Shown here in pieces: positions 1-64,000 of a stretch of DNA of 64,000 nt. This stretch comes from an uncultured Bdellovibrionales bacterium. Lineage in GTDB: Bacteria > Patescibacteriota > Minisyncoccia > Moranbacterales > UBA2206. Positions within the stretch are counted from its first letter, which is position 1. The number at the start of each line of letters is the position of its first letter. The position numbers and the translations under genes were made by a program. The stretch lies in contig CAZIFD010000001.1 in NCBI GenBank assembly GCA_964538685.1, positions 116,295 to 180,294 of the forward strand, read 5' to 3'. The notes below the pieces were generated by a model. That model was not told the origin of the DNA. It did no database searches and was given only the letters and a program-made list of their open reading frames with translations.

Positions 1-49
1 TTATTTTAGGAATTGGTATAATGATCGGGCTGAAGTTTTTGGAATAGTT

Positions 50-1142
50 ATGAAAGAAATTAAGGAAAAATTGGAAAACATAAAAAATAAACTCCCGATT
101 CTTCGGGACGGTCTTTGACTTGAATAAAAAGAAAAAAGAAAGCGGAGAATTGGAAAAAAAATCTCAAAAGGAAGGTTTTTGGGACGATTCCGAAAAAGCT
201 GGAAAAGTGATGCAAGATTTGGAATCTCTCAGGGAAGAAGTGGAAAGTTTTGAGAATATTGAGGCTAAATTTAGAGAGCTTTGGGAATTTTCAGAAATTG
301 CCGAGTCGGAAAAAGACTGGGATGATTTGAACAAGCAAATAGAAGTATTGGAGAAAAAAATAGCGGAAATAGATTTCAAGACTCTTTTTGGAGGGAAATA
401 CGACAGAAATGATGTTATTCTTTCGGTTAGAAGCGGAGCCGGAGGGGTTGATGCTCAAGATTGGTCAGAGATGGTTCTTCGGATGTATTTGCGTTTTGCT
501 GAAAAAAATAATTTCAAATCCAGAATATTAGAAGAATCTCGGGGCCAAGAAGCCGGAATTAAAAGCGCTACAATTGAAATTGGCGGACCTTATGCGTATG
601 GAAAACTTAAGAGTGAAGCCGGAGTGCATCGTCTGGTGCGACTCTCGCCTTTTAACTCCGATAATCTTCGCCAAACTTCTTTTTCTTTAGTAGAAGTTTT
701 GCCGGTGATTCAAGAAATGGTTGAAGTTCCAATTTCTGAAAAAGATTTGCGAATTGATGTTTTTCGTTCCGGAGGAGCGGGCGGACAAAGCGTAAACACG
801 ACTGACAGTGCGGTGCGAATCACTCATCTTCCTACCGGAATTCAGGCTACTTGCCAAAACGAAAGAAGTCAATTGCAGAACAAGGAACAGGCGATGAAAA
901 TACTTAAAGCTAAATTACACAAGAAAAAACTGGAAGAATTGGAAAAAGAAAAAAACAAATTGCGAGGAGAGCAAGTTTCGGCTGAATGGGGGAGTCAGAT
1001 TAGATCTTATGTGTTGCATCCCTATAAACAAGTGAAAGATCACCGAACTAAGGTAGAATCCGGTGATCCGGAAGCGGTGTTGAGCGGAAATTTGGAAAAA
1101 TTCATTGAAGCATTTTTGAGAAGCGACAAAAGTATATTATAA
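50..1142 (+). CDS. prfB: Peptide chain release factor 2, made by +1 programmed frameshift. ORF0 is 50-115 and ends at in-frame TGA 116-118; slippage at CTT TGA C continues in the 117..1142 frame.
   Basis: ATG at 50 gives MKEIKEKLENIKNKLPILRDGL then CTT-TGA-C (113-119), the canonical RF2 shift site. The downstream frame carries the SPF motif (RLSPFNS) and GGQ (SGGAGGQSVNTTDSAVRITHLPTG). The ORF-table TTG start at 120 is in the shifted frame. Confidence 0.85.
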
Positions 1143-1214
1143 TATAACGAGTGGTGCTTAATGATTACCAAAAAGTAAAAAGGCGATCAGCTGTCCAGAT
1201 TAAAATAAAATAAA

Positions 1215-1895
1215 ATGATAAAATTAGATAAAGTTTCCAAAATTTACAAAGGTGAATTTACTGCTTTAGAAGAAATAGATTTGGAAATTAAGGATGGAGA
1301 ATTCATATCCATAGTTGGTCCCAGTGGAGCTGGAAAATCAACTATTTTGAAATTAATTTATGCCGAGGAAATGCCGACAGCAGGTTCGGTGGTTTTTGAT
1401 GGAGTCAACTTGGATAGTTTGAGCAAAAGAAAATTACCGCTTCACAGGAGAAACATTGGAACAGTTTTTCAGGATTTCAAATTACTGAACAGAAAAACGG
1501 TTTTTGAAAATGTGGCCTATGCTTTGGAGGTGGCAGGATCTTCCAACGAAGATATTTTGGAAAATGTTCCTCAGATTTTGGATATTGTCGGTCTTAGCGA
1601 CAAAATGGAGAAATACCCCTTGGAACTTTCTGGAGGCGAACAGCAACGGGTAGTTTTGGCCAGGGCTTTGATTCACAGACCCAAAGTAATTGTGGCGGAT
1701 GAGCCGACCGGAAATTTGGATCCGGCTTCTTCAATGGAAATTTTGAAATTACTTTTGGGAATCAATAAATTTGGAACAACAGTTATTCTGGCGAGTCATG
1801 ACAAGGATGTGGTCAATAAAGCTGGGAAAAGAGTGATTGTGGTGGAAAAAGGAAAAATAGTTGCTGATGATGCCAAGGGAAAGTATAAGCTATAA
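1215..1895 (+). CDS. ftsE: Cell division ATP-binding protein FtsE
   Basis: Walker A GPSGAGKST, ABC signature LSGGEQQR, Walker B VIVADEPTG. About 226 aa, directly upstream of ftsX. Confidence 0.85.
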   Translation: MIKLDKVSKIYKGEFTALEEIDLEIKDGEFISIVGPSGAGKSTILKLIYAEEMPTAGSVVFDGVNLDSLSKRKLPLHRRNIGTVFQDFKLLNRKTVFENVAYALEVAGSSNEDILENVPQILDIVGLSDKMEKYPLELSGGEQQRVVLARALIHRPKVIVADEPTGNLDPASSMEILKLLLGINKFGTTVILASHDKDVVNKAGKRVIVVEKGKIVADDAKGKYKL

Positions 1896-1923
1896 GTCTT
1901 TATAAGAAATTAAAAACAAAAAA

Positions 1924-2832
1924 ATGTTAGTTTTGATTTCCAGAACTCTTAAACAAGGTTTTCAAAATGTGTGGCGGAACGGTTGGCTTAGTCTGGCGTC
2001 AATTTCAGTTTTGTTATTTTCGCTTTTTCTTATTAGCATTCTTTTTACTGTTACTATGACTGCCAATCAACTCATTAAGGATGTGGAAGAAAAAGTTAAT
2101 GTGAGTGTCTATTTCAAATCAGATGTGACTGAAGAAAAAATAGATGAAGTCAAGCGGGATTTGCAAAGATTATCCGAAGTCAAATCGGTGGAATATATTT
2201 CCAAAGAAGAAGCTTTGGAAGAATTTAAAAAAAACAATGCCGGCGAGCCGGCCATTCTTGAATCATTGGAAGAAATCGGAGAAAATCCATTGCTTTCTTA
2301 TTTAATAATCAAGGGTAAAAGCTCGGACAAATATGAAGCTATCAATAGCTATATAAAGCAATCTAGCTATATGGAGGATGTCAGTAGAATTAATTATGAA
2401 AAAAACAAGGAAATAATCAACAAATTCAATGGAATTATTTCCCAAATCAGGAAAGTTGGAGTGATTTTGGGAACCATTTTCGCTTTAGTGGCAGTGCTTA
2501 TTACTTTCAATACTGTCAGAATTACAATCTATACTCACAAGCAAGAAATAGAAATTATGCGATTGGTTGGAGCTTCTAATTTTTTTATCCGATTGCCGTT
2601 TATTTTTGAAGGAATTTTCTATGGTATCACTGCTTCTTTAGTTTCAATGTTGTGCCTTTTCTTGGTCCTTCATTTCGGTGGTGGCTATGTGGCAGGAAAA
2701 ATTTTATCCGAAGGTTTAGTGTCGTTTTATGCTCAAAATTGGTTGGAACTTTTGGGTCTTCAAATTTTTCTGGGTTCATTTTTGGGAATAGTGGGCAGTA
2801 TAATTGCTATGCGAAAATATTTGAAAGTTTGA
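1924..2832 (+). CDS. ftsX: Cell division permease FtsX
   Basis: N-terminal TM helix, large extracytoplasmic loop, three C-terminal TM helices. Adjacent to ftsE. Confidence 0.8.
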   Translation: MLVLISRTLKQGFQNVWRNGWLSLASISVLLFSLFLISILFTVTMTANQLIKDVEEKVNVSVYFKSDVTEEKIDEVKRDLQRLSEVKSVEYISKEEALEEFKKNNAGEPAILESLEEIGENPLLSYLIIKGKSSDKYEAINSYIKQSSYMEDVSRINYEKNKEIINKFNGIISQIRKVGVILGTIFALVAVLITFNTVRITIYTHKQEIEIMRLVGASNFFIRLPFIFEGIFYGITASLVSMLCLFLVLHFGGGYVAGKILSEGLVSFYAQNWLELLGLQIFLGSFLGIVGSIIAMRKYLKV

Positions 2833-2993
2833 TTTTTCTTTAGATTTTTTTAAACTTATTTTTAGATTTTTTTGTTTGACAAAGCTATAATTTTCTTGTA
2901 GGGTGAATTGGGTTTGAGAAAAAATTCCAGACAAGAATAATCTCAAATCCATTGAAGGGGCGATTAAATTTTTCGCAGTTTCTTCTCGCTAAT

Positions 2994-3065
2994 TGGGGAA
3001 TAGCCAAGTGGTAAGGCACATGGTTCTGGTCCATGCATTCGGGGGTCCGAATCCCTCTTCCCCAA
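2994..3065 (+). tRNA. tRNA-Gln (anticodon CTG)
   Basis: Manual fold: acceptor TGGGGAA/TTCCCCA (U1-A72, typical of tRNA-Gln), D-arm GCC-AAGTGGTAA-GGC, anticodon stem CATGG/CCATG with loop TTCTGGT, T-arm GGGGG-TCCGAAT-CCCTC, discriminator A. CCA is not encoded. Closely resembles E. coli tRNA-Gln. Confidence 0.8.
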
Positions 3066-3287
3066 CAAGATTTTATTTAATTTCGTACAAAGATTATTTT
3101 TTGCTTTTTAATTTCAAATGTGTTTATAATACAAAGGTAATGGAGGCAAATTAAGTTTAAAAGGAGAAAAAGGAGATTTGATTTGAGAAAAAAAAGAGTC
3201 AAGTATCATTTATCGCGAAAGGTTTTGGGGCAGAAAAAGTCCCAAAAGTCCGGTATCCGGAACCGCTTAAAGCGGTTCTGGTAGTCT

Positions 3288-3318
3288 TTTGTAATGAGGG
3301 GGGTCTTATGGCCCCCCT
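3288..3318 (+). terminator. GC hairpin plus T-run (GAGGGGGGTCTTATGGCCCCCCTGTTTTTT), intrinsic terminator-like
   Basis: 7-8 bp G/C stem followed by T6. Lies between tRNA-Gln and the convergent gene ending at 3372. A second hairpin CCGGAACCGCTTAAAGCGGTTCTGG sits just upstream (3246-3270). Confidence 0.4.
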
Positions 3319-3371
3319 GTTTTTTGATGAAAAAGTAAGTTTTTTTATTTTGGATAATTTTACCTTACTCC

Positions 3372-4856
3372 CTAAAATCCTAGAAGAGTTGTTTTTTCGG
3401 GAAAATCAATAGAATAGAAACCCCATTGGTTTTCTGTTCGGTCGGTGAAGAAAAGTTTTTCCAAATAAGCGTCATAGACCAAAAATGGACTCTGTGATTC
3501 GGTTTGAATCAGATCCATGCAATTTCTATGGTCCCGAGAATCCAATTCAATTATTTTGGAATAGTTTCCAACATTGAAAATAATGTGTTCATAATCGCTC
3601 CACCATTGAACATTCTTTATTTTTTCAATATAGCGAGTGATATTCTTGGTTTCGTTTTCATTGCGAAAAGGTTGCACTGTCCAATCGCGAACAAAATAAA
3701 CGGAAATTTCATTATCGGTCCAAAAAAGCAATTTTTTTCCGTCATCTGAAAAACGCATATCGGAAATGTTTTCTCCGATTTTTCGGAAATAAACAGAGTG
3801 TTCGCCTTGGTTAAAAATGAAAAGATTTTTCTTTTGGTCAAGAAAAACCATTCGGTCTCGGTCATAAATAATTAATTTGGTTATTTCATTTTCCAGTCCA
3901 TCTGGCAAAGAATTGGTAATTTGGATTTTGTCGCTTTTTCCGTCCAAAGCGCTTTTGTGAATCATTTTATTGGAAAATTGGGCATAAAAAATAGCGTCTT
4001 GAGAAACATCAAAGGCGGAAACATCATCCGAGATTAAAAATAAATCGTTTTTATCTTGAATGTTGGCCCGATAAAGATTTTTATTGTTTAAGAAAAACAA
4101 ATAGTTTTTGTTTTGAGGATCCCAGCGGACATTTCTCAGGGAATCAATTCCCAGAAATTCATTGAGAGAAAAGGATTCCCGAGTGTTTAGATTAGCAATA
4201 AAATAATTTGTTTCTTTGTCATCTTTGTTGTCGTTGTCGTCGGTAGTTTTCTTTTCCAGGGGAATAGAAAGATAGGTATTTTTAACCGGAGACCATTCAA
4301 TGTTTTCTTCCTTTGAATCGGGAATAAGTTGGTAATCCGGAAAAGAAAATGAATTTTCCAAAGAATTGTTTTTGATATTAAAGATCCCGACAGAGAAAGA
4401 GTCGTTTTCTTTTTGGGAAAGTGCTATCAGTGAATTGTCGGGAGAAATAAAAAATTTTTCTGAATTCTTAATATTATAAGTTGTTTTTTCATAACTTTCC
4501 CTAACCAGAACAACATTCCAAAACTCACTAGCCAATCCGGAATGAACAGGAGTTTTTTTGCGCCAAGATTGAAATCCGGGAGCACTTACGGTAATTTCAT
4601 AATCATCCGGAATGAGGCCGGAAAGATTAAAAGAGTTGTTAATTCTATCCAGTTTTTTGGAATCGTTTATTTCTCCGTTGAGAGTGACTGTGATGTCCTG
4701 AGGATTGGATTTAATGTTGATTGTTCCACTATAAACAAAAACACCTCGGTTAAGATCAAAACGATAACCGCGAGCCCGAAAAACAATCATAGGCGCGGTT
4801 ATCAAAAAAAGTAAAACCAGAGACCAGAAAAAAATAGTTCGTTTGAGTTTGCTCAT
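3372..4856 (-). CDS. Membrane-anchored hypothetical protein: N-terminal TM, PEGA-like beta-sandwich, beta-propeller-like repeats
   Basis: Long ORF of 494 aa. N-terminal hydrophobic helix, a PEGA-like segment (ITVTLNGE...YEITVSAPGF), then repetitive D/N/S-rich strand-like blocks. No catalytic motif recognised. Confidence 0.5.
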   Translation of the reverse strand: MSKLKRTIFFWSLVLLFLITAPMIVFRARGYRFDLNRGVFVYSGTINIKSNPQDITVTLNGEINDSKKLDRINNSFNLSGLIPDDYEITVSAPGFQSWRKKTPVHSGLASEFWNVVLVRESYEKTTYNIKNSEKFFISPDNSLIALSQKENDSFSVGIFNIKNNSLENSFSFPDYQLIPDSKEENIEWSPVKNTYLSIPLEKKTTDDNDNKDDKETNYFIANLNTRESFSLNEFLGIDSLRNVRWDPQNKNYLFFLNNKNLYRANIQDKNDLFLISDDVSAFDVSQDAIFYAQFSNKMIHKSALDGKSDKIQITNSLPDGLENEITKLIIYDRDRMVFLDQKKNLFIFNQGEHSVYFRKIGENISDMRFSDDGKKLLFWTDNEISVYFVRDWTVQPFRNENETKNITRYIEKIKNVQWWSDYEHIIFNVGNYSKIIELDSRDHRNCMDLIQTESQSPFLVYDAYLEKLFFTDRTENQWGFYSIDFPEKTTLLGF

Positions 4857-4984
4857 ATCAATTCATATCATAACCCCTTGGAGTCTTTCTGGCAAGGCGA
4901 CCATTTGACAAAACGCAAAAAATGTGCTATTGTTCTGGGTTAGTGCCGAGTCAGTGTCAAGTTTTATCTTTGGTAAAAATCTTG

Positions 4985-5013
4985 TTGACATATCATCAAG
5001 CAAGGTTTATAAT
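4985..5013 (+). promoter_or_regulatory. Perfect consensus sigma70 promoter (TTGACA-17-TATAAT) for rplU
   Basis: TTGACA 4985-4990, 17-nt spacer, TATAAT 5008-5013, about 30 nt upstream of the rplU start. Confidence 0.55.
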
Positions 5014-5043
5014 AGCCAATGTTAACTATTGAAACTATTTTTT

Positions 5044-5352
5044 ATGTTGGCAATCATCAAGACCGGAGGAAAGCAATATAAGGTCAAAGAGGGAGATAAA
5101 ATTAAAGTGGAAAAATTGGAAGGAGAAGAAGGAAGCATTGTTTCTTTTTCCGAAGTCTTATTTTTGGGAGACGAAAAAGAGGTTAAGGTTGGCGCTCCCG
5201 TTGTTTCCGGTGCTAAGGTGGAAGGAAAAATTATCAAAACCTTTCAAGATAAAAAAGTGACCGGAATTAAACACAAAGCCAAAAAAAGATATAAAGTAAA
5301 ATTCGGACATCGACAAATCGTGAGTGAAGTGGAAATTATCAAGGTAGCTTAA
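5044..5352 (+). CDS. rplU: 50S ribosomal protein L21
   Basis: MLAIIKTGGKQYKVKEGDKIKVEKL matches the L21 N-terminus. Start taken at the ATG at 5044 rather than the table's 5029. Confidence 0.85.
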   Translation: MLAIIKTGGKQYKVKEGDKIKVEKLEGEEGSIVSFSEVLFLGDEKEVKVGAPVVSGAKVEGKIIKTFQDKKVTGIKHKAKKRYKVKFGHRQIVSEVEIIKVA

Positions 5353-5355
5353 GGA

Positions 5356-5380
5356 AACGCCCCATGGGGCGTTTTTTTTG
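5356..5380 (+). terminator. Intrinsic terminator AACGCCCCATGGGGCGTTTTTTTT
   Basis: Perfect GC palindrome plus T8, immediately after the rplU stop. Confidence 0.6.
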
Positions 5381-5389
5381 TGATATAAT
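5381..5389 (+). promoter_or_regulatory. Extended -10 element (TGaTATAAT) upstream of the DUF378 gene
   Basis: TG-n-TATAAT motif about 70 nt upstream of the ATG at 5462. A strong SD (AAGGAGGTGGGG) precedes the start. Confidence 0.3.
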
Positions 5390-5461
5390 AGAATCGTGCA
5401 CAAGTTTCTGAAAATCTTATTTTGAAGTATCCGGAAAAAATAAGAAAGGAGGTGGGGAATT

Positions 5462-5668
5462 ATGAACAAATTAAAAACCTTAGACTGGATTGCTATTATT
5501 TTGGTAATTGTGGGTGGTTTGAATTGGGGATTGGTTGGACTTTTTAATTTTGATTTAGTCAAGGCGGTTTTGGGTGAAATGTCCTTTTTGTCCAGAACAG
5601 TGTATGTGTTGGTGGGGCTTTCTTCCGTTTATCTTGTTTTTGTTTCAGCTAAACTGAGAAAGGAATAG
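5462..5668 (+). CDS. DUF378-family small membrane protein
   Basis: 68 aa with two TM helices. DWIAIILVIVGGLNWGLVGLF fits the DUF378 (YuzA-like) pattern. Strong RBS. Confidence 0.6.
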   Translation: MNKLKTLDWIAIILVIVGGLNWGLVGLFNFDLVKAVLGEMSFLSRTVYVLVGLSSVYLVFVSAKLRKE

Positions 5669-5758
5669 TGATTTTTTGTTGTTCAAAAGGAGCTAGGGAT
5701 TTAGCATTTTGCCAAATCCCTAGCTTCAGCTTCGCACAGTTTATTATTAAAAAAACAG

Positions 5759-6106
5759 ATGAAAGAAGGAGGAGAAAATTTTTTTGAAGTATTGACACCG
5801 GAGCAATTGACAGATGTTAAGAATACATTTGAATTTATGAAGAAAGAGGGCGCAGATTTTCATTTTAAATCAATTAATCCTGATGAATTGGCCGACTGGA
5901 TGATTTTTAAAAAGTTTCTGGATGGCAAGCTTGAATTGTTTGAACTTGAAGAAGTAGAAAAGCAATATAGGGAAAGAAGACAAGTGAATGAGGGTGTCAA
6001 AGAGAAAGATTACGAAAATAATTCCCGGATGAATTTTTTTGGTTTGATACGAAACCTGATGACCGCTAAAAGTTTGAGTCAGCAGTTGGAGGAGCTAAAA
6101 AAATAA
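5759..6106 (+). CDS. Hypothetical protein
   Basis: 115-aa ORF in coding-like context. No recognisable motif. Confidence 0.4.
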   Translation: MKEGGENFFEVLTPEQLTDVKNTFEFMKKEGADFHFKSINPDELADWMIFKKFLDGKLELFELEEVEKQYRERRQVNEGVKEKDYENNSRMNFFGLIRNLMTAKSLSQQLEELKK

Positions 6107-6214
6107 AAACAATCGTAAGTCCGATTCTAAACAATAACTGGATGGCATCTCTAGGGGTTGCTTTTTTGTTGTTTTTAATATATAATTTAAACCCTTAATT
6201 GTTATTTATGAAAT

Positions 6215-7171
6215 ATGCTTACTGATGAAGTAAAAATTAGAACTATCGCCGGCAAAGGAGGAGATGGCGCGGTAGCTTTTGATAAAATTAAAATGGCCTT
6301 GGGACCGACCGGTGGTCGGGGCGGAAATGGCGGGAATGTCTATTTTGAAGGCGTATCCGATCTTTTGGTTTTGCGAAGATATACCAGCAAAAAAGAACAT
6401 TGGGCTGAAGATGGAAAAAGAGGTGGTGCCAACAAGTTGGACGGAAAGAATGGAGAAGATTTGGTTTTGGCTGTGCCGGTCGGATCATTGGTTAGAAATG
6501 AAGCTACGGAAGAGCAATTTGACATAACCGAAGTCGGTCAAAAAATCTTGGTGGCTAAGGGAGGAATCGGAGGCAGAGGTAATTTTCTTTTCCGATCGTC
6601 AACCAATACCAGTCCGGAAGAATTTGAAGAAGGCAAGGCGGGAGAAGATTTTTATTTTTCCATTGAATTACGACTGATTGCTGATGCGGGCTTGATTGGT
6701 CTTCCAAGCGCCGGAAAATCCAGTTTATTAAACGAACTTACCAAAGCTAACGCCAAAACAGGAGCTTATCATTTTACTACTCTTGAGCCTAATTTGGGAG
6801 TGACGCAAGGCGGACTGATTTTAGCGGATATTCCCGGCTTAATTGAAGGCGCTTCAGCTGGTAGAGGATTGGGAATTAAATTTTTGCGTCATATTCAAAG
6901 GACTAAGGTTTTAGTGCATTGCCTTTCTTTGGAATCGGAAGATTTGCAAAAAGATTACGAAACAATCAGAAAAGAATTGGGCGATTATGATCAAGCGCTT
7001 CTCAAAAAAGAAGAGATAATTTTTCTCACCAAGCATGATTTGGTGAGTGAAGAAATGAAAAAAGAAAAATTGGAAGAGTGGAAAAAGATAAATCCGGAAA
7101 CTTTTCTAGTTTCCATTCATGATTGGAATTCAATAAAGGAAGCGGAAAAAATTTTAGAAAAATTAATTTAA
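6215..7171 (+). CDS. obg: GTPase Obg
   Basis: Gly-rich Obg fold N-terminus (GGDGAVAF, GGRGGNGGNVYF), G1 GLPSAGKSSLL, DIPGLIEGA, TKHD (NKxD-like). Confidence 0.85.
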   Translation: MLTDEVKIRTIAGKGGDGAVAFDKIKMALGPTGGRGGNGGNVYFEGVSDLLVLRRYTSKKEHWAEDGKRGGANKLDGKNGEDLVLAVPVGSLVRNEATEEQFDITEVGQKILVAKGGIGGRGNFLFRSSTNTSPEEFEEGKAGEDFYFSIELRLIADAGLIGLPSAGKSSLLNELTKANAKTGAYHFTTLEPNLGVTQGGLILADIPGLIEGASAGRGLGIKFLRHIQRTKVLVHCLSLESEDLQKDYETIRKELGDYDQALLKKEEIIFLTKHDLVSEEMKKEKLEEWKKINPETFLVSIHDWNSIKEAEKILEKLI

Positions 7172-7181
7172 AAAATAAAAT

Positions 7182-7880
7182 TTGATGTATTGGATATTTT
7201 TTATACTATTTGTTGTGGGTGTTTTGGCTCCGGATATCATAAGAGATGATGCCGGTTTTTTAGCTGAAGAAAGAGCTGAAGAGCTGGTAATTTTTCTTTT
7301 AGGTTCTTTGGGATTTTTGATATTTCTTTTTAAAGAAAAACAGTTGATGACTGAAAAGCGGGAAAAAGAAAAAAATCAAAAACAATTAAATGAAACCGGA
7401 AAAGATCTAATGGAATCCTACAGTTATATCGGGGAAGTAAACAGAAAAATTGATATGGTCTTGGGAATCGTTTTGGGACTTTCGGAGGAAATGGATTTTT
7501 GTCGCAAAAAAGAAATGGAAGCCTATTCAACAATCGCCAATGCTTCCAAATTGCTTCTCAAGGGAGAAAATGCTTCTTTGGTTATTTTTGACAAAAAGAA
7601 AGCGGATATAAAAGAAAATTTTAATACTGACAAACAAGAAAGTAAAATTAAAAAAGATGATCTTTTGGAAATTGGTGGAATTATAAATATCAAAAAAAGT
7701 AAAAAATATATTATCGTTTCTTCCCCTAATGAAATAAACGGCATACGAAGCTACATAAAAATAGAAGAATATTCGGAAGAAGAAGAAAAGAAACCCAAGA
7801 ATATAGAAATTCTAAAAGTATTTGCTTCTCAGGCTTTGTTTGTTTATTCTTTTGCTAAAAAAAATAAAAAAGCTTGCTGA
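7182..7880 (+). CDS. Hypothetical membrane protein
   Basis: 232 aa. Two N-terminal TM helices, then a charged Lys/Glu-rich region. Confidence 0.45.
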   Translation: MMYWIFFILFVVGVLAPDIIRDDAGFLAEERAEELVIFLLGSLGFLIFLFKEKQLMTEKREKEKNQKQLNETGKDLMESYSYIGEVNRKIDMVLGIVLGLSEEMDFCRKKEMEAYSTIANASKLLLKGENASLVIFDKKKADIKENFNTDKQESKIKKDDLLEIGGIINIKKSKKYIIVSSPNEINGIRSYIKIEEYSEEEEKKPKNIEILKVFASQALFVYSFAKKNKKAC

Positions 7881-7883
7881 TTT

Positions 7884-8699
7884 TTATTGGGCGGAAACCG
7901 AAAGTCCTTTTTCTTTGAGAGCGGAAAATCCCTCAGTGCTGGCAAAAACATTAAAAATATTGAGGTCAAAAAGTTTGACCGCTCCTTGAAAGGAATGTAA
8001 TCCATTATTGTTGTCATAAAGAACAATTTCTTTTGACCGAGGAAGGTCTTTTTTTCTGGTTTCTAGCTCCTGAAAAGGGATATTGATAGCTTTTTCTAGA
8101 TGTTCTTTGGAAAATTCTTCCGAACTTCTCAGATCTACCAAATACAAATCCGGATTGGTTTCAATTTTTGATTTTAGTTCCTCGGTTTCAAGATAACTGA
8201 CTTTGGATTGATCAATGACGGAATTAGGATCTCCAACGGAAACAGTCGGATAATTTGATTTTTTCCATTTGGCAAATCCGCCATCAAGATAAAAAATATT
8301 TTTATAGCCGTTTTCAATTAATTGGGCGGCGAGGTTTCTGGCTTGCCCACTTGATCCGTCATCCAAAAGAACATAAAAATTATTTTTTTCCAGAGCTGAC
8401 AGTTGAGCGTTAGTTAAAAGATTTTCTGAATTGGCCAGATGTTCTTTTTCAAATTCGGTTGTTTCTCGGATGTCTATTAAACTGACGGTTTCTCGGGAAG
8501 TTATTTTTTTAAAAAGATTTTCTGCTGTTATTTTAGGTGCCTCTTTTTCGGTGGTATCAGTTTTTTCCTTAGCGGAATTTTCTTTTTGGGAAGATTTTTG
8601 AAGGGCCGGTTTGAGAAAAGTTAAAAAGGAAATTAAAAGAATTAGCAAAGCGCCGATAGTAAAAGCGACGAGTTGGGTGTTTTTTGTTTTTGTTGGCAT
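7884..8699 (-). CDS. Membrane-anchored tandem rhodanese-domain protein; both active-site Cys positions are Asp
   Basis: N-terminal TM, then two rhodanese-like blocks (LIDIRETTEFEKEHL...YVLLDDGSSG and YLVDLRSSEEFSKEHL...IVLYDNNNG). Asp replaces the catalytic Cys in both. Confidence 0.7.
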   Translation of the reverse strand: MPTKTKNTQLVAFTIGALLILLISFLTFLKPALQKSSQKENSAKEKTDTTEKEAPKITAENLFKKITSRETVSLIDIRETTEFEKEHLANSENLLTNAQLSALEKNNFYVLLDDGSSGQARNLAAQLIENGYKNIFYLDGGFAKWKKSNYPTVSVGDPNSVIDQSKVSYLETEELKSKIETNPDLYLVDLRSSEEFSKEHLEKAINIPFQELETRKKDLPRSKEIVLYDNNNGLHSFQGAVKLFDLNIFNVFASTEGFSALKEKGLSVSAQ

Positions 8700-8703
8700 T
8701 TGT

Positions 8704-9666
8704 TTATTTTAATATTGAACCTAAAAAATCCGGGTAGCCGTTAAGAAATTCTTTAATTTTAGTCTTGTTTTTTCCTTCCAACTGGACTTCTTCAAGAATA
8801 ATGAATCCTTTTCCGGTTTTAACTAAAACATCAGTATTATTCATAAACACTTCCCCGATATGTTTTTTGTTTTGCGTTTCGTTTTCCTCTAATCTCAAGG
8901 AAAGAATTTTCAGTCTTCTGATTGCGCCGTCTTTTTCCCAATAAGAGAAAATTCCTGGCCAAGGACTGAGTGCACGATATTGATTGTATATTTCTTCGGC
9001 TTTTTGGCTCCAAATAATTTTGCCGTCCGATTTTTCAATTAATTGGCAAAAAGTGGCATTTTTTTCATCTTGTTTCTGAGGAATTATTTTTTTTTCAATC
9101 CAAAGAGGGATGGTCTTTATGAGTAAATCAGAAGAAATAAGGGACAGTTTTTTTGATAATTCTTCTTGGGATTCATCTTTTTCAATAGTGATTTTTTCTT
9201 GGGAGAGAATATCACCACTGTCAATTTTTTCATTCATAAGCATAATAGTAGTTCCGGTTTCTTTTTTCCCTGAAAGCAAGGCATTTTGGATGGGTGAGGG
9301 ACCGCGAAAACAAGGAAGAAGAGACGGGTGAACATTGATTATGCCGAAAGTTGGAATTTCCAAAATTTTTTTGGGAATTATTTTTCCGTAGGCTACAATG
9401 ATAATCAGATCGGGGGATTGGCGTTTGATTTCTTCCGCAATTTCTTCGGAAAGTTTTTCCGGTTGAAAAACGGTCAAATTGTTTTTTTCGGCCACCTGTT
9501 TGACATTGCTTTTGGCAAGCTCCATTTTTCTTCCGGATTTTTTATCCGGCTGAGTAAAAACGCTGATAAGATTATATTTTTCCTTAATCAATCTCTCAAG
9601 GATTACCGAAGAAAATTCGGAAGTTCCCATAAAAATTGTTCTAAATTGAAGCGGTTGGGTTTCCAT
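8704..9666 (-). CDS. fmt: Methionyl-tRNA formyltransferase
   Basis: Formyltransferase N-domain (HPSLLPCFRGPSPIQ), immediately downstream of def. Classic def-fmt pair. Confidence 0.85.
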   Translation of the reverse strand: METQPLQFRTIFMGTSEFSSVILERLIKEKYNLISVFTQPDKKSGRKMELAKSNVKQVAEKNNLTVFQPEKLSEEIAEEIKRQSPDLIIIVAYGKIIPKKILEIPTFGIINVHPSLLPCFRGPSPIQNALLSGKKETGTTIMLMNEKIDSGDILSQEKITIEKDESQEELSKKLSLISSDLLIKTIPLWIEKKIIPQKQDEKNATFCQLIEKSDGKIIWSQKAEEIYNQYRALSPWPGIFSYWEKDGAIRRLKILSLRLEENETQNKKHIGEVFMNNTDVLVKTGKGFIILEEVQLEGKNKTKIKEFLNGYPDFLGSILK

Positions 9667-9679
9667 TTTTTATCTTTTC

Positions 9680-10111
9680 TTAATTTTTCCTGTCTTCAAT
9701 AGTGATGCCGTCCAAGTGGTCTATTTCGTGTTGAAAAGCTCTGGCTAAAAGACCTTCAGCCTGAATAATTTTTTTATTGCCTTTTCTGTCAAGAGCTTCC
9801 ACTTTGACTCGGTAGTGTCTTTTGACGGGAACAAAAATTTCCGGAAAAGACAAACAGCCTTCCTCTTCAATTTCTTTTTTCCAAGATTTGCTTTTGAGGA
9901 TGGGATTGATAAGAATGTGGGTTTGTCCGTCAAGTTTGACAATGCAAAGACGAACCGATTTTCCCACCTGAGGAGCAGCGATGCCAAGGCCGTTATTTTT
10001 TTCCATTGTTTCAAGCATTTCAAAAATCAATTCTTGAATTTCCGGACTTGTTGGGTCTTTTATGAGAGTGGTTTTTTTGTTGAGTATGGGATCAGGATAG
10101 AGAATAAGCAT
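9680..10111 (-). CDS. def: Peptide deformylase
   Basis: Motifs GLGIAAPQVG, EGCLSFP, HEIDHLDG. Confidence 0.9.
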   Translation of the reverse strand: MLILYPDPILNKKTTLIKDPTSPEIQELIFEMLETMEKNNGLGIAAPQVGKSVRLCIVKLDGQTHILINPILKSKSWKKEIEEEGCLSFPEIFVPVKRHYRVKVEALDRKGNKKIIQAEGLLARAFQHEIDHLDGITIEDRKN

Positions 10112-10119
10112 AATATTTT

Positions 10120-12135
10120 TTAAATTAAAGTAATTGGATCAATGTCAATTATCCAGCCGGAAGGAAGTTGGCGAATAATTTTTTCAATTTCATCAGGAAG
10201 ATTTGATGAAAATTTGATTATAATTTGCAATCTATTTCTACTCCTGATTTTGGCAATGAGTGGCAAATGGGGAGGAGTCACGGAAATATCTTTTCGGGAA
10301 ATAGAGTCGTTTAATTTTTCAAAAATAATTTTTGTTTCCGTTTCTACTTTTTTCAGCGAATAATCCTGAAAAATAAGTTTGATTATTCTTCCAAAAGGCG
10401 GAAGCCGAAGCGGTTCTCTTTCTTTGATTTCGTTTTCAAAAAAAGCGGAGTAATTTTTTTCCGTAATCCATCGTAAAATTTGATTTTCCGGATGATAGGT
10501 TTGAACAAGAACAAGTCCTGGAAAACGAGCGCCGATTCGTCCGGAACGGCCGGCAACCTGAAGAATGTTTTGAAAAGCCTTTTCGTTAGTGTAAAGATCT
10601 GGAATAGAAAGCAAATTATCTGCATCTATAATACCAATTAGAGCCACTTGATGCAAATCCCAGCCCTTGGTAATCATTTGGGTTCCAATTAGAATATCCG
10701 ATTCACCATATTTGAATTCCTGGTAGATTTTTTCTTGAGAGTTCTTTTTTTGAGTAGTTTGGTTGTCAGCGCGGAGCGTTTTGGCGTTTGGAAAAAGGTC
10801 TTTGATTTCTTGTTCAACTTTTTGCGTGCCCAAACCGATATTTTTAAAGGAAATTCCTTGGCATTTTTGGCATTGAGGCAAAGCGTCAGTTTCAAAATGA
10901 CAGTGAAGACATTTGTAAAATCCCTGTTTTTCATAAACCAGCGCTCGGTCGCAATGAGGACAACGAAGCACTTCTTTGCAGTTCTCGCAAACTGAAAAGG
11001 AACTCATTCCTTGGCGATTGACGAACAAAATAATCTTTTGGCGATTTTTGAGAGCATAAGCGATTTCACTTTGGAGTTTGCGGGAAAGCGGGGAAGTGTT
11101 GGCAATTTTTCCGGAAAAACTTTTCCATTTTTCTTTTCTCATATCCACCAACTCTAAGGACAGTTTTCCGTTTTTCAGGCCCGGAACTTGAAGAGGAGGG
11201 AGAATAATAAATTTTAGTTTTTTCTTTTGGGCTTTCCAAAAAGTTTCCACTCGGGGAGTGGATGATCCAAGCACAAGTGAACAAGCGCAAATTTCGGAAA
11301 GTTGTTGTCCGATTGTTCTGGCATCATATCTCGGATTCATATCCCATTGTTTGAAAGACATATCTTGTTCTTCGTCAATAACAATGAGTTCTAAATTTTT
11401 GAACGGAGCGAACAGGGCCATTCTGGTGCCGATAATAATTTTGGCTTGACCGGATTTTATTTTTTGCCAAGACTCATAAAGTTGACCTTTGGAAATTTGG
11501 CTGGTGAGGACGACAATTTCTTCCGGGGGAAAATATCGGCCATATCTTTCAATTGCTTGCGGGGTAAGAATGAGTTCAGGAAGAAGAATCAAGGCTTGAG
11601 AGCGGGGATTTTTTCCCCTGATTTTCAAAATGGAATGAATATAAACTTCGGTTTTTCCTGAACCGCTTGGTCCAAAGAGTAAGAATTTTGATTTTTTTTT
11701 ATCTTCGCTTATTTTTTTGACGGCTGATTTTTGTTCTTGAGTCAGTTCTGTGGGAGTAAATTTTTCTGTCAGTTCCAAGTCCGGATTGGCTTTTCTTGGT
11801 TTTACTCTTTTTTGAACAAAAAATTTAAGCACAATTCCCAAGGAAGAGAAATAATAATCAGAAACAAAGTGAGCCAGTTCCAGTTGTTTTGGAGTAAGAA
11901 ATTTTTCTTCTAAAACTTCAGAAACTTTTTTTAATTCAAAATTTCCCAAGCGATGAAAATCATTTCTGGATTTAAGAACAATTCCTTCCACTTTTCTTTT
12001 GAAGAGCGGAATAGAAACCAGCGTTCCAGCAGGCAGTTTTTTTTCGTGCAAATAGGAAAAAGACTGATTTCGGGAAAGGGGAATCCGAGTGAGCGGAACA
12101 ATGTCCAGAATGTATTTTGGGGCTTTTTTCTTCAT
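10120..12135 (-). CDS. priA: Primosomal protein N' (PriA helicase)
   Basis: Walker A GPSGSGKTEVY, DEEQD box, Cys-rich zinc-binding insert (CENCKEVLRCPHCD...CLHCHFE...CQKCQG). 671 aa. Confidence 0.85.
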   Translation of the reverse strand: MKKKAPKYILDIVPLTRIPLSRNQSFSYLHEKKLPAGTLVSIPLFKRKVEGIVLKSRNDFHRLGNFELKKVSEVLEEKFLTPKQLELAHFVSDYYFSSLGIVLKFFVQKRVKPRKANPDLELTEKFTPTELTQEQKSAVKKISEDKKKSKFLLFGPSGSGKTEVYIHSILKIRGKNPRSQALILLPELILTPQAIERYGRYFPPEEIVVLTSQISKGQLYESWQKIKSGQAKIIIGTRMALFAPFKNLELIVIDEEQDMSFKQWDMNPRYDARTIGQQLSEICACSLVLGSSTPRVETFWKAQKKKLKFIILPPLQVPGLKNGKLSLELVDMRKEKWKSFSGKIANTSPLSRKLQSEIAYALKNRQKIILFVNRQGMSSFSVCENCKEVLRCPHCDRALVYEKQGFYKCLHCHFETDALPQCQKCQGISFKNIGLGTQKVEQEIKDLFPNAKTLRADNQTTQKKNSQEKIYQEFKYGESDILIGTQMITKGWDLHQVALIGIIDADNLLSIPDLYTNEKAFQNILQVAGRSGRIGARFPGLVLVQTYHPENQILRWITEKNYSAFFENEIKEREPLRLPPFGRIIKLIFQDYSLKKVETETKIIFEKLNDSISRKDISVTPPHLPLIAKIRSRNRLQIIIKFSSNLPDEIEKIIRQLPSGWIIDIDPITLI

Positions 12136-12235
12136 ATCTCAAGCATAGCATCTTTAGTCTAAATGGAAAATTGCTAAACCAAAGGAAAAATTGTAAAATT
12201 TAAAGACAATAAACTCAATACGGACCTTCTTTTTT

Positions 12236-12270
12236 GTGTCATTCCCACGAAAGCGGGAATGACAATGACA
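12236..12270. repeat. Copy of the dispersed GC-rich palindromic repeat (GTCATTCCCaCGAAAGCGGGAATGACAATGAC)
   Basis: Shares the ATTCCCGC...GCGGGAATGACAAT core with the copies at 47361-47520 and 61046-61077. The loop is inverted relative to the other copies. Lies in the divergent priA/GT26 intergenic region. Confidence 0.6.
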
Positions 12271-12292
12271 CTATCTTAATAATGACAAAAAT

Positions 12293-12985
12293 ATGGAAAT
12301 TTTAGGAATAAAAATAGACAATTTGGAGCGAGAAGAAATTCTTTCAAAAATAGAGAGTTTTTTAGATGAGCCGAAATTTCATCAAATTGCTACGATTAAT
12401 CCGGAATTTGTTCTTGAGGCTCAAAAAAACGAGCAATTTAAAAAAATTTTAAATGAATGTGATTTGAATGTAGCGGACGGATATGGTCTCAATCTGGCTT
12501 TTTGGTTAAGAGGGAAAAAACTCAAAAGCCGTTTTCCGGGAGCGGATCTTTTGCCGGAAATTCTAAGAATAGCTGAAAATAGAGGGTTGGTTGTTTTTTT
12601 GGCTTGCCGAAAAGATGGACTGTCCAGTTTTTCAGAGATTGAAAGAGCAATTTTGGAAAACTATCCGAAATTAAAATTGGAAGGCAAAAATATTGACATT
12701 AATGACAAACATTTAGAATTGTATGCTAAATATCAAATTATGATTTGCAACTTTGGTTCGCCTGAACAAGAAGCCTTTATTCAAAAACAAAAAAATGATA
12801 CAATGCGTTTAGCGATTGGCGTCGGTGGAGCGCTGGATTTTTTGTCAGGAAGAATCCAAAGAGCGCCAAATTTTTGGCGAAAAATAGGATTAGAATGGCT
12901 GTGGAGATTTATTCAAGAGCCGGGCTATCGCTGGAAGAGAATTTGGAGAGCGGTTGTGGTTTTCCCTATAAAATTAATTTTTTAA
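12293..12985 (+). CDS. WecG/TagA/CpsF-family (GT26) glycosyltransferase
   Basis: TINPEFVLEAQKN...VADGYGL...FGSPEQE...WRFIQEPGYRWKR is the typical GT26 pattern. Confidence 0.75.
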   Translation: MEILGIKIDNLEREEILSKIESFLDEPKFHQIATINPEFVLEAQKNEQFKKILNECDLNVADGYGLNLAFWLRGKKLKSRFPGADLLPEILRIAENRGLVVFLACRKDGLSSFSEIERAILENYPKLKLEGKNIDINDKHLELYAKYQIMICNFGSPEQEAFIQKQKNDTMRLAIGVGGALDFLSGRIQRAPNFWRKIGLEWLWRFIQEPGYRWKRIWRAVVVFPIKLIF

Positions 12986-13022
12986 ATTAAAATAATTTAG
13001 GAGAAATTATTTCAAAGTCATT

Positions 13023-13382
13023 ATGATGAATGAAATGCAAGCACAAGCAATGGATTTGAGCAATGAGCAAATAAAAGATGCTTGGGTTGAGTGTAGAAAA
13101 AAATTAGGGATGGAAAAAGAAGATAGCGAAAAATGCAATGCTAATTATATCCAAGGAATAGTTTCTTGGGCTGAAAATAAGCTAACTGAAACCTTTCTTG
13201 ATGAAAATATTAAAAAGGAAATACAAGGAGAAATAAACGATTTAATAAATAAAGTCAAATTGATAATTAAAAATAAAGGTGAATGCGACGGAGATATGGA
13301 AAATATTTCTGAATTGTGTGAACTGGCTTCGGACGCGGAAAATTTGGCCCAAGAAATTTTTGAATTAACTTATGAACAATAA
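13023..13382 (+). CDS. Hypothetical acidic protein
   Basis: 119-aa ORF overlapping the gltX start by 11 nt. No motif recognised. Confidence 0.4.
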   Translation: MMNEMQAQAMDLSNEQIKDAWVECRKKLGMEKEDSEKCNANYIQGIVSWAENKLTETFLDENIKKEIQGEINDLINKVKLIIKNKGECDGDMENISELCELASDAENLAQEIFELTYEQ

Positions 13383-14898
13383 TCAAAAAATCAGAACCAG
13401 ATTTGCGCCTTCCCCGACCGGCTATTTGCATATTGGAAGCCTAAGAACAGCGCTTTATGCTTATCTTTTTGCCAAAAAAAACGGCGGTGATTTCGGGCTT
13501 CGGATTGAAGACACTGACCGGAAAAGATATGTTCCCGGATCAGTGGAAAAATTGATTGAGTCTTTGGAATGGGCGGGACTGGAATATTCCGAAGGTCCTG
13601 TTTTGGAAAAAAAATCAGGATCCGCCGAATCAAAAAACTATCCAAAAGTTTTTGAAATTGGGGAGTATGGACCCTATTTTCAATCAGAACGCTTGGAAAT
13701 TTATCAAAAATACGCAATGGAATTGGTAGAAAAAGGACATGCCTATTATTGTTTTTGCGAACCGGAAAGGTTGGAGGAAGTGAGGAAACAACAGGCGACT
13801 GAAAAAAAACCTCCGATGTATGATCGCTATTGCCTTCACAATTTGAAACCGGAAGAGGTTAATCAAAAACTCAAAGAAAATTGTGCTTACACTATCCGAA
13901 TGAAAGTTCCCAGAGGAAAAATAATTGAAACTGATGATATTATCCGAGGCAAAGTCAAGTTTCAAACCGATCTTTTGGACGATCAAGTGCTTCTCAAGTC
14001 CGACGGCTTTCCAACTTATCATTTGGCCCATGTGGTGGATGATCACTTGATGAATTTCACTCATATTGTTCGGGGTGAAGAATGGTTGCCGAGCTTGCCA
14101 AAACATTTGTTGTTGTTTGAATTTTTCGGTTGGAAAGCGCCACGCTATGCTCATTTGCCCTTGCTTCTCAATCCTGACAAATCCAAACTTTCCAAAAGAC
14201 AAGGCGATGTGGCGGTGGAAGATTATGTAAAAAAAGGTTATTTAAAAGAAGCTATCATCAATTTCGTGGCTTTTTTAGGCTGGAATCCGGGAAAAGGGGA
14301 GACGCAGGAAATTTTTTCTTTTGAAGAACTCATCCAAAAATTTGAGTTGGAAAAAGTGCACAAAGCGGGAGCGGTTTTTGATCTTCAAAAACTGGATTGG
14401 CTCAATGGGCAATATATAAAGAAACTTTCCTTGGATGAACTTTATGAAAAAGCGTTGCCATTTTTAGAAAAGAAAGATTTTTTTGAAGAGGCTTCGGAAG
14501 CAAGAAAATCAGAAACTTATCTTAAAAAAGTTTTGGAAATTGAACAGGATCGCCTTTTGAAATTAACTGAGGCGGGGGAGAGTAATAGGTTTTTCTTTGA
14601 AGACATTAGTCCTAAAAAAGAAATGCTTCAGTGGAAAGAAATGACGGATGAAGAGCTCAAAGATTCTTTGCAAAAATCAAAAACCGTTTTGGAAAAAATT
14701 TCCGAAGAAGATTGGACACGGGAAAACTTGGAAAAATTGCTTTTGGAAGTGGCGGGTGACAAGCGGGGTGATTTGTTGTGGCCTCTTCGGGTGGCGCTTA
14801 CGGCCGAGAAAAAATCTCCGTCGCCTTTTGAAGTGGCTTGGGTTTTGGGCAAAGAAGAAAGTTTGGCAAGAATTGAGACGGCCTTGGCATTGATTTAG
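13372..14898 (+). CDS. gltX: Glutamyl-tRNA synthetase
   Basis: HIGH motif (PSPTGYLHIGSLRTAL), KMSKS-like KLSKR, class I catalytic domain layout. Confidence 0.9.
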   Translation: MNNNQKIRTRFAPSPTGYLHIGSLRTALYAYLFAKKNGGDFGLRIEDTDRKRYVPGSVEKLIESLEWAGLEYSEGPVLEKKSGSAESKNYPKVFEIGEYGPYFQSERLEIYQKYAMELVEKGHAYYCFCEPERLEEVRKQQATEKKPPMYDRYCLHNLKPEEVNQKLKENCAYTIRMKVPRGKIIETDDIIRGKVKFQTDLLDDQVLLKSDGFPTYHLAHVVDDHLMNFTHIVRGEEWLPSLPKHLLLFEFFGWKAPRYAHLPLLLNPDKSKLSKRQGDVAVEDYVKKGYLKEAIINFVAFLGWNPGKGETQEIFSFEELIQKFELEKVHKAGAVFDLQKLDWLNGQYIKKLSLDELYEKALPFLEKKDFFEEASEARKSETYLKKVLEIEQDRLLKLTEAGESNRFFFEDISPKKEMLQWKEMTDEELKDSLQKSKTVLEKISEEDWTRENLEKLLLEVAGDKRGDLLWPLRVALTAEKKSPSPFEVAWVLGKEESLARIETALALI

Positions 14899-14911
14899 TC
14901 AAAAAGATTTT

Positions 14912-16183
14912 ATGCAAGCAAAAACAAAAAAAATAAAATTTAATAATAAATTTTTTTTAACGGCAACTATATTATTGCTGATTATTTTTGTCCTTGGTTC
15001 GGAAAAAGTTTTTGGAGTTGATTATTATGCCAAATGCGACGGAATAACTGACAGCACTCAAAAGAAACAATGTGAAGCGGAAGCGGAAAAAGCTGAGGCT
15101 TATGAAAAAATGATCAAACTTAAAGAGAAGCAAGAAAAAACCATTACAGGAGAAATAGAGGCATTAAATGTTCAACAAGGGCAAACTCAAGCAGAAATAT
15201 CCAGTACAAAAAAAGAAGTTGAAAGTCTTTCGGAAAAAATAAAGAGCTTGGAAAGAGATATTAAAGACAGAGAAAAAGAAATAAAAAACAAAAAAGAAAT
15301 GCTCAAAGGATTGTTGCAATCGGATTATCAAAACAAGCAGTCGGGAATTTTTGAATTAGCGTTTTTGGATAATAATATTGATGGTCTTTTTAATCAATCT
15401 GATCAAATTAATCAATCAGGAGATAAGATTATTGAATTGATGAATGAAGTGGAGGAAGCTAAGAGTGAATTGGAAAAAAATAAAAACGATTTAGGTGACA
15501 AAAAAAGCGAACAGGAAAGTGCTAAAGAAAAATTAGAACAAAAAAATTTAAATTTGCAGAGCGTTGAAAACAAGAAACAAGTTCTTTTGGGGCAAACTCA
15601 AGCAGAAAAGGAAAAATACGAGAAACTTTTAGCAACGGTTGAAAATGAAATTTATGATTTGGAATCCGGAAAATCAGTTGACTATGGTAATATTCCGGCG
15701 GCTAAAGGGGGATATTTTGACTATCCAGTAGGCAGTCCATCGGTTACTCAGGGTTATGGCTGTCTCAAGACGGCTTTTGCCAGAAAATCCTACCCGTCCT
15801 GTGATGGTGGAAAAGGCGGATTTCATAATGGAATTGATTTTGGGAAAAATAGCGGAACAACAATTTATGCAGTGCGAAGCGGAAAGATTATCGGTTCGGG
15901 AAACAATGGACGCTATGCTTATGGGCAATGGTTGGCAATTGATCATGGTGATGGGCTGGTAACTCTTTATGGTCATCTCAGTAAAAAAAATGTTTCCAAG
16001 GGCGACAAGGTGAAAACCGGAGATAAAATTGGGGTAATGGGAACTACTGGATATTCAACTGGAGTTCATTTGCATTTTACTGTTTTTGATAAGAAAAGTT
16101 TTGGAACAACTGAATCCAAATATGTTGACGGATTGATGATTCCCAATGGTGCTTCGGTTAATCCGAATAGATATTTAAAATAA
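14912..16183 (+). CDS. M23-family peptidase with N-terminal TM and long coiled coil (EnvC-like)
   Basis: Coiled-coil region of about 200 aa, then M23 motifs HNGIDF...GHLS...HLHF. Confidence 0.75.
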   Translation: MQAKTKKIKFNNKFFLTATILLLIIFVLGSEKVFGVDYYAKCDGITDSTQKKQCEAEAEKAEAYEKMIKLKEKQEKTITGEIEALNVQQGQTQAEISSTKKEVESLSEKIKSLERDIKDREKEIKNKKEMLKGLLQSDYQNKQSGIFELAFLDNNIDGLFNQSDQINQSGDKIIELMNEVEEAKSELEKNKNDLGDKKSEQESAKEKLEQKNLNLQSVENKKQVLLGQTQAEKEKYEKLLATVENEIYDLESGKSVDYGNIPAAKGGYFDYPVGSPSVTQGYGCLKTAFARKSYPSCDGGKGGFHNGIDFGKNSGTTIYAVRSGKIIGSGNNGRYAYGQWLAIDHGDGLVTLYGHLSKKNVSKGDKVKTGDKIGVMGTTGYSTGVHLHFTVFDKKSFGTTESKYVDGLMIPNGASVNPNRYLK

Positions 16184-16506
16184 AAAATAAAGCGTTTTCC
16201 CTGAAGGCGGATTTTTATTACTCGCCTTTTTTGTTTTTTGAGATTGGGAGGGGAGAGAGAAGGTGTGAAAAATAGAAAGCAATAAATTAATTTATTTCAA
16301 AATAAAAAAAGTCATTTTTATGGTGAATAATATTGAGAGAAAATAAAATAGTTTAAAAAATAATTTATTAAACTTGGGGGAATAATAAAAAATAAGAATT
16401 GTTTATAAGATAAGATTGTTTTTTAAATTAAAAAATAAAAAATAATTTTTCAAGCTAATTATTTTTCAAAAAAATATAAGCTTGATTTCTGTGAGATTCA
16501 GAAATA

Positions 16507-16552
16507 AAAACGACCCTCAAAATTGAAGTGAGAGTCGTTTTTATTTTTTTAT
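16507..16552. terminator. GC hairpin flanked by A/T runs (AAAAACGACCCTC...GAGAGTCGTTTTTATTTTTTT), bidirectional terminator-like
   Basis: 10-bp stem with one mismatch and T-runs on both sides, in a 516-bp AT-rich convergent intergenic region. Confidence 0.4.
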
Positions 16553-16699
16553 ATAGATAGATGTATGTGTCTTTTGCAAAAGCTAATATCAACCAAGAAA
16601 CCAAAACAAGAAAACAGTAATGTCGCAAAAGATACCTTGTGCGACGCTTGGGATAGTTCTGAGGCTCTGCTTCCCCGCCGTTTATTTTTTTGAGTCGGT

Positions 16700-17251
16700 T
16701 TAGTGTTTGTTATATTCAGAAATAAATTTTATTGGTTCGGACCAATATTCCATCTTGGTGTTCTCTTTCTTTTCATCCAAGTATCCCGGCAAAACTCTTC
16801 CGTGAAACGGTCCGTGATAAATGGCAAAATGCAGATGTTCTTCTTCCCAGCCTCCATTCATCTCGCTCATTGATTTTCCGATTTCTCCAAGCATTTCTCC
16901 CATTTCAACGGCGTCCCCTTTTTTGACAAAGCGTTTTCCCAGATGACCATAAATTGAATAAAAAATATTTTTATTTTTCGGATTTTTATGGGCAACAATA
17001 ACCACGCCACCCCAATTGGATTTCAAAATTTTTCCGTCTTCGGAAATTTTGGCCGGATGCAATTTGGAATAAACAACAACTCCTTTGCCAATGGAAAAAA
17101 CTTTGGTTTCGTGAGGCAAATGAAAATCAACTCCCAAATGAATTCCCCAATCTTTTCCTTGAAAAAAACCTTGGTCGCGAAACTGATCGTCAATGTCATC
17201 TTTAAAATTTTCCACTGGATAAATCAATTTGTTGGCTTCTTTAATTTCCAT
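16700..17251 (-). CDS. M23-family peptidase
   Basis: HLGVDFH, GHLG and HLHFA motifs. 183 aa. Confidence 0.7.
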   Translation of the reverse strand: MEIKEANKLIYPVENFKDDIDDQFRDQGFFQGKDWGIHLGVDFHLPHETKVFSIGKGVVVYSKLHPAKISEDGKILKSNWGGVVIVAHKNPKNKNIFYSIYGHLGKRFVKKGDAVEMGEMLGEIGKSMSEMNGGWEEEHLHFAIYHGPFHGRVLPGYLDEKKENTKMEYWSEPIKFISEYNKH

Positions 17252-17266
17252 AGTTTTTTGATAGCT

Positions 17267-17653
17267 TTATTTTTTATGTTCAAAATCTTTAATGGCGGCT
17301 CGCAATCCGTCGGCGGCCAAATTAGAACAATGCATTTTGATTGGAGGCAAACCTTCCAAGGCTTCGGCTACATCATTGCGACTGATTTTTTTCGCTTCTT
17401 CCAGTTTCTTCCCTTTGGCCAATTCAGTAATCATTGAAGAAGTGGCAATGGCGCTGGCACAACCGAGGGTTTCAAATTTAATATCTTCTATGCTATCATT
17501 TTTAACCTTGATATAAATTTTCATTAAATCACCGCAAACCGGATTACCGACAATCCCCATTCCGGAAGCATTCTTGATCTTCCCTTGATTTCTGGGACGA
17601 GTGAAATGGTCAATAAGTTTTTTGGAATAATTCATAGAAATATTTTTTATCAA
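17267..17653 (-). CDS. iscU: Fe-S cluster assembly scaffold (NifU/IscU/SufU-like)
   Basis: Conserved cysteines (GNPVCGDLMKIY, TLGCASAIATSS, HCSNLAADG), directly downstream of a cysteine desulfurase. Confidence 0.8.
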   Translation of the reverse strand: MIKNISMNYSKKLIDHFTRPRNQGKIKNASGMGIVGNPVCGDLMKIYIKVKNDSIEDIKFETLGCASAIATSSMITELAKGKKLEEAKKISRNDVAEALEGLPPIKMHCSNLAADGLRAAIKDFEHKK

Positions 17654-18865
17654 TTATTTTTTATTTTCATAATAATCTTTTATTACATTGCCGGAAATTT
17701 TTCTCAAATCGGAAATTACTTTTTTGAGTGTTTGGACCACATAATCAATTTCTTTTTTGGTGGTATTTTTTCCCAATGTCAATCGCAATGATCCGTGGGT
17801 TTCTTCAGGCTTGAGACCAATAGACAGGAGGACATGAGAGGGTTCAAGCGATCCGGAAGAACAGGCTGAGCCGGTAGAAGCGGCGATGCCATATGCATCC
17901 AACATTAAAATCAGCGATTCTCCTTCCACATTCCTGAATCTGAAATTTGCATTATTGGGAGAGCGTTTTTTGGCATCACCATTTAGATTTGAATCGGGAA
18001 TTTCTTTCAAAACTTTTTTGATTAGATAATCCCTTGTTTCTGAGATTTTTCGGTTGTTCGCCGTTTGATTTTTCTTGATCATTGAAATCGCTTTTCCGAG
18101 TCCGACAATTCCCGGTACATTGTGAGTCCCGGCTCTTTTTCCGGATTCTTGTTCTCCTCCGGTTTGAACTTGGTCAATTGGAGTTTCTTTTTTCAAAAAC
18201 AAAACTCCTGTTCCTTTGGGTCCATAAATTTTGTGGGCGGAAATAGAAAGTAAATCAACGCCTAACTTTTGAACATCGCAATCAAAATAGTTGACAGCCT
18301 GAGTGGCGTCAGTGTGGAAAAGTATCGGCTGACTTTTTTTCCGATTTTCTTTTTTTAATATCTCCCCTATTTCTTGAATGGGTTGAACGGTGCCAATTTC
18401 ATTGTTAACATACATCACCGAAACTAAGATGGTATTTTTTTTGACGGCTTTAGCTATTCTTTGAGGATCAATTATGCCGTTTTTTTCCGGTTTGACGAAA
18501 CTCACTTCAATCAACCCTCTTTTTTCCAATTCTTGGCAAGTGTTCAAAACACAATGATGCTCAAAAGAACTGATGATGAGATGAGGTTTTTTTGAGCCGT
18601 TCTTTCCATATTTTTTTATTATGCCCCTGATGGCTAAGTTGTTGGATTCAGTGGCGCCACTGGTAAAGATAATTTCTTGTGGATTGCAATGCAAAAAATC
18701 AGCCACCAGACCCCGAGCCTTTTCAACAGCTTTCAGGGATTCTCTCCCGAAAGAATGAAGGCTCATCGGATTACCAAATTTTTCAAAGTAATAGGGTCGC
18801 ATTGCTTTTTCCACTTCCCTGTCTAGGGGTGTGGTGGCGGCATAATCCAAATATATTTTTTTCAT
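17654..18865 (-). CDS. iscS: Cysteine desulfurase (class V aminotransferase)
   Basis: PLP-lysine motif SAHKIYGPKG, active-site Cys loop SSGSACSSG. Confidence 0.85.
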   Translation of the reverse strand: MKKIYLDYAATTPLDREVEKAMRPYYFEKFGNPMSLHSFGRESLKAVEKARGLVADFLHCNPQEIIFTSGATESNNLAIRGIIKKYGKNGSKKPHLIISSFEHHCVLNTCQELEKRGLIEVSFVKPEKNGIIDPQRIAKAVKKNTILVSVMYVNNEIGTVQPIQEIGEILKKENRKKSQPILFHTDATQAVNYFDCDVQKLGVDLLSISAHKIYGPKGTGVLFLKKETPIDQVQTGGEQESGKRAGTHNVPGIVGLGKAISMIKKNQTANNRKISETRDYLIKKVLKEIPDSNLNGDAKKRSPNNANFRFRNVEGESLILMLDAYGIAASTGSACSSGSLEPSHVLLSIGLKPEETHGSLRLTLGKNTTKKEIDYVVQTLKKVISDLRKISGNVIKDYYENKK

Positions 18866-18904
18866 AAATATTTTTCGTTTCCGCCTAGGCGGAAATCCAG
18901 TCAG

Positions 18905-19291
18905 TTAAATTAAATCTTTTAATTTTATTTTTTCCAAAGTTTCTTCAATATTTTTTCCGACTACTGTCCAAACTTTTTTGAGTGGACAATTTTCTTCTTT
19001 ATGGCAAACACTTCCAATGCACTTCATCGGACTAATTGGTCCGTCCAGAGCGACAATAATTTGGCGGAGGCTGATTTTTTGAGCTGATCGGGAAAGGGTA
19101 TATCCCCCGCTTGGTCCTTTGGTGCTTTGGACTAAATCATTTTTTCTGAGAATATTCAAAAGTCTTTCCAGATATTTGGAAGAAATTTTTTCTTCTTTGG
19201 CAATTGTTTTGGCCGGCTTGGCTGTTTTTTTTGATTTGGCCAAATTTACCATTGCCTGAAGTCCGTATTCGGTTTTGGAGGAAAATTTCAT
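18905..19291 (-). CDS. Rrf2-family transcriptional regulator (IscR-like)
   Basis: N-terminal wHTH typical of Rrf2 (SKTEYGLQAMVNLAK), upstream of iscS-iscU. Confidence 0.75.
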   Translation of the reverse strand: MKFSSKTEYGLQAMVNLAKSKKTAKPAKTIAKEEKISSKYLERLLNILRKNDLVQSTKGPSGGYTLSRSAQKISLRQIIVALDGPISPMKCIGSVCHKEENCPLKKVWTVVGKNIEETLEKIKLKDLI

Positions 19292-19436
19292 TTCTTGTTT
19301 TATTCCCTTGAAAACGGGAATCTAGTCATAGGGTTAATATCCCACTAATTTAGTATGCTTTAAGTATAAATAAAAAACAGGAATAAGTCAACTTTCTGTT
19401 TTTTTATTTATATTTGTCAAATAAATACATACAAGA

Positions 19437-20102
19437 CTAATTTATAAACTCAAAACCGTTCAAAACCTTTGTATACCACTTTTCATTATCTTCAAGAGAT
19501 AACGATTCAGAAAAATTTGGATCATTAGTTATCTGCAAAAAATACAACTGTCCGTTCCTCGCAAAATAGAAATCATCATAGCTTCCTCCTTGCATTGTTC
19601 GGGATTCCAAGTGTAAAGCCTCTTGTCCGGCAATCTTTGCATTAGTCATAATTTTATTGGAATGACCCTCTGCTCCAAAATCTTCGGGTTTATGTCCCTG
19701 TTTTCCAATTACCCATTCTTTAACATTCATATTTGAGGGTATTTTATAAAAATCATTATCACCAGCGTCCTTACGCTGAGTGCTAACCTGAAAAACATAA
19801 TTATTTCCATCAGAAAGACCAACTGACAAAAAGTCATTGGTCGTCGCAGGATCAACTTCCAAACTTAACTCTTCCGGATATTGAAATTTTAATCCGAATT
19901 CTGAATTTTCATATACTTTTAAGTTCGTCTTGGCCTCAGTGGGCTCTTCCTGTTCTCCGCTTTTTATAGCTTCATTTTTATGTCCAGAATTTTCTTCCGA
20001 TTTTACATTATTTTCAATTTTATTTTTTTGCCCACAGCCAGACAGAACCATTACTCCCAGCACGACAAATGTTAAAACAAATTGTTTTTTTAGCTTGTTC
20101 AT
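19437..20102 (-). CDS. Lipoprotein, hypothetical
   Basis: Signal peptide with lipobox VLSGC. AT-rich, N/K-rich composition differs from neighbours. Confidence 0.55.
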   Translation of the reverse strand: MNKLKKQFVLTFVVLGVMVLSGCGQKNKIENNVKSEENSGHKNEAIKSGEQEEPTEAKTNLKVYENSEFGLKFQYPEELSLEVDPATTNDFLSVGLSDGNNYVFQVSTQRKDAGDNDFYKIPSNMNVKEWVIGKQGHKPEDFGAEGHSNKIMTNAKIAGQEALHLESRTMQGGSYDDFYFARNGQLYFLQITNDPNFSESLSLEDNEKWYTKVLNGFEFIN

Positions 20103-20201
20103 TTTTGATACTCAATTTCTAAATTATTACGATTCTAAAATATCATAGCATCTAAATTTTAGCAACTGAGTCAAACATAGAATAAGCTGTATCCTTTATC
20201 C

Positions 20202-20897
20202 CTACTCCGCCAATTCTCTTAATTTTTCTAAAAAGTCATTTGGACTAAAGATTTGCAAAATATCAAATCCTAATTTAGAATATGTCCCACTTTTATCAAT
20301 GCAATCATCTATTAATAAAACATCATTATAAGATAATTGATTATTTTTTAAATAATCATCAAAAAATGGAATCCTATTATCCTCTATATCAAATTTTAAC
20401 TTTTTGATATCAAAAGACACTATAAAGTCATCAAAATAATTATCCAACTTCATAGCTGGCTTCGTATACTTCATAAAGGTGTCCGTGTTGTCTGTGGAAA
20501 TAACACATTTAGTTCCTTTATTTCTAAGATTACTAATCAACATTAACACTTCGTCGTTAACCAATTGCATATTTTGACAACTTTCTGCAAGATCACTAAG
20601 AACTATATCTTTTGAATATCCAAACTTATTAGAAATAAGATTGGCAATGTACGCTTCATCAATTTTTGCCATCATCCAATCATTAATTAAGTGCTTGTTT
20701 TCTATAAAGATAAACTTAATGATATTTTCGTGCCAACTATGGCGCTTATGTTTTTCATCAGCTAATTGATTCCAGAACAAAGAGTTGGAAAGAGTCTTAT
20801 TCCAATCAAAAAAGATTACTTTATATTGTTTTTTATTCATACTATAATTATATATTTTTTCCATAAAAACAATGTCGTTGAATTTCGGATCTAGCAA
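20202..20897 (-). CDS. Hypothetical protein, HAD-like hydrolase signature with a variant motif I (DxNxT)
   Basis: hhhDWNKT (motif I-like), STDN (motif II-like), K (III), LLIDDCIDK (motif IV DD). Very AT-rich codon usage. Confidence 0.45.
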   Translation of the reverse strand: MLDPKFNDIVFMEKIYNYSMNKKQYKVIFFDWNKTLSNSLFWNQLADEKHKRHSWHENIIKFIFIENKHLINDWMMAKIDEAYIANLISNKFGYSKDIVLSDLAESCQNMQLVNDEVLMLISNLRNKGTKCVISTDNTDTFMKYTKPAMKLDNYFDDFIVSFDIKKLKFDIEDNRIPFFDDYLKNNQLSYNDVLLIDDCIDKSGTYSKLGFDILQIFSPNDFLEKLRELAE

Positions 20898-21053
20898 AAC
20901 AGGGCTATGTCTGTCGGTTTCATAGTTTTTTAACTTATTTTTTAAATACTTGCAATTTATTTAATTAATTATCCCTTTTGTGATATACTATCATCATTGG
21001 GAATTTATTGCCATATATTCTAACATAAGCAGATAAAATAAATATAAAGTTTT

Positions 21054-22178
21054 ATGCAAATATCCTATTCAGCGTTGGACACTTATCTTAATTGTCCGCT
21101 CAAATACAAGTTTCAGGCGATTGATAAGATTAAGACCCCCAAATCTAAAGAGGCGGTTTTTGGGACCGTGCTTCATGACACCTTGAAATTTGTTCATACC
21201 CCTGGTATTCTTTCCCCCACCTTGGAACAAGCAATGGAACATTTTGCCAATGCTTGGAATCCAATGGTTTTTGACGGCGAACAAGAAGAGCGAGCCGCTT
21301 TTTCGCAAGGAGTAAAAATTATTCAAGATTATTACCGAAAAAATAATCCGGCGGATGCCAACATCGTGGCCTTGGAATCACGGTTTCAGATTGAAATTGG
21401 CAAAGAGGGAAACAAACATATTGTTTCCGGTATCATTGACCGAATTGACAAGACCGAAGATGGTTATGAAATCATTGATTACAAAACCACCAAAAAAATG
21501 CCCACTCAAGAAAAAGTGGACAACGATTTGCAACTCTCGGTTTATCTTAAGGCTTTTTTGACTCACTATCCCAAAGAAATTGACAACCTCAAAAATTTGA
21601 AAGTAAGTTTGTATTTTCTGAAGCATGGTGTGAAACTTACGGCTGGCAGAAGCTTAGAACAACTCAAGGAAAGTGAAAATTTGTTTTTGGACACTATCAA
21701 AATTATTGAAGAAGGAAAATTTGAACCCAACATTTCCCCTCTTTGCGATTGGTGCGGGTATCAAAATATTTGTCCAATGTGGAAGCACAAGTTCAAGGAG
21801 CTTCGGAAAATTGACACTGATGAAGTTAATGAAGCTATTTCTGAGTACATTGAACTCAAATCGGCTGTTTCCATTACCAAAGACCGTCTGGCGGAATTGC
21901 AAGAAAAGATTTTGGAATATATGTCGCAAGAAGGAGTGGACAGGGTTTTTGGAGAAAACGGAGTGATCGGACAATCACTTAGAAAAACTTACAAATACGA
22001 CGAAAAAAGATTGCGAGAAATTTTGGAACCGCTGGACAAATGGGAAGCGGTTCTCAAGGTAGATGGTATTGCTCTTCGGAACATTCTTGGAGTTTTGCCT
22101 GCGGAAGCTAAAAAAGAAGTGGAAAAATCCAAAGTGGTGGACAAGGAAACCAAAAGCCTTTTGGTGAAGAAAAAGTAG
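21054..22178 (+). CDS. PD-(D/E)XK nuclease superfamily protein (RecB/Cas4-like) with C-terminal Cys cluster
   Basis: Nuclease core pattern (...IIDRIDKTEDGYEIIDYKTTKK) and C-terminal CDWCGYQNICPMWKH, reminiscent of a Cas4/AddB-type Fe-S module. Confidence 0.65.
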   Translation: MQISYSALDTYLNCPLKYKFQAIDKIKTPKSKEAVFGTVLHDTLKFVHTPGILSPTLEQAMEHFANAWNPMVFDGEQEERAAFSQGVKIIQDYYRKNNPADANIVALESRFQIEIGKEGNKHIVSGIIDRIDKTEDGYEIIDYKTTKKMPTQEKVDNDLQLSVYLKAFLTHYPKEIDNLKNLKVSLYFLKHGVKLTAGRSLEQLKESENLFLDTIKIIEEGKFEPNISPLCDWCGYQNICPMWKHKFKELRKIDTDEVNEAISEYIELKSAVSITKDRLAELQEKILEYMSQEGVDRVFGENGVIGQSLRKTYKYDEKRLREILEPLDKWEAVLKVDGIALRNILGVLPAEAKKEVEKSKVVDKETKSLLVKKK

Positions 22179-22182
22179 TTTT

Positions 22183-22875
22183 TTATTTTATGACAGTTCC
22201 CTTGAATTTCTTGTCGTCCAAATAGTTTTCTATATTCTTGAGATTTTTTCCGTTCATAATTGCCACTTCCAAGCCTATTTCTTCGGCCAATTTAGAAGCA
22301 ATCGGATCAAAAGGAGCATTCATTCCCGGGTCCCAAGTACTGCCGACCATTTTTCGGAAATCTTTCCAGGCGATGTTTTCCAATTTTTTGGCATCCGGAA
22401 ATTTACGCGGATCCTTGTCGCAAACGAAGTCAATATTGGAAAGGTTTAAAACTTTTTTTGCTCCCAAATACTTGGCCAAAAGCACTGCGTCATAATCAGT
22501 GGAAAACCCCGGTCTCCAGCCGGACGCTACCATAATATCTTCTTTGAAGTTATAGAAATCTTCCAAGTCGTTGGGATTTTTGTTTATGACTGGATGGCAA
22601 TTTTGACGAAAGATGGTTCGGATGAAATGAGCGTTCATTCGGGTGGCGTGGATTCCCAGCCAGTCGCGGTCATCATTGGTGAGTTTGGTTATTTTGGAGG
22701 CTGCTTCTTGGTATTTTCTGGCTAGCTTTCCCCCACCGGCAATGATAACAAATTTGTAGCCGTTTTTGATTTGATTCTCAATGGTTTTTTTAAACTTTTT
22801 GACGAATTGCCAGTCAATTTCTTCCGGAACAATAAGCGATCCGCCCAAGGAAATAATGGCTAACTTCTGTTTCAT
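22183..22875 (-). CDS. pyrH: UMP kinase, archaeal-type (amino-acid kinase family)
   Basis: LGGSLIVPE...IIAGGGKLARKY...GIHATRMNA...VASGWRPGFSTDYDAVLLA...GTVIK is collinear with archaeal PyrH. Confidence 0.65.
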   Translation of the reverse strand: MKQKLAIISLGGSLIVPEEIDWQFVKKFKKTIENQIKNGYKFVIIAGGGKLARKYQEAASKITKLTNDDRDWLGIHATRMNAHFIRTIFRQNCHPVINKNPNDLEDFYNFKEDIMVASGWRPGFSTDYDAVLLAKYLGAKKVLNLSNIDFVCDKDPRKFPDAKKLENIAWKDFRKMVGSTWDPGMNAPFDPIASKLAEEIGLEVAIMNGKNLKNIENYLDDKKFKGTVIK

Positions 22876-23010
22876 TTTTTTTGAAAATTAAAATTAAAAT
22901 TTGACCAAAATAAAAGCCAATCAATTTGGCTGAAAGAACATAAAAATTAGAAAAAACAAATTTATTTCGCTTGCGAGATTTTTATCCTTGATTCATCCTA
23001 ATCCAATATC

Positions 23011-23430
23011 TTATTTTAGACAAGTCCCGCAAGGTTCAAAGCCTTTTTGTTTGGCTTCTTCCTCGCTTTCAAAACAAATTTTATTTTCCGGTTTAATATT
23101 TTTGGCAAAGCGACAAGTTGGAAGATGGTATTTTTTGGAGTTTTTGCTGGCCACAAAAGCACATTCTTTTTGAGAGCTTTCATTTTCCTTGGGAACGGTT
23201 TTTGACTCCGAAACAGATGTTTCAGGGACTGAAGAATTATTTGAGTTTTCAGGGCAATTTTGAACGCAAGGAGAAGCTTTTTCTAGTGAAACGAAAGATT
23301 TGGATTGATTTTTTCCTTGCAAATAGCCTCCCTCAAAAGAAATAGTGGCCACCAGCAAAAAACCTATCACTAGAATTATTTTAGTTTCATATTTTTTCCA
23401 AAAATCCTTTATTTTAGCTAAATTTAACAT
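23011..23430 (-). CDS. Membrane-anchored protein with C-terminal Ada-type Zn-binding-like domain
   Basis: N-terminal TM, S/N-rich linker, C-terminal YHLPTCRFAKNIKPENKICFESEEEAKQKGFEPCGTC (CxxxxC...CxxC pattern of the Ada N-terminal metal-binding fold). Confidence 0.5.
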   Translation of the reverse strand: MLNLAKIKDFWKKYETKIILVIGFLLVATISFEGGYLQGKNQSKSFVSLEKASPCVQNCPENSNNSSVPETSVSESKTVPKENESSQKECAFVASKNSKKYHLPTCRFAKNIKPENKICFESEEEAKQKGFEPCGTCLK

Positions 23431-23436
23431 TTTTTA

Positions 23437-23465
23437 TTGACAAATTAATTAAAATATGCTAGAGT
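23437..23465 (+). promoter_or_regulatory. Sigma70-like promoter (TTGACA-17-TAGAGT) driving a short SD-led ORF/leader
   Basis: Perfect -35, 17-nt spacer, 4/6 -10. Followed by AAGGAGG, then a GTG-initiated 32-aa basic ORF (23507-23605), then hairpin plus T5 (23603-23650). Confidence 0.35.
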
Positions 23466-23646
23466 GCCAAGTCGGAGAATGAATTATTTCCGATTTCGGA
23501 AAAGGAGGATCCGAAATTGTGAACAACAAACCCCGACAGAAAAAAGGAGGTGATAAAATAAAAAAAGAAAATCAACAACACACCCCCTCAGGGGGTCGAG
23601 GTCGCCAGCGAGCCTGACAAACTTGCGTAAGAGCGACCTCTTTTTA

Positions 23647-23674
23647 TTGACATTGTAGCATAACTTGCTATAAT
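23647..23674 (+). promoter_or_regulatory. Perfect consensus sigma70 promoter (TTGACA-16-TATAAT) for rpmA
   Basis: TTGACA 23647-23652, TATAAT 23669-23674, about 70 nt upstream of the rpmA ATG. Confidence 0.55.
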
Positions 23675-23746
23675 AAACAGCGTTAATCATTTATTCAATT
23701 TTAGGCATACTAGACATTAAACCCTAGGTACCAAATAGCTAATAAT

Positions 23747-24037
23747 ATGGCGCATAGAAAAGCAGGTGGATCTACACAACTAGGAAGAGATTCAATTTCT
23801 AAAAGATTAGGAGTGAAAATCTTTGGCGGTCAGAAAATTAAGACCGGACAAATTATTATTCGTCAAAGAGGAACCAAATTCCGACCGGGAGAAAATGTCG
23901 GACGAGGAGAAGATGACACTCTTTTTGCTCTTAAGAACGGAGTAGTGAAATTCATAACTAAAAAAGTGAGAAAGTTTACCGGAAAGATGATTGCCAAAAA
24001 AGTAGTTTCCGTGGTTCCGGAAGAAAAAAATAAATAA
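23747..24037 (+). CDS. rpmA: 50S ribosomal protein L27
   Basis: [29 protein letters not shown] is the canonical L27 N-terminus. Confidence 0.9.
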
Positions 24038-24058
24038 TATCTTTAGTTTGAAAAAAGT

Positions 24059-24086
24059 AAAACCCGCCGGTTGGCGGGTTTTTTAG
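24059..24086. terminator. Bidirectional intrinsic terminator AAAACCCGCCGGTTGGCGGGTTTTTT shared by rpmA (+) and pyrG (-)
   Basis: Perfect GC stem with A4/T6 flanks between convergent genes. Confidence 0.6.
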
Positions 24087-24106
24087 TGTTCTCTAATAGT
24101 CCTTTT

Positions 24107-25744
24107 CTATTTTTTCTTGGAAGCAATCTTTATAAATTCCAAGAACAAAGGATGAGCGTCCAGCGGAGTAGACTGAAGTTCCGGGTGAAATTGAGTTCCC
24201 AGGAAAAAGGGATGAACATTTTTTGGCAATTCGGCGATTTCCATCAGTTTTCGGTCGGGCGAAATTCCGGAAAAAATCAAACCTGCTTTTTCCAATTTTT
24301 CAATATATTCCGGATTTACTTCCCAACGATGACGATGTCTTTCGGAGATAGATTGTTTTTTGTAGGCTCTTTCGGCAAGAGTGCCTTTTTTTATTTTGGC
24401 AGGATAGGCTCCGAGGCGCATAGTGGCTCCATAATTATGATCTTCTAGATTTTTCTTTTGTTCCGGCATAATGTCAATGACTGGATTTTTTGTTCGGCGG
24501 TCAACTTCGGTAGTGTGAGCGTCTTTGAGTCCCAAAACATTGCGGGCGAATTCAATGACAGCCAATTGCATTCCATAGCAAAGTCCGAAATAAGGAATTT
24601 TGTTGAGGCGAGCAAATTCAATAGCTTTTATTTTCCCTTCAATTCCTCGGGAACCGAATCCTCCCGGAATCACAATTCCGTCATACTGCTTCAGATTTTC
24701 TAATTTTTCCGGTTCTTTTTCAAAAAGCTCGCTGTTGATCCAATCAATTTCCGGTTTAATTTTTAGTTTATAAGAGGCGTGCTTGATAGCTTCAATAACG
24801 CTGATGTAGGCGTCGGAAAGAACGAAATCTCCAGTTCCGAAATATTTTCCGACAATGCCGATTTTGATTTTTTGTTTGGCGTTTTTTATGTTATCAACCA
24901 AATCATTCCATTGTTTGAGATCGGTCTTGCCATAAGGTAAGTTTAATTTTTTCAAAATCAAGCGACTTAAATCATCTCTTTCAAAATTGAGCGGAACTTC
25001 ATAAATCGTGTCAGTGTCGGGGGCGGAAATAACAAAGCGTTCCGGAATATTGCAAAACATAGCAATTTTTTCTTTTCGTTTCTTATCTAAATAAGTATCC
25101 GAGCGAGCCACAATGAAATCGGGCAAGATACCGGCTCCATTCAGAGTGCGAACAGCTGATTGCGTCGGCTTGGTTTTCATTTCCCCCACTTTGGATGGAA
25201 TGGGCAAATAGCTCACCATTACAAAAAGGACATCATCCGGATGCTTGATTTTCATCATTCGGGCTGCTTCCAGAAAAAGAATATTTTGATATTCCCCTAC
25301 AGTACCCCCGATTTCAATAAGAGTGATATCAGACTTGGCCAACTTGGAAGCCCTTTCAATTCGGTCAATAACTTCCAGTGGAATGTGTGGAACTACCTCA
25401 ACACACTTGCCTTCATATTCCAGGTTTCTTTCTTTGTGAATAACCGTTTCGTAGACTCGGCCGGTGGTCATATAGTTGTCGCGAGTAAGCGTGATTCCCA
25501 TAAACCTTTCATAATTTCCCATATCTTGGTCGGTTTCGTCTCCGTCAACAAGAACGAAAGTTTCTCCATGTTCGGTTGGATTCATTGTCCCGGCGTCAAC
25601 ATTGATATATGGATCAATTTTGAGAGCGGTAACGGCGTATCCGCGAGCCTTGAGAATCGTTCCGATAGACGAAGTGGTGATGCCCTTTCCTACTCCACTC
25701 ATCACTCCTCCGACCACAAAAATATATTTTCTATCTTGTTTCAT
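24107..25744 (-). CDS. pyrG: CTP synthase
   Basis: N-terminal synthase domain (IFVVGGVMSGVGKGITTSS), C-terminal glutamine amidotransferase (GLCYGMQ, ...HPE). Confidence 0.9.
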   Translation of the reverse strand: MKQDRKYIFVVGGVMSGVGKGITTSSIGTILKARGYAVTALKIDPYINVDAGTMNPTEHGETFVLVDGDETDQDMGNYERFMGITLTRDNYMTTGRVYETVIHKERNLEYEGKCVEVVPHIPLEVIDRIERASKLAKSDITLIEIGGTVGEYQNILFLEAARMMKIKHPDDVLFVMVSYLPIPSKVGEMKTKPTQSAVRTLNGAGILPDFIVARSDTYLDKKRKEKIAMFCNIPERFVISAPDTDTIYEVPLNFERDDLSRLILKKLNLPYGKTDLKQWNDLVDNIKNAKQKIKIGIVGKYFGTGDFVLSDAYISVIEAIKHASYKLKIKPEIDWINSELFEKEPEKLENLKQYDGIVIPGGFGSRGIEGKIKAIEFARLNKIPYFGLCYGMQLAVIEFARNVLGLKDAHTTEVDRRTKNPVIDIMPEQKKNLEDHNYGATMRLGAYPAKIKKGTLAERAYKKQSISERHRHRWEVNPEYIEKLEKAGLIFSGISPDRKLMEIAELPKNVHPFFLGTQFHPELQSTPLDAHPLFLEFIKIASKKK

Positions 25745-25861
25745 AAAAACAAACAGCTGGTTTGTGGCGAATATTTCGCAAAAAACAGCCGGGAATTAAA
25801 AAGTTAACTTGATAAATTATTCAAGAAATAATTTACCGATTTAATCTTTCAAGTCCAGATA

Positions 25862-25888
25862 AAAAGTCGCCTCCCCCGCGACTTTTGA
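25862..25888. terminator. Hairpin AAAAGTCGCCTCCCCCGCGACTTTTGAAAA, terminator-like, downstream of rplI
   Basis: 8-bp stem flanked by A/T runs in the pyrG/rplI intergenic region. Confidence 0.4.
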
Positions 25889-25911
25889 AAATCTTGTAAA
25901 TTACAAACGGA

Positions 25912-26352
25912 TTAATCTTTTTCTATGACTATTTTTATGGTGGTGCCTATTCCTTGAGAAAACTCAATCTTAACTTCGTATGTTCCTGTTTTTTTTAGGG
26001 GTTCTTGAAGCAAGATGGATTTTTCTTCTATTTCAATTCCTGATTTTTTGATAGCTTGATTAATTTCTCTGGCTGAAACAGAACCGAACAGTTTGCCGTT
26101 TTTTTCTTTAGCTTTCAGGATGAAAATTTTGCCTTTTAGTTGAGAAGCGATGTTTCTAAGATTATTTAGAACCGATTTTTGCTGTCTTTCAATTTCTTTT
26201 TTATTTTCCAATGCTTCTTTGATAGCATCTTCTGTAGCTGGTTGGGCTAGTTTTTTGGGAAATAAAAAATTCCTGGCATAACCGTCGGAAATTTCTTTAA
26301 TTTCTCCTTTTTTGCCTATTTTTTTGATATCTTCCAGTAAGACGATTTTCAT
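25912..26352 (-). CDS. rplI: 50S ribosomal protein L9
   Basis: MKIVLLEDIKKIGKKGEIKEISDGYARNFLFPKKLA is the L9 N-domain. Start moved to the internal Met rather than the table's 26394. Confidence 0.8.
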   Translation of the reverse strand: MKIVLLEDIKKIGKKGEIKEISDGYARNFLFPKKLAQPATEDAIKEALENKKEIERQQKSVLNNLRNIASQLKGKIFILKAKEKNGKLFGSVSAREINQAIKKSGIEIEEKSILLQEPLKKTGTYEVKIEFSQGIGTTIKIVIEKD

Positions 26353-26390
26353 ATGTTTATTATAGCAAAAAAATAATTTTGCGCAAAAAA

Positions 26391-27671
26391 TCAATTTTGA
26401 CCAATAATTTCCTTAATTTTTTCCATTGCTTTGTCAAATTGGGGATCTTTTTGGTTGTTGAAATCTTCCAAAGAGTAATCAATTTCAATGTCAGGCAGGA
26501 TTCCTTTTTCAGTTATGGAATCTCCATTGGGAGTGAGCCATTTGGCAACGGTTATTTTGACGCTGGTTTTTCCGGGAAGTTGCGTATATTCTTGGACAGA
26601 CCCTTTGCCGAAAGATTTTTTTCCGATAAGGGGGATTTGGCGATTGTCCCGAAGGGCTCCAGCTAAAATTTCCGAAGCGCTGGCACTGCCTTCATTTATG
26701 AGAACTACCAAAGGCAAATGACTGAGACTATCTCCTCCTTGAGTATAGTTGGAAATCTTATTTCCGGAACTGTCTTCTTCAATAACAATGGTTTTTCCTT
26801 TGCTAATCAACAAGTTTGCCACATCAACACACTTGTCCACAAATCCGCCGGGATTATTTCTCAAATCAAGGATTATTCCCGGGGAATTTGCAGAAATTAT
26901 TTGGCTGGCAGCTGTTCTGAATTCCCGAGTAGTTTCTTCGCCGAATTCGTTGATTTTCAAATAAGCTATATTGTTTTCTTTCATTTCCAACTTAACACTT
27001 TTAATTTCAATCGTGTCTCGGGTTATGATGATTTCCCGGGTAGTTTCTTCTCCTTTCCTAAAAATTGTCAATTTAACCGAGGTTCCTTTTTTGCCACGGA
27101 TCAATTCTACAGCTTTTTCAACTGTAATTTCCGAAGCTGACTGGTCTTCTATTTTAATAATTTTATCTCCTGCTCGGAGACCGGCTTTTTCAGCCGGAGA
27201 GTTTTCTAGTGGAGCTACAATGGTTAACAATTCATCTTTAATTCCCAGTTCGGCGCCAATCCCCTCAAAACTACCCCTGATTTCTTCGGCGAAGCTTTCG
27301 GTTTCCTTGGGATCAAAAAAATTACTGTAGGGGTCGCCGGTAGCTTCCAGCATTCCTTTGATAGCGCCATACATCATTTTTTGGGCGTCCAGAGTGTCTT
27401 TTTCATAATATTTTTCTTTGAGCAAATTCCAAACTTTCCAAAACAAAGAAAAATCCAAAGACGACTTATTTTCAGGATAAGAATTTTTTATGGTGAGTCC
27501 CGACAAGGTTAGTGCGGAATTTTTTTCTGAGGCCGATTGAGTTTTTCCTCTAGAATATCCAAAATAAAAACCGAAAAAAATCAAAGCGACAACTGAAAGT
27601 GTCAGAAAATATTTCTTAAAAAGGTGCGGGTTATTCGTTTGATTTGAATAGTTATTTTTTTCTTCAGGCAT
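26391..27671 (-). CDS. ctpA: Carboxyl-terminal processing protease (S41, PDZ-containing)
   Basis: N-terminal TM, PDZ (GLRAGDKIIKIED), S41 core (GPGIILDLRNNPGGFVD, ...SASASEIL). Confidence 0.8.
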   Translation of the reverse strand: MPEEKNNYSNQTNNPHLFKKYFLTLSVVALIFFGFYFGYSRGKTQSASEKNSALTLSGLTIKNSYPENKSSLDFSLFWKVWNLLKEKYYEKDTLDAQKMMYGAIKGMLEATGDPYSNFFDPKETESFAEEIRGSFEGIGAELGIKDELLTIVAPLENSPAEKAGLRAGDKIIKIEDQSASEITVEKAVELIRGKKGTSVKLTIFRKGEETTREIIITRDTIEIKSVKLEMKENNIAYLKINEFGEETTREFRTAASQIISANSPGIILDLRNNPGGFVDKCVDVANLLISKGKTIVIEEDSSGNKISNYTQGGDSLSHLPLVVLINEGSASASEILAGALRDNRQIPLIGKKSFGKGSVQEYTQLPGKTSVKITVAKWLTPNGDSITEKGILPDIEIDYSLEDFNNQKDPQFDKAMEKIKEIIGQN

Positions 27672-27675
27672 AAAT

Positions 27676-28512
27676 TTATTTTTTTTGAACCAATTTTTTT
27701 CCGTGATATTTTTTAAAGAATTTCAGCGCACTGGCAATATGAATCCAAGTTAGTCGGTTGAAAAGCAAGGAGTGAAGGACGCTTTTTCCGGCGGAGCCTT
27801 TGCCGTGGTAATGATAAACTTTAGCTTCAGGATAATAAACCACTTGAAGCCCTTGTTCCCAGCATCTTCGGCACCAATCAGTATCTTCAAAATACATTTT
27901 AAAGTTTTCATCCATCGGACCGATTAAATCGGCAGTTTTTTTTCTAAGCAAAAAAAACGAACCCATAATCCAATCAACTTTTCTAATGCTTTGGTGGTCA
28001 AATTCCTTCATCATAAACCAGTCCAAGTGTTTTTTTGCGAAACCGAATTTGCCCAAAAGAGTTCGGCGGTAAAGAATGGTGAGTGGGGTATAAAAACGAA
28101 AAGTTGACGGTTGCAGGGTTTCATTGAAATTGAGAAGTTGCGGACCGGCAATGCCCACTTCCGGGTGATCAACAATGAAATCCAATATTTTTTCAATGGC
28201 ATTTTTTTTGACGACAATGTCTCCATTCATAATCAAAAGAAATTCTCCTTGGACTGCGTTCAAACCGCGATTAACCGTTCCGCTAAAACCGATATTTCTT
28301 TTTTCCGGTAAAAATTTTATTTCCGGATATTCTTCTCTCATCATTAAGGCAGTATCTTCTTGGGTGGCGGAATCGGAAACAATTATTTCATAATCATTTT
28401 TTTTTAAGGTGATATTTTTAAGCACCGAATTCAAACAAACTTTCAAAAGTTCAGGATTGCGATAATGGGTAATGATAATGGAGAGTTTCATAAAAATTTT
28501 CTCAGGTTGCAA
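27676..28512 (-). CDS. Glycosyltransferase family 2
   Basis: LSIIITHY...DSAT...NGD...EDTDWCRRC is a GT-A/GT2 signature. Confidence 0.75.
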   Translation of the reverse strand: MQPEKIFMKLSIIITHYRNPELLKVCLNSVLKNITLKKNDYEIIVSDSATQEDTALMMREEYPEIKFLPEKRNIGFSGTVNRGLNAVQGEFLLIMNGDIVVKKNAIEKILDFIVDHPEVGIAGPQLLNFNETLQPSTFRFYTPLTILYRRTLLGKFGFAKKHLDWFMMKEFDHQSIRKVDWIMGSFFLLRKKTADLIGPMDENFKMYFEDTDWCRRCWEQGLQVVYYPEAKVYHYHGKGSAGKSVLHSLLFNRLTWIHIASALKFFKKYHGKKLVQKK

Positions 28513-28545
28513 ACAAGAAGCGCTTTCTTAGGGCGCTTCATTTTT

Positions 28546-29739
28546 TTATTTAGGTTCAATGTCTGATTGAACCGGAAGTGTGAAGATATTTTCGGCCATA
28601 GCGTGGATTTTGTCGTAGTTGTCTCCGATTGGCAAGAGAATGTATCCAGCCGCCGGATCAGAATTTTCCGGATGATATAAGAGTCCTTCCTCGGTGTTTT
28701 CCAGCACCCTTTGGAAGGTTTCCGGATTTTGCATTCCTGAATAAATTTCATACATTTTCTTAACTTCCCAGAGATCCATATCAGTTCTGACATTGTCTCC
28801 TAAACTGTCAAGAATTCCATTGAGTTTTTCATAGTCGGACAAAGTTCCGGCGCTGAGCATTTTTTCCTTAACTTCTTTGATGATAAGTTGCTGTCTTTTG
28901 GCTCTTTCAAAATCATTGGAAGTTTTGCGCGATCTGACAAAGCAAAGAGCGGTTTCTCCATTTAATGTTTGTTTTCCGGCGGGCAAAGAAAATGCTCCTC
29001 CGCATTCAGTGTCGGGATTGACGCAAAGCGGATAGGTTTTTGCCAGGTATTTGGTTCCGTCTTGGCGAGTATAATATTTGTATTCATAATTTCCGGTTGG
29101 CTTGGTGAAAACATAAGAATCACAAACTTTTTCCTCTTGAAATTGAAGAGGTTCGCTGAAAGCTTCCTTGAGTTCTATTTCCACTCCGCCAATGGCGTCA
29201 ATGAGTTGTTCAAATCCGGCAAAATTGATGCTGGCGGCATAATGAATTTTGATTCCTAAAACTTCAGATAAAACAGTTTTCATATCTTCCAATCCTTGAC
29301 CTTTCCCTTTTTCTTCTCCGTAATGATGAACAGCATTGATTTTTTGTTTATTTTGAGTTCCGGGAACAGTAACATACAAATCTCTGGGAATGGAAATCAT
29401 AGACATTTTGTTCTCTGCTGGTTTGAAAGAGAAAACTATGATAGTGTCCGCCAGCAAACCTCCTCCGGGAACATTTTCTCCTCTCATTCCGAGAAGAGCA
29501 ACATTAATTCTTCCCTCTTCCTCTCCTTGAAGTTTATTTTCTACTCCGGGAAGCGAATGGATTAAACTGCTCAGCACTCCCCCGTCAGTTATTTTGTTGA
29601 GAATGCGTCCGGTTTTCCAGGCAAATATTCCTCCGCCGATTAAAACTATTCCCAAAACAACAACGATTATTTGAAACCATTTCTTTTTGTAAAACCGTGT
29701 TTGAATTCGGTTATTGTTTTCTTTTGGACTGTGTATCAT
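28546..29739 (-). CDS. LytR-CpsA-Psr (LCP) family protein
   Basis: N-terminal TM then the LCP core (RINVALLGMRG...DTIIVFS...SIPRDLYV). Confidence 0.75.
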   Translation of the reverse strand: MIHSPKENNNRIQTRFYKKKWFQIIVVVLGIVLIGGGIFAWKTGRILNKITDGGVLSSLIHSLPGVENKLQGEEEGRINVALLGMRGENVPGGGLLADTIIVFSFKPAENKMSMISIPRDLYVTVPGTQNKQKINAVHHYGEEKGKGQGLEDMKTVLSEVLGIKIHYAASINFAGFEQLIDAIGGVEIELKEAFSEPLQFQEEKVCDSYVFTKPTGNYEYKYYTRQDGTKYLAKTYPLCVNPDTECGGAFSLPAGKQTLNGETALCFVRSRKTSNDFERAKRQQLIIKEVKEKMLSAGTLSDYEKLNGILDSLGDNVRTDMDLWEVKKMYEIYSGMQNPETFQRVLENTEEGLLYHPENSDPAAGYILLPIGDNYDKIHAMAENIFTLPVQSDIEPK

Positions 29740-29828
29740 TTTTTTAATTTATTTAATCTTAAAAAACAGTAGCCATAGTTTGCGACTACTTGACAATATA
29801 CTTAATTTTAGTTTTTTTAACAGCTTTG

Positions 29829-30992
29829 TCAATGCTTATTATTGCTGTCTAGTTGTTGAAAAAACTTTAACATTTTTTGAGCCGTTTTTTCCCAGGAAAA
29901 CTCTTTTAGTTTTTCTTCTCCCTTAGCAATCAAACTTTTTCGCAAATCATTTTTAGCAAGGATATCTTCCAGATTTTTTTTCAAATTAGCTGTTTTTCTG
30001 GTGTCAAAAAGAAGAGCGGCTGAGCCGGCTACTTCAATGTGAGATGGAATGCGGGAGGCGACAACTGGTGTTTTGAAAGCAAAAGCTTCCAAGATTGGAA
30101 TACCAAAACCTTCGTAGAGAGAAGGAAAGCAAAAAACTTGAGCTAAGTGGAAAAAATACGGTTTGTCTTCTTCGGAAATAAATCCGGGAAAAATAACTTT
30201 TTTTTGAAGTTTCATTTCTTCAATTTTTTCTTCAATTTTTTGATCAAAATTATATCCCCTTCCTCCCGCCAAAACCAATCTTAATTCCGGTTCGGTTTTT
30301 GACAGTTGGCTGAAAGCTGAAATTAGCATCGGAATATTTTTTCTCGGTTGTAGGGTGCCAAGATAAAGAATAAATTTTTCCGGCAATTCATATTTATTTT
30401 TTATTACTTCTGTTTTTTCCGGTAAAAAATTAAAATTTAAAAAATTATCAGAAACGGAATTATGAAACCAATCAATCTTTTTTTCATCTTGAGCAGGATA
30501 ATATTTAAGAATTTCCTGACTGGTAAACCGAGAAACGCCAAGAATCAGATCAGCTCTTTTGAGGCTTAGCGGAATGAATAAATTCAGAAAAAAAAGATCA
30601 ATTTTTTTGATCATTTTCGGATAAACCCGAAAAGAAACATCATGAATAATGGTGATTATTTTGGTTCTTTTGGGGACAAAAAAAGGAACGATATATTGTG
30701 TCAAATAAACATCTAACGGGTTTTTGCGGACAAACCTGGGAAGAGTCCAAAAATTCCAAACGAACTTGTTGATTCCGGCCTCTCCCAGATTTATCACTGT
30801 GAAGTTATTACGAAGTTTCATTTTTTTTATTTCATCGCAAAGGAACTGATCTTTTTTTGGATTGCGGTCGGTGAAAAGCCAATATTCATTTGTTTTGTCA
30901 ATTTGAGACAAATTTTTAACCAAATTGAAAAAGACGACTTCGTCGCCTGTTCGGCCCTTGCCAATATTTCTAATATCAATTCCAATTCTCAT
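29829..30992 (-). CDS. Glycosyltransferase family 4 (GT-B)
   Basis: C-terminal EGFGIPILEAFAFKTPVVAS motif (E-x7-E type). Confidence 0.75.
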   Translation of the reverse strand: MRIGIDIRNIGKGRTGDEVVFFNLVKNLSQIDKTNEYWLFTDRNPKKDQFLCDEIKKMKLRNNFTVINLGEAGINKFVWNFWTLPRFVRKNPLDVYLTQYIVPFFVPKRTKIITIIHDVSFRVYPKMIKKIDLFFLNLFIPLSLKRADLILGVSRFTSQEILKYYPAQDEKKIDWFHNSVSDNFLNFNFLPEKTEVIKNKYELPEKFILYLGTLQPRKNIPMLISAFSQLSKTEPELRLVLAGGRGYNFDQKIEEKIEEMKLQKKVIFPGFISEEDKPYFFHLAQVFCFPSLYEGFGIPILEAFAFKTPVVASRIPSHIEVAGSAALLFDTRKTANLKKNLEDILAKNDLRKSLIAKGEEKLKEFSWEKTAQKMLKFFQQLDSNNKH

Positions 30993-31000
30993 TTAGTTCT

Positions 31001-32596
31001 TTATTTTCTAACTAAACTCACGGCCAAAAACACCCATAAGAATCCTAACATAATTCCACTGTTAAATAAATTGGAAAAAGTCAAGGCAATCCAAGCGGAT
31101 ACAATGAAAAGCAACCAAGACTTTTCCGACAAAGCAACTGAATTTAGAAAATCACAAATAGCCTTTCCCAAAAGAAACAACCAGAAAATAAGAAGGGATA
31201 AAAATCCAATCAGCCCGCTTCCGAGATAAATTTCTAAAAACAAATTGCTGGCATTGAGGCTGGCTCCTCTTTCATCGGTTCCCAAAATTTGTCCCATACT
31301 TCCCCAACCGATGCCAAGAATTGGATGCGCTTTGATTTGTTCCCAAGATTTTTGGTAAATTTGATTGCGAATATTGAAATTTGGATCAGGACGATAAGTT
31401 TCACTGACAAATCTTCCATTATTTTTTTCAGTTTCAATTTCTTCCAAATTAATGTGGCGACAATTATATTTTTTCAATTCTTCAATTGATGAAATAGTTT
31501 GAGGAATAGTCGTTTCTTTTTCGCAAGAAACGGTAATTTTTTGTTTTCCGGAGCCGGTGCTTTCCAGACGATTGGCTAATTGAAAATTGGTGAGGCTAAA
31601 AATATAAATAATAGCTATTGAAATTAGAGTGGAAACAACGATTCCGAAAAGATTTTTCCAAAAAATTTTCCAGTGCCATTTTTTTATAGATTCAAAATTA
31701 ATTTTCAATGAGGCGAAAAGAAAAATTGCGATCGCGCCCATCGCTCCAATCCAAGCGCTTCTGGAAACAGTGAGAATAAGGAGGGTTAGGGATAAGGTTA
31801 AAAAAATCCAACTACCGGCTTGCTTCAAATTTCTGGTTTTTGTTCCCAGGATTTCTTTGTAGGTTTCAACTTCTTTTTTACTGAAATAAAAAACAACTGC
31901 TAAAAGAGAACTTATTAGAAAAGCTAGAAAAATTCCCAGCCAATCCGGTTCTTGAAAAGTTGAATTGGGGCGTCCCGGCATTATTTCAAAAGATTCCAGA
32001 CCACTCCCAAAACGCCAACTTTGCCAAATGCCATAAAGCACAATCACAAAAGACGAACTGAAAAAGAAAGGGATGATTCTTTTGAGATCGGAATAATCTT
32101 GAACAAAAATTCTGGTTATAAAATAGATTAATATGAATGAAATTATGATTAGGGATAATTTAAAACTGAGTCCCCTTTCAGGAGCGTTTAGGGCGCTTAT
32201 GAATCCGGAAATTCCGAAAATAATAATTAAAAAATCCGGCCAGCCCAATCGGGGCAAAGAAAAATTAAGCCTTTTGGAAAAATGTCTTATGCAAATGGCC
32301 GAAACCACCAAAAGAGCCAAAATTTGGTAGGCGCGTAAATTGAGAGGAAAATTTTCCGGAGCCAAGTTTAAATTTTCCAAAGTTATTGTGCTCACAAAAA
32401 AAAGAAACGCCCAGCCGGGGCGATAAAGCGCGAAGGCCAAGGAAAGAAAAAATAAAAAACAAAAATCTCCCAAGCTCAAAGGAAAAGTTCCAAGATTAAA
32501 AAGAGAGATCAGAAAAAAAACCAAAAAAGTTCCGGCCAAAACCAATCCTATTTTCAGTCTATTGAGATTTTGAAAAGCATATTTCAATTTTTCCAT
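31001..32596 (-). CDS. O-antigen ligase/polymerase-like (Wzy_C/WaaL-like) polytopic membrane protein
   Basis: At least 10 TM helices with SRSAWIGAMGAIAIF, matching the Wzy_C motif region. Sits among GT genes. Confidence 0.55.
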   Translation of the reverse strand: MEKLKYAFQNLNRLKIGLVLAGTFLVFFLISLFNLGTFPLSLGDFCFLFFLSLAFALYRPGWAFLFFVSTITLENLNLAPENFPLNLRAYQILALLVVSAICIRHFSKRLNFSLPRLGWPDFLIIIFGISGFISALNAPERGLSFKLSLIIISFILIYFITRIFVQDYSDLKRIIPFFFSSSFVIVLYGIWQSWRFGSGLESFEIMPGRPNSTFQEPDWLGIFLAFLISSLLAVVFYFSKKEVETYKEILGTKTRNLKQAGSWIFLTLSLTLLILTVSRSAWIGAMGAIAIFLFASLKINFESIKKWHWKIFWKNLFGIVVSTLISIAIIYIFSLTNFQLANRLESTGSGKQKITVSCEKETTIPQTISSIEELKKYNCRHINLEEIETEKNNGRFVSETYRPDPNFNIRNQIYQKSWEQIKAHPILGIGWGSMGQILGTDERGASLNASNLFLEIYLGSGLIGFLSLLIFWLFLLGKAICDFLNSVALSEKSWLLFIVSAWIALTFSNLFNSGIMLGFLWVFLAVSLVRK

Positions 32597-32600
32597 AATT

Positions 32601-33779
32601 TTATTTTTCTGAAATTTGAAAGGTTGAAATAATAGTTAATATTTTTTTGAGAAATTTTTTCCACGAAAATTCTTCGGATCTTTCTTGTCCTTTTCTTTTC
32701 AAATCTTGTCGCAAATTTTCTTGGATCAGAATTTTTTTCATAATGTGAGATATTTCTTCCGTATCTTCGGGATTGCAATAAAGAACCCCGTCTTTTCCGA
32801 CTTCTGGCAGAGAAGAAGTTTTGGAAGTCAGAACAGGAACTCCTTGACTCATAGCTTCCAAAACCGGCAAACCGAACCCTTCATAAAATGAGGGATAAAC
32901 AAAAAGCGAAGCTTGGTTATAAACAGCGGGCATTTCTTTTTGAGGAACAAATCCGAGAGTTTTAACTTTTCCAATCAGATTATTTTTTTTAATCAATTTT
33001 TCCACATCAGTCATGAGTGGCGCCAGCTTTGGATTAAGCTTTCCAATGATGACAAGTGGCGGAATTTGGGACAAGAATTTTTCCTGCTTGTTTCTTTCAA
33101 TTAATTTTTTGTAGGCCAAAATCAGACCGCGGATATTTTTTCTTTTGTCTAATCCGGCTCCTCCGAGAATGTAGCCGGGTTTCAGATGATATTTTGTCAA
33201 GACTTCGGAAATTTTTTCCGAGGTTGGTTTTTTTTGATAAATCGGATCAGTGGCGATATAGTTGGTGGTAATTTTTTCTCCGGCAATACCCAATTCTTGA
33301 ATCAGATCTTTTTCCGTTCTCTTGGAAACAGAAATCAAACGGGTAGCTTTTTTAATAGCTTTTTCGGTTAGCTTTTGATAATTTTTTTTGCGTGAATTAT
33401 TCAAATATTCAGGAAAAAAACGAGGAATAAGATCGTGAACCAGCATTAGATGGGGTATTTTTTTGGGCAAAACAGTCGGGCATTGATAAAGACTGAAAAA
33501 TAAATCACAGTTGTCTTTTTTTGCTTTTTTGGGCAATGAATATTTTTCCCACCAAATTTTTCGGATCAGGTCGTCTCTTTTCCAGAGGGGCAAGAAAGCG
33601 CGAATTTCAAAATTTTTCGGCACGGCAAAATCTTTGGGAGGCAATTCCTCAAAGTATAAGACAAATTCATTTTGGCTTTTGTCTTCAATCTCAAATAACT
33701 CTTTGAGAAAGTTTAATGAAACTTGCCCGATGCCGGTTCCCGGCTTTCTGATGAAAGATGCATTGATGCCAATTTTCAT
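32601..33779 (-). CDS. Glycosyltransferase family 4 (GT-B)
   Basis: EGFGLPVLEAMSQGVPVLTS motif. Confidence 0.75.
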   Translation of the reverse strand: MKIGINASFIRKPGTGIGQVSLNFLKELFEIEDKSQNEFVLYFEELPPKDFAVPKNFEIRAFLPLWKRDDLIRKIWWEKYSLPKKAKKDNCDLFFSLYQCPTVLPKKIPHLMLVHDLIPRFFPEYLNNSRKKNYQKLTEKAIKKATRLISVSKRTEKDLIQELGIAGEKITTNYIATDPIYQKKPTSEKISEVLTKYHLKPGYILGGAGLDKRKNIRGLILAYKKLIERNKQEKFLSQIPPLVIIGKLNPKLAPLMTDVEKLIKKNNLIGKVKTLGFVPQKEMPAVYNQASLFVYPSFYEGFGLPVLEAMSQGVPVLTSKTSSLPEVGKDGVLYCNPEDTEEISHIMKKILIQENLRQDLKRKGQERSEEFSWKKFLKKILTIISTFQISEK

Positions 33780-33853
33780 AACTGTATTTTAACCCAAAAT
33801 GACAAAAATTAAAATCCCCTCCATAAGGAAGGGATTTTAGTTTGCTTCTATTT

Positions 33854-33973
33854 TTAGGATATAATCATCAAAGTTAGTTTCGCCAGTCTTACTGTCAAAA
33901 TTCCCAAAACAAACAAAATGGCGATGACGGTGAATGGAATGGATAAATTAAACAGGATTTCTCCCCAACTCAT
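33854..33973 (-). CDS. Candidate 39-aa hydrophobic single-TM micro-protein (MSWGEILFNLSIPFTVIAILFVLGILTVRLAKLTLMIIS)
   Basis: Not in the ORF table (under 60 aa). GGAG 5 nt upstream of the ATG. Followed on its strand by a GC hairpin (33815-33845). Confidence 0.3.
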   Translation of the reverse strand: MSWGEILFNLSIPFTVIAILFVLGILTVRLAKLTLMIIS

Positions 33974-34182
33974 TTTCTCCATAGAGGTTTGCTTACGAGT
34001 TAACCGCAAATGCTAGCATATTTTTTATTTTTTGTCAAGAGGTGCGTAAAAATAAGGCTTTTCTTGGATGTTTTAATGTTATTTGTGGCGATTTGGTTTT
34101 TTGGAAAAAACTAATTATAATTAAATTCGTATTCTAAAGAAAGATTAGTGAACATATTAATTTTAAAAAATAATTTATTTGT

Positions 34183-35469
34183 ATGACAAAAAAAACAGAA
34201 CAGAAAACAGTTTGTGTTGTCGGATTGGGTTATGTGGGTTTGCCTTTGGCAATGCGATCGCTTGAACGAGGTTATGGTGTAATCGGTTTTGATTTGGACG
34301 AGAAAAAAAACCGACTTATCAATCAAGGAAAAAATCCGATTGAAGAAAAATTTTTGGAAAACTACTTTAAAAATTTTCAGTTGCGAGCTACTAGCGACGA
34401 AAAAGAAATTAAAAAAGCGGATATAGTTTTGATTTGTGTTCCGACTCCGGTGGATGAAAAATTTTTTCCCGATCTTCGTCCGGTCAAGGGAGCGACGGAA
34501 TTGGTGGCAAGAAATCTCAAAAAAGGCGCCTTGGTAGTTTTGGAATCAACAGTGAATCCTGGCGTTTCAGAGGAAGTGGTGGCGCCGATTCTTGAAGTGG
34601 CGGGACACAAAATTGGCGAAGATGTTTTTTTGGCTCACTGTCCGGAAAGAATCAATCCGGGAGACGAGAATTGGAATGTGACCAATATTCCTCGGGTAGT
34701 CGGTTCTTTTGAAAAAAAAGGTCTCAAAATGGCTAAAGATTTTTATGAATCAATTGTGGATGGACCAATCAGACCAATGAAATCCATTCGGGAAGCGGAA
34801 GCGGTCAAGATTGTGGAAAATTCTTTCCGAGATATTAATATTGCTTTTGTGAACGAGCTGGCTAAATCTTTTGACAAGTTGGATATTGATGTTCGGGATG
34901 TGATTTTGGGGGCTGCTACCAAGCCCTTTGCTTTTCTGGCTCACTTCCCTTCTTGTGGAGTGGGCGGTCACTGTATTCCGGTTGACCCTTACTATCTTAT
35001 TGAACGCGCCAAGGAATCGGGATTTGACCATAAATTTCTTAGAATTGCTCGCGAAATCAATAACTCAATGCCAGAATACACCGTGGAAAAACTGCAGGAC
35101 GCTTTGAATGAAATCAAACTCCCGATGAAAGGAACGAAAGTCGGACTGTTGGGAATTTCCTACAAAGCCAATGTGGATGATGTGCGTGAATCTCCCTCTC
35201 TCAAAATTATGGAATTGCTCAAAAAATATGGTTGCGATTTTCAAGTCTTTGACCCGCATATTCTTTCAAAATCAACGGTCAAAAATTTGGAAGCTATTCT
35301 AAAAAAATCCCAAGCTTTGATTTTGGCTACCAATCACGATGAATTTCTTGATATTGACGGACCAATGCTCAAGAAGTTTGGTGTTAAAATTGTAATTGAT
35401 GGGAAGAATTGTTTGGACAAGCAAAAAATCAAAAAATCAGGTATAATATATAAAGGAATCGGAAGATAG
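34183..35469 (+). CDS. UDP-N-acetyl-hexosamine (ManNAc/GlcNAc) 6-dehydrogenase, WecC/WbpA-like
   Basis: Rossmann VVGLGYVGLPLA, catalytic-Cys motif GGHCIPVDPYYL typical of WecC/WbpA rather than Ugd. Confidence 0.75.
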   Translation: MTKKTEQKTVCVVGLGYVGLPLAMRSLERGYGVIGFDLDEKKNRLINQGKNPIEEKFLENYFKNFQLRATSDEKEIKKADIVLICVPTPVDEKFFPDLRPVKGATELVARNLKKGALVVLESTVNPGVSEEVVAPILEVAGHKIGEDVFLAHCPERINPGDENWNVTNIPRVVGSFEKKGLKMAKDFYESIVDGPIRPMKSIREAEAVKIVENSFRDINIAFVNELAKSFDKLDIDVRDVILGAATKPFAFLAHFPSCGVGGHCIPVDPYYLIERAKESGFDHKFLRIAREINNSMPEYTVEKLQDALNEIKLPMKGTKVGLLGISYKANVDDVRESPSLKIMELLKKYGCDFQVFDPHILSKSTVKNLEAILKKSQALILATNHDEFLDIDGPMLKKFGVKIVIDGKNCLDKQKIKKSGIIYKGIGR

Positions 35470-35505
35470 TTTCCGGTTTAGAATTTAAAATTTAAAATTA
35501 TAGCT

Positions 35506-35736
35506 ATGTTTAGTTTGATCAAAGGTATTATCTGGTTAGTGGGTTTGGTAGTGGTGGCAATGTTTGTTTTGAATTATTTTGGCTTTGAGGTGAATAAAAA
35601 TTATTTCAATGAAAGCAAAAACGGATGTCAAGAGCGTCTTGAAACTTGCGCCAAGGAGTATATGGAACAAGGAACCAAAAACGCCAAATGTGATTTTGAT
35701 TGCGTTGATCCAAAATTAATAATCAAGAAAAAATAA
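35506..35736 (+). CDS. Small secreted/membrane Cys-rich protein
   Basis: 76 aa, N-terminal TM, four Cys in the C-terminal part. Confidence 0.4.
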   Translation: MFSLIKGIIWLVGLVVVAMFVLNYFGFEVNKNYFNESKNGCQERLETCAKEYMEQGTKNAKCDFDCVDPKLIIKKK

Positions 35737-35740
35737 AGTC

Positions 35741-36691
35741 ATGAAATTAATCGTCAATATCCCAGCTTACAATGAAGAAGAAAAAATTGCGGAAACTATC
35801 AGACGCATTCCCAAGGATTTTTCCGGAATTTCAGAAGTTTTTATTCAAGTTATAGATGATGGTTCCAGCGACAAAACCGTTTCTGAAGCGGAGAAAGGCG
35901 AAGCTGATGCCGTTTATTCCAATGGAATTAATCGGGGAATCGGGGTAACTTTCAGAAATGCGGTTCATCAAGCCTTGGAAAATGGAGCGGATATTATGGT
36001 GAACATTGATGCGGATGGTCAATTTAATCCCAGTGATATTCAAAAAATCATTGATCCGATTCGGAAAAACGAAGCCGATATGGTGAGCGCTGATCGTTTT
36101 GGCGAAAAAAAGGCCAAGGATATGCCGGGAGCCAAATATTATCTTAACCGTTTGGCTGCTTGGATAATAAGCAAGTTTATGAATGTCAGGATTAAGGATT
36201 TAACTTGTGGTTTCAGAGCTTATTCCAGAGAAACCTTAATGCGACTTAATCTTCCCGGAAACTTCACTTATACCCAAGAAACAATCATTGACGCTTTGGG
36301 AAAAAATTTAAAAATCAAATGGGTTCCGGTTGAAGTTACTTATTTTGCGGAAAGAAAATCCCGTGTGGTTAAAAGCATTTGGAACTATGTCAATAACAGT
36401 TTTCGCATCATCCTAAAAGCGGTTCGCGATGTTCGCCCGATGAAATTTTTTGGAATTCCCGGTTTGGGAATGATTTTCGTGTCTATTGTTTTTCTAGTTA
36501 TTTTTTTGATTTTTTATTTTCAGGATTTCAAGATTTCTCCTTACAGAAATTATTTAATTGTTGCCATCAGTCTTTTTTTAATCGGATTGCAATTTATGAT
36601 TTTTGCGTTGATTGCCGATATGATCAAATCCAATCGGAAATTAAACGAAGAGGAAATCTATCTTCTTAAGAAAGAAAAATATAAGAAATAG
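35741..36691 (+). CDS. GT2 polyprenol-phosphate glycosyltransferase (DPM1/GtrB/ArnC-like)
   Basis: NIPAYNEEEKI...VIDDGSSDKT...DADGQ followed by two C-terminal TM helices, the GtrB/ArnC architecture. Confidence 0.75.
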   Translation: MKLIVNIPAYNEEEKIAETIRRIPKDFSGISEVFIQVIDDGSSDKTVSEAEKGEADAVYSNGINRGIGVTFRNAVHQALENGADIMVNIDADGQFNPSDIQKIIDPIRKNEADMVSADRFGEKKAKDMPGAKYYLNRLAAWIISKFMNVRIKDLTCGFRAYSRETLMRLNLPGNFTYTQETIIDALGKNLKIKWVPVEVTYFAERKSRVVKSIWNYVNNSFRIILKAVRDVRPMKFFGIPGLGMIFVSIVFLVIFLIFYFQDFKISPYRNYLIVAISLFLIGLQFMIFALIADMIKSNRKLNEEEIYLLKKEKYKK

Positions 36692-36697
36692 TCTTTT

Positions 36698-37771
36698 ATG
36701 AAAATTCTTTTCATTGCTCATTCTTATCCTCCAATTACTGGCGGAGTGGAAAATCAAAACTTTGAATTATATACTGGGCTTTCAAAAATTGCGAAAGTTA
36801 AATTGTTAGCGAACAAAAAAAGATGGTTGATACCGTTTTTTTTGGGATATGCTTTTATTCGCGGGCTTTTTTCTGCTAGAAATTATGACATTGTTTTTTT
36901 GGGAAGTTGTATTTCGGGGCCGATTGGTTGGGCGATTAAAAAAATGACAAAAACTCCGGTTGTAGCAGTGGCTCATGGTTTGGATTTGACTTGGAAAAAC
37001 AAAATTTATCAAAATTTATGGGTGAAAAAATTCATTCCCTCTCTTGACAAACTGATTGCTGTCGGCAATGAAACTATTGAAGTTGGAGTGGCACGAGGAA
37101 TTCCACGGAAAAAAATGGTTTTTATTCCAAATGGAGTTGATGTGGAAAGATTTATGCGACCGCATTCCCGAGAGGAATTGGAAAAAGTGGTGGGCGAAAA
37201 ATTGGGAGACAAAAAAGTAATTTTAACCACCGGTCGTTTGGCGGTTCACAAAGGAGTGGATTGGTTTTCGGAAAAAGTCGTTTCCTTGCTTCCGGAAAAT
37301 GTGATTTATTTAATTGCCGGAGATGGAGAAAAAAAAGAAGCCGTTCAAAAAATTATCCAAGAAAATAAATTAGAAAATAAGATTAAAATGCTGGGTTATG
37401 TGACTGATGAAGAACGGGAAATTCTTTATAATACAGCCGATATTTATGTGAAACCCAATATCAAAGTTCCGGGGACAATGGAAGGATTCGGGTTGGTTGT
37501 TTTGGAGGCGGCGATTTGCGAACTTCCGGTAGTGGCTTCGGAATTGGAAGGAATAAAAGATGCTATTCAAGATGGCAAAAACGGTTTTTTGGTTAGGCCG
37601 AATGATGCCGATGGTTTTGTCAAAAAAATTGAATACTTGTTGAATGATAATGATTTTCGGAAAGCTTTTGGAAAAAAAGCCAGAGAATACACTAAAGAAA
37701 ATTTTGCTTGGGAAAAAATTTCCCAAAAATATTTAGAGGAAATAACTCAAACTATCAAACAAAATGGTTGA
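36698..37771 (+). CDS. Glycosyltransferase family 4 (GT-B)
   Basis: MKILFIAHSYPPITGGVEN...EGFGLVVLEAAICELPVVAS. Confidence 0.75.
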   Translation: MKILFIAHSYPPITGGVENQNFELYTGLSKIAKVKLLANKKRWLIPFFLGYAFIRGLFSARNYDIVFLGSCISGPIGWAIKKMTKTPVVAVAHGLDLTWKNKIYQNLWVKKFIPSLDKLIAVGNETIEVGVARGIPRKKMVFIPNGVDVERFMRPHSREELEKVVGEKLGDKKVILTTGRLAVHKGVDWFSEKVVSLLPENVIYLIAGDGEKKEAVQKIIQENKLENKIKMLGYVTDEEREILYNTADIYVKPNIKVPGTMEGFGLVVLEAAICELPVVASELEGIKDAIQDGKNGFLVRPNDADGFVKKIEYLLNDNDFRKAFGKKAREYTKENFAWEKISQKYLEEITQTIKQNG

Positions 37772-39701
37772 TACTTTTTTTAATCAGATCCTGTTTCTTT
37801 TGAGCTTGATTTTTATTTTATATTTGCCCGGTCAGGCTTTGCTTTTGGCAGTTTTTGGAAAAAGTCAGACAATGTCTTCTTTGGAAAGATTTGTGGCTTC
37901 TTTCGGTTTGGGTTTGGTGGCGGTGGATTTCATTTGTTTTCTTTATTCCAAATTTAATTGGATAATCGCTCCCCTCTCGGCTTTTTTGGGAATCGGAATT
38001 TTTATTTTAGTTTGCTTGGCTATTTTTAAATTTAGAAAATTTTCTAAAAATAATGAAATTGACAACAAAAATCAAGAACAGCTTTTTTCTTTTTCCAAAA
38101 AGCAATTGCGTTTGATTTTGGTTTTACTTTTGGCGATTTTTTTAGTAAAAACCGCTTATCTTTATGGAACAGTTTTGCCAACAGCGACTGATATGGGGCA
38201 CCATATGTATTGGGCCAAAGAAATGGCAGAAAGCGGAAAATTGCCGACTTATGACGGAATGCCGGATTTTATTATCGGAGAGCATATTATTTTCGGCTTG
38301 GTGGCGATTTTTTCTGGCGCTGATTTTTTCGGGGCCTTTCCGGTTTTACTTCTTTATCTTTTTAATCTTCTGGGAATTTTGGCTATTTTTCTTTTGGTAC
38401 TTCGGATTTTCAGAAATCAAAAAATTGCTATTTTGACTTTGCTTTTTTTAGGCGCGCTTTTTGCTGTTTCTTCCCCTCAAGCTAAATTTGTCAGTGGTGG
38501 CGTGATCGGAAATACTTTGGGAAATTTTCTTTTGCCCTTGGCTTTTTATTTTTATGTCCGAGCCTTTGAATTCCTGAAAAATATAAATTTTCAAGCAAAA
38601 GAAAATAAATCATTAAAAAAAGAAAAAGCTTTTCTGTCTCTGGCTGTTTTTTTGACTTTCGGTCTTTTTTATACACATCATTTGACCGCTTTCATATTTT
38701 TGTTTGTCGTTTTTGGAACCATTTTGATTTATTTTGTTGCTAATTTTCAAGAGGCGACTAGAATTGGCAAAGAACTTTCTCGTTTGGTTTTTTCCCCTTG
38801 GATTTTGGGAACCTTTGCTCTGGGTTTGATTTTTTTCTTTTTTGTTTTTGTTCCCACTTATGTCCAAGGTAGCGCAGTTGAAACGGCCGTTGGCACTCCG
38901 TCCAAATCAACCCGAACGGGCCTTAGTTTGAATAACCTAAAATCAACAGTTGGTAATTTGCGTTTGGGAATGGGTTTTGCGGGAATAATATTTTTGCTTT
39001 TGGCGTATAAAAGAAAAAATATCGGATATGCCTTGATTCTGGGTTGGTCGCTGATGTTGCTTCTTATGTCTACCCGACCCGATTTTCTTTTGATTGATTT
39101 GCCCAGCTCCCGAGTGGGAAATTATTTGTCCTTTCCTTTTGCCATCCTGGCCGCCTTTTCTTTTTGGTTTGTTTTTTCTCTTACTAAAGAAAAAGTTTTT
39201 TTTGCCAATATTTTTTCCGGCATATTGCCTAGATTTTTCTTGCAAGGAAGCTTTTTGGTTTTTTTGTCGGGATTGATTTTTTTCGGAATTTCCGATTCGG
39301 TAGCTTCATTCAAATCACCGGGAAATTACGGCTCACTTTTTGAAACTTTCAGAGCGTCTGAATATTTGGTTGAAGAATCGGAGCTTAGTGATATTATTCT
39401 CAAAGACCATAATTATTTGACCGGTGACACTTGGATGAAACTCTTCTTTATGCGGGGCTATCGCTATCCCCTTTCCCGCAGTTATTTCAAACGCTATGAA
39501 GATGAAACCAATCCGCGCGAAATGTGCACTTTGCAAATGATTTCCTCTCCGGCTTCCGAAGAGGCCAAAAACTGTTTTTCCGAAACCGGAACTAATTTTT
39601 TGGTGGTTAATCACTTGTATGATAGCGCTCAATTTGAAAAAAACAGAGAATTTAATCATATTTATGCCAGTTCCGAAACCAGTATTTATTATAAAAAATA
39701 A
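37764..39701 (+). CDS. Large polytopic membrane protein with C-terminal soluble domain; putative GT-C-fold glycosyltransferase
   Basis: More than 12 TM helices plus about 180 aa C-terminal domain. Occupies the same position after Ugd-like/GT2/GT4 as the recognisable GT-C 52847..54403 in the mirror-image module. No DE motif recognised. Confidence 0.5.
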   Translation: MVDTFFNQILFLLSLIFILYLPGQALLLAVFGKSQTMSSLERFVASFGLGLVAVDFICFLYSKFNWIIAPLSAFLGIGIFILVCLAIFKFRKFSKNNEIDNKNQEQLFSFSKKQLRLILVLLLAIFLVKTAYLYGTVLPTATDMGHHMYWAKEMAESGKLPTYDGMPDFIIGEHIIFGLVAIFSGADFFGAFPVLLLYLFNLLGILAIFLLVLRIFRNQKIAILTLLFLGALFAVSSPQAKFVSGGVIGNTLGNFLLPLAFYFYVRAFEFLKNINFQAKENKSLKKEKAFLSLAVFLTFGLFYTHHLTAFIFLFVVFGTILIYFVANFQEATRIGKELSRLVFSPWILGTFALGLIFFFFVFVPTYVQGSAVETAVGTPSKSTRTGLSLNNLKSTVGNLRLGMGFAGIIFLLLAYKRKNIGYALILGWSLMLLLMSTRPDFLLIDLPSSRVGNYLSFPFAILAAFSFWFVFSLTKEKVFFANIFSGILPRFFLQGSFLVFLSGLIFFGISDSVASFKSPGNYGSLFETFRASEYLVEESELSDIILKDHNYLTGDTWMKLFFMRGYRYPLSRSYFKRYEDETNPREMCTLQMISSPASEEAKNCFSETGTNFLVVNHLYDSAQFEKNREFNHIYASSETSIYYKK

Positions 39702-39706
39702 AAAAT

Positions 39707-40081
39707 ATGAAATTTGAACTGAAAAAAACCAATCCAATTGTCGTCTCTTTTTTCTTGCTTTTTGCGGTGAGTGTTTTTTTCTTGTTTTGGACTTCCAACC
39801 GACACAGCGATTTGAATTATGAAAAAAATTGGTGGGCGATCTATTTTTCCGAAGCCAAGGGAGACTCTTTGGATTTTTGGATTGAAAACCATTCCAATGA
39901 GAATTATTTTCGTTTTGAAATTTGGCAAGAAAAAAACAAACTTCAAGAAGAAAGTTTGTCAATTGAAAAAGGTGAAAAAAAAGAAATTAAAATAGACGAG
40001 AATGGATTGGAAAAAACCGGGAAAATAAAAATTCAAGTTTTCGCTGGTGAAGATTTGAAATCAATCAGCAAAAATTTTTGA
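39707..40081 (+). CDS. Hypothetical membrane-anchored protein
   Basis: 124 aa with N-terminal TM. Confidence 0.4.
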   Translation: MKFELKKTNPIVVSFFLLFAVSVFFLFWTSNRHSDLNYEKNWWAIYFSEAKGDSLDFWIENHSNENYFRFEIWQEKNKLQEESLSIEKGEKKEIKIDENGLEKTGKIKIQVFAGEDLKSISKNF

Positions 40082-40094
40082 TTTTTGAAAATAA

Positions 40095-40250
40095 GAAAGC
40101 CCTGGAGGAGATTTCAGAAGTCTTAGCTTCCTAATTTCTTTTTTCCTCCAGGGCTTGGGGGGGGCAAATGATATTTGCTGATAAGACTTCCGGGCGTCCC
40201 ATTGTTGGAAAAACAGGAGGGAGTGCGGGGGGCCGCCCGGAAGCCGTAAT
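40095..40250 (+). other. GC-rich structured island: two long perfect/near-perfect inverted repeats; candidate structured RNA or composite terminator
   Basis: AAGCCCTGGAGGA...(35 nt)...TCCTCCAGGGCTT is a 13-bp perfect inverted repeat. CTTCCGGGCG...(about 35 nt)...CGCCCGGAAG is a 10-bp inverted repeat extendable to about 13 bp. Local GC far above the flanks. Confidence 0.35.
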
Positions 40251-40331
40251 ATAAAGAACCTAAGTGAATATAAAGCATTAATTTCTTTTTGTCAACTGTT
40301 TTCCAGATAAATAGCTTAAATAAAGCATTTT

Positions 40332-41462
40332 ATGTCAAACCAAAAAACTAAAAAAATATTATTTGTCAGTCGGCCTCTTTCCCCTCCTTGGGACGAAGCT
40401 TCCAAAAATCTGGCCTATTTTTTAGCTAAAAATATTTCCGATTTTCAAATTGGAATTATGGTTAAAAAAATATTGCCGGAAGTGGGAAAAAATATTGTTC
40501 AAAATCAAGTTTACACCACTTCCGAAATTTCCGAATTTAATTGGACGGAAAAATTGCGTTCGCTTTTTTTCCAATGGAAGGCACGGGGAAAATTTGATGT
40601 CAATCATTATTTTTTTACTCCGACCAAGCTGAATACTTTTTTGATTAAAAATTTTCTAAAAATCAAAAAAACCAAATCTATTCAAACAGTAGCCACGCTG
40701 CGAGAAGATTTGTGGTCGGATGAAGATTTGAAAAAGTTGCTTTTTGCTGAAAAAATTATCACTTATTCTGATTATTCAAAAAATAAATTAGAAAAGTTGG
40801 GATTTTCGGGAGTGGAAAGAATTTATCCGGGAATTGATTTGGAGATTTATCAAAAAAGACCCAAGGATTCAAAACTGCTTTCCCAATTGGGAATCGGCGC
40901 AGATGATTTTGTGATTACTTATCCCGGAGAATATACGCGTCTTGGAGCAACGGATTTGATAGTTGAAGCATTTCAAGGACTTGAACAAAAAATCAAGAAT
41001 GCCAAATTGATTTTGGCTTGCAGAGTAAAAAACGAAAAAGACCAAAAGAAAAAAGAAGAAATTGCCAAAAAGATCAAGGCCTGGAAAATTTCTGACCGGG
41101 TAATTTTTTTGGATACTTTTTCCGAAATGTCAAAAATCTACAATTTGTCCGAGCTGGTTATTTTTCCGGTTTCCAATATGCGGGGAAAATTTGATGTTCC
41201 GTTGGTTATTCCGGAAGCTCAAGCTTCAAGAAAGCCGGTCATTGTCTCCGATCTTCCTATTTTGAAAGAGTTCGCAAATCCGACTAATTCGGTTATAATT
41301 AAAAAAGACAATCCGAAAGAGCTGGAGCAGGCTATTTTTGATCTTTACGAGCATCCGGAAAAAAGAGAAAGTATCGGTCAAGCCGGAAGGATTTTTGCTG
41401 AAAATAATTTTGATATTAAAAAAGTAGCTCAGGAATACGAAAAAATTTATGCCAAAATATAA
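40332..41462 (+). CDS. GT-B fold glycosyltransferase (GT4-like)
   Basis: Two Rossmann-like halves. The C-terminal region has a GT4-like E...E pattern (VIPEAQASRKPVIVSD). Confidence 0.55.
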   Translation: MSNQKTKKILFVSRPLSPPWDEASKNLAYFLAKNISDFQIGIMVKKILPEVGKNIVQNQVYTTSEISEFNWTEKLRSLFFQWKARGKFDVNHYFFTPTKLNTFLIKNFLKIKKTKSIQTVATLREDLWSDEDLKKLLFAEKIITYSDYSKNKLEKLGFSGVERIYPGIDLEIYQKRPKDSKLLSQLGIGADDFVITYPGEYTRLGATDLIVEAFQGLEQKIKNAKLILACRVKNEKDQKKKEEIAKKIKAWKISDRVIFLDTFSEMSKIYNLSELVIFPVSNMRGKFDVPLVIPEAQASRKPVIVSDLPILKEFANPTNSVIIKKDNPKELEQAIFDLYEHPEKRESIGQAGRIFAENNFDIKKVAQEYEKIYAKI

Positions 41463-42945
41463 TTTTAAAAAAATTTCCTCTCATAAACAGGAGATGAAAA
41501 CGGAAAAAATGAAAGTGCCGGCTGTTCTTCATGTTTCAGATGAATTGCTTCCGGCCGATCGGACATTGGAAGAAATTGAAAATGTAGCCACTTCCGAGTA
41601 TGCTTTTCATCATTTGGTGGCGATGAGTGATGTCCATAGCAAAAAAGGTCGCAAAAATCCGACCGGAACTGTCTTTGCTTCGGAAAAATATCTTTTGCCT
41701 CAAATTAATGATACGGCGCCCAATTGCGGAATGCGTTTTTTGAAAACCAATCTTACTGACAAAGATATTGAAGGAAAAAAATTAGACGAGCTTTTTGAAG
41801 CTTTGGTCAAAGTGATTCCGACTAAAAAATATGTGGGAACTAAAATTCCCTATAATTTGGTTTTGGATATTTGTCGCCAAGGAGTGGCTCCGGTCAAAGA
41901 ATATTTTCAAACCAAAACCAAAAATGAAATAGAAAATTCTTTCAAGCAAGGAAATTTTTTTGAAAAAGAAATAAGCCGAAGAGATATTTTGGATGTTATT
42001 CCCAAACTTTTTCTTTGGATTGGAAAATACCGTTTGGGAATTTTGGGAGCGGCTGGCAATCATTTTTTGGATTTGATGAAAGTAGGAAAAATAAAAGATG
42101 AAAAATTGGCTCAAAAGCTCGGGGTTTTTGAAGGCCAATATATTTTTCTGATGCACACCGGTTCCGGTCTTTTGGGTCAGTATGCTTCTTATATGTACAC
42201 TCCGAAAAAAAAGGAGCACTTGAGTCAGCGAATAGTTTTGGAATTGGGAAAAATGACTTTTGATTCACAACTAAAAAAAGTTTATTCCGGCTTAGCGCCA
42301 CTTATTTCCGAGTTTAAGAACAAAAAAGAATTTTTTGCTTATGACGAAGAAAGCTTGGAGGGACAAATGTTTCTTCGCTCTCACAACGCAGTGGCCAATC
42401 ATGGTTTTGCCAACCGGGTGATTTTAACTGATCATTTGGAAAAAACTTTGACTGCTTTTTTGGGTCGGGATTCGGAATTGGATATGCTTTATGATATGCC
42501 TCATGTTTATGTTAACCAAGAAGAACATTTCGGCAAAAAGGTGTGGGTCCATCGCAATGGTACTGTCCGAGCCAATGGCCCCAAGAGAATGAATGATCAT
42601 CCTCTGTTTTCTCAAACCGGAGAGCCGGTTTTTATCCCGTCTTCCATGAGTACCCCGGCCTATTTGGCAGTTGGAACCGATGAAAATGAGTCCGGTTTCT
42701 TTTCTGCTTCTCATGGAACCGGAAAAAGAAAAGATCCTTTGGCTGACAAAGCTGAGAGCAAAAAAGAGCTTTTGAAAAAAATGGAGAAAAATCAAATAAA
42801 ATTATTTAATGCCAAATCAAGGGGCGTAATTCAGCAAGACAGCGGTTATTATAAAGATGTGGAAGAGGTAATTGCCGGAATTGAAGAAAATAAAATTGCC
42901 AGGGTGGTGGCCAAGATGCAACCGGTGGCGGTGATTATGTATTGA
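41449..42945 (+). CDS. rtcB: RtcB-family RNA 3'-phosphate ligase
   Basis: RtcB metal/GMP motifs in order: AMSDVHSKKG, APNCGM, GAAGNHF, LMHTGSGLLG, AVANHGFANR, HRNGTVRA, SASHGTGKRK. 498 aa. Confidence 0.75.
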   Translation: MPKYNFKKISSHKQEMKTEKMKVPAVLHVSDELLPADRTLEEIENVATSEYAFHHLVAMSDVHSKKGRKNPTGTVFASEKYLLPQINDTAPNCGMRFLKTNLTDKDIEGKKLDELFEALVKVIPTKKYVGTKIPYNLVLDICRQGVAPVKEYFQTKTKNEIENSFKQGNFFEKEISRRDILDVIPKLFLWIGKYRLGILGAAGNHFLDLMKVGKIKDEKLAQKLGVFEGQYIFLMHTGSGLLGQYASYMYTPKKKEHLSQRIVLELGKMTFDSQLKKVYSGLAPLISEFKNKKEFFAYDEESLEGQMFLRSHNAVANHGFANRVILTDHLEKTLTAFLGRDSELDMLYDMPHVYVNQEEHFGKKVWVHRNGTVRANGPKRMNDHPLFSQTGEPVFIPSSMSTPAYLAVGTDENESGFFSASHGTGKRKDPLADKAESKKELLKKMEKNQIKLFNAKSRGVIQQDSGYYKDVEEVIAGIEENKIARVVAKMQPVAVIMY

Positions 42946-42951
42946 TTTATT

Positions 42952-43590
42952 ATGAAAATTATTACAATTTCCGGAGTGGACGGAAGCGGAAAATCCACTC
43001 AAATAAAATTATTGGCGGAATATTTGCAAAAAGAAGGCTTTCAAGTTTTCTATTTTCATGCGGTGGAATTTTCGCTAGCCGGAAAAATAGCCAATCTAAA
43101 AAAATATTGCTGGCTTTGCCAGATTCTGGGTAAATGTAAAATCAAAAAAAATGATTCTGATTTTCACAAGAATGACATTCAAGGGAAAAGTGTAATCAAG
43201 GCGAATTATGTCCAGTTATTTTTACGGAAGATTTTTTTGCGAATTGATATTTTTCGTTTTCAGCAATTACTTAAAAAATTAGAAAAGCAAGGTTGTGATT
43301 ATATTTTGAGCGATCGCTATTTTTTTGATTCGGTGGTTAATATTGAATATTTGAGCCATAAGAATTTTGAATTTGGTTTTCCCAAAAACATAATTCCCGA
43401 AAAATCTTTTTATCTATCGGTTTTGCCTGAAGAAATTATGAAAAGAGAAAGAATTCCCGACCAAGGATTGGAATATTTAATGGAAAAACAAAATATATTT
43501 TCAAAAAAAATTGAAAATTGGAAGCTGTTGAAAATTGACGGTAATCGAAAAAAAGAAGAAGTTTTTGAGGATATTTTGAATAAAATATAA
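42952..43590 (+). CDS. Divergent dTMP-kinase-like P-loop kinase
   Basis: P-loop ITISGVDGSGKSTQ and the DRY motif ILSDRYFFDS of the thymidylate kinase family. No TREPGGT motif. Confidence 0.55.
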   Translation: MKIITISGVDGSGKSTQIKLLAEYLQKEGFQVFYFHAVEFSLAGKIANLKKYCWLCQILGKCKIKKNDSDFHKNDIQGKSVIKANYVQLFLRKIFLRIDIFRFQQLLKKLEKQGCDYILSDRYFFDSVVNIEYLSHKNFEFGFPKNIIPEKSFYLSVLPEEIMKRERIPDQGLEYLMEKQNIFSKKIENWKLLKIDGNRKKEEVFEDILNKI

Positions 43591-43599
43591 AAAGGAAGA

Positions 43600-45081
43600 A
43601 TGTCTCATAAAAATTTGGTAAAATCGGTTTTTTGGGTTACTTTGTCGGAAATAATTTTCAATTTATCCGGTTATGTTATTCATAGTGCGGTAGGGCGAAT
43701 TTTGGGTCCTTCTGATTATGGTCGCTATGGTTTGGTGGTGACGCTCACCACTATGGTAATTATCCTCATTGGTAACGGAATCCCAACGGCGATGAGCAAA
43801 TATTTAAGTGAAGTTTTTGAAAGCCGTCCGGGAATGATTTCAATTATCAAAAAACAGGCTATCCGTCTTCAGTTTATTTTAATTGGCGGAATTACACTTG
43901 TTTTCTTTTTTTTGTCTCCGGTTATTGCTTGGCTTCTCAAAGATTCAACCTTGACTCCCCTTTTTCAAATTTCTACTTTGATTATTCCGGCTTTTGCGGC
44001 GGCTTCTTTTTATTTTTATTATTACACCGGTCTTCATGAATTCAAATTGCAATCAGTCCTGAAAACCGTTCGTTCGGTTTTGAAAGTGGTGGCGATTATC
44101 AGTTTGGCTTACTTTTTTCAACTCAAAGGTTCGGTTGTCGGCTATGTCGTCGCTCCCGGATTGGTTTTTTTAGTTGCTTTTCTTATTGACAAATTTTGGA
44201 TTTCCAAGAAAATAGCGCTTAGAATTCAAAAAAAAGAAACGACTGGAGAATATCTTTTTGACTACAAAAAACTTATCAACTACGCTTGGCCTTTGACTCT
44301 TTTTATGCTTTTTTATGAATTTTTAATCAGCATTGACTTATATTTGGTCAAAGGTATTTTGGAAAATGATTATCTGACAGGGATTTACAACGGAGCGCTC
44401 ACGGTTGGTCGTTTGCCGTATTATCTTTTCTACGCTCTGTCAATAATTCTTTTGCCGGTAATTTCCAAAACCACTTTTGAAAATCGCCATAGCGAAACTC
44501 ACAAAATTGTTTCTCAATCGCTTCGCCTGATGGTAATTCTGCTTTTCCCGGGAGTGATTTTGATGTTAGTTTTCGCTTTGCCGATAATTCAGTTTTTTTA
44601 TGGATCGGAATTTTTAGCTTCTGCTATCCCAATGTCCATTCTTTCTTTGGGAGTGGGGTTCTTGACAATTTTCTATGTGATGAGTTTCGTGGTGAATGGA
44701 GCGGGCAAGGTGAGAGTGCCGATGTGGATCAGTTTCTGGGGTCTTTTGATTAATATTTTGCTTAATTATATTTTCATCAAAAATTGGAGCATTGTCGGCT
44801 CAGCCACGGCTACCTCTATCACTTCTTTTTTGATTATGTTGGTTATGCTTGTTTTCGTCAGAAGAGAATTCGGGGTTTTTCTCAGATTAAAAAGTCTTTC
44901 AAAAATAATTTTAGCTTCTGCGACGATGCTTTGGGTTTCAATTTATCTTCCAAAAACCGAAGACACTTTTATTTTTTATGCTATCTTCCTTTTGGCAATT
45001 TATTTTGCGGTTCTTTTGGTACTTCAGGAAATTAAAAAAGAAGACTGGCAAGTCTTCCGGAAACTGACTGGAAAGAAATAA
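43600..45081 (+). CDS. Wzx/MOP-superfamily polysaccharide (oligosaccharide-lipid) flippase
   Basis: About 14 TM helices. N-terminal pattern (WVTLSEIIFNLSGYVIHSAVGRILGPSDYGRYGLVVTL) is typical of the polysaccharide-biosynthesis flippase family. Confidence 0.75.
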   Translation: MSHKNLVKSVFWVTLSEIIFNLSGYVIHSAVGRILGPSDYGRYGLVVTLTTMVIILIGNGIPTAMSKYLSEVFESRPGMISIIKKQAIRLQFILIGGITLVFFFLSPVIAWLLKDSTLTPLFQISTLIIPAFAAASFYFYYYTGLHEFKLQSVLKTVRSVLKVVAIISLAYFFQLKGSVVGYVVAPGLVFLVAFLIDKFWISKKIALRIQKKETTGEYLFDYKKLINYAWPLTLFMLFYEFLISIDLYLVKGILENDYLTGIYNGALTVGRLPYYLFYALSIILLPVISKTTFENRHSETHKIVSQSLRLMVILLFPGVILMLVFALPIIQFFYGSEFLASAIPMSILSLGVGFLTIFYVMSFVVNGAGKVRVPMWISFWGLLINILLNYIFIKNWSIVGSATATSITSFLIMLVMLVFVRREFGVFLRLKSLSKIILASATMLWVSIYLPKTEDTFIFYAIFLLAIYFAVLLVLQEIKKEDWQVFRKLTGKK

Positions 45082-45087
45082 AAATAA

Positions 45088-45117
45088 CCCTCAAGGCACC
45101 TTGTGGCTTCTTGAGGG
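45088..45117. terminator. Bidirectional terminator-like hairpin CCCTCAAGG-N12-CTTGAGGG
   Basis: 8-9 bp stem between the Wzx stop (45081) and the stop of the minus-strand 43-aa ORF (45128). A/T-rich flanks on both sides. Confidence 0.45.
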
Positions 45118-45127
45118 AGGGGGTTGT

Positions 45128-45259
45128 TTATTTTTCTTCTTTTTTCTTTATTCCTTCTTTTTCTTTATTCGGTTCCTCCTCCAATAACGGAGGAACATAA
45201 ACCAGTCCCCCAAGTGCTATGGGAGTTCCATATTTTGGGCACGGCTCTTTTTTTGCCAT
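45128..45259 (-). CDS. Candidate 43-aa small protein (MAKKEPCPKYGTPIALGGLVYVPPLLEEEPNKEKEGIKKKEEK)
   Basis: Not in the ORF table. Very strong SD (AAAGGAGGGG) 7 nt upstream of the ATG, terminator hairpin right after the stop. Lies in a 734-bp region with no ORF of 60 aa or more. Confidence 0.3.
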   Translation of the reverse strand: MAKKEPCPKYGTPIALGGLVYVPPLLEEEPNKEKEGIKKKEEK

Positions 45260-45815
45260 TTTTTTCTCCCCTCCTTTATCCAACTATAAAATTATAAATT
45301 AAAAAATAAATATTATCAAATCTTTTAATTTTTTGGCAAAATAAAAACCCCGAAGCGTTGCGCACCGCTTGGGGGTGTGGGTAGGGGCTTTAGAATAGGC
45401 GCGACCTATTTTAAAGCCCCTTCATACATTACATATTTTCATCTTTTTCTCCTTTCTTGCGGTTTTTCATTTTTCTATTTTTTTCTGATGGGCGCCAGGC
45501 CAAGGTATTATTAAGAGGTGATGGGAGGCGACATGGCGACTCCTCCTTTCTTGTTTTGCCACTCCCTTGCCCAAGAGAGTGGCGGGGTTTTTGAATAATA
45601 TTCTCTCGCTTTTTCTCGCTTCCAATTTAAATTGGATTGGAATTAAAATAATTTAAATCCAAATCAAGTTGGAAACGAGAAAATTTTCAAAAAAGATGAA
45701 AAAATATGTAAAGAACTTTTTTACGCTTCTTGAGCGTAATGGTGGAGTATAGCATATCACGATAATCTTGTCAAGCGTTTTGCTTGTTTTTGGCTAAAAT
45801 AAAGGATTTTTTTTG

Positions 45816-47339
45816 CTATTTCCAGCGGTAAACACTCACCTTTCCTCGGACTTGAATGTTGTTTATTTTTTCCATTTTTTCTTCAATGAAGCTTTGGGCT
45901 TCTTTGGTAATGAAGACTTCATCATTATCGGAAAAAATCATCCAGCCGGACGGATTTTCGGCAATAATTTTTTCCAAGCGTTCCAAAGTAATTTTATTTT
46001 TATCCAATTCTCCCCCAAAGTCAAATACCGGAACTTTTTCTCCGGCAAAATAGTAATTGCGAAAATTACGAGCAATAAGAACATCGGAAGCAGTTTTGTT
46101 TTTTTTGAAGTAAGCGAAAATTTCCCGGTATCTGGGATTGTCGGAAGCGGAAGTCTGATTGTAGAAATTATCTTTTTGAAAAAAATAACCGAAGTTGGGC
46201 AAAAGCAAAAATGAGAGAGCAAGGCTGGCGCCGAAAATTTTGCTTTTGTTTTTGGAAAAATTATTTCTGAGAAAATCCGCCAAGCCATAGATTCCAGTGG
46301 CGACAAGAATAATTTTGAAAGACTGGACAAAAAAGATGTATTGATTGCCGGCATTCCGGTCCCAGAAGAAAACGGCCAAAATCAAAATGCCCAGAAACGA
46401 CCAAGAAAGCCAAAGTGTTTCTTTCTTGAGGTTGGCTTTTTTCCAGAGATAATAGATACCGAAAAGAATAAAAAATATTGCCAAAAGAGGAGCTTGGTAG
46501 TCGGACAGAACTTTGGAAACATAACTCCAGTGGCTGGTTAGTCCCAACCCGGCCAAAGCCGGTGAAACTTTTTCTTGAAAGAAAAGCAAGGAAAAAATCA
46601 AAAGCACCAATCCTAATCCCAAGAGAAAAGTGTATTTGTTGATTTCCAATTTCTTTTTTTCCTTTAATTTCCAAATGACTAGCGTGAGAATGTATCCGGC
46701 TAAAATGAAAACAATATTAACCGTGAGCAAATGGAGATGAAAACTGAGCGCTCCCAGAAGCAATGCCGGTAACAAATAAAAAGCATTTAGGGAAGTTTTA
46801 TTCCAGACAATTCTAAGTAGCTTATTTTCCCCTGAGTATTCTTTTTCCAGAAAACGAAAAAGAGTCCAAGAAAAAGCCAAGAAAATCGGGAAAAACATAG
46901 CGTACATTCTGAGTTTGCGGTCAAATTCAATTCCGTCCAAGCTCACCGCAAAAAGAAAAGCAGACAAAAGAGCAATAGTTTTGTTTCGGGTAAAATCTTT
47001 AGCGACAAGATAAATAAGAAGGATAGTTAAAATTCCCCAAAAAGCACTCACGCTACGAGCGGTGTTTTCGGTGGGTGGAAGGAATCTGAAAAGAGTGGCC
47101 GCTTGCCATTTGTAGGCCCAGGCTCGTTCGTCCCGAGGAGCGAATTCATTATCGGTGTTTATTTTTTCAAAATTGAAATCCCAATTTTTCCACTCCCCTG
47201 TTTGGGTATAAGCATAAGAAGAGTTAATATCCAGAAATTCGTCGGCGACAAAAGAATTTTCTCCTAATTTATGGAAGCGAAGAAAAGCTCCCAAAAGAAG
47301 AATTGCCAAGAGAACTAAAAAACTATAATTTTTTTTCAT
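45816..47339 (-). CDS. GT-C glycosyltransferase, PMT/ArnT-like (PMT_2 family)
   Basis: At least 11 TM helices. First-loop DE motif (FVADEFLD) in the position conserved in GT39/GT83 enzymes. Confidence 0.7.
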   Translation of the reverse strand: MKKNYSFLVLLAILLLGAFLRFHKLGENSFVADEFLDINSSYAYTQTGEWKNWDFNFEKINTDNEFAPRDERAWAYKWQAATLFRFLPPTENTARSVSAFWGILTILLIYLVAKDFTRNKTIALLSAFLFAVSLDGIEFDRKLRMYAMFFPIFLAFSWTLFRFLEKEYSGENKLLRIVWNKTSLNAFYLLPALLLGALSFHLHLLTVNIVFILAGYILTLVIWKLKEKKKLEINKYTFLLGLGLVLLIFSLLFFQEKVSPALAGLGLTSHWSYVSKVLSDYQAPLLAIFFILFGIYYLWKKANLKKETLWLSWSFLGILILAVFFWDRNAGNQYIFFVQSFKIILVATGIYGLADFLRNNFSKNKSKIFGASLALSFLLLPNFGYFFQKDNFYNQTSASDNPRYREIFAYFKKNKTASDVLIARNFRNYYFAGEKVPVFDFGGELDKNKITLERLEKIIAENPSGWMIFSDNDEVFITKEAQSFIEEKMEKINNIQVRGKVSVYRWK

Positions 47340-47360
47340 AGCGTTAATTGGTTAGTTGTT

Positions 47361-47520
47361 TTATTTTACTGGATTCCCGCTTTCGCGGGAATGACAATAA
47401 CTTTAGTTATTTTAATGAATTCTAGTTTTCGCGGGAATGACAATAACTCTGGTTGTTTTACTGGATTCCCGCTTTCGCTCGCTTCGCTGAAGCTTTATTG
47501 AAGCGGGTGGGAATGACAGT
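47361..47520. repeat. Tandem/degenerate array of the dispersed GC-rich palindromic repeat (core ACTGGATTCCCGCTTTCGCGGGAATGACAATAACT)
   Basis: One full copy (47368-47408), one half-copy (TTTCGCGGGAATGACAATAACT) and one copy with about 26 nt inserted into the palindrome (CCCGCTTTCGC[...]GGGTGGGAATGACA). The same core occurs at 12236-12270 and 61046-61077. Confidence 0.65.
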
Positions 47521-47571
47521 GATTGAGGAATTATTTAATTAATATTAGACACGAAAAATTGATTAATTTTT

Positions 47572-49353
47572 CTATTCCAGCTCTTCCTCATTCTCAGTTT
47601 CGGAAAATATTTCTTCCCAACGGTAGCGAACCGGAACACCGGGAGCGCTTTGGGGTTTTCCTTTGGGTTTAAAAACTTGCCGATCGGCGTTGATGGAAGC
47701 TTCTCTGGGAATTAAACGAAAAACAACCAGTGTTCCGAATTGTTTGGTTTCAAAAACATCAAAGTCGTTCATATATTTTCCGGTTTTTGAAGAAAGGTTG
47801 GAAAGAGTGGGATAAATCAAGAAATAATTGCCCTCTCGGTAGATGGTTTTGACATTGCGAAAATCATCTTGGGGGATGTTTCTTTTTTGCAAATGATAAA
47901 GGAAAGAACGACGAAAATAAGCGTCGCTGTTGATGTATGTCGGATAAGCGTTTTCTGCATAAACCTTTTCCATATAATCAACAATCAAGTATTGTTGTTT
48001 GAGAGTAACTCGGTTCTTTTCTTTGAGAATCCGGTCGGGATCAATTTCAAAAGATTGATAAGGAGCATTCGTCAGTTCTTGAAATCTTTTGTAAACCGAC
48101 AATGAATTGGAAAGAAGTAATAATAAAACGATTATTCCAATCAAAACCGCGGTTATTTTTTTATTTTTCATTAAATCTTCAAAAAATTGGAAAATCAATC
48201 CCAAGAAGACGAAAGGTAAGGCTCCAATCAGAAGAAAAAATCGGGGGGCAATGTCATAAGCTACGGGAAAAAATAATCCCAAAGAAACAACAAACCAAAT
48301 CAGGTTAAGCAATAAAAAATCTTTTTGGTGAGTGGGTCTTTTTTTGAATTGTTGAAAGTTTTTGAAAATTAAGATTCCGGCTCCGGAAGTGAAAAAAATG
48401 AGAGCCATAGCGCCAAAAGGCAAGTTTTCCCGGCAAGAAGCGTCGCAAGTGATGTCAAATGAGGTTAGGGAAAGTTGTTTGAACTTGGGAACTTCGGCTT
48501 TTTCCCGACTGCTTATGAGTAGAAAATATCCCAGGGAATTTTCCGAATAATCACGAACAGCTTTTTCAATCAAGGTGTGTTCATCGGTGGATTTTTTAGA
48601 AAAAGCTTTTTGAAATTCTTTGATGTTGTCTCCGCCGGTTTTAATGTCATTTAAAATTACGGGGAAATAAAAAAATAAAACAATTGCGATTGAAGCCAGC
48701 CAATAGCCGATTTTTATTTTTGGTCTTTTCACGATGAGATAAATCACAGCAATTGTCGGCACTGCCATAAAAGCCAAGAAATGGAGCTGAGTGACGATGG
48801 AAAGGGCAACGGCGAAAACCAAGAGCCAAATCCCTTTTCTTTTTTCATCCGGATAACTGATTTTCCGAAGCGCCAAAAAAGCCACCAAGGAGAAAAACGG
48901 AATGTTGTTGGGATTCCAGCCAAAATGGGAATACATAACAAAAAAAAGCGAAGTGGAAAAAAGAAGTGTCAAAAAAAGGGATCGTTTTTTTCCAAAATAA
49001 TCTTTGAGAAAGAAATATAAAACTATAATGGTGAAGCAGGAAAAAACCAAAGAAATTCCCACCATTCCAGGAGGGGTGGCGCCGAAAATCTTGGCGCTTA
49101 GATATTCAAAATAATAAAAAATCGGACCAAGTCGGAGAAAGGATCCGGCCGCTTTGGGACCAAGAAGAGGCAAATTTTCCACTCCTTCTTCCAATGCTAA
49201 GTCAATTACTTTGGCGTCTCGGGACTGATCCAGCTCAAAATGCAAAAAATCATTAAAATGATAGATTCGCAAATAGGCTCCCAAAAGAAAAATTAGCAAT
49301 AGAAAAAAATGGATTTTATACTTGAAAAAGAGTTCCTGAGCTTTATTTTTCAT
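47572..49353 (-). CDS. GT-C glycosyltransferase, PMT/ArnT-like (paralog of 52847..54403)
   Basis: N-terminal region collinear with 52847..54403 (LRIYHFNDFLHFELDQSRDAKVIDL...LGPKAAG...LGPIFYY vs LRLYDFSDLLRFNDDQVRDAIVVEK...LGPKAGG...LGPIFYY), then multiple TM helices and a C-terminal soluble domain. Confidence 0.7.
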   Translation of the reverse strand: MKNKAQELFFKYKIHFFLLLIFLLGAYLRIYHFNDFLHFELDQSRDAKVIDLALEEGVENLPLLGPKAAGSFLRLGPIFYYFEYLSAKIFGATPPGMVGISLVFSCFTIIVLYFFLKDYFGKKRSLFLTLLFSTSLFFVMYSHFGWNPNNIPFFSLVAFLALRKISYPDEKRKGIWLLVFAVALSIVTQLHFLAFMAVPTIAVIYLIVKRPKIKIGYWLASIAIVLFFYFPVILNDIKTGGDNIKEFQKAFSKKSTDEHTLIEKAVRDYSENSLGYFLLISSREKAEVPKFKQLSLTSFDITCDASCRENLPFGAMALIFFTSGAGILIFKNFQQFKKRPTHQKDFLLLNLIWFVVSLGLFFPVAYDIAPRFFLLIGALPFVFLGLIFQFFEDLMKNKKITAVLIGIIVLLLLLSNSLSVYKRFQELTNAPYQSFEIDPDRILKEKNRVTLKQQYLIVDYMEKVYAENAYPTYINSDAYFRRSFLYHLQKRNIPQDDFRNVKTIYREGNYFLIYPTLSNLSSKTGKYMNDFDVFETKQFGTLVVFRLIPREASINADRQVFKPKGKPQSAPGVPVRYRWEEIFSETENEEELE

Positions 49354-49417
49354 TTGTTTTAGGATAAAATTAGATCAATACTCTTTTAATTCTAAAATAT
49401 TTATAATCATTAAGCAA

Positions 49418-51793
49418 ATGGAAAAAATGAAAAAAATTAAAGACTTTTTGGCGGAGTTGGCTAGACCGGAATTTTTGGGATTGGTTGGAATTTCTTTATT
49501 ATCTTTTGTCGGCAGTCTTTTTTTTGTCGGTCGGGAAATATGGGAAATTGATTTTTGGAAGATTCTTGGCTTATCGTCAATTTATGCTCTTTTTGCCTTG
49601 TGTTTCTTGTCGTTTTTTGTTCACCAAGTTTATTTTTTTCGGAAAAACAAATTTGATTTTTTAGTTTTTTCCCGAAGAATTATCGGAACTTTTTTGTTGA
49701 CGGAAATTGTTTGGCTTTGGGGATTTTTTCAATCAAATCATTTCAACTACGCTTTCAAAATGTTAGCCGGATTGTTTGTGATCCTTTTTTGTTTCTATTG
49801 GATTTTCCGATACAAAAAATATTCCAAAATTTCCGATTTAGTGAAAGATTTTTCCGATTCATCGGTTTTGAGTTTTAAAAAAGACCGAGAGTTTCAAGTT
49901 CGTTTTCCTAAAATTTCCCATTGGCCGTTTTTTCGGGAAATTTTCCACTGGTTTTTTTCTCAAGGCTTTTTGGCCTCGCTAGTTCTTCTTTTGGTAATGT
50001 TTTTCAATTTGGGGTTTGGCAGTTATCATCTTTCCAAGTTTGCGGCGGTGGATGAGGCGCTTTGGACCAATGGGCGCATTACCAAATTTTGGAACAATGT
50101 AACGGAACGGGAATGGGAAAAAACCCGAGTTAGCGACAAACCGGGAATCACAGTGGCAATTTTAAGCGGAATCGGTTTGCTTCAGGTTGATCCGAAAGAT
50201 TATGAGCCAAAAAAATGGCAGGGAGAGGTTTTTCCTTCAGAAAAAAATATAGAGGAAATGAATTGGGCGTTTCGTTTTCCGATTTTACTTTTTAATTGTT
50301 TGATGCTTCCGGTTTTCTATATTTTGCTTAAGAAATTGTTGGGCCAAAAAACCGCTCTTTTGGGGTTGATTCTTGTTGGTCTTTCGCCTATTCTTCTTGG
50401 AATTTCAACCATTATTAATCCGGATTCTTTGCTTTGGGTCTTTGTCCCCCTTTCAGTTTTAAGTTATTTTGTTTATCTCAAGGACGGACAGAACAAATAT
50501 CTTTATTTGGCCGGAATTTTTGCCGGACTTTCTATTTTGACCAAATATGTGGCAAACATAGTTTTTGTTTTCTTTTTCGGATTGATCTTTTTGGAATATA
50601 TTTTCCATAATGAAAAATATAAAAAAATCGGATTTTCCCACTATTTCAAAAAAGGATTTTTGGATTATTTGGTGCTGGTTTTCTTTTCCATTTTAGTTTA
50701 TTATCTTCTGTTGCCGGAAGCTTGGGTGCGATTGGAAGTGCTTTTGGAAGGAACGCTTTTTTCCCAGGCTTTTGAAAAAGTTTGGCCGTTGTTTGTGGCG
50801 ATTGTCGCTTTGGTGGTTTTGGATATGCTGGCTTTCAAAAATAAATACAGCGGAATGTTTTTGGATTGGATTGCTCGTTTTAAAAACTATATTTTGGCAA
50901 CAGTCGGATTGGTTTTTGTCGGGTTGATTATTTTAACTTCAGTTAATACTTATTTGGGAATGCGCTGGTATGACTTGGAAGCCGCTTTGGCGTCTCCGAA
51001 ATCTTCTTATGCTGAGAGCGGATTTTTGGGATTTATGTTGGCGAATTTTTATTCCTTAATTTTTGGAATTTCCCCTTTGGCTTTTTTGGCAATGATTTTT
51101 GGTTCACTTTACGCTTCATTTTTCACCAAGAAGAAAGAAAATGTCGCTTGGATAGCTTATTTGATGATTTTTATTTTAATTTACTTTGTGGCTTCAACTG
51201 TCAATCATGTGGCGTCAACTGTGCGCTATCAAATCATTCTTTATCCATTTATCTTAATTTTAGCTGCCTATGGGCTGGGAATAATTGTAAATATTGAAAA
51301 GGTCAAAAAATATATTCAAGTTTGGTCTTTTTGCGGGGTTGTCATTATAATTTCGGTTTACAGCTTGAATTTTATTCGTCCTTTTTATTTCAGTTATGCT
51401 AGTGCTCTTCTTCCCAAAGAATATGTGCTTAATCTCAAAGATATGGGTGATGGTAGTTATGAAGCGGCTGAATATCTCAATTCTTTACCAAATGCCAACG
51501 AGCTGATGGTTTGGTCGGACAAACGAGGAGTTTGTAATTTTTTTGTTGGAAAATGCAAGAGTGGAACTGAACTTAAAAAAGAAGATGACAGGTCTGACTA
51601 TTTCGTAGTGTCGTCCGGACGGGAAAGCCGAACCAGTAAAATGGTGATTTCCAAAGTGGCAAACGGAGACGATTCTTTAATTAGGTTAGACAAGCTGTAT
51701 GGCGATGAAAATCCAGAATGGAAGTTGGAAATTGGCGGTCGGCCGAATAATTTCGTTAAAATAATCAGTCGGGAAAATTTAGCCGAAGAATAA
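49418..51793 (+). CDS. GT-C glycosyltransferase, PMT/ArnT-like, with about 190-aa N-terminal polytopic extension
   Basis: 791 aa. DE motif (AAVDEALWTNG) after an extra N-terminal TM bundle, then a PMT_2-like TM core and a C-terminal soluble domain. Confidence 0.6.
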   Translation: MEKMKKIKDFLAELARPEFLGLVGISLLSFVGSLFFVGREIWEIDFWKILGLSSIYALFALCFLSFFVHQVYFFRKNKFDFLVFSRRIIGTFLLTEIVWLWGFFQSNHFNYAFKMLAGLFVILFCFYWIFRYKKYSKISDLVKDFSDSSVLSFKKDREFQVRFPKISHWPFFREIFHWFFSQGFLASLVLLLVMFFNLGFGSYHLSKFAAVDEALWTNGRITKFWNNVTEREWEKTRVSDKPGITVAILSGIGLLQVDPKDYEPKKWQGEVFPSEKNIEEMNWAFRFPILLFNCLMLPVFYILLKKLLGQKTALLGLILVGLSPILLGISTIINPDSLLWVFVPLSVLSYFVYLKDGQNKYLYLAGIFAGLSILTKYVANIVFVFFFGLIFLEYIFHNEKYKKIGFSHYFKKGFLDYLVLVFFSILVYYLLLPEAWVRLEVLLEGTLFSQAFEKVWPLFVAIVALVVLDMLAFKNKYSGMFLDWIARFKNYILATVGLVFVGLIILTSVNTYLGMRWYDLEAALASPKSSYAESGFLGFMLANFYSLIFGISPLAFLAMIFGSLYASFFTKKKENVAWIAYLMIFILIYFVASTVNHVASTVRYQIILYPFILILAAYGLGIIVNIEKVKKYIQVWSFCGVVIIISVYSLNFIRPFYFSYASALLPKEYVLNLKDMGDGSYEAAEYLNSLPNANELMVWSDKRGVCNFFVGKCKSGTELKKEDDRSDYFVVSSGRESRTSKMVISKVANGDDSLIRLDKLYGDENPEWKLEIGGRPNNFVKIISRENLAEE

Positions 51794-52843
51794 ATGACTA
51801 AAAAAACAAAAATTTTTTTTGCAGTTTCTTTGCTTCTGGGATGTGTGGCGATTGTCGGAGGAAATTATTTTTTGTCGTTTAATCGGAAACAAAAAAAAGA
51901 AAAGGAAATCTTGCTTCAAAAAGAAAAAGATGCTGAATTAAAAATAGGTGTTATAACCGATATTCACGCTTGTGTGGAAGGTTATCCCGATTTAAACCCT
52001 TTTCTTCTCGCTACCAAAGAAGCAAGAACTGATTTTAATGTAAGTTTGGGAGACAATATCAATTTCAGAGTTGGTAATTGTTCCGCTTCTTATCAGGCGG
52101 ATTTATCTTGGGTGACGGAAAAACTCAAATTAGCTGAGCCGTTTCATTGGGTTTTGGGTGACCATGATATTGGGGACGAGAATTCAGTAGTTTTTTGGAA
52201 AGAAAAAACCGGGAAAAACAAAGAGTACTATTCTTTTGATAAAGGAGATTTTCATATTGTCATTCTGGATACGATTTTGGGAGGAGATGAAATGCGATTA
52301 AACTGTTCTTTGGACGAGAAGTGTTTGTTGGCAGAAAATAATTATAAAGAAATCAAAAAAATTTCCAAAAATCCAATTGAAAAAAAGGTTTTTATTGAAA
52401 AAAATAAGTTGGACGAGGTTGGTTTGGAACAGCTTTTGAAAGAAAGATTAGAAGCGTACGAAAAAGAACTGGATGCGGTCAAATGGGTTCGTTCCAGTGG
52501 AAGAAGAGATATCGGCCGAATCGGACAAGCACAACTGGATTGGTTGTTAGCGGATTTGGCGGGATCGCAAAAAAGCAATGTGGTGGTTTTTTCCGATCAT
52601 CCTTTGTTTCATTTCATTTCTCATCGGAAAGAATATAACATTGAAAACGGAGAATCAGTCAGGAAAATTTTGGAATCATCAGGAAAAGAAGTGGTGGCGA
52701 TTTCCGGAGAAGCGCATCTTTGGCACGAGGAAAATTTAAACGGGATTCATTATTTCATTATTGATCGTTTCTCTGGCAATGGAAGTTTTGCTGTTTTTAA
52801 TTGGAACAAAGACGGATTTCGTTTGGAAAAATTTCCCCGTTAA
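51794..52843 (+). CDS. Calcineurin-like metallophosphoesterase, membrane-anchored
   Basis: GVITDIHAC, GDHD, ...GEAH metallophosphatase motifs. N-terminal TM. Start abuts the stop of the upstream GT-C gene. Confidence 0.75.
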   Translation: MTKKTKIFFAVSLLLGCVAIVGGNYFLSFNRKQKKEKEILLQKEKDAELKIGVITDIHACVEGYPDLNPFLLATKEARTDFNVSLGDNINFRVGNCSASYQADLSWVTEKLKLAEPFHWVLGDHDIGDENSVVFWKEKTGKNKEYYSFDKGDFHIVILDTILGGDEMRLNCSLDEKCLLAENNYKEIKKISKNPIEKKVFIEKNKLDEVGLEQLLKERLEAYEKELDAVKWVRSSGRRDIGRIGQAQLDWLLADLAGSQKSNVVVFSDHPLFHFISHRKEYNIENGESVRKILESSGKEVVAISGEAHLWHEENLNGIHYFIIDRFSGNGSFAVFNWNKDGFRLEKFPR

Positions 52844-52846
52844 AAA

Positions 52847-54403
52847 TCAAAAGGCTTGGAAGATTGTGTATTTTCCCAAATCTTTTGAATCTTGGAAAAG
52901 ACTGCTTTCGGGCAGTTTTTTTCTTTTGGATTGAGAAAAGTTTTTCTTGATGATAAAATGACCATCGGGACATTCTTCTTCGGAGCAAGAATGAAGTTTT
53001 ATATTTTCCTTCTTAAGAAGATAGTCAAGAGCGTCTTGATATTCAAAATTAGCCACAAAAACATCTTTGGAATCAGTGTGAGTTGCAATGTATTTTGAAA
53101 TGAGATTTCCGTTTTTCAATTTGAATCCTCCATAGTAACCGCCATATTCATCATCATTTTCCAGTGGTGCGAAATAAACGAAATTAAAAGTTTTTAAATT
53201 GAAAAAAACCAGCGATAAAACAATAAAACCGATAAAAATCATTCCTTTTCGGGAAAATTTTTCTTCAACAAATTTGAAAATTAGCCCCAGAAAAACAAAA
53301 GGAACAGGCAGGATAACCATAAGCATTCGCAATGAAATGGTGTCATCAATGGGAACAAGCGCCAAAAAGAAAAGTCCAAGATACCCCAAAATTATTTGCA
53401 GAAAAAATTTCTTCTGTTTGTCGGATTCTTTTTTCAAATAATAACAAGATAAAATAATTCCTCCCAAAACTACGATCAAACCGAAAGATAAGACTGAAAT
53501 ATTTTTCAAAGTTTTTCCGTCGTCTTTGAGATTGAAAATATCGCATTTGTCGCTGTTTCGGAGAGAAGATAAAACAAAAACATTTCCCTGAACCAAACAT
53601 TCGGCGTTTTTCCAAACCGAAGCCTCACTTCCCTCTTCCGTTTCTATCTTTCCCGAAGCTCCATGAATCAGGGACAAAATATTTTCTCCGCCCGAGCGAA
53701 AGTCATACCAAAAAAGAGGAAAATTAAAAAGCAAAGCGACTAGTCCGGTGAGAATCAAGGCGGATATTTTTTGTTTCCAGTTTCTTTGGAAAAAAAATAG
53801 GAAAAAAATAATGGCTCCGGCTGGCCAAACAACCAGAAGCCAGCCATGCAATTGACTGCCGATTCCAATCAAAGCTCCCAAGGAGGCAATGAGCCACCAA
53901 GGATTTTTATCTTGCTTCAGTTCTTTGATTTTCATAATTAAAAGCAGAAACAAAATCAAGAAAAAAGGAATATCGTTGGGGTTCCAAGCGAAGCGGGAAT
54001 ATTTGATGGCGAAAAATGAAATTGAATAAAGAAAAGAAAGGGTTAGGGCGATTCGTGGTGAAAAAAAATGGCGCATCAAAAGAAAGAAAAGAAGAATGGA
54101 AGCAATAGAAAGAATTGGTGTCGCTAAAGCGATTCCTTGGGGGGAGTTGCCAAAAAGCAAAGCGGAAAAAGCGTGAAGATAATAGAAAATTGGTCCCAAA
54201 TTAAATTTAGTACCTCCGGCTTTGGGTCCGAGAAAAGGCAATTCTTCTCCTGAGGTTATTTTTTCCACTACAATCGCATCACGAACTTGATCGTCGTTGA
54301 ATCTAAGAAGATCGGAAAAGTCATAAAGTCTGAGAAAAGTTCCCAATATCAAAATTAAAAACATCAACGCCAGAATTAAATTTTTTGGTTTTTTCCAATT
54401 CAT
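52847..54403 (-). CDS. GT-C glycosyltransferase, PMT/ArnT-like
   Basis: See paralog 47572..49353. First-loop motif DDQVRDA. Confidence 0.7.
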   Translation of the reverse strand: MNWKKPKNLILALMFLILILGTFLRLYDFSDLLRFNDDQVRDAIVVEKITSGEELPFLGPKAGGTKFNLGPIFYYLHAFSALLFGNSPQGIALATPILSIASILLFFLLMRHFFSPRIALTLSFLYSISFFAIKYSRFAWNPNDIPFFLILFLLLIMKIKELKQDKNPWWLIASLGALIGIGSQLHGWLLVVWPAGAIIFFLFFFQRNWKQKISALILTGLVALLFNFPLFWYDFRSGGENILSLIHGASGKIETEEGSEASVWKNAECLVQGNVFVLSSLRNSDKCDIFNLKDDGKTLKNISVLSFGLIVVLGGIILSCYYLKKESDKQKKFFLQIILGYLGLFFLALVPIDDTISLRMLMVILPVPFVFLGLIFKFVEEKFSRKGMIFIGFIVLSLVFFNLKTFNFVYFAPLENDDEYGGYYGGFKLKNGNLISKYIATHTDSKDVFVANFEYQDALDYLLKKENIKLHSCSEEECPDGHFIIKKNFSQSKRKKLPESSLFQDSKDLGKYTIFQAF

Positions 54404-55362
54404 ATTTTTTTTATTTTTTTATTTTTAAGATAAAGTGGCAACGCAAAAAAACTGATTAACATTTGAACAGTCCGGCTGATAATGGCTACAGTCAGAACTC
54501 CGGCCGGATTGAGTCCGAAAACTCCGAAAAAAGTGATATAAGCCCATTCTTTGAGTCCGATGTTGTTGACACTGATTGGAATGGAAGAAACAATGGAAAT
54601 TAAAAAAACAACCGACAAATAATCCAACAAACCGATTTTTATATCTAAAGCCAAAAAAAGAAGATAATTCAGAAGGGCTACGCCGACAATGGAGAAAAGA
54701 ACGGAATAAGTAATTGACTGGACGACAATTTTTTTGTCCTTGTTGTAGTTTCCCAATTCTCTCAAAAATTCAATGAATTTTTCCGGTGCTATTTTGAAAA
54801 CTATCTTTTTGAGAAACTTTATTTTTCTTATTTGAGGAATAAGAATGTCCGAACCGCAAGACAAAACAAGGATAATGTTAATAACAAAAAGTGTTTCGTC
54901 GGCAATTACTTTTTTCCAGTTGAGCAAACTGAAAAACAACGCCAAAAAAGTGGCGCCAATCAATCCGGTAATGCGATCCATCATTACGGTTGATGCAGCT
55001 TGAGAATATTTTTCATCTTTCTTCCCGATTTCATAAGCTTTGTAAGCGTCTCCGGCGATAAAAGACGGCATAAAATTATTAATGAAAGTGCCGGTGAAAT
55101 ACAGTTTGAAAAAAGTAAAACCGGAAAAATTAAATCCTTTGTATTGAGACAAAATTTTCCATTTGTGGGAAGACAGCCAAAAGCTCAAAAACAATACGCC
55201 GACATAAGCTATCAAATACCAAGGATTGATTTCTTTGACATAAAACAAAACATCCTGCCAGTTGGTGGACCAAACAATCCAAGCTAAAAAAACCGCGCTG
55301 ACGATTATTTTGATGGCAGTTTTTAATTTTTTATTTAGTTTTGGTTTTTTCATAAAATTCAA
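54400..55362 (-). CDS. UPF0104 / LPG-synthase-TM 'flippase-like' membrane protein
   Basis: 8 TM helices, N-terminal Lys-rich segment. Family resemblance to PF03706 is from memory. Overlaps both neighbours, so likely translationally coupled. Confidence 0.55.
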   Translation of the reverse strand: MNFMKKPKLNKKLKTAIKIIVSAVFLAWIVWSTNWQDVLFYVKEINPWYLIAYVGVLFLSFWLSSHKWKILSQYKGFNFSGFTFFKLYFTGTFINNFMPSFIAGDAYKAYEIGKKDEKYSQAASTVMMDRITGLIGATFLALFFSLLNWKKVIADETLFVINIILVLSCGSDILIPQIRKIKFLKKIVFKIAPEKFIEFLRELGNYNKDKKIVVQSITYSVLFSIVGVALLNYLLFLALDIKIGLLDYLSVVFLISIVSSIPISVNNIGLKEWAYITFFGVFGLNPAGVLTVAIISRTVQMLISFFALPLYLKNKKIKKI

Positions 55363-56482
55363 AATATTTTTCAGCCACTTTTTTCCAACTCATCTCTTCG
55401 GCTTTTTGGCGACTTTTTTGAGACATTAATTCTTTCTGTTCGGGATCTTGAATGAGTTTTTCCACTTTTTCGGCAATGTCTCGGGCATCTTTCATTTTGA
55501 CAATAAATCCATTTTCGTTTTCACTGACTAGTTCCCGAGTGCCTCCGGTGTCAGTGGCAATAAGGGGTAGTCCGGAAGCAAGAGCTTCCAACATGGTGTT
55601 AGACATTCCTTCGTTGAGCGACGGCAAGACAAAGACATCTGATGTGGCATAAATCGTAGCTACTTTTTCGTGGGGAACGCGACCCAAAAACTCAATTTTG
55701 TTTTTTAGGGCAAGTTTTTGTGCTTTTTCTTCCAACTCTTTTTTGGCATCCCCTTCTCCGGCTAAAATTAGTTTTATGTCGGGATATTTTTCCGAAAGCA
55801 ATGAAACAGCTTCAATGAGATATTCAATCCCTTTTCTTTGAGTGAGTCTGGATATGCATACTAACCTAAAAATATTGTCTTGGCCGATTTTATTTTTTGG
55901 TTGAAATTCCTGAATATCAACTCCGTTATGAATGACCCCAATCTTTTGATCAGGAGCGGATATTTTTGCCAAATCTTTGAGTCCTTGACTGTTAGCAATA
56001 ACAAAGGAAGATTCTTTCCATATTTTTTTAATAAGCGGAGTGATGATTTTATAAAGAAAAGAAAAGCGTTCGCTGTAGCCCGGAACATCGGCGCCACGCA
56101 AAGAAACAATATAAGGCAAATGATATTTTTTCCAAAATAAAAAAGACAAAAATCCGCAAGGAACAGTAAAAAAAGAATGGGAAAGGTCAAATTTTTTCTT
56201 TTTGAGCAATCGGCGACAAAAAAAGAAAGCTTTCCACGAATAGATTAAAAGATCTTTTTGAGATTGATAATGAAGATTTTCGGAATTTTTTCCAATTGGC
56301 AAACGATGAATGACAATGTTCCCTCTTATTTTTTCTTGGGAATAATTTTTGTCTATGGAAGAAGTTATGAGTTCAATTTCAATTTCAGGAAAGCGGGAAA
56401 ATTCCTCAAAAATATATTGAGTGGCGTTAGCGGCTCCTCCGCCAAGAGGCGGATATTCGTAATTAAGGAAAAGAATTTTCAT
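55331..56482 (-). CDS. Glycosyltransferase family 4 (GT-B)
   Basis: MKILFLNYEYPPLGGGAANAT...EGMSNTMLEALASGLPLIATDTGG. Confidence 0.8.
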   Translation of the reverse strand: MKILFLNYEYPPLGGGAANATQYIFEEFSRFPEIEIELITSSIDKNYSQEKIRGNIVIHRLPIGKNSENLHYQSQKDLLIYSWKAFFFCRRLLKKKKFDLSHSFFTVPCGFLSFLFWKKYHLPYIVSLRGADVPGYSERFSFLYKIITPLIKKIWKESSFVIANSQGLKDLAKISAPDQKIGVIHNGVDIQEFQPKNKIGQDNIFRLVCISRLTQRKGIEYLIEAVSLLSEKYPDIKLILAGEGDAKKELEEKAQKLALKNKIEFLGRVPHEKVATIYATSDVFVLPSLNEGMSNTMLEALASGLPLIATDTGGTRELVSENENGFIVKMKDARDIAEKVEKLIQDPEQKELMSQKSRQKAEEMSWKKVAEKYFEFYEKTKTK

Positions 56483-56493
56483 AAAAAATTAAT

Positions 56494-57801
56494 TTAATTT
56501 CTCCCTACTCCAAAATATTCAAATCCGGCATCTTTCAGAGTTTGCGGGTCATACACATTTCGGAGATCAACAAAAACCGGTTTTTTCATTAATTTTTTAA
56601 TTTTAGACAAATCCAGCGAACGGTATTCATTCCATTCAGTCAGAAGAACAAGGCATTCGGCGTTTTTGGCGACTTCATAGGGGTCGCCCACATATTCAAT
56701 TTCCGGCATCAATTCTTTGGCGACTTTCATTGCTTCAGGATCGTGCGCTTTAACAAGGGCGCCTTTTTCAGAGAGAGCGGTTAAGATTGTGAGAGCGGCT
56801 GCTTCACGCATATCATCAGTTTCCGGCTTGAAAGCCAAACCTAAAATCCCGACAGTTTTTCCTGACTCATTTCCTCCTAAAGCTTTTTTAACTTTCTGGA
56901 CCATCCGAGCTTTCTGGGCACTGTTGACTTCAATGACGGTCTCCACAATGCGACTGGGAGCGCCGTGTTCTTGAGCGATGCGAGTGAGGGCGTGAGTATC
57001 TTTGGGAAAACAAGATCCGCCGTAGCCCGGACCGGGATGCAAAAATTTTGGTCCGATTCTTTTGTCCAGTCCCATTCCTTTGGAAAGAGCGGTAATATCG
57101 GCGTTGATTTCTTCGCACAAATTGGCCATTTCATTAATGAAGCTGATTTTGGTAGCCAGAAAGGCGTTGGAAGCGTATTTGATAAGTTCGGCGGTTTGCG
57201 GATTAGTAACCACCATTGGGGTTTCAATAAGGTAAAGCGGTTTATAAATATCCCGCATCACTTTTTCGGCTTTTTTGGTTTCTACTCCAATAACCACTCG
57301 GTCAGGACGCATAAAATCATCAATTGCAGCTCCTTCTCGCAAAAATTCCGGATTGGAAACTACATCAAATTTGGCTTTCTTGTTGGTTTCTTTGATGATT
57401 CTCTTGACTTGTTTGGCTGTACCGACCGGAACGGTGCTTTTGTCAATAACGGCAGTGTAGTGATTGATGTGGGGCGCAATTTCTCGGGCGGCTTCATAAA
57501 CAAAAGATAAGTCGGCATAGCCGTCGCCACGACGCGAAGTTGGAGTTCCGACAGCAATAAAAACCGCATCCATATCAGTTACGGCTTTTTTGGTTTCAGT
57601 AGTGAAAGAAAGTCTTTTTTCCTTAACATTTTTAGCTACCAACTCGTCAAGTCCGGGTTCGTAGATTGGAATTTTTCCTTTCTCCAAGGCTTCAATTTTT
57701 TTCTTGTCTTTGTCTAAGCAAATCACACTATTGCCAAATTCTGCCAAACAGGTGCCACTGACGAGTCCGACATAACCTGTTCCAATGATGCCGATTTTCA
57801 T
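56494..57801 (-). CDS. ugd: UDP-glucose 6-dehydrogenase
   Basis: GTGYVGLVSG Rossmann, catalytic-Cys GGSCFPKD. 435 aa. Confidence 0.85.
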   Translation of the reverse strand: MKIGIIGTGYVGLVSGTCLAEFGNSVICLDKDKKKIEALEKGKIPIYEPGLDELVAKNVKEKRLSFTTETKKAVTDMDAVFIAVGTPTSRRGDGYADLSFVYEAAREIAPHINHYTAVIDKSTVPVGTAKQVKRIIKETNKKAKFDVVSNPEFLREGAAIDDFMRPDRVVIGVETKKAEKVMRDIYKPLYLIETPMVVTNPQTAELIKYASNAFLATKISFINEMANLCEEINADITALSKGMGLDKRIGPKFLHPGPGYGGSCFPKDTHALTRIAQEHGAPSRIVETVIEVNSAQKARMVQKVKKALGGNESGKTVGILGLAFKPETDDMREAAALTILTALSEKGALVKAHDPEAMKVAKELMPEIEYVGDPYEVAKNAECLVLLTEWNEYRSLDLSKIKKLMKKPVFVDLRNVYDPQTLKDAGFEYFGVGRN

Positions 57802-57805
57802 AAAT

Positions 57806-58744
57806 TTATCTTTCGCTTATTTTTTTAATTTTGTAATTCATATGACCTTGGTTTTTGTAATAATTTTTGACCATAATATCAGCCAAGAGTCCGAAAACAA
57901 AAAGTTGGATGCCAATCATAATCAAAAATACTCCAACTAGTGGCCAAATTTTTTCACTGAGCGAAGTTCCAAAAAATATTTTTTCTATTAACATCCAAGC
58001 CAAGACAGCGATTCCGAGAAGCGACAAAACGATGCCACTGCCACCGAAAAGGTGAAGTGGTCGGTTGGAATATTTTCGCCAAAACCAAATGGAAATCATA
58101 TCTACAAAACCTTTGACTCCCCTTTTCCAATTATATTTGGTCTTGCCGTGAATTCTGGGATGATGTGATACCTTAACTTCGCCGACTTTGTAGCCTTCCA
58201 ATTCCAAGATAGCCGGAATAAAACGATGCATTTCTCCAAAAAGATCAACATCTTGAAAACATTCTCTTTTGTAGGCTTTGAGCGAACAACCGGAATCGTG
58301 AATTTTGTCTTGAATCAGAATTTTTCTGAGAAGATTGGCGGTTCGGGAAAAGAATCGTTTGGAAAAAGTGTCTTTTCTATCAAATCTCCAGCCGGAAACC
58401 ACATCAAACCCTTGGCTTATTTCAGAAAGAAGAAGCCGGATGTCGGCTGGATCGTTTTGGAGGTCGCCGTCCATTGTGATGATTATTTCTCCGTTTGCAT
58501 TTTTGATGCCGGCGTCAAAAGCGGCGGTTTGGCCGAAATTTTTTCGGAATTGAATCAGCTTGAGAGGTGTTAGTCCTTCGGTTTCAGAAACGGTTTTATC
58601 TTTGGATCCGTCGTCAATAAAAATTATTTCATAACTTTTTCCCAATGACTCGCAAGCCTCTTTGATTTTTCGGTGCAATTCTTTGACATTCCCCTCTTCG
58701 TTGTAAAGTGGCACGACAACTGACAGTTCTTTGGTGTGTTCCAT
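57806..58744 (-). CDS. GT2 polyprenol-phosphate glycosyltransferase (DPM1/GtrB/ArnC-like)
   Basis: LSVVVPLYNEEGNV...IFIDDGSKDKT...MDGDLQ plus two C-terminal TM helices. Confidence 0.75.
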   Translation of the reverse strand: MEHTKELSVVVPLYNEEGNVKELHRKIKEACESLGKSYEIIFIDDGSKDKTVSETEGLTPLKLIQFRKNFGQTAAFDAGIKNANGEIIITMDGDLQNDPADIRLLLSEISQGFDVVSGWRFDRKDTFSKRFFSRTANLLRKILIQDKIHDSGCSLKAYKRECFQDVDLFGEMHRFIPAILELEGYKVGEVKVSHHPRIHGKTKYNWKRGVKGFVDMISIWFWRKYSNRPLHLFGGSGIVLSLLGIAVLAWMLIEKIFFGTSLSEKIWPLVGVFLIMIGIQLFVFGLLADIMVKNYYKNQGHMNYKIKKISER

Positions 58745-58888
58745 AAATTTTCATTTAATTTAATCTACTCTCAATTGTATTAAAAATCGGGCAAAGTGGC
58801 AAATGCTTGAATTTTGTCAAATATTTGAATTTAGGAGCATAAATTGGTAAAATAAACTTATTGTTAAAATTAATTTAAAATAAAAAAT

Positions 58889-59452
58889 ATGCAAGAAAAA
58901 TTTGAGGCGGTTTGCGAACTCTTGAAAAAATTAAAGGAAGACCAATCTTTTTTGGAAGCTTCCCAAAAAGCCTCTGAAAAAATCGCCAAATCTTTGGAAA
59001 ATGGAGGCAAGCTTTTGGTTTGCGGAAATGGTGGCAGTGCGACGGAGGCTTCTCATATGGTCGGAGAATTTGTCGGTCGTTTCGGTTTTGATCGTCCGGC
59101 ATTGCCGGCCATCTCTCTTTTTGACTTGGCTTCAACGACAGCCATTGGCAATGATTATGGGTATGATGATATTTTTTCCCGTTTTGTAGATGGTCTGGGA
59201 AAAGAAAATGATGTTTTGTTTTCATTGAGCACTAGTGGCAATTCAAAAAATTGCTTAAAAGCAATGGAGACGGCTCAAAAAAAAGGAATGACGAACATTG
59301 CTCTTTTGGGAAGAGATGGAGGCGCAATGAAGGAATTGGCGGATGTTTCAATTGTGGTTTCTTCCGACAAAACTCCGCTCATTCAAGAAGTGCATTTGAT
59401 GGTGATTCATAATTTGTGCGAAAAAACGGAAAATTATTTTTTTAAGAAATAA
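58889..59452 (+). CDS. gmhA: Phosphoheptose isomerase (SIS domain)
   Basis: KLLVCGNGGSATEASHMVGEF...FSLSTSGNS matches GmhA. Confidence 0.8.
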   Translation: MQEKFEAVCELLKKLKEDQSFLEASQKASEKIAKSLENGGKLLVCGNGGSATEASHMVGEFVGRFGFDRPALPAISLFDLASTTAIGNDYGYDDIFSRFVDGLGKENDVLFSLSTSGNSKNCLKAMETAQKKGMTNIALLGRDGGAMKELADVSIVVSSDKTPLIQEVHLMVIHNLCEKTENYFFKK

Positions 59453-59464
59453 AACAGCTAATTT

Positions 59465-60508
59465 ATGATTACGGAAAAAAGAGTTTTGGAAATTATTAAA
59501 AATGCTCAAAGGAAAAATGTTCTTTCAGTGGGAGATGTGATGCTGGATGCCTATATGAATGGAACAGTGGAGCGATTTTCTCAGGAAGCGCCGGTGCCGG
59601 TAGTGCCGGTGACGGAAGAAGAATTTTTTCCCGGTGGAGCGGGAAATGCGGCGGCTTGCCTTTCAACTGTCGGAATTAAAACCCACTTGTTTTCAGTGGT
59701 GGGAAGCAAAGAAAGAATCAGTTATTCTAAAATTCTTAAAGAAGAATGCAAAAAAAGCGGAATAATCCCCTATTTTTCTATTGATTCCACGAGAAAAACA
59801 ACTCTCAAACTTCGTTTGGCAGCCAGAAAAACTACCAGTCAACATATTGCTCGGGTGGATATGGAGGATACTTTTCCAATTGGTCACGAAATTGAAAACA
59901 GACTGATTGCTGACATCAAAAAAAATTATGCCAAAATAAAACCATTGGCTATCGCTATTCATGATTACAAAAAAGGATTGCTGACGGAGAAAATATTTTC
60001 TTTCTTGATGAAGTTGTCGCAAGACAAAAAAATTCCGGTTTTCGCCGATCTCAAACAGGACACTTTCGTCAAATACCGAAGCTTGATTTTGGCGCCGGAA
60101 TTATTTTTTTTGAAACCCAACCGAGGCGAATCGGTGGAGACGGCCAAGCTTTTGAACGGTTTTGACAAAAATGGAAAAACGGATGAAGAAATAGTGGAAG
60201 TGGGGAAAATAATTCAAAAGGAAGTTCCCATCAAAATTATTATTACCCGAGGAGAAAAAGGAGCGGTCTTTTTGGAAAAAGGAAAGAAACCGTACTTTGT
60301 TCGGATTAAGCAAGTGGAGGAGCAATTTGATGTGGCGGGTGCTGGCGACACGGTGGAGGCTTTTTTGGTAATGAGTCATTTGGGCGGGGCGACTATGGAA
60401 GAAGCCTTGGAAATCGCCGTGGCGGCTTCACAAGTGGCCATTCGCAAATTCGGCACTTCGGTAGTTTCGCAAGATGAAATTTTGGAATGGATAAGGAAAA
60501 ACCCATGA
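59465..60508 (+). CDS. D-glycero-beta-D-manno-heptose-7-phosphate kinase (RfaE/HldE domain I, PfkB family), stand-alone
   Basis: GDVMLDAYMNGTVERFSQEAPVPVV...GAGDT is the RfaE-I pattern. Confidence 0.75.
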   Translation: MITEKRVLEIIKNAQRKNVLSVGDVMLDAYMNGTVERFSQEAPVPVVPVTEEEFFPGGAGNAAACLSTVGIKTHLFSVVGSKERISYSKILKEECKKSGIIPYFSIDSTRKTTLKLRLAARKTTSQHIARVDMEDTFPIGHEIENRLIADIKKNYAKIKPLAIAIHDYKKGLLTEKIFSFLMKLSQDKKIPVFADLKQDTFVKYRSLILAPELFFLKPNRGESVETAKLLNGFDKNGKTDEEIVEVGKIIQKEVPIKIIITRGEKGAVFLEKGKKPYFVRIKQVEEQFDVAGAGDTVEAFLVMSHLGGATMEEALEIAVAASQVAIRKFGTSVVSQDEILEWIRKNP

Positions 60509-61077
60509 AAGTCATTTTTCTTGATCGGGATGGGACAATTAATGTGGACAAGGGCTATGTTTTTCAAAAAGAAAATTTGGTTTGGGAAAAAAATGTGATT
60601 TCAGGACTCAAGCTTCTTGGGGAAAGCGGATTTGAATTCATAATCATTACTAATCAGTCGGGAATCGCCCGAGGATATTTTTCCGAAAAAGAATTTTTTG
60701 AGTTTAATGATTTTTTGGTGGCGGAACTAAAAAAAGAAAACATAGCCATCAAAAAAACCTATTTTTGCCCCTATCATCCCACTGAAGGAATAGGAAAATA
60801 TTTACTTGATTCCCCTCTTAGAAAACCGGGAACCGGAATGATTGAAAAAGCTTTTCGGGATTTTCCGATTGACAAAAAATCATCTTGGATGATTGGCGAC
60901 AAATGGTCAGATGTTTTGGCGGGAAAAAATTTCGGTTTGCGTTCAGTTTTGGTTTCAACCGGAAAAGCCGGTCAAGACAAAGAGCACCAAACTGAGGCTG
61001 ATTTTGTGGCTAAAGATTTTCTGGAAGCGGCCAAGTTTATAATAAACATGACTGGATTCCCGCTTTCGCGGGAATGA
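60487..61077 (+). CDS. gmhB: D,D-heptose 1,7-bisphosphate phosphatase (HAD)
   Basis: FLDRDGTIN motif I, ...GDKWSD motif IV. The last nine codons and the stop come from the palindromic repeat. Confidence 0.75.
   Translation: MDKEKPMKVIFLDRDGTINVDKGYVFQKENLVWEKNVISGLKLLGESGFEFIIITNQSGIARGYFSEKEFFEFNDFLVAELKKENIAIKKTYFCPYHPTEGIGKYLLDSPLRKPGTGMIEKAFRDFPIDKKSSWMIGDKWSDVLAGKNFGLRSVLVSTGKAGQDKEHQTEADFVAKDFLEAAKFIINMTGFPLSRE
61046..61077. repeat. Copy of the dispersed GC-rich palindromic repeat (ACTGGATTCCCGCTTTCGCGGGAATGACAA), forming the 3' end and stop of gmhB
   Basis: Identical core to 47368-47400. Encodes the ...MTGFPLSRE* tail of gmhB. Confidence 0.65.
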
Positions 61078-61087
61078 CAAAAAAAAT

Positions 61088-61573
61088 ATGAAAAACAAAA
61101 TAAAAAGTGAAGCGGAAATAATTGAAATTGCCCGAAAACTGAAACAAGAAGGCAAAAAAATCGTAACTACCAATGGGTCGTTTGATATTTTTCATTTCGG
61201 CCACACTCTCCTCTTTGAAGAAGCCAAAAAACAAGGCGACGCATTGATTGTCGGCATAAACAGCGACCAATCAGTCAAAGAATATAAGGGTCCGGACCGA
61301 CCAATCAATCCGGAGCAGGCGCGTGCCGGCGTGGTGGCAGCACTTCAAGCGGTTGATTTTGTTTTTCTTTTTGATGACACGACGCCGAACCGTTGGCTGG
61401 AGCTCATCGTTCCGGATGTTCATTGCAATTCCAGTGAATACGGAGAAAATTGTGTGGAAAGGCCGACTCTCAACAAAATAGGAGCCAGATTGCACTTGGT
61501 TCAAAGGGATGCAAACGACGGACTTTCTACTAGTGAAATGATTGAAAAAATAATCAAAATTTACGGAAAATAA
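61088..61573 (+). CDS. D-glycero-beta-D-manno-heptose-1-phosphate adenylyltransferase (RfaE/HldE domain II), stand-alone
   Basis: Cytidylyltransferase-fold motif TNGSFDIFHFGHTLLFEEAKK. 161 aa. Confidence 0.8.
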   Translation: MKNKIKSEAEIIEIARKLKQEGKKIVTTNGSFDIFHFGHTLLFEEAKKQGDALIVGINSDQSVKEYKGPDRPINPEQARAGVVAALQAVDFVFLFDDTTPNRWLELIVPDVHCNSSEYGENCVERPTLNKIGARLHLVQRDANDGLSTSEMIEKIIKIYGK

Positions 61574-61581
61574 AAACCGTT

Positions 61582-63501
61582 ATGTTTGAAAAAAATAAAA
61601 ACAAAAAATTAATTTTTGGCAAAATATTTGCGATAGTTGTTTTTATTTTTACTTTTTTTCCGGTCGGAAAATTTTTTTCAGAAAAAGTCCAAGCTTCGGA
61701 ACAACCGGAAGCCAAGCCGATTTCGGAAGAATTTGAAAATTGGAAAGAGTCCCAAAATGATTCTTCAGTGAAAAAATTAAAATCTTCGGTTTTGTCTCAT
61801 GATCACGCTACCGGTCTTGTTCCGGATCCTTTTCGGAAAAACAATCGCAGTTTGAGCGCAGAGTCCGAATCGGCGGATGTTTTGGCAATGAAGATTGAAG
61901 CTGAAAAAGAAGAAGCTTCCAAATTGGGCTTTCCGGCTGTTTATGATTTGCGCAGTTTGGGCTCCGTTTCTTCGGTGAAAAACCAAGGGACTTGCGGATC
62001 TTGCTGGGTTTTTGCCACAGCCGGTTCTTTGGAATCCAACTGGTTGACTTTGGGAGAAAGTGAGAAGAATATTTCGGAAAACAATATGAAAGAGTGTCAT
62101 CGGTTTGATTGGTCTCCTTGTGAAGGGGGAAATTCTTCTATGGCTACTTCCTATCTAAGTCTTAATCAAGGTCCGGTTTTGGAAACCAGCGATCCCTATT
62201 CGGAAGAAGAAGAAAACAGTTGCGTTTCCAGTTTGACTCCTTTGAATTATGTTTATGAAGCCCATTATCTTCCAAACACTATGAGCGTCATAAAACAAGC
62301 CATAACGGATCATGGCGCTCTCTTCACTTCGCTTTATATGAATGAGAGTTCTTCCTATTACAACTCCAGCAATTATACTTATTATTATTACGGCTCGGCT
62401 AATCCTAACCACGCTGTCACCTTGGCTGGTTGGGATGACACCAAAGTAACGGCTGGTGGAACCGGTGCTTGGATCATCAAGAATAGTTGGGATTCTTCTT
62501 GGGGGGACAATGGTTATTTTTATGTTTCCTACAACGACACCAAAATCAATAGCGAAGTGACGGTTTGGACTAAAAAAGAAGACTATACAACTGACAAAAA
62601 AATTTACGCTTATGATGAAATCGGAGCGGTGGGAGGGGTTGGTTATAGCGATGGAACCGATTATAGCGCGACAAAATTCACAGCTACCGGAAATCAAAAA
62701 ATTACCCGAATTGCCAGTTGGATTCCGGACAATGGAGCGACAGTGAGTTTTTGGATTTATAGTGGTTTTGACGGTACTAATTTTTCCGGACTTTTGGGAT
62801 CACTTGTTGACCAAACGGCGACTTATGCGGGTTATTACACTTTTGATTTAGCTTCGCCAGTTTCCATTTCGGGCGGGAGTGATTTTTATGTGAAAGCAAA
62901 GTTTGATATTCCTTCAACCAATTATCCTATTCCGGCTGAATATGCCGAAGACGGCTATATGACTCCGTCTATTCAAAGTGGAAAAAATTGGGTTAGCAAT
63001 AATGGAACAAGTTGGCTTTCTATTGGTTCTGGAACGGGATATGATTATGATTTAGGTGTTCGGGTGTATGCAGAAGGAAACACCGGCACTTCCCCGATTT
63101 ATCGCTTTCAAAACAAAACAAACGGTACTTATCTGTTTACAGGACAAACAGAAAAAGATTCTGTGATTGTGAATTATTCTCAAACATTTACTCTTGAAGG
63201 GTTAGCATTTTATGTGCCAGCTTCAGGGATTCCTATATATCGCTTTCAAAATAAAAATAATGGAACATATTTATTTACTGGTGAAGAAGAAAAAAATTCC
63301 GTACTGGAAAATTATTCTCAAACATTTACTCTTGAAGGGTTAGCATTTTATGTGCCAGCTTCAGGGATTCCTATATATCGCTTTCAAAATAAAAATAATG
63401 GAACATATTTATTTACTGGTGAAGAAGAAAAAAATTCCGTACTGGAAAATTATTCTCAAACATTTACTCTTGAAGGGTTAGCATTTTATGCTTCTAACTA
63501 A
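61582..63501 (+). CDS. Secreted/membrane-anchored papain-like (C1) cysteine peptidase with C-terminal triple 46-aa repeat
   Basis: N-terminal TM/signal. Catalytic Cys motif QGTCGSCWVFA, His motif NHAVTLAGWDD, Asn/Trp motif IKNSWDSSWGDNGYFYV. C-terminus carries three IYRFQNK(N)NGTYLFTG...YSQTFTLEGLAFY repeats. Confidence 0.75.
   Translation: MFEKNKNKKLIFGKIFAIVVFIFTFFPVGKFFSEKVQASEQPEAKPISEEFENWKESQNDSSVKKLKSSVLSHDHATGLVPDPFRKNNRSLSAESESADVLAMKIEAEKEEASKLGFPAVYDLRSLGSVSSVKNQGTCGSCWVFATAGSLESNWLTLGESEKNISENNMKECHRFDWSPCEGGNSSMATSYLSLNQGPVLETSDPYSEEEENSCVSSLTPLNYVYEAHYLPNTMSVIKQAITDHGALFTSLYMNESSSYYNSSNYTYYYYGSANPNHAVTLAGWDDTKVTAGGTGAWIIKNSWDSSWGDNGYFYVSYNDTKINSEVTVWTKKEDYTTDKKIYAYDEIGAVGGVGYSDGTDYSATKFTATGNQKITRIASWIPDNGATVSFWIYSGFDGTNFSGLLGSLVDQTATYAGYYTFDLASPVSISGGSDFYVKAKFDIPSTNYPIPAEYAEDGYMTPSIQSGKNWVSNNGTSWLSIGSGTGYDYDLGVRVYAEGNTGTSPIYRFQNKTNGTYLFTGQTEKDSVIVNYSQTFTLEGLAFYVPASGIPIYRFQNKNNGTYLFTGEEEKNSVLENYSQTFTLEGLAFYVPASGIPIYRFQNKNNGTYLFTGEEEKNSVLENYSQTFTLEGLAFYASN
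63093..63501 (+). repeat. Tandem 138-bp coding repeat: one diverged copy plus two essentially identical copies (63231-63368 and 63369-63501)
   Basis: Direct comparison shows copies 2 and 3 identical over about 130 nt. Copy 1 (63093-63230) is about 75-80% identical. Confidence 0.8.
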
Positions 63502-63509
63502 CACTAGAA

Positions 63510-64000
63510 TCATTTATTGATTAATTGTTTAAATTTTTCAATTACTTCTTCCGGCTTTATTATTAAACGACATGGATCCTTTTTGTGTCTAATTGATAAA
63601 TCCTTACAGCCTTCATCCCAGCAGGGGTAACAGGACAGTGTTTTTGGTGGTGCGATAACTTCATATTTAGAATAATTTTGGAGACGAGCTTCTGGAAGGA
63701 CTCCTCCAGTAAATATGGCCAAGAACGGAATGTCAGCTAGGGCGGCGACATGATAGGCACTAGTATCAGTGCTTATGACATATTTTCCGAGTTTTATGGC
63801 TTCAATATATTCTGTTATTGTTTTAGTTTTTCCGACTAGATTGACTAGTTTTTCGCCTTGAAAATACGGACTATCTTTTGTGCCTACTACTAAAGGTATG
63901 AATCCTAGGTCTTCAATGGCTTTGATGAGTTTTGGGTAATAGGGTTCCCACCAGCTTCTGGCTGGGTTGGAGGCAATAAGATTAAGCACTACGAAATCCT
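63510..64000 (-). CDS. GT9 heptosyltransferase-like (C-terminal part; gene continues beyond the window end)
   Basis: The translated C-terminal sequence matches GT9: RSWWEPYYPKLIKAIEDLGFIPLVVG...GKTKTITEYIEAIKLGKYVISTDTSAYHVAALADIPFLAIFTGG. The reading frame is open to the window edge, so the Met at 63989 is probably internal. Confidence 0.6.
   Translation of the reverse strand, partial: DFVVLNLIASNPARSWWEPYYPKLIKAIEDLGFIPLVVGTKDSPYFQGEKLVNLVGKTKTITEYIEAIKLGKYVISTDTSAYHVAALADIPFLAIFTGGVLPEARLQNYSKYEVIAPPKTLSCYPCWDEGCKDLSIRHKKDPCRLIIKPEEVIEKFKQLINK

Follow-up and report, generated by a model that had tools for sequence, protein, structure and literature searches.

The GC-rich palindromes dispersed through the window, by which we mean the whole 64-kb stretch of DNA analysed, are, judged by their sequence, true copies of the family of Neisseria Transformation Sequences (NTS) or Ssn-related motifs (SRM), a very widespread repeat that has already been described under several names (CGTC-1 REP, Neisseria dRS3 and Rickettsia RPE-6). 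Because both the repeat and its single-stranded DNA (ssDNA) nuclease partner are known, the finding is genuine and the element type is not new; current knowledge is not overturned by it. The complete explanation that we propose, and consider quite probable, is that the palindromes belong to this family, that they would be substrates of an Ssn nuclease if one is encoded, that copies spread within patches of DNA, that the aberrant copies are variants or relics, and that the fusion of one copy to gmhB is incidental.

Family identity of the repeat

Two copies, referred to here as canonical, match the 28-nt sequence TGTCATTCCCGCGAAAGCGGGAATCCAG exactly on the minus strand (Table 1), and the sequence common to them is identical across 28-30 nt. 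The 27-mer GGATTCCCGCTTTCGCGGGAATGACAA occurs at 47371-47397 and 61054-61080, with an expectation of zero from 100 dinucleotide shuffles. Scanning the window with the 28-nt unit and allowing up to 8 mismatches returned 8 matches, versus none in 50 shuffles. The similarity is not due to chance, and the three loci (12.2, 47.4 and 61.0 kb) reported in the first-pass annotation are confirmed. One match with 8 mismatches, at 48909-48936 inside the PMT_2 gene, was too weak to be counted.

The canonical unit is laid out as TGTC, ATTCCCGC, GAAA, GCGGGAAT and CCA(G), giving an 8-bp stem (ATTCCCGC/GCGGGAAT) around a 4-nt loop, with an asymmetric TGTC head and CCAG tail. An initial estimate of an 8-11 bp stem holds at its lower end only, as the stem is longer nowhere but at 12.2 kb, the sole copy with 12 pairs (including one A-C or G-T position). 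Folding as ssDNA predicts hairpins of -9 to -11 kcal/mol with z-scores of -4 to -5.6.

The published NTS, CGTCATTCCCGCGMAVGCGGGAATCYRG, differs from both canonical copies by a single mismatch (C1 to T), and up to one mismatch is the search criterion used by the authors who described the NTS/SRM (Chenal et al., Nat Commun 2025, PMC11893778). The remaining window copies carry 5-7 mismatches. The degenerate SRM pattern HGTCWYN(0-2)YYVSBRHN(0-5)WNVSBRGN(0-2)RNCYNB has exactly two matches in the window, namely the canonical copies, while the dRS3 pattern ATTCCC-N8-GGGAAT has four sites (12241, 19302, 47373 and 61056). The canonical copies also agree with the definition of the CGTC-1 REP, which is reported to be equivalent to dRS3 and RPE-6 (Di Nocera et al., BMC Genomics 2013, PMC3733652), in their CGTC/TGTC-type tag (TGTC here), 8-bp stem beginning with AT, 4-nt loop and CCA tail. 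As with CGTC-1 repeats, there are dimers, clusters and an occasional intragenic copy. The NTS/SRM unit itself is a 28-nt asymmetric element in which a (C/T)GTC head precedes an 8-bp stem ATTCCCGC with a 4-nt loop, and a C-Y-R-G tail follows; the window repeat shares its asymmetric head and tail, stem, loop, intergenic position and clustering, and is identical over 28 nt except for the first base. The departures are that first base, T instead of C, and a symmetric copy that lacks the C after the palindrome.

The host offers a further difference. It is AT-rich (36% GC), uncultured and probably CPR-like, and the main text of PMC11893778 is silent on CPR. Four ORFs of the window match a 5.4-kb Saccharibacteria locus (L120), which is the best or sole match for three of them.

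Copies in the window and their surroundings

The window holds approximately seven copies in 64 kb, only two of them intact; the other five are decayed, interrupted, symmetric or diverged, and would represent variants or relics of the NTS/SRM family. Two diverged copies had been overlooked when three loci were first listed; they flank an Rrf2 gene, one lying between the start of an IscS-like gene (18865) and the Rrf2 stop (18905), the other 7 nt upstream of the Rrf2 start (19291).

Table 1. Repeat copies in the window, and the patch that differs from the variant strain L122.
Feature	Position	Strand	Observation
Canonical NTS/CGTC-1 copy, 28 nt, TGTCATTCCCGCGAAAGCGGGAATCCAG	61052-61079	-	ssDNA hairpin predicted at -9 kcal/mol, z -4.3
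Canonical 28-nt copy, first unit of the array	47369-47396	-	exact match
Decayed full-length copy, TGTCATTCCCGCGAAAACTAGAATTCAT	47415-47442	-	23/28 positions; head and first arm intact, second arm mutated
Interrupted copy	47461-47518	-	head TGTCATTCCCAC (47507-47518), insert (47479-47506), then GCGAAAGCGGGAATCCAG (47461-47478)
Symmetric "double-headed" variant, TGTCATTCCCACGAAAGCGGGAATGACA	12237-12264		TGTC head on each strand; no C after the palindrome
Diverged copy, TTTCGTTTCCGCCTAGGCGGAAATCCAG, 7 mismatches	18873-18900	+	hairpin and CCAG tail retained, GTC head lost
Diverged copy, TTTTATTCCCTTGAAAACGGGAATCTAG, 6 mismatches	19298-19325	+	fits ATTCCC-N8-GGGAAT; CTAG tail retained
Patch divergent from L122	60945-61082		gmhB 3' end and repeat (identity profile, mismatch list)

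The array at 47.4 kb sits between two minus-strand genes, a PMT_2 gene (47572-49353) and a 507-aa ORF (45816-47339). Its second unit, initially taken for a half copy, is in fact a full-length copy that has decayed and is no longer predicted to fold stably (-0.4 kcal/mol, z +0.7). The third was correctly recognised as a copy with an insertion, which measures 28 nt rather than about 26 and has a small hairpin of its own; this interrupted copy is 100% conserved in sample SRR5581382. The 12.2-kb copy occupies the space between two divergent genes, priA (10120-12135, minus strand) and one for a WecG-family glycosyltransferase (12293-12985, plus strand). The loop inversion noticed there, and proposed as a hallmark of mobility, is explained by the orientation of an asymmetric element together with the existence of a separate, fully palindromic variant that is widespread. 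A second symmetric copy is present 8 kb upstream of the window, at 6798-6825 of L127, which comes from a 99.7%-identical strain.

Given these positions, it could be asked whether the hairpins act as RNA, as terminators or as mRNA-stabilising or processing structures at gene ends. Three sites (61052, 18873 and the array at 47.4 kb) are at or just past the 3' ends of genes, the GAAA loop is a GNRA-type tetraloop on one strand, and Di Nocera et al. (PMC3733652) mention such roles as having been proposed for REPs in older literature. However, the 12237 copy occupies a divergent promoter region, the 19298 copy is upstream of a gene, and SsnA is inactive on RNA (PMC11893778). An intrinsic terminator was rejected, as none of the copies is followed by a T/U tract and none is among the terminator-like calls; Rfam at the gathering threshold identified only a tRNA, and no family for the repeats, across the whole window. 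A role at the RNA level is thus improbable.

It had also been suggested that the palindromes are regulator-binding sites at the boundaries of glycan clusters. Two of the loci do flank glycosylation genes, and an operator for a glycan or cell-envelope cluster regulator, or for the neighbouring Rrf2 regulator bracketed by two diverged palindromes, would account for these placements. The idea is nevertheless exceedingly unlikely: an identical 23-mer adjoins 146 unrelated gene families across many phyla, window copies also adjoin priA and the Rrf2/IscS operon, and a near-identical strain (L122) lacks the gmhB copy. Moreover, a conserved asymmetric head and tail would be unexpected in a site bound by a dimer.

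Distribution and the nuclease partner

An exact match to the 23-nt core occurs in at least 120 genome stretches, which belong to many phyla and include 8 candidate-phyla (CPR) metagenome-assembled genomes, and in 112 stretches of viral contigs; the symmetric variant occurs in at least 120 stretches of metagenomes. Besides the CPR, the core is carried by members of the Chloroflexota, Omnitrophota, Nitrospirota, Acidobacteriota and further groups, a range that differs from that given for the CGTC-1 REP. The flanks, which formed no part of the search, match the published consensus, with C or T at -1 (92-95%), C at +1 (97%, over 294 copies elsewhere), C or T at +2 (about 96-97%) and A at +3 (87-91%). 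Adjacent pairs of copies no more than 200 nt apart in other genomes comprise 13 tail-to-tail, 2 head-to-head and 6 direct arrangements.

The partner of this repeat was identified in 2025 as Ssn. SsnA is a single-domain GIY-YIG ssDNA nuclease of about 94 aa that binds the hairpin of one strand and cuts a few nucleotides upstream of its head, and in Neisseria it restricts the integration of transforming DNA carrying the motif (PMC11893778). The GTC immediately 5' of the palindrome is required for cleavage, and the C immediately 3' is required, and most important, for binding (PMC11893778). The two canonical copies and the tail of the interrupted copy have both features; the symmetric copy has G in place of the C, and the GTC head is gone from the 18873 and 19298 copies. 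The canonical copies would be recognised and cut by an Ssn-type nuclease, provided that the genome or its neighbours encode one.

As in the NTS/SRM system, small GIY-YIG genes adjoin copies of the repeat in other genomes that we retrieved. Single-domain GIY-YIG ORFs (PF01541) of 85-109 aa were found near copies at 5 of 120 genome loci, within approximately 25 nt of the repeat in three cases (L047, L090 and L119), at 3 of 112 viral loci, one of which (L152) is an NTS-gene-NTS cassette, and at 3 of 120 loci of the symmetric variant. The putative Ssn-like protein of L090 has a Tyr-11-Tyr-47-Glu spacing equal to that of Y6/Y17/E64 in N. meningitidis SsnA, a comparison of residue spacing only. NCBIfam holds no specific model for these proteins, and a PDB sequence search with one of them returned only UPF0213 GIY-YIG proteins, as distant matches, and no structure of SsnA.

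Within the 64-kb window, no Ssn-like or GIY-YIG ORF was detected by regular expression, by tblastn with an Ssn-like protein, or by hmmsearch (--max, with a five-sequence Ssn profile, against the ORFs of 30 aa or more in all six frames), in contrast to the NTS/SRM system, whose ssn gene is a single-domain GIY-YIG gene of the cd10448 type and often has the motif on its flanks. The 8 kb upstream, available through L127, also yielded none, making a total of about 72 kb. The window copies may consequently be orphans: relics with no cognate nuclease, acquired passively when motif-bearing DNA recombined into the genome, and now decaying and functionless. The condition of five of the seven copies agrees with this, as does the absence of ssnA from 19% of SRM-rich genomes (PMC11893778). 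Against it, two copies remain identical over 28-30 nt, and the 47.4-kb array is 100% conserved across samples. Furthermore, the head of the 47369-47396 copy is the exact end point of Logan contigs in three runs, and its tail is that of another contig; the breaking of three independent short-read assemblies exactly at the edges of the 28-mer implies that further identical copies exist elsewhere in the genome. On balance we consider it unlikely that the copies are functionless relics. The matter concerns their activity rather than their family identity.

Mobilisation as in classical REPs and REPINs, by a RAYT (the Y1 HUH transposase TnpA-REP), was another candidate. Like the E. coli-type REP/BIME elements, the palindromes are short, GC-rich, intergenic hairpins in clusters, arrays and inverted doublets, and both repeats are recognised in their ssDNA form by a small dedicated nuclease. 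However, the GTAG tag of the E. coli type is absent, its enzyme has the HUH Y1 fold whereas the gene spatially associated with the present repeat encodes a GIY-YIG nuclease, and RAYT-type REPs are largely lineage-specific, in contrast to a 23-mer that is identical across phyla. Pfam scans of the 58 window ORFs identified no Y1_Tnp or flanked Y1 gene, and the 140 nearest-neighbour ORFs in other genomes show no recurring transposase family. Di Nocera et al. (PMC3733652) likewise reported no RAYT flanked by CGTC repeats and no dedicated RAYT for the CGTC-1 class. We rejected the RAYT-associated class for the 64-kb window and regard such mobilisation as very unlikely. Of the REP-type reading in the first-pass annotation, what survives is a dispersed, hairpin-forming, REP-type family that is polymorphic for presence among strains; the Y1 partner does not.

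The same scans identified no IS110 or other transposase among the 58 ORFs. Neisseria dRS3 is a phage recombinase target (cited in PMC11893778). IS110-family transposases and filamentous phages are reported to use dRS3 as an attachment or target site, and the palindromes of the window could be imagined in that role. That is scarcely plausible in this case, as the window has neither an IS110/Piv-type gene nor a prophage, and no copy has an element inserted in it apart from the 28-nt insert of the interrupted copy.

Fusion to gmhB and a strain without the copy

At 61 kb, the copy and a gmhB-like ORF (60487-61077, plus strand), whose C-terminus reads ...NMTGFPLSRE*, overlap over the final 8 codons and TGA stop of the ORF, and 8 nt separate the copy from the gene that follows (61088). 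An in-frame donation of codons and stop, as originally proposed, is therefore correct, the number of codons being about eight (TGFPLSRE) and not nine. In N. meningitidis, NTS copies are rarely intragenic (2%), in contrast to this in-frame fusion. Rickettsia RPEs within genes similarly supply codons, but typically as internal peptide insertions, whereas this copy is terminal, at the very 3' end of the gene, and takes the place of its stop codon.

A co-occurring variant strain (L122), otherwise 98-100% identical, lacks the gmhB copy. The only difference is a patch of 140 nt whose right edge (61082) falls 3 nt 5' of the repeat's head. In this one allele pair, the filled and empty forms are related by a replaced patch of 140 nt and not by a clean insertion with duplication, and the repeat unit, one 28-nt hairpin, lacks separate TIRs. 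We infer that copies may be gained or lost between strains within short recombined patches of DNA, with no classical transposase. The fusion to gmhB would then be incidental, with a copy landing at the 3' end, displacing the native C-terminal residues and providing a new stop.

The patch edge coincides, in this single instance, with the SsnA cut position as read from published oligonucleotide lengths (PMC11893778). It also coincides with the start of a conserved gene. A rather doubtful extension of the patch-borne explanation is that the repeat marks the start of Ssn-cut ssDNA fragments and that copies spread, transposase-free, by forming the 5' ends of short patches exchanged in recombination; the setting would be a CPR-like episymbiont reliant on DNA uptake. 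The divergent 140-nt patch fits this, as it starts exactly 3 nt upstream of the head and continues through the repeat into gmhB. If it is true, the near-identity of the 23-28-nt core across phyla and viral contigs would reflect movement of NTS-ssn-NTS cassettes between phyla.

For annotation, the palindromes should be labelled as NTS/SRM (CGTC-1 REP) repeats and not as candidate regulators or RAYT-REPs, and the odd C-terminus of gmhB (...TGFPLSRE*) as repeat-derived. The range of NTS/Ssn-type repeats grows by a genome that is AT-rich and probably belongs to the candidate phyla, and by several phyla that are additional to those of the 2013 survey. The strain comparison provides a single natural pair of alleles with a recombination tract that stops where the nuclease is predicted to cut, a pattern that could be used at population scale to follow the spread of the repeat and its effect on recombination.

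Copies of the repeat and their genomic context

The three loci at which the first-pass annotation had placed a GC-rich palindromic repeat were present as it described them. A 27-mer (GGATTCCCGCTTTCGCGGGAATGACAA) is repeated exactly at 47371-47397 and 61054-61080, where chance would give no such pair, and the unit read on the minus strand is 28 nt long (TGTCATTCCCGCGAAAGCGGGAATCCAG). With up to eight mismatches allowed, this unit matched eight sites in the window and none in 50 shuffles, placing the similarity well beyond chance. An intragenic weak match at 48909-48936 was left out of the repeat-copy count.

Positions of the repeat copies and of the insert in the interrupted copy
Feature	Position	Strand	Remarks
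Fully palindromic variant TGTCATTCCCACGAAAGCGGGAATGACA	12237-12264
Diverged copy	18873-18900	plus	Absent from the first-pass annotation
Diverged copy	19298-19325	plus	Absent from the first-pass annotation
Perfect copy	47369-47396	minus	28-nt unit scan
Decayed copy	47415-47442		23/28 positions matching
Interrupted copy, tail half	47461-47488		28-nt unit scan
Insert of interrupted copy, 28 nt	47479-47506		Minus-strand sequence CCGCTTCAATAAAGCTTCAGCGAAGCGA
Interrupted copy, head TGTCATTCCCAC	47507-47518		Separated from tail half by the 28-nt insert
Perfect copy	61052-61079	minus	28-nt unit scan

The limits of the unit are also visible in assemblies. The window was recovered at 100% identity in contig NODE_61 (151.8 kb) of ENA assembly ERZ17914141 and in Logan assemblies of three runs. 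In three runs, short-read contigs stop precisely at position 47396, the head of the perfect copy in the 47.4-kb array, and one more contig ends exactly at the tail of the same copy (47369). Contig ends at both edges are what de Bruijn assembly produces when a sequence has further copies in the genome, and they set the limits of the repeat unit at the 28-mer. In single-stranded form, each canonical copy has a predicted hairpin with a stem of 8 bp and a loop of 4 nt (-9 to -9.5 kcal/mol, z -4.3 to -5.6); for the palindromic variant the prediction is 10 to 12 pairs, differing between the strands, and for the decayed copy no fold was predicted. The insert of the interrupted copy has a 5-bp hairpin of its own (GCTTC-GCT-GAAGC) and is 100% conserved in another sample.

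The copies lie in DNA of 33-41% GC with a coding share of 91%. GC skew is positive across the whole window, and in both intact copies the predicted cleavable strand is the minus strand. The 12.2-kb copy is intergenic, flanked by priA and a WecG-type glycosyltransferase gene in divergent orientation, and the 47.4-kb array separates two minus-strand genes, one encoding a PMT_2 glycosyltransferase and the other, directly downstream of the array, a 507-aa ORF (45816-47339) that found no match in a Pfam search. At 61.05 kb the repeat overlaps the 3' end of a gmhB-like HAD phosphatase gene, whose product terminates in AAKFIINMTGFPLSRE before the stop, and a cytidylyltransferase gene starts 8 nt past the copy. 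The two diverged copies flank the gene of an Rrf2-family regulator (18905-19291, minus strand), with IscS/NifU genes downstream of it. No T tract was found after the repeat at any copy, the terminator-like calls include none of them, and the repeat was unmatched in Rfam at the gathering threshold. At two loci (12265-12292 and 61074-61101) the repeat end GGAATGACA gives an ATGACA '-35-like' hexamer followed 16 nt downstream by an A-rich '-10-like' hexamer; with only 9/12 matches, these are probably chance occurrences in AT-rich DNA.

Family identity and distribution

The Neisseria Transformation Sequence (NTS) has been defined as CGTCATTCCCGCGMAVGCGGGAATCYRG, an oriented 28-nt element enclosing the older dRS3 repeat ATTCCC-N8-GGGAAT, together with a degenerate 'Ssn-related motif' (SRM) (Chenal et al. 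2025, PMC11893778). The canonical copies differ from the NTS at the first base only (T for C); the SRM pattern matches these two copies and no other site in the window, and four sites fit the dRS3 pattern. The repeat also has every feature of the CGTC-1 REP as described earlier (Di Nocera et al. 2013, PMC3733652): the tag is CGTC, 'changed to TGTC in many repeats', the 8-bp stem starts with A-T, the loop has 4 nt and the tail is CCA. In that description the CGTC-1 REP is equated with dRS3 of Neisseria and RPE-6 of Rickettsia, and it 'lacks a dedicated transposase'. By its sequence it thus belongs to a known and recently explained family (NTS/SRM, equivalent to CGTC-1 REP and of dRS3 type).

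At least 120 stretches of species-representative genomes carry the 23-nt core (ATTCCCGCTTTCGCGGGAATGAC) without a mismatch, as do 112 stretches from IMG/VR viral contigs. Among the matches listed, carriers include Alpha-, Beta- and Gammaproteobacteria and former Deltaproteobacteria, as well as Chloroflexota, Bacteroidota, Acidobacteriota, Nitrospirota, Planctomycetota, Omnitrophota, Verrucomicrobia, Rickettsia and eight candidate-phyla MAGs (Paceibacteria, Parcubacteria, Saccharibacteria x2, Peribacteria x2, Falkowbacteria and Sungiibacteriota). At positions that the search pattern left unspecified, the base preceding GTC is C/T in 92-95% of copies, and GGGAAT is followed by C (97%), C/T (~96-97%), A (87-91%) and G (53-76%), with no conservation beyond these bases in the copies in other genomes. 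These free flanking bases match the published consensus and so replicate the published picture independently.

The REP/MITE-like reading of the first-pass annotation was right in spirit; the Y1 transposase it proposed as a partner is unsupported, since there is no transposase in the window or in the 8 kb upstream, and no transposase family (Pfam) recurs among the immediate neighbours of copies elsewhere. A regulator site at glycan-cluster boundaries likewise lacks support, as the direct neighbours of the identical 23-mer elsewhere are ordinary genes from 146 Pfam families.

The loop at 12.2 kb, previously taken to be inverted, is not flipped; both strands of this copy have a TGTC head, and the tail is missing. 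A 99.7%-identical strain (L127) has a second symmetric copy, differing at one base, 8 kb upstream of the window, and at least 120 metagenome stretches (32-69% GC) contain the exact symmetric 28-mer (R = G or A), accompanied there by canonical copies. Because of this wide occurrence beside canonical copies and the copy in L127, the symmetric form is a widespread sub-variant of the NTS/SRM family. An Ssn-like gene is a few kb or less away in three stretches among the matches listed. Published mutagenesis found the C following the palindrome to matter most for binding by Ssn, the GIY-YIG ssDNA nuclease partner of the NTS (PMC11893778), and the symmetric variant may for this reason be a poor Ssn substrate.

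Ssn-like genes and the host

Single-domain GIY-YIG ORFs of 85-109 aa (PF01541) were present at 5/120 genome loci with the repeat, three of them within ~25 nt of a copy (L047, Cloacimonadota; L090, Gammaproteobacteria; L119, Peribacteria), and at 3/112 viral loci. On a predicted viral contig (L152, IMG/VR 3300012964_000516), exact copies flank an Ssn-like ORF at 2922-3377 with a fourth copy 2 kb off, the NTS-gene-NTS arrangement published for ssnA. In L090 the motif tyrosines and glutamate are spaced Y-11-Y-47-E, equal to Y6, Y17 and E64 of N. meningitidis SsnA, the residues mutated in that protein (PMC11893778). The retrieved ORFs are putative homologues of Neisseria SsnA. The gene in L119, a Candidatus Peribacteria MAG (6662-6928), is 22 nt from an exact copy and carries an in-frame TGA, making it either a pseudogene or recoded. 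An SsnA homologue is encoded by 81% of SRM-rich genomes (PMC11893778); no Ssn-like gene was found in the window or in the 8 kb upstream. This bacterium may encode an active nuclease elsewhere in its genome or may carry orphan copies only.

Four window ORFs match a Saccharibacteria locus, which is the best or only match for three of them; together with the low GC and the gene content, this suggests that the host is a candidate-phyla bacterium. A complete-looking ADP-heptose-type pathway (58889-61573 and 63510-63989; SIS_2/GmhA-like, PfkB kinase, GmhB-like phosphatase and cytidylyltransferase-like genes), accompanied by a family-9 heptosyltransferase fragment and surrounded by many GT2/GT4/PMT_2 glycosyltransferases, Wzy and a flippase (27.6-58.7 kb), would be unusual if that host has no outer membrane. 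Other genes in the window include one for a 639-aa protein with papain-family peptidase C1, lectin-like and DUF5648 domains (61582-63501), within or just past which several assemblies (L121, L122) terminate, and a PD-(D/E)XK nuclease gene (21054-22178; PDDEXK_1, with weak Cas4-like and DUF7376 matches) whose position is unrelated to the repeat. An RF2-type release factor ORF (120-1142) has a TTG start in the mechanical ORF list, and the corresponding call in L127 (8227-9219) is 330 aa; a programmed frameshift or an alternative start is possible.

Strain polymorphism at the 61.05-kb copy

A co-occurring near-identical strain (L122, run SRR30684748) matches window positions 60450-63100 at 93-100% per 100-nt bin, mostly 97-100%, with the exception of one patch (60945-61082) in which identity falls to 63-81%. 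The repeat is missing from this patch, and the copy is therefore polymorphic among near-identical strains; in L122 the gmhB product ends in AAKYIVKNSN before the stop, followed by a 41-nt spacer. The two alleles differ by a short replaced tract, and a clean insertion with target duplication was not seen.

The final mismatch of the patch is at 61082 and identity resumes at 61083, which places its right edge 3 nt 5' of the repeat head. This is also where SsnA cuts, as we read the oligonucleotide lengths in PMC11893778. A minus-strand ssDNA fragment cut by Ssn and then recombined in would produce the patch as seen. The agreement of tract edge and cut site was seen only once, however, and the start region of the following gene is at that edge too.

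What is new for this family is the host group, the wider phyletic range of the identical 23-mer and the fusion to a gene end, along with one allele pair (n=1) in which the predicted cut site is the end of a putative recombination tract.

Follow-up and report, generated by a model that had tools for sequence, protein, structure and literature searches.

What kind of surface glycan would be assembled by a 36-kb cell-envelope glycan region in an ultra-small, uncultivated bacterium of the CPR (Moranbacteria), and does this region encode one pathway or several? The region occupies positions 27676-64000 of the window, the whole 64,000-nucleotide stretch of DNA that was analysed, and carries 31 ORFs. 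An earlier note had described it as a single system of more than 30 consecutive glycan genes with no nameable counterpart, a count that is overstated in that the 31 ORFs include genes for an RtcB RNA ligase, a thymidylate kinase, a papain-C1 protease and two small membrane proteins, one of which (35506-35736) the note had missed. Families were assigned by Pfam and NCBIfam profile scans and by profile-profile comparison with hhalign, and the observations reported here concern enzyme families, folds, motifs, operon structure and conservation. The membrane set confirmed by profile or fold comprises five GT-C enzymes, two polyprenol-phosphate GT2 synthases, Wzx, a flippase-like LPG_synthase_TM protein and a WaaL-fold Wzy_C protein; profiles further confirmed an LCP protein, two NDP-sugar dehydrogenases, five GT4s, gmhA-hldA-gmhB-hldC and a GT9 fragment. 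The GT2, LCP, Wzy_C, dehydrogenase, Wzx, flippase-like, phosphoesterase, heptose and GT9 genes were recovered by Pfam and NCBIfam where the earlier note had placed them, and its GT-C/PMT_2 and MOP assignments also stand, whereas its three GT4s are in fact five, at 29829, 32601, 36698, 40332 and 55331.

Synteny across 80 species genomes and four further loci divides the region into three parts. Part A is a 17.4-kb core (27676-45081), laid out as two divergent operons, whose gene order is kept in most of the 80 Moranbacteria species genomes; Part B is an array of PMT_2/ArnT-type GT-Cs, of which relatives have between 0 and 3 copies; Part C is a second conserved module, in which an ArnC-like GT2 is divergently joined to a heptose operon and a GT2-GT9 fusion gene. 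For the right-hand half, four loci only could be compared, which amount to three gene arrangements, L088 being nearly identical to L089. The relatives are without exception Moranbacteria/Parcubacteria MAGs, in agreement with the CPR origin proposed earlier, and the synteny comparison bore out conservation across Moranbacteria, but it replaced the one undivided locus by two independently conserved modules and a variable GT-C array. Analogues can also be named, namely the Gac/Wps dual-chain pathways, Wzx/Wzy/LCP or teichuronic-acid-type loci, and ADP-heptose synthesis with a GT9. The region as a whole consists of lineage-conserved modules and a GT-C array, resembles known Gram-positive cell-wall polysaccharide pathways and includes one uncharacterised AglB/STT3-like GT-C family. 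Our preferred reading, to which we assign a probability of about 0.5, is by analogy that Part A performs a 'dual-chain' assembly like that of lactococcal Rha-CWPS/PSP and of GacI/J/K/L, that Part B adds further decorations outside the cytoplasm, and that Part C is a second glycosylation module.

Core genes are present in 74-97% of loci, gene by gene, and are spaced by overlaps or gaps of 4-9 bp. The first plus-strand gene of the core encodes a WecC/TviB-like NDP-sugar 6-dehydrogenase (34183..35469; TIGR03026 412.7 bits against 189.8), which scores under the WecC and TviB equivalog cutoffs, occurs in 47/64 loci with a mean identity of 66% and would supply a (HexNAc) uronic acid donor. It is followed by small76 (35506..35736), whose 76 aa include a single TM helix and a Cys-rich tail; this conserved protein was found in 57/69 loci, and its slot holds a called 77-82-aa gene in L001, L003 and L086. 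This gene ends 4 bp 5' of GT2_AglJ (35741..36691), a DPMS/AglJ/PpgS/GacI-type polyprenol-phosphate glycosyltransferase that 67 of 69 loci contain (mean identity 65%); the top NCBIfam matches, AglJ at 118 bits and PpgS at 83 bits, are each under the cutoff. The DxDxQ motif described as conserved in polyisoprenyl-phosphate GT2s (PMC10821137) appears here as DADGQ at 90-94, invariant in 72/72 sequences, and two C-terminal TM helices follow. The next gene, GT4_c (36698..37771; cytoplasmic GT-B, Pfam 133 bits, 72/75 loci), overlaps by 8 bp with that of a 645-aa GT-C-fold glycosyltransferase of the DUF1616/DUF6541 type (37764..39701). Only 5 bp after the latter starts small124 (39707..40081), a single-pass membrane protein with an ectodomain of roughly 95 aa that has no Pfam or NCBIfam match, whose slot holds a 117-123-aa gene in L001, L003 and L086 and which is a possible accessory subunit of the GT-C. 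The operon continues with GT4_d (40332..41462; cytoplasmic GT-B, Pfam 64.6 bits, 63/72 loci) and with two non-glycan genes that hold a conserved position inside the core, RtcB (41449..42945; Pfam RtcB 236.5 bits, full length; 57/60 loci) and a divergent thymidylate kinase, Tmk (42952..43590; 52/56 loci), whose family profile matches PDB Tmk structures over their full length (2yof, E 1.9e-14). The right end of the conserved core is marked by Wzx, a MOP-family lipid-linked glycan flippase (43600..45081; Pfam Polysacc_synt 78.6 bits, MurJ 46 bits) with at least 11 TM helices, found in 49/54 loci. From GT2_AglJ through GT4_c, the GT-C, GT4_d, RtcB and Tmk to Wzx, these genes are colinear in 42 of 47 assessable loci.

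Neither the window nor the three neighbourhoods annotated with Pfam (L001, L003 and L086) showed a priming phosphoglycosyl transferase (PGT), and the 229 unmatched ORFs of 80 loci contain no additional conserved gene; because the core neighbourhoods thus offer neither a PGT nor a further conserved gene, the polyprenol-P GT2 is the simplest locus-internal initiator. From these features we infer the state of the lipid carrier (P or PP), the allocation of GTs to chains, the sugars, the product and the acceptor. The DPMS/AglJ-like GT2 would charge polyprenol monophosphate with a sugar, perhaps aided by small76, for which a role as GT2 activator may be proposed by positional analogy; small76 has no homology to GacJ/WpsB, having one TM helix instead of three. 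GT4_c, translationally coupled to the GT-C, and GT4_d would then lengthen the lipid-P-linked glycan in the cytoplasm, possibly using the uronic acid from the adjacent dehydrogenase, after which Wzx would flip it to the outer face and the DUF1616/DUF6541 GT-C, perhaps with small124, would move it onto an acceptor glycan. A pathway in which C55-P carries the oligosaccharide during its synthesis, a Wzx-type flippase turns it outward and a GT-C transfers it has been described (PMC10821137), and the earlier deduction that polyprenol-P GT2s and GT-Cs together signify glycosyl transfer at the membrane's outer face remains sound. Against the 'dual-chain' reading, a PGT may be encoded elsewhere in the genome, the GT4s may act on Und-PP and the GT2/GT-C pair may add a single-sugar branch only.

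The DUF1616/DUF6541 GT-C, encoded in 225 species genomes, is the signature gene of the core and the most unusual element of the region. Its GT-C fold, previously putative, was confirmed, with archaeal AglB as closest structural match, and it represents an uncharacterised, Moranbacteria-centred AglB/STT3-like family that extends to archaeal DUF1616 proteins. The GT2 beside it has the archaeal N-glycosylation enzyme AglJ as nearest NCBIfam model, and a flexible, low-confidence external loop (369-383) is reminiscent of the EL5 of STT3/AglB/PglB (GT66). The AglJ model and the archaeal reach of the family would suit protein glycosylation, in which the flipped glycan is transferred en bloc onto S-layer, pilin or other surface proteins, either by this GT-C or by the Wzy_C protein as a PglL-like O-oligosaccharyltransferase, and in which the PMT_2 GT-Cs use polyprenol-P-sugars to O-glycosylate secreted proteins, like actinobacterial PMT. 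Wzy_C domains are indeed known also from PglL/PilO O-OTases, and the absence of a PGT is consistent with archaeal-style assembly on a monophosphate lipid. We nevertheless regard such a function as unlikely, since a WWDYG-like motif occurs in 0/34 family members and no DxD is conserved among them, no Pfam STT3 match appears even at E = 1, the Pfam scan gave no match to the PMT luminal MIR domain in the PMT_2 proteins, and the conserved, tightly linked LCP speaks for a wall-attached polymer. The GT-C further differs from GT66 enzymes in an identity of only 12-15%, in lacking a TIXE-type motif, in a C-terminal domain of merely about 100 aa and in the invariant motifs of its own family (PTATDMGHH, IIGE, THH and DHNY).

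The acceptor chain of the preferred dual-chain reading would come from the minus-strand operon, whose left end, and that of the core, is GT2_a (27676..28512; Pfam Glycos_transf_2 73.6 bits), a soluble GT-A glycosyltransferase without TM helix or DxDxQ motif that adjoins LCP in at least 17 relatives. The LCP (LytR-CpsA-Psr) glycopolymer-to-peptidoglycan transferase (28546..29739; Pfam LytR_cpsA_psr 123 bits; TIGR00350 94.4 bits against a cutoff of 62.3) has an N-terminal TM helix and stands beside GT4_a (29829..30992; Pfam Glycos_transf_1 130 bits) in 22 of 26 assessable loci. GT4_a and GT4_b (32601..33779; Pfam 102.7 bits), both cytoplasmic GT-B enzymes, were found in 41/51 and 51/61 loci, respectively, and between them lies a polytopic Wzy_C protein with a WaaL fold (31001..32596; 57.7 bits against a cutoff of 31.7), either a polymerase or a ligase, whose polymerising role is uncertain because no chain-length regulator is present. 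This operon would build and polymerise the acceptor chain on Und-PP, primed by an enzyme encoded elsewhere, and LCP would join the chain to peptidoglycan. A candidate for the second, Und-PP linkage-unit step is a TagA/WecG-family glycosyltransferase on the plus strand outside the region (12293..12985; Pfam Glyco_tran_WecG 114.6 bits; TIGR00696 99.9 bits against 69), whose gene lies 15 kb upstream of the core in the window and directly beside it in L014.

The same genes could, however, serve the conventional Wzx/Wzy-dependent route to an acidic, Und-PP-linked polysaccharide of the cell wall, akin to teichuronic acid or capsule, a reading we consider possible though clearly less probable than the preferred one. 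The five GT4s and GT2_a would then make one repeat unit on Und-PP, primed by a PGT elsewhere, flipped by Wzx, polymerised by Wzy_C and attached to peptidoglycan by LCP, and the polyprenol-P GT2/GT-C pairs would add single-sugar branches only, as in GtrABC, CsbB/GtcA/YfhO and GacI/L; no known use of GT2 plus GT-C is commoner than such single-sugar three-component systems (PMC8035078). LCP, Wzx and Wzy_C all occur, in conserved synteny, the TagA/WecG gene points in the same direction, and the gene set (Ugd, GT4, GT2, Wzx, a Wzy_C-type membrane protein and LCP attachment) parallels Bacillus subtilis tuaABCDEFGH with TagTUV and Gram-positive Wzx/Wzy capsule loci, with a TuaD score of 557.7 bits for Ugd and weak TuaC and TuaG matches. 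By this analogy the product is likely an acidic, uronic-acid-containing polymer, and the earlier argument from Wzx, Wzy_C and LCP to a wall-attached lipid-linked polymer holds. On the other hand, a PGT lies in or beside the core in none of about 80 genomes, and a TuaA-type PGT and a TuaF or CpsCD chain-length regulator are missing, while GT4_c sits between the polyprenol-P GT2 and the GT-C, coupled to the latter, in 72/75 loci. Moreover, the region's proteins miss every equivalog cutoff, and its GT-C, polyprenol-P GT2 modules and heptose have no place in tua.

Both the streptococcal GacI/J/K/L four-component system and the lactococcal 'dual-chain' Rha-CWPS/PSP pathway (WpsA/WpsB, WpsC-F, WpsG, WpsH/I and WpsJ) have been described (PMC10821137; review PMC8035078), and by analogy the logic of the region matches them, combined with the Wzx/Wzy_C/LCP route to a cell-wall polymer. 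Shared with them are a DxDxQ GT2 polyprenol-P-sugar synthase with a small membrane protein gene directly upstream, an operon joining cytoplasmic GTs, a Wzx-type flippase and a GT-C transferase, wall anchoring by LCP, and a side chain that requires no PGT. The region is not itself a member of these systems because rhamnose and rhamnan genes are absent; in addition, small76 has a Cys-rich tail, the GT2 has two TM helices of its own, the GT-C is from a different family (DUF1616/DUF6541), the WaaL-fold Wzy_C protein stands in the place of WpsH/I, and RtcB and Tmk lie inside the operon.

Part B would supply further extracytoplasmic decorations through its PMT_2/ArnT-type GT-Cs. Four such enzymes had been proposed; three (47572-49353, 49418-51793 and 52847-54403) pass the Pfam PMT_2 cutoff of 26.1 bits, and the fourth, the divergent GTC507 (45816..47339, minus strand; 18.9 bits), shows full-length homology to the GTC518 family (hhalign 97.8%, E 1e-12, 425 columns). 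GTC593 (47572..49353, minus strand; 40.5 bits) and the 518-aa GTC518 (52847..54403, minus strand; 52.2 bits), the final gene of the ArnC-like operon, are paralogues (hhalign E 1e-104). Each of the three family alignments examined has a conserved acidic motif following TM1: DEFLD in GTC507, D42/D46 in GTC593 and D38/D42 in GTC518. A comparable 'AVDE' follows the TM helix 183-201 in the window sequence of GTC791 (49418..51793, plus strand; PMT_2 53.4 bits, PMT 39.4 bits), which carries at its N-terminus an extra, unassigned stretch of about 180 aa with 3-4 TM helices and is about 40% identical to tandem PMT_2 genes of L084. Abutting it without an intergenic gap is the gene for a membrane-anchored calcineurin-like phosphoesterase (51794..52843, plus strand; Pfam Metallophos 32.4 bits) with an N-terminal TM helix; the related loci L068, L085 and L088 hold Metallophos genes or fusions. 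Several GT-Cs with polyprenol-P GT2 synthases and GT4s also constitute the logic of mycobacterial PIM/LM/LAM, and glycolipid-anchor GTs (IagA/BgsA, Mgs) are among the GT4 matches, so a membrane-anchored LM/LAM-type lipoglycan might be envisaged, its glycolipid core made by cytoplasmic GT4s, flipped and then extended processively by the five GT-Cs from polyprenol-P-sugars of the two GT2s. This is, however, quite improbable, as LM/LAM synthesis involves neither LCP nor Wzy_C, inositol or PIM-specific genes were not seen, and the variable number of GT-Cs after Wzx (0 to 3, depending on the genome) fits decoration better than an essential backbone.

In Part C, the minus-strand operon ending in GTC518 would act as a transmembrane glycosylation unit of the classical multi-component kind. 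It comprises GT2_ArnC (57806..58744), an ArnC/PgfS-type polyprenol-phosphate glycosyltransferase (NCBIfam scores of 169 bits for ArnC and 157 for PgfS, each under its cutoff), a Ugd/TuaD-like UDP-glucose 6-dehydrogenase (56494..57801; TIGR03026 495.6 bits; TuaD score under the equivalog cutoff of 700), the cytoplasmic GT-B enzyme GT4_e (55331..56482; Pfam Glycos_transf_1 158.8 bits) and the LPG_synthase_TM/UPF0104 flippase-like membrane protein (54400..55362; Pfam 141.7 bits; TIGR00374 'flippase-like domain' 92.5 bits against 43.2). With its DGDLQ motif and two C-terminal TM helices, GT2_ArnC is, as earlier proposed, the second polyprenol-P GT2, and an orthologue 68-71% identical occupies the same position in L084 and L085. 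The operon fills the same three roles as Arn (Ugd, ArnC, ArnE/F, ArnT), GtrA/GtrB/GtrC and CsbB/GtcA/YfhO, with an ArnC-matching synthase, an ArnT/PMT_2-type GT-C and a flippase slot that holds GtrA in the relative L084. It differs in that ArnA, ArnB and ArnD are lacking and lipid A is not expected, in that the flippase candidate is of the MprF type and not GtrA or ArnE/F, and in the presence of a GT4.

This unit would be coupled divergently to a plus-strand nucleotide-heptose operon, gmhA-hldA-gmhB-hldC (58889..61573), and to a cytoplasmic heptose-inserting GT2-GT9 enzyme, the heptose module being conserved separately. The four biosynthetic genes in a single operon, the separate kinase and nucleotidyltransferase genes (HldA/HldC organisation) and the neighbouring GT9 domain recall the ADP-heptose pathway (GmhA, HldA, GmhB, HldC, HldD) with WaaC/WaaF, and the product is presumed to be ADP-D-glycero-beta-D-manno-heptose. 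Unlike that pathway, the operon belongs to a CPR bacterium in which LPS is not expected, an HldD epimerase is absent from the window, and all four enzymes fall under the equivalog cutoffs (GmhA 206.9 bits against 209.45, GmhB 145.7 against 149.6, rfaE_dom_I 236 against 345, rfaE_dom_II 140 against 181.5), with HldA in a Moranbacteria-specific clade and at most about 36-38% identical to canonical HldA. Both L084 and L085 retain this operon, with identities of 57-70%. The GT9 (heptosyltransferase-like) gene (63510..64000, minus strand; Pfam Glyco_transf_9 30.1 bits against 22) is cut by the window end, leaving the C-terminal 159 aa (63510-63989); differing in this from WaaC/WaaF, relatives carry the GT9 as the C-terminal half of a 628-725-aa GT2-GT9 fusion, and the fragment is 77-79% identical to the C-terminus of the L084 and L085 fusions. 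Between the heptose operon and the GT9 gene lies a non-glycan gene for a secreted papain-C1 protease (61582..63501, plus strand; Pfam Peptidase_C1 132.6 bits, Lectin_like 84, DUF5648 78.6), in a variable slot that holds other genes in relatives.

The region at 27676-64000 comprises 31 ORFs arranged in seven transcription blocks on alternating strands, with very short spacers that in many cases measure 4-12 bp or give way to overlaps. Nearly all of the protein families named in the earlier note were borne out by Pfam and NCBIfam scans, and these include GT2, LCP and Wzy_C proteins, two NDP-sugar dehydrogenases (one WecC/TviB-like, the other Ugd/TuaD-like), two polyprenol-phosphate GT2s (top NCBIfam models AglJ/PpgS and ArnC/PgfS), a MOP/Wzx flippase, an LPG_synthase_TM 'flippase-like' protein, a membrane-anchored phosphoesterase with a Pfam Metallophos match, and heptose genes for GmhA, an HldA-type kinase, GmhB and an HldC-type nucleotidyltransferase. 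The GT4 count was revised from three to five, while the GT9 assignment holds as to family, yet just the C-terminal 159 residues are present because the window end cuts the gene. A conserved gene for a 76-aa membrane protein at 35506-35736 (small76) had been overlooked in the first reading. The 26 kb upstream of the region are devoted to housekeeping, except for a TagA/WecG-family transferase at 12293-12985. Horizontal acquisition of the entire region as an island is not supported, because its GC content is uniform (0.35-0.41) and both of its modules are conserved within the lineage.

Three non-glycan genes are embedded in the region. They encode RtcB, a thymidylate kinase of divergent sequence and a secreted protease of the papain type. 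The first two occupy 41449-43590, between the genes for the fourth of the five GT4s (GT4_d) and Wzx, with an overlap of 14 bp between GT4_d and RtcB, and the pair is found at the same position in 52-57 of 56-60 Moranbacteria loci. A role as glycan enzyme was ruled out for RtcB by its canonical full-length Pfam match and for the P-loop protein by its family profile, which matches thymidylate kinase (Tmk) structures end to end (E 1.9e-14).

Database annotations place homologues of the 645-aa DUF1616/DUF6541 GT-C encoded at 37764-39701 in Candidatus Moranbacteria or Parcubacteria. When GTDB was scanned with a single genome for each species, relatives of this protein turned up in 225 species, none of them above 57% identity, and the organism of the window is therefore without a close species representative. 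The best 80 of these 225, all Moranbacteria, Parcubacteria or Patescibacteria MAGs, were used for synteny by tblastn of all window proteins against the 80 loci. The core at 27676-45081 consists of two divergent operons, the left arm reading (CtpA) - GT2_a - LCP - GT4_a - Wzy_C - GT4_b, where GT2_a is a soluble GT2 (27676-28512), and the right arm reading dehydrogenase - small76 - GT2_AglJ - GT4_c - GT-C - (small124) - GT4_d - RtcB - Tmk - Wzx, where GT2_AglJ is the first polyprenol-phosphate GT2 (35741-36691) and small124 a 124-aa protein (39707-40081). Of 47 assessable loci, 42 keep the stretch from GT2_AglJ to Wzx colinear; LCP adjoins GT4_a in 22 of 26, and each core gene is present in 74-97% of assessable loci. 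No further conserved gene emerged near the core, since the 229 window-unmatched ORFs of at least 150 aa formed no cluster that occurred in more than 9 of the 80 loci. A hidden phosphoglycosyl transferase (PGT) near the core of the relatives was likewise rejected, none being found by reading among the inspected cluster representatives of these ORFs, which resemble rhodanese, Fmt, FolD, Def, DedA and proteins of that kind. In this way a list of glycosyltransferases becomes a defined unit, namely a 17-kb core whose gene order is kept across at least 80 Moranbacteria species, accompanied by a separately conserved heptose module. No published account of the locus was found in literature searches.

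Several minor observations relate to this arrangement. An S41 C-terminal processing protease of CtpA-like type with a PDZ domain is encoded at 26391-27671, directly left of GT2_a, and it lies beside GT2_a in at least five relatives (L007, L024, L028, L041 and L079). In locus L014 the minus-strand arm is missing and a rhodanese-Fmt-Def...TagA housekeeping block, comparable to window positions 7884-12985, abuts the dehydrogenase gene; the core arms are thus separable and TagA is able to adjoin the core. Many core-bearing MAG records (L009, L010, L013, L014, L020 and others), derived from SRP/binchicken co-assemblies, are titled 'uncultured Bdellovibrionales bacterium', a title that is probably wrong, as gene content and identities match Moranbacteria.

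The 645-aa protein itself gave borderline Pfam matches to DUF6541 and DUF1616. Sequence searches of the PDB found nothing with the polytopic proteins of the window, nor were relatives found with the 645-aa protein and the profile/HMM of its DUF1616 family, and a fold comparison was therefore required. An AlphaFold2 model computed from 34 homologues (pLDDT 79.5, pTM 0.85) gave 14 significant Foldseek matches against the PDB, all of them GT-Cs, with STT3 and AglB leading. The model settles the predicted fold as GT-C and AglB-like, with the overall architecture of STT3/AglB/PglB, a GT-C transmembrane domain followed by a C-terminal alpha/beta domain. Despite this likeness to the GT66 enzymes, membership in STT3 was ruled out on motifs and profile: a regular-expression search found WWDYG in none of the 34 family members, a conserved DxD is absent, the sole D/E-x-D/E match (DxD, ExD or DxE) being E98-I-D in a non-conserved linker, and none of the 34 matched Pfam STT3 at E <= 1. 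The family alignment instead features the invariant motifs PTATDMGHH, IIGE, THH, K381/R384 and DHNY, of which K381/R384 are placed by the model in a low-confidence external loop, and candidate catalytic acidic residues are E41 (invariant), D55 (nearly invariant) and D143 (invariant). Further invariant residues include H146, H147, E173, H305, H306 and D548. The family is compact, having at 50% clustering 113 representatives at E <= 1e-30, with a tail of about 800 weak relatives including other Paceibacteria and Methanobacterium DUF1616 proteins. With the GT-C identification, two Pfam 'domains of unknown function' also acquire a functional class.

The AglB-like fold, together with the AglJ-like GT2, brings protein glycosylation into consideration as the purpose of the locus, a reading which we regard as unlikely given that the oligosaccharyltransferase motifs are missing and that LCP is conserved. 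An elaborated form of it would make the 645-aa protein a highly diverged bacterial AglB/STT3 offshoot, with a sequon site that differs from WWDYG, acting in an archaeal-style pathway with the AglJ-like GT2, the GT4s and Wzx, in which a glycan is built on polyprenol monophosphate and moved en bloc to surface proteins (S-layer, pilins) throughout the Moranbacteria lineage; taken jointly, these propositions are improbable.

A different precedent is offered by the arrangement of the plus-strand core operon, which unites all four parts of an established kind of multi-component transmembrane glycosylation system: a polyprenol-P-sugar synthase, the small membrane protein encoded immediately before it, a flippase of Wzx type and a GT-C. 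Interleaved with these are translationally coupled GT-B genes, GT4_c overlapping the 645-aa GT-C gene by 8 bp. In the lactococcal PSP system, WpsA/WpsB form GlcNAc-P-C55, cytoplasmic glycosyltransferases extend the chain on this monophosphate lipid, and after flipping by WpsG it is joined by WpsJ, a GT-C, to a rhamnan that is itself made on Und-PP and wall-anchored (PMC10821137; review PMC8035078). Since the plus-strand operon is arranged in the same manner, a dual-chain mechanism is proposed, the general picture of which we hold at about even odds (probability roughly 0.5), with lower confidence in the detail of the carrier state. Enzyme classes, motifs, membrane topology, close operon packing and synteny throughout the lineage are shown directly; substrates and order of action, as we infer them, would be the following. 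The plus-strand operon would produce a polyprenol-monophosphate-linked glycan, possibly containing uronic acid, which the DUF1616-type GT-C would transfer outside the membrane, whereas the minus-strand operon (GT4_b, Wzy_C, GT4_a, LCP and GT2_a) would make, polymerise and wall-anchor the acceptor chain. This acceptor would be started elsewhere, with the TagA at 12293 as a candidate for the second step. The same genes could alternatively specify a conventional Und-PP-linked Wzx/Wzy polymer carrying single-sugar branches added by GT-Cs, which differs from the dual-chain mechanism chiefly in where the GT4s act and which we consider possible, on the doubtful side.

Both polyprenol-phosphate GT2s carry the DxDxQ motif typical of polyisoprenyl-phosphate GT2s (PMC10821137), as D90-A-D-G-Q94 in GT2_AglJ, where it is invariant in 72 of 72 sequences, and as D92-G-D-L-Q96 in the second enzyme, GT2_ArnC (57806-58744). 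Their Pfam catalytic domains score 63.9 and 105.3 bits, respectively, and each protein has two C-terminal hydrophobic helices (residues 242-291 in GT2_AglJ and 235-287 in GT2_ArnC). A score at or above the AglJ, PpgS, ArnC or PgfS equivalog cutoff would fix the sugar, and all four were missed, GT2_AglJ reaching 118 of 325 bits for AglJ and 83 of 370 for PpgS, and GT2_ArnC 169 of 529 bits for ArnC and 157 of 500 for PgfS. Directly upstream of GT2_AglJ, small76 is a protein with four conserved Cys, a single TM helix and a Cys-rich tail, present in 57 of 69 loci, while small124, downstream of the 645-aa GT-C, is a single-pass protein with a beta-rich ectodomain. Neither has a family assignment and both may be accessory subunits; a GtrA-type flippase was ruled out for small124 by its single TM helix and ectodomain.

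The view that the region corresponds to no nameable pathway proved too strong, as it works like Gac/Wps, tua-type, Arn/Gtr-type and ADP-heptose/GT9 systems. It is nonetheless a member of none of these, because equivalog cutoffs were all missed, because the window has no rhamnan genes, PGT, chain-length regulator or HldD, because small76 differs from GacJ in its number of TM helices and because the GT-C is of an uncharacterised family. In GacI/J/K/L and Wps systems the activator GacJ/WpsB has three TM helices, whereas small76 has a single one at the same position, and the acceptor is supplied by rhamnan backbone genes (RmlABCD and Rgp/Gac rhamnosyltransferases), none of which are among the genes of the window. 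The tua operon includes a priming PGT of TuaA type, whereas Pfam and NCBIfam scans found no priming PGT anywhere in the 64-kb window; the Ugd of the window scores 557.7 bits against a TuaD cutoff of 700, and matches to TuaC and TuaG are far under their cutoffs.

With regard to the acceptor chain of the proposed dual-chain mechanism, the Wzy_C protein has both a Wzy_C domain and a WaaL fold. The catalytic His of WaaL lies in the periplasmic-loop motif H[NSQ]x9GxxG, to which the invariant pattern of the Wzy_C family, S450-N451-x9-G461-x2-G464, may correspond, with Ser at the position where His would be expected. The LCP protein scores above threshold for PF03816 (123.3 versus 24.6 bits) and TIGR00350 (94.4 versus 62.3 bits) and has an N-terminal membrane anchor (TM helix 22-40). 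No lipid A or Kdo genes were found within the 64-kb window, and CPR bacteria are generally regarded as being without LPS. That the product is an LM/LAM-like lipoglycan seems very improbable.

All five GT-Cs claimed in the earlier note were found to be polytopic (about 9-13 or more TM helices) and to have a GT-C fold or profile. Besides the 645-aa enzyme these are four PMT_2-type proteins named by their length in amino acids (GTC507, GTC593, GTC791 and GTC518), and three polytopic proteins passed the Pfam PMT_2 threshold. GTC507 fell under it (18.9 versus 26.1 bits), and its family alignment matches that of GTC518 over the full length (hhalign 97.8%, E 1e-12) and that of GTC593 (hhalign 96.8%). 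An acidic motif just past TM1, in the first extracytoplasmic loop, is expected in PMT/ArnT-type GT-Cs and is kept in the family alignments as DEFLD in GTC507, D42/D46 in GTC593 and D38/D42 in GTC518, with a comparable AVDE motif in the window sequence of GTC791. Past Wzx, the number of PMT_2-type GT-Cs among 43 loci was none in 11, one in 13, two in 15 and three in 4, and the trio of 507-, 593- and 791-aa types seen in the window is common to several genomes. These additional PMT_2 GT-Cs would add decorations from polyprenol-P-sugars, and the operon of ArnC-like GT2, Ugd, GT4, flippase-like protein and GT-C would do likewise. Residues 1-180 of GTC791 (49418-49960), with 3-4 TM helices, have no counterpart in the other PMT_2 paralogues and no Pfam family match; this N-terminal extension could be a fused accessory or flippase-like module.

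In the heptose module, GmhA, a heptose-7-P kinase, GmhB and a heptose-1-P nucleotidyltransferase are encoded in one operon, and their top matches are heptose-specific models, all below the equivalog cutoff (206.9/209.45, 236/345, 145.7/149.6 and 140/181.5, respectively). The product is presumed, from sequence, to be an ADP-heptose-type nucleotide-heptose. All four of these genes of the ADP-heptose pathway are present, whereas neither the HldD 6-epimerase that yields L,D-heptose nor any SDR epimerase was found in the 64-kb window. The HldA-like kinase falls in a clade that comprises some 68 cluster representatives with 60-85% identity, all from Moranbacteria or Patescibacteria, and identity to canonical enzymes drops to about 36-38%. 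Four other Moranbacteria loci (L084, 10001-17643; L085, 10001-15074; the near-identical L088 and L089, 10001-14015) have a common arrangement: an ArnC-like GT2 and the heptose genes point away from each other, and beyond the latter the opposite strand encodes a GT2-GT9 fusion (628-725 aa) whose C-terminal half is GT9. Compared with the window, identities range from 57 to 79%, and the GT9 fragment has the highest (77-79%). GT4s and unannotated polytopic proteins are nearby in all four loci, PMT_2 GT-Cs in L084 and L085, and GtrA in one, and an SDR epimerase, which may be HldD-like, lies beside the GT2-GT9 gene in L085 and L088. The GT2-GT9 enzyme would insert heptose on the cytoplasmic side. 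Vertical conservation of nucleotide-heptose synthesis and GT9 in a lineage presumed to be without LPS would make heptose a cell-wall or surface-glycan constituent. At 61582-63501, between hldC and the GT9 gene, lies the secreted papain-family (C1) cysteine protease, which also has lectin-like and DUF5648 domains; unrelated genes fill this slot in relatives, a Metallophos gene in some and an FAD oxidoreductase together with a DUF2142 GT-C in others.

The CPR envelope is the interface by which ultra-small episymbionts attach to their hosts, and to our knowledge the cell envelope of CPR/Patescibacteria is almost uncharacterised. Real and useful leads in this regard are the AglB-like GT-C family, the conserved core and the heptose module that a CPR lineage has kept by vertical descent; were a monophosphate-lipid dual-chain route to be confirmed, a mechanism known so far from lactococci and streptococci would reach into a deep bacterial radiation.

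The convergent genes for Wzx and GTC507 are separated by an ORF-poor gap of 735 bp (45081-45816), which measures about 140 bp in relatives and for which an Rfam scan returned sub-threshold, hairpin-type matches only. A hairpin resembling a bidirectional terminator lies within it at about 45090-45120, GC-rich hairpins follow at about 45340-45420 and 45500-45590, and positions 45599-45696 form an AT-rich palindrome some 95 nt long. A minus-strand ORF of 43 aa, running from about 45259 down to 45128 and beginning MAKKEPCPKYGTPIALGG..., is preceded by a perfect AGGAGG ribosome-binding site.

Follow-up and report, generated by a model that had tools for sequence, protein, structure and literature searches.

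Two probably independent transmembrane glycosylation units in a conserved envelope glycan cluster of Candidatus Moranbacteria

Two groups of genes, one on each strand of a 64,000-nucleotide stretch of DNA (the window), each combine a nucleotide-sugar dehydrogenase, a GT2, a GT4 and a polytopic GT-C. Are they copies of one module or separate assemblies, and what would they do? An earlier note had described them as diverged, mirror-image copies of a four-gene module. The explanation that we consider best overall, at a probability of roughly 70%, is that they are two independent transmembrane glycosylation units: separate assemblies, alike in composition, within one conserved glycan cluster.

Genomic setting

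Both units lie within a cluster of cell-envelope glycan genes, about 31 kb long, which is kept across the Candidatus Moranbacteria (Patescibacteria/CPR) lineage. The plus-strand unit is a portion of a roughly 15-gene block found in 80 Moranbacteria genomes. The gene order in the 80 species-level loci is gt2a, LCP, gt4a, Wzy and gt4b, pointing leftwards, followed by DH (dehydrogenase), s76, GT2, GT4, GT-C, s124, gt4c, RtcB, Tmk and Wzx, pointing rightwards. The left arm comprises:

27676..28512, minus: soluble GT2 (gt2a), left edge of the conserved block (Pfam Glycos_transf_2, 73.6 bits); no TM segments; same position in 19 of 80 related loci
28546..29739, minus: LytR-CpsA-Psr (LCP) protein (Pfam LytR_cpsA_psr, 123 bits), N-terminal TM 22-40; syntenic in 29 related loci
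29829..30992, minus: GT4 (gt4a; Pfam Glycos_transf_1, 130 bits); syntenic in 46 loci
31001..32596, minus: Wzy_C/O-antigen-ligase-family polytopic protein, polymerase or ligase (Pfam Wzy_C, 57.7 bits), about 13 hydrophobic segments; syntenic in 50 loci
32601..33779, minus: GT4 (gt4b), transcribed away from the plus operon (Pfam Glycos_transf_1, 102.7 bits); syntenic in 53 loci

Members of the LCP family ligate wall polymers onto peptidoglycan. In total the window holds five GT4s, three GT2s and at least five GT-C-type genes, together with a WecG/TagA-family transferase (12293-12985). Between 27 and 64 kb of the window no priming phosphoglycosyltransferase turned up, and no GtrA-type flippase is present. 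Since both units reappear in other genomes, they are more than chance groupings.

The plus-strand unit

The right arm of the block contains the plus-strand unit and its continuation:

34183..35469, plus: NDP-sugar 6-dehydrogenase, UDP-ManNAc/UDP-GlcNAc dehydrogenase-like (WecC/Cap5O/TviB type; TIGR03026, 412.7 bits)
35506..35736, plus: s76, a 76-aa single-pass membrane protein (TM 4-22), its four cysteines conserved
35741..36691, plus: polyprenol-phosphate glycosyltransferase (GT2, DPMS/AglJ/PpgS-like; Pfam GT2, 63.9 bits)
36698..37771, plus: GT4 (Pfam Glycos_transf_1, 133 bits), overlapping the GT-C start by 8 nt
37764..39701, plus: TM645, a 645-aa glycosyltransferase of GT-C fold, DUF1616/DUF6541 family
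39707..40081, plus: s124, a 124-aa single-pass membrane protein (TM 11-29)
40332..41462, plus: GT4 (gt4c), continuing the string (Pfam Glycos_transf_1, 64.6 bits); syntenic in 71 of 80 loci
41449..42945, plus: RtcB-family protein inside the glycan string (Pfam RtcB, 236.5 bits); syntenic in 66 of 80 loci
42952..43590, plus: P-loop protein, its thymidylate kinase match (Pfam Thymidylate_kin, 40.5 bits) confined to N-terminal residues 6-36; syntenic in 55 loci
43600..45081, plus: Wzx/MurJ-type (MOP superfamily) flippase, end of the string (Pfam Polysacc_synt, 78.6 bits; MurJ, 46 bits); syntenic in 53 loci

The distances between successive genes from the dehydrogenase to TM645 are 36, 4, 6 and -8 nt. 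The dehydrogenase belongs to the UDPG_MGDP family and carries the motif GGHCIPVD; it scores 313.8 bits, under the equivalog cut-off, against the NCBIfam model for archaeal UDP-ManNAc dehydrogenase, and it matches PDB 4r16 (259 bits) and Cap5O (244 bits). It is an optional member of the unit: of the 51 loci with genes on either side of its slot, 41 have it and 10 lack it. The small protein s76 has no match in a Pfam search; among its 58 orthologues, 56 contain exactly four cysteines.

The GT2 (67 of 69 loci, median identity 69%) ends in two TM helices, 242-260 and 273-291. Along its full length it matches P. furiosus DPMS at 57 bits and ArnC at 46 bits; it also matches the NCBIfam models for AglJ (118 bits) and PpgS (83 bits), each under its cut-off. 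The GT4 is found in 69 of 71 loci, adjacent in 61, and belongs to a subfamily of its own (1,085 clusters at 50% identity, E<=1e-30) in which fusions to UPF0104, deacetylase, methyltransferase and GT2 domains occur. The pairing of GT2 with GT4 is seen in 65 of the 69 plus-type loci whose sequence reaches far enough upstream, as well as in most close minus-type loci that continue past the GT2.

TM645 starts with a three-helix N-terminal extension, followed by a GT-C core whose first external loop carries an invariant D143-x-G-H-H; its C-terminal domain is globular and AglB-like. It is a GT-C by fold, as the earlier note had expected by analogy, and its transferase activity is presumed from that fold. 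None of the named GT-C Pfam models matches the members of its family. Its constant positional partner is s124: in 79 of 80 loci the GT-C homologue is followed within 200 nt by the start of a 60-200-aa ORF, which in 76 of them has an N-terminal TM. The four-gene module of the earlier note is a real conserved unit but also a selection, the plus operon running on past the GT-C through s124, a GT4, RtcB and the P-loop protein to Wzx.

The minus-strand unit and its neighbours

The minus-strand unit, in order of transcription, consists of:

57806..58744, minus: polyprenol-phosphate glycosyltransferase (GT2, ArnC/GtrB/PgfS-like), first gene of the operon (ArnC, 169 bits)
56494..57801, minus: UDP-glucose 6-dehydrogenase (Ugd/TuaD type; TuaD, 557.7 bits; TIGR03026, 495.6 bits)
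55331..56482, minus: GT4 (Pfam Glycos_transf_1, 158.8 bits)
54400..55362, minus: UPF0104/LPG_synthase_TM (MprF-flippase-like, 'PplT') membrane protein (Pfam, 141.7 bits; TIGR00374 flippase-like, 92.5 bits)
52847..54403, minus: ArnT/PMT_2-type GT-C, 518 aa (PMT_2), overlapping UPF0104 by 4 nt

Successive distances are 4, 11, -32 and -4 nt; the overlap of UPF0104 with the GT4 is 32 nt from a TTG start and 23 nt from the first ATG. The GT2 (orthologues 64-81% identical) also ends in two TM helices, 235-253 and 269-287, and matches ArnC (156 bits) and GtrB (120 bits) in the PDB; its NCBIfam scores against ArnC and PgfS (157 bits) lie under the cut-offs. Ugd, again of the UDPG_MGDP family but with the motif GGSCFPKD, scores 561 bits against a proteobacterial Ugd (PDB 4a7p). 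The core in relatives is GT2-(Ugd)-GT4-UPF0104, in which Ugd is optional, being missing between GT2 and GT4 in L097, L099, L100 and L102. The GT4 is 51-60% identical among minus-type loci, and UPF0104 is kept after it in L004-L006, L089, L090, L094, L097 and L167. The GT-C is codirectional, convergent or absent; L090 and L097 have the core with no GT-C nearby. The polytopic protein at 52847-54403 also has a GT-C fold; it is of the ordinary ArnT/PMT_2 type and is among several paralogous enzymes that the cluster encodes.

Between the two units lie further genes:

45816..47339, minus: 507-aa polytopic protein, PMT_2-like GT-C, ADE motif after TM1 (hhalign to PMT_2 family alignment A2, probability 95.8%, E 7e-9; weak NCBIfam match to Agl23)
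47572..49353, minus: PMT_2-type GT-C, 593 aa (Pfam PMT_2, 40.5 bits), nearest window paralogue of the minus-unit GT-C (33% identity, about 170 bits)
49418..51793, plus: PMT/PMT_2-type GT-C, 791 aa (Pfam PMT_2, 53.4 bits; PMT, 39.4 bits)
51794..52843, plus: membrane-anchored calcineurin-like metallophosphoesterase (Pfam Metallophos, 32.4 bits), TM 5-23

Gene fusions tie the metallophosphoesterase functionally to the minus unit: it is joined to the GT-C in P0132/33/35/40/41 and L006, and in L005 to UPF0104. As at least five GT-Cs lie between and around two GT2s, gene order does not reveal which donor belongs to which transferase, and the proposal that each unit feeds a dedicated GT-C is doubtful, the more so as the minus GT-C varies in orientation and presence. 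Several GT-A/GT-C pairs per genome are normal for Gram-positive wall glycosylation (PMC8035078).

Copies or independent assemblies

Much of the earlier description stands. All ORFs lie where it placed them, Pfam and NCBIfam uphold the families, and the quoted dehydrogenase motifs and GT4 N-termini are present. The genes of both units are co-directional, packed and evolutionarily kept, in line with the operons suggested; the dehydrogenases are of different subfamilies, WecC/Cap5O-like and Ugd; and only the minus unit has a flippase-like UPF0104 protein.

The description as mirror-image copies fared differently. It implied duplication and inversion of one ancestral module of four genes, with each GT2 now making a lipid-P-uronic acid (GlcA versus HexNAcA) for its own GT-C. 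The two units do share dehydrogenase, GT2, GT4 and GT-C, and within the window the GT2s and the GT4s are full-length reciprocal best hits. However, pairwise identity is 28% for the GT2s, 25% for the GT4s and 29% for the dehydrogenases, and the polytopic pair has no sequence similarity (best E 0.07; 11% hhalign probability between the families). Gene order differs, and blastn of one module against the other's reverse complement gives short patches only, with no DNA-level inverted repeat. The two in-register patches from a repeat finder (61 nt at 70%, 43 nt at 79%) encode family-wide motifs, the GT4 N-terminus, which the earlier note had pointed out as shared, and the GT2 IDDGS-DKT. Closer relatives lie outside: Ugd scores 561 bits against the proteobacterial enzyme and 141 against the plus dehydrogenase, which itself has nearer relatives in the UDP-ManNAc dehydrogenases of archaea and staphylococci; for the minus GT2 the scores are 156 bits against ArnC and 88 against its partner; and at least 1,085 GT4 clusters (50% identity) rank above GT4_55331 as relatives of GT4_36698. 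The reading as diverged mirror-image copies fails on these identities, the differing order and the closer outside relatives, and the duplication part of the model is largely refuted.

A precedent for lipid-P-uronic acid donors is the use of bactoprenyl-P-GalA by RgtE/RgtD/RgtF (PMC7663294). A lipid-P-uronic acid as the GT2 product in each unit is nevertheless weakened, because 10 of 51 plus loci and several minus loci keep GT2 and GT4 but lack the dehydrogenase. The WecG/TagA-family enzyme could alternatively consume UDP-ManNAcA, and this model assigns the GT4s no role. Duplication with dedicated uronic acid donors is, as a whole, very improbable.

Proposed mechanism

In two independent units, a membrane-anchored GT2 of the DPMS/GtrB/ArnC superfamily would put a sugar onto polyprenol phosphate at the cytoplasmic face, judging from family and architecture. 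The coupled GT4, on the same face, would most likely act on the same lipid-linked intermediate or a membrane glycolipid. Outward flipping may fall to UPF0104 in the minus unit; in the plus unit it may fall to the Wzx that closes the string or to another protein. The GT-C, assigned by fold, would then hand the sugar(s) to an extracytoplasmic acceptor: wall polymer, lipoglycan or protein. Uronic acids may be supplied by the UDP-HexNAc-type (plus) and UDP-Glc-type (minus) dehydrogenases, which appear accessory, being absent from these positions in many relatives.

UPF0104 is predicted from its family to flip a lipid-linked sugar or glycolipid; we know of no demonstrated case of its flipping polyprenol-linked sugars. 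A lipoglycan route, likened to lipomannan assembly in Corynebacteria, would have the GT4 (with Ugd) make a glycolipid anchor, UPF0104 flip it, and the GT-Cs elongate it outside using GT2-made polyprenol-P-sugars. Example anchors are GlcA-diacylglycerol or glycosyl-phosphatidylglycerol, flipped as MprF-type domains do with modified phospholipids. The 23-32 nt gene overlap, the GT4-UPF0104 and GT4-deacetylase fusions in the GT4_36698 subfamily and the five GT-C paralogues in series, which suggest extracytoplasmic polymerisation, are consistent with it. A worked precedent is gpgSDF (PMC12713373), encoding the GlcNAc-PG-making glycosyltransferase GpgS together with a deacetylase and a UPF0104 protein predicted to be a flippase. 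UPF0104 flippase-like proteins are treated in PMC5898192 and the PplT preprint; GT-B-UPF0104 fusions are widespread (PplT preprint), but archaeal AglD pairs UPF0104 with a GT2 (PMC5898192). The NCBIfam GlcN-PG synthase model matches both GT4s, at 62-71 bits, far under its cut-off of 480, and the plus unit has no UPF0104. We regard this route as unlikely.

In an archaeal-style scheme, also doubtful, the GT2 would prime polyprenol monophosphate like AglJ, the GT4 extend it, and a short lipid-P-oligosaccharide be flipped and transferred en bloc by the GT-C. In loci that have a dehydrogenase, the sugar added by the GT4 would be a uronic acid, and in the plus unit the STT3/AglB-like enzyme would act on protein or wall polymer.

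The units could also be an artefact of gene picking, all GT2s and GT4s building one Und-PP-linked repeat unit of a single Wzx/Wzy/LCP-dependent wall polysaccharide. The window does contain Wzx, Wzy_C, LCP, five GT4s and the WecG/TagA-family enzyme, and the plus genes sit within the conserved string of about 15. However, each GT2 shows the complete DPMS/GtrB/ArnC architecture, including the C-terminal TM hairpin, as is typical for polyprenol-P sugar synthases but not for GT2s that build repeat units. A GT-C is linked to each, and the minus core also occurs outside polysaccharide clusters, as in L090, where its neighbours are GAF/PAS and FtsA-like genes. This makes a single polysaccharide quite improbable.

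Comparison with known systems

Canonical three-component systems have no GT4, whereas both units here have one, so the role given to the GT4 is guesswork. TM645 of the plus unit founds an undescribed membrane glycosyltransferase family (DUF1616/DUF6541), its architecture resembling that of STT3/AglB. On the best reading, multi-component transmembrane glycosylation units are of a known kind, and two of them occur here in an uncultivated CPR lineage.

Gene content of the cluster

All of the open reading frames named in the earlier note were found in place, and the families assigned to them are real by Pfam and NCBIfam. The dehydrogenase motifs (GGHCIPVD and GGSCFPKD) and the GT4 N-termini that it quoted are also present. 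The spacing of the genes is tight in both units, as had been proposed: the extremes are an overlap of 32 nt and a gap of 11 nt, with the exception of 36 nt after the plus-strand dehydrogenase.

Genes of the plus unit, the minus unit and their surroundings (supporting searches in brackets)
27676-33779, minus strand: GT2, LCP, GT4, Wzy_C and GT4 genes, upstream of the plus unit
34183-35469, plus strand: NDP-sugar 6-dehydrogenase of the plus unit (Pfam, NCBIfam)
35506-35736, plus strand: s76, a 76-aa single-pass protein with four cysteines
35741-36691, plus strand: GT2 with two C-terminal TM helices (Pfam, NCBIfam, TM prediction)
36698-37771, plus strand: GT4, here GT4_36698 (Pfam, NCBIfam)
37764-39701, plus strand: TM645, a 645-aa polytopic protein with weak DUF6541 and DUF1616 matches alone (Pfam, NCBIfam)
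39707-40081, plus strand: s124, a 124-aa single-pass protein
ending at 45081, plus strand: GT4, RtcB, P-loop protein and Wzx, continuing the plus string
45816-47339, 47572-49353 and 49418-51793: three further GT-C-type genes
51794-52843, plus strand: membrane metallophosphoesterase, before the minus unit
52847-54403, minus strand: PMT_2 GT-C (Pfam, NCBIfam)
54400-55362, minus strand: UPF0104/LPG_synthase_TM protein (Pfam, NCBIfam)
55331-56482, minus strand: GT4, here GT4_55331 (Pfam, NCBIfam)
56494-57801, minus strand: Ugd (Pfam, NCBIfam)
57806-58744, minus strand: GT2 with two C-terminal TM helices (Pfam, NCBIfam, TM prediction)

The window (GC about 36%) holds five GT4s, three GT2s, two dehydrogenases and at least five GT-C-type proteins in total, so that the "four-gene modules" of the earlier note are partly selected from a larger pool. 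Scans of the cluster for tRNA genes and Rfam families gave no matches, and the noise of promoter and terminator scans in this AT-rich DNA was too high for operon boundaries to be drawn. Between Wzx and the gene of a 507-aa GT-C lies a 735-bp stretch (45081-45816) whose longest open reading frame is at most 57 aa, with no tRNA or Rfam match; it carries several strong promoter-like sites pointing to the minus strand.

Divergent from the minus unit are four plus-strand genes (58889-61573) for a SIS-domain (GmhA-like) protein, a PfkB kinase, a HAD (GmhB-like) phosphatase and a cytidylyltransferase-like protein. Together they resemble a pathway for a nucleotide-activated heptose; the set is not kept beside the minus unit in the related loci L004-L006. 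It is followed (61582-63501, plus strand) by a 639-aa protein combining a papain-family C1 peptidase, a lectin-like domain and DUF5648, which is probably secreted or surface-bound since its N-terminus is hydrophobic.

The best homologues of TM645 come from Candidatus Moranbacteria and Parcubacteria, which places the window in a CPR/Patescibacteria genome. Many metagenome-assembled genomes with the Moranbacteria-type cluster (L012, L013, L016, L017 and others) are titled "uncultured Bdellovibrionales bacterium", in what looks like a systematic taxonomic mislabel.

Relationship between the two units

The two units had been described as duplicated, mirror-image copies of one module. This is contradicted by pairwise, global, profile, gene-order and DNA-level comparisons, which together place their similarity at the level of the family or broad subfamily. 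In pairwise BLASTP the plus and minus proteins share 28% identity for GT2, 25% for GT4 and 29% for the dehydrogenases, while the polytopic proteins have no sequence similarity (best E 0.07). Inside the window, an all-versus-all comparison makes the two GT2s reciprocal best matches, and likewise the two GT4s, but on a global scale neither pair is close. Against the Sphingomonas Ugd structure (PDB 4a7p) the minus Ugd reaches 561 bits, compared with 141 bits against the plus dehydrogenase, which itself scores 259 and 244 bits against UDP-ManNAc dehydrogenases (4r16 and Cap5O, respectively). Similarly, the minus GT2 is nearer to ArnC (156 bits) and GtrB (120 bits) than to the plus GT2 (88 bits). 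When GT4_36698 was searched exhaustively against 1.84 billion cluster representatives, 1,085 proteins came up at E≤1e-30; with the same scoring, GT4_55331 reaches 106.7 bits (E 1.5e-25). The N-terminal sequences said to be shared by the two GT4s are there, but they represent a generic GT4 motif.

Aligned by hhalign, the profiles of the two polytopic families reach a probability of just 11%, and a sequence link between the two proteins was therefore not used as evidence; they are connected by fold, both being GT-C, and not by sequence. The gene order is dehydrogenase-s76-GT2-GT4-GT-C in the plus unit and GT2-dehydrogenase-GT4-UPF0104-GT-C in the minus unit. At the DNA level, blastn and a repeat search found in-register similarity in two patches only (61 nt at 70% and 43 nt at 79%), both coding for family motifs. 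Module duplication was thus rejected by BLASTP, all-versus-all and PDB sequence comparisons, the representative search, and the repeat and blastn tests. The earlier observation stands for the genes, their families and their operon coupling, but not for copies or mirror images. Of its interpretation, the GT-C prediction (by fold) and the different dehydrogenase subfamilies hold, while the duplication fails on sequence, gene order and DNA.

Dehydrogenases and GT2s

The dehydrogenases do belong to different subfamilies, the plus enzyme being nearest to 4r16 and Cap5O (UDP-ManNAc type) and the minus enzyme to the Ugd type (4a7p). The protein encoded at 56494-57801 scores 495.6 with TIGR03026 (cut-off 189.8) and 557.7 with the TuaD equivalog, under the cut-off of 700. 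Its subfamily score, the GGSCFPKD motif and its similarity to characterised Ugd mark it as a predicted UDP-glucose 6-dehydrogenase. As a candidate UDP-ManNAc (WecC/Cap5O) or UDP-GlcNAc (TviB/WbpA) 6-dehydrogenase, the protein at 34183-35469 scores 412.7 with TIGR03026 (cut-off 189.8), and its best structural relatives are again 4r16 and Cap5O; all equivalog scores are under the cut-off (313.8 vs 750, 246 vs 459, and 242 vs 592 for TviB). Located 21 kb upstream of the cluster is a WecG/TagA/CpsF-family glycosyltransferase (12293-12985, plus strand; Pfam 114.6 bits). The family is known from other systems to take UDP-ManNAc or UDP-ManNAcA as substrate, which makes this enzyme a candidate consumer of the product of the plus dehydrogenase.

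Each GT2 matches ArnC, GtrB or DPMS from end to end and carries two C-terminal TM helices. This is the complete architecture of DPMS/GtrB/ArnC-type polyprenol-phosphate sugar synthases, which is the activity predicted for both. Narrower assignments fail: the plus GT2 (35741-36691) scores 118.3 bits with the AglJ model TIGR04182 (cut-off 325), and the minus GT2 169 bits with the model for the ArnC of the Arn pathway, NF007986 (cut-off 529).

Between the plus dehydrogenase and GT2 lies s76 (35506-35736, plus strand), which starts with a TM helix and has the C-terminus DP(K/Q)LIIKK; of 58 orthologues, 56 contain exactly four cysteines. Like GacJ in relation to GacI, s76 may act as a small partner protein for the GT2.

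The polytopic proteins

The earlier note had predicted that the protein at 37764-39701 is a GT-C, and this prediction is correct by fold. An AlphaFold2 model of TM645, built with 35 homologues, has a pLDDT of 80 and a pTM of 0.85. Foldseek against the PDB gave 16 matches at E≤1e-3, and all 16 are GT-C proteins: yeast STT3 is first (1.7e-7), followed by AglB, DPY19 and AftA. TM645 falls in none of the named GT-C sequence families, with DUF1616 matched by all 35 relatives and DUF6541 by 30 of the 35. The Pfam models STT3 (PF02516), PMT and PMT_2 have no match at E≤1 among 35 family members, and the family profile has none at E≤10 among PDB sequences.

The oligosaccharyltransferase hallmark WWDYG is missing from the family, WWD and W[WY]D being absent in 35 of 35 members; the equivalent region has an invariant K547-D548-H549-x-Y551. 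Directly after the first core helix is an invariant D143-x-G145-H146-H147. E173, H305-H306, R384, R450 and K547-D548-H549 are likewise invariant, R384 lying at the edge of a conserved, poorly predicted loop (370-383), and the C-terminal domain has an invariant cysteine pair, C588 and C604. The model points to a GT-C membrane domain joined to a C-terminal globular domain of the AglB/STT3 type. STT3, AglB and PglB are generic structural matches for wall-polymer GT-Cs (PMC8035078), so only the match of the C-terminal domain is specific to oligosaccharyltransferase architecture. An "OST-like" label for the TM domain was accordingly downgraded, the score with ArnT also being nearly equal.

The gene after TM645 encodes s124 (39707-40081, plus strand), a fast-evolving, single-pass protein of about 120 aa with a recurrent "NWW-A-SF ... 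F-IEN-S" motif, which may be a subunit or acceptor-binding partner of TM645.

The minus GT-C (52847-54403) is of the ArnT/PMT_2 type: Pfam PMT_2 is above its gathering score, and the model (pLDDT 90) has an ArnT/PMT-like fold, scoring 20.6 with ArnT, 20.6 with ALG12 and 19.5 with Pmt2. A match to the AglB-like C-terminal domain was not found in this protein. In both units the polytopic transferase combines the GT-C fold with an extracytoplasmic loop that carries an acidic motif.

Conservation of the units

Relatives of TM645 occur in at least 225 species-level genomes. When the window proteins were mapped by tblastn onto the best 80 of these loci, a near-invariant block emerged, in which the arrows give the direction of transcription: gt2a<LCP<gt4a<Wzy<gt4b<, then dehydrogenase>s76>GT2>GT4>GT-C>s124>gt4c>RtcB>Tmk>Wzx (Tmk being the P-loop protein). 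The GT4 is upstream of the GT-C in 69 of 71 loci, adjacent in 61, and the plus GT2 is present in 67 of 69. An open reading frame of about 120 aa follows the GT-C in 79 of 80 loci, with an N-terminal TM helix in 76. The dehydrogenase is missing from 10 of the 51 loci in which its slot is bracketed, the gap being just 190-450 bp in eight. These counts define a constant core of GT2, GT4, GT-C and s124, to which the dehydrogenase is accessory.

The RtcB RNA-ligase-family gene and the P-loop gene (41449-43590, plus strand) sit between a GT4 and Wzx, and keep this position across Moranbacteria (L001, L003 and L005; 66 of 80 loci). Both are odd associates for a glycan operon; the thymidylate kinase match of the P-loop protein covers the N-terminal 30 residues only. 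In L001 (7156-8786), the plus GT2 and GT4 are separated by four genes on the minus strand (one for a Zn-ribbon protein, one for a methyltransferase and two unknowns); methyltransferase fusions of the same GT4 subfamily are found elsewhere (proteins P0256 and P0278).

The minus unit occurs in several arrangements. Downstream of close orthologues of its GT2 (64-81% identity) lie Ugd-GT4-UPF0104 in L089, L090, L094 and L004-L006, GT4(-UPF0104) without Ugd in L097, L099, L100 and L102, and PMT genes only in L088 and L091. The GT-C is codirectional with UPF0104 in the window and L167, with a 4-nt overlap, and in L168; in L004-L006 and L094 it is on the opposite strand, converging on UPF0104. L097 has no GT-C near the minus core, and neither does L090, whose minus core is followed by GAF/PAS and FtsA-like genes. 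The neighbouring metallophosphoesterase (51794-52843, plus strand), a membrane-anchored, calcineurin-like protein, is fused to the GT-C in several genomes (about 813 aa; e.g. L006, 8001-10442) and to UPF0104 in L005 (629 aa; 9623-11512), which indicates that GT-C, UPF0104 and metallophosphoesterase are functionally linked. A single contig of L005 also carries both Tmk and Wzx, which close the plus block, and the minus unit, oriented to each other as they are in the window. Small genes for 23S_rRNA_IVP/bAvd-like four-helix bundles lie between the genes of the minus-type unit in the two closest relatives (L167, 3606-3968 and 6701-7021; L168, 1005-1376), and not in the window.

Proposed mechanism and the role of the GT4

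Both units end in or adjoin a GT-C, the minus unit has the flippase-like UPF0104 protein, and the plus string ends with Wzx. In the proposed mechanism, a lipid-linked sugar would be made inside the cell, flipped, and then transferred outside by the GT-C. We put the probability that the two units are independent and share this general mechanism at roughly 0.7. The candidate flippase of the minus unit is the UPF0104 protein, predicted from its UPF0104/TIGR00374 match ("flippase-like", 141.7 bits); that of the plus unit is only Wzx, encoded 4 kb further down its string. The annotated genes include none for a GtrA-type protein.

The unusual feature of the units is their near-constant GT4 partner. 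In the single-sugar route of the earlier note, the GT2s use uronic acids as substrate and make a lipid-P-uronic acid, for which RgtE, RgtD and RgtF provide a precedent (PMC7663294). This route is weakened because the dehydrogenases are optional, because the WecG/TagA-family enzyme at 12293-12985 could consume UDP-ManNAcA, and because the GT4 is left without a role; we consider it rather unlikely. The proposed pairing of each unit with a dedicated GT-C is likewise weakened.

Alternatively, the GT2 could prime polyprenol phosphate and the GT4 extend it, with the GT-C transferring the glycan en bloc, on the model of the Haloferax Agl pathway (PMC3871713); this is unlikely on present evidence. Less probable again is a fuller version for the plus unit, in which TM645 and s124 would form a hitherto unrecognised bacterial oligosaccharyltransferase-like GT-C of an architecture related to STT3/AglB. 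Its partners would be Wzx, the AglJ/DPMS-like GT2, the coupled GT4 and the UDP-HexNAc dehydrogenase of archaeal type, and together they would serve an archaeal-style polyprenol-monophosphate route, conserved in Moranbacteria and Parcubacteria, by which a wall polymer or surface protein receives a short glycan en bloc.

The GT4 and UPF0104 could instead make and flip a lipid anchor, which the GT-Cs elongate. The gpgSDF genes are a precedent (PMC12713373), and GT4-UPF0104 and GT4-deacetylase fusions occur within the GT4_36698 subfamily; we give this glycolipid route about the same low odds as the Agl-like one.

Significance

A very large share of bacterial diversity, for the most part uncultivated, belongs to the CPR/Patescibacteria, which are episymbiotic and have an envelope chemistry that is almost unknown. 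Moranbacteria hold a glycan cluster of about 15 genes nearly invariant, with an apparently undescribed GT-C family in at least 225 genomes. A second unit, ArnC-like GT2-(Ugd)-GT4-UPF0104, usually beside a GT-C, recurs in the lineage, with Rosetta-stone fusions among GT-C, UPF0104 and metallophosphoesterase. The two units are concrete, testable candidates for surface decoration in these episymbiotic bacteria, and with the minus unit the idea that UPF0104 flips lipid-linked sugars could be tested in bacteria. Since the duplication idea does not hold, the general significance is moderate.

No paper on oligosaccharyltransferases or wall-glycan clusters of CPR bacteria was found in the searchable literature, and the mentions of DUF1616 there are confined to an AglB substrate of Haloferax. 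Three features appear to be undescribed in that literature: the GT-C family defined by DUF1616/DUF6541, whose AglB-like C-terminal domain goes together with a constant partner of 120 aa; the block of 15 genes, RtcB among them, that runs through the lineage; and the GT-C/UPF0104/metallophosphoesterase fusions.

Comparison with known systems

The ArnC/ArnT and Rgt systems are Ugd-linked bacterial analogues of the units. These lipid A pathways, for L-Ara4N (Arn) and GalA (Rgt), use Ugd, a GT2 (ArnC or RgtE) and a GT-C (ArnT or RgtA-D/F), and have no counterpart of the GT4 and UPF0104. Among the annotated cluster genes (27-64 kb) there is no ArnA, ArnB, ArnD, ArnE/F or UDP-GlcA 4-epimerase; formyltransferase/decarboxylase, aminotransferase, deformylase and SMR genes are also absent from the annotated genes, and the set does not amount to an Arn pathway. 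CPR bacteria are generally regarded as being without LPS.

In the gpgSDF system of P. aeruginosa, which makes GlcN-phosphatidylglycerol (PMC12713373), and in GT-UPF0104 (PplT) fusions, a glycosyltransferase is directly followed by UPF0104, as here. However, gpgSDF has a deacetylase, which the units lack, and is without the polyprenol-P GT2 and GT-C that both units have. The GlcN-PG synthase model scores 62-71 bits here, against a cut-off of 480.

An archaeal triad of AglD-like GT2, UPF0104 (arCOG00899) and PMT/STT3-like GT-C (arCOG00563) was predicted in 2015 (PMC5898192), and the archaeal neighbourhoods and the present cluster have the polyprenol-P GT2, the UPF0104 flippase-like protein and the GT-C in common. 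In the Agl pathway of Haloferax volcanii (PMC3871713), the UDP-Glc dehydrogenase AglM supplies hexuronic acids and the Wzx-like AglR participates. The best matches of the plus GT2 and plus dehydrogenase are archaeal enzymes, but the Agl equivalogs score far under their cut-offs (AglJ 118 vs 325, AglM 386 vs 670). The UPF0104 domain is fused to the GT2 in AglD and separate here, adjoining the GT4, and the AglB hallmark WWDYG is missing from the plus GT-C.

Three-component systems such as GtrA-GtrB-GtrX, CsbB-GtcA-YfhO, GacI/J-GacK-GacL and GtsABC have been reviewed (PMC8035078; also PMC11127046). The units differ from them in the tightly coupled GT4 and, often, a nucleotide-sugar dehydrogenase, and in a flippase candidate that is UPF0104 (minus) or Wzx (plus) rather than GtrA. 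The plus GT-C lies outside every described GT-C family, and the host is an uncultivated CPR bacterium. In three-component systems, a GT-A enzyme (GT2) anchored in the membrane makes the polyprenol-P sugar and acts together with a flippase and a polytopic GT-C, as is predicted for the units, and small membrane partners (GacJ) occur too. Several GT-A/GT-C pairs per genome are usual in them (PMC8035078), as here, and they are likewise set among Wzx/Wzy/LCP wall-polymer genes, for example in the SCWP cluster of B. anthracis. The two units are variants of this well-known kind of glycosylation system.
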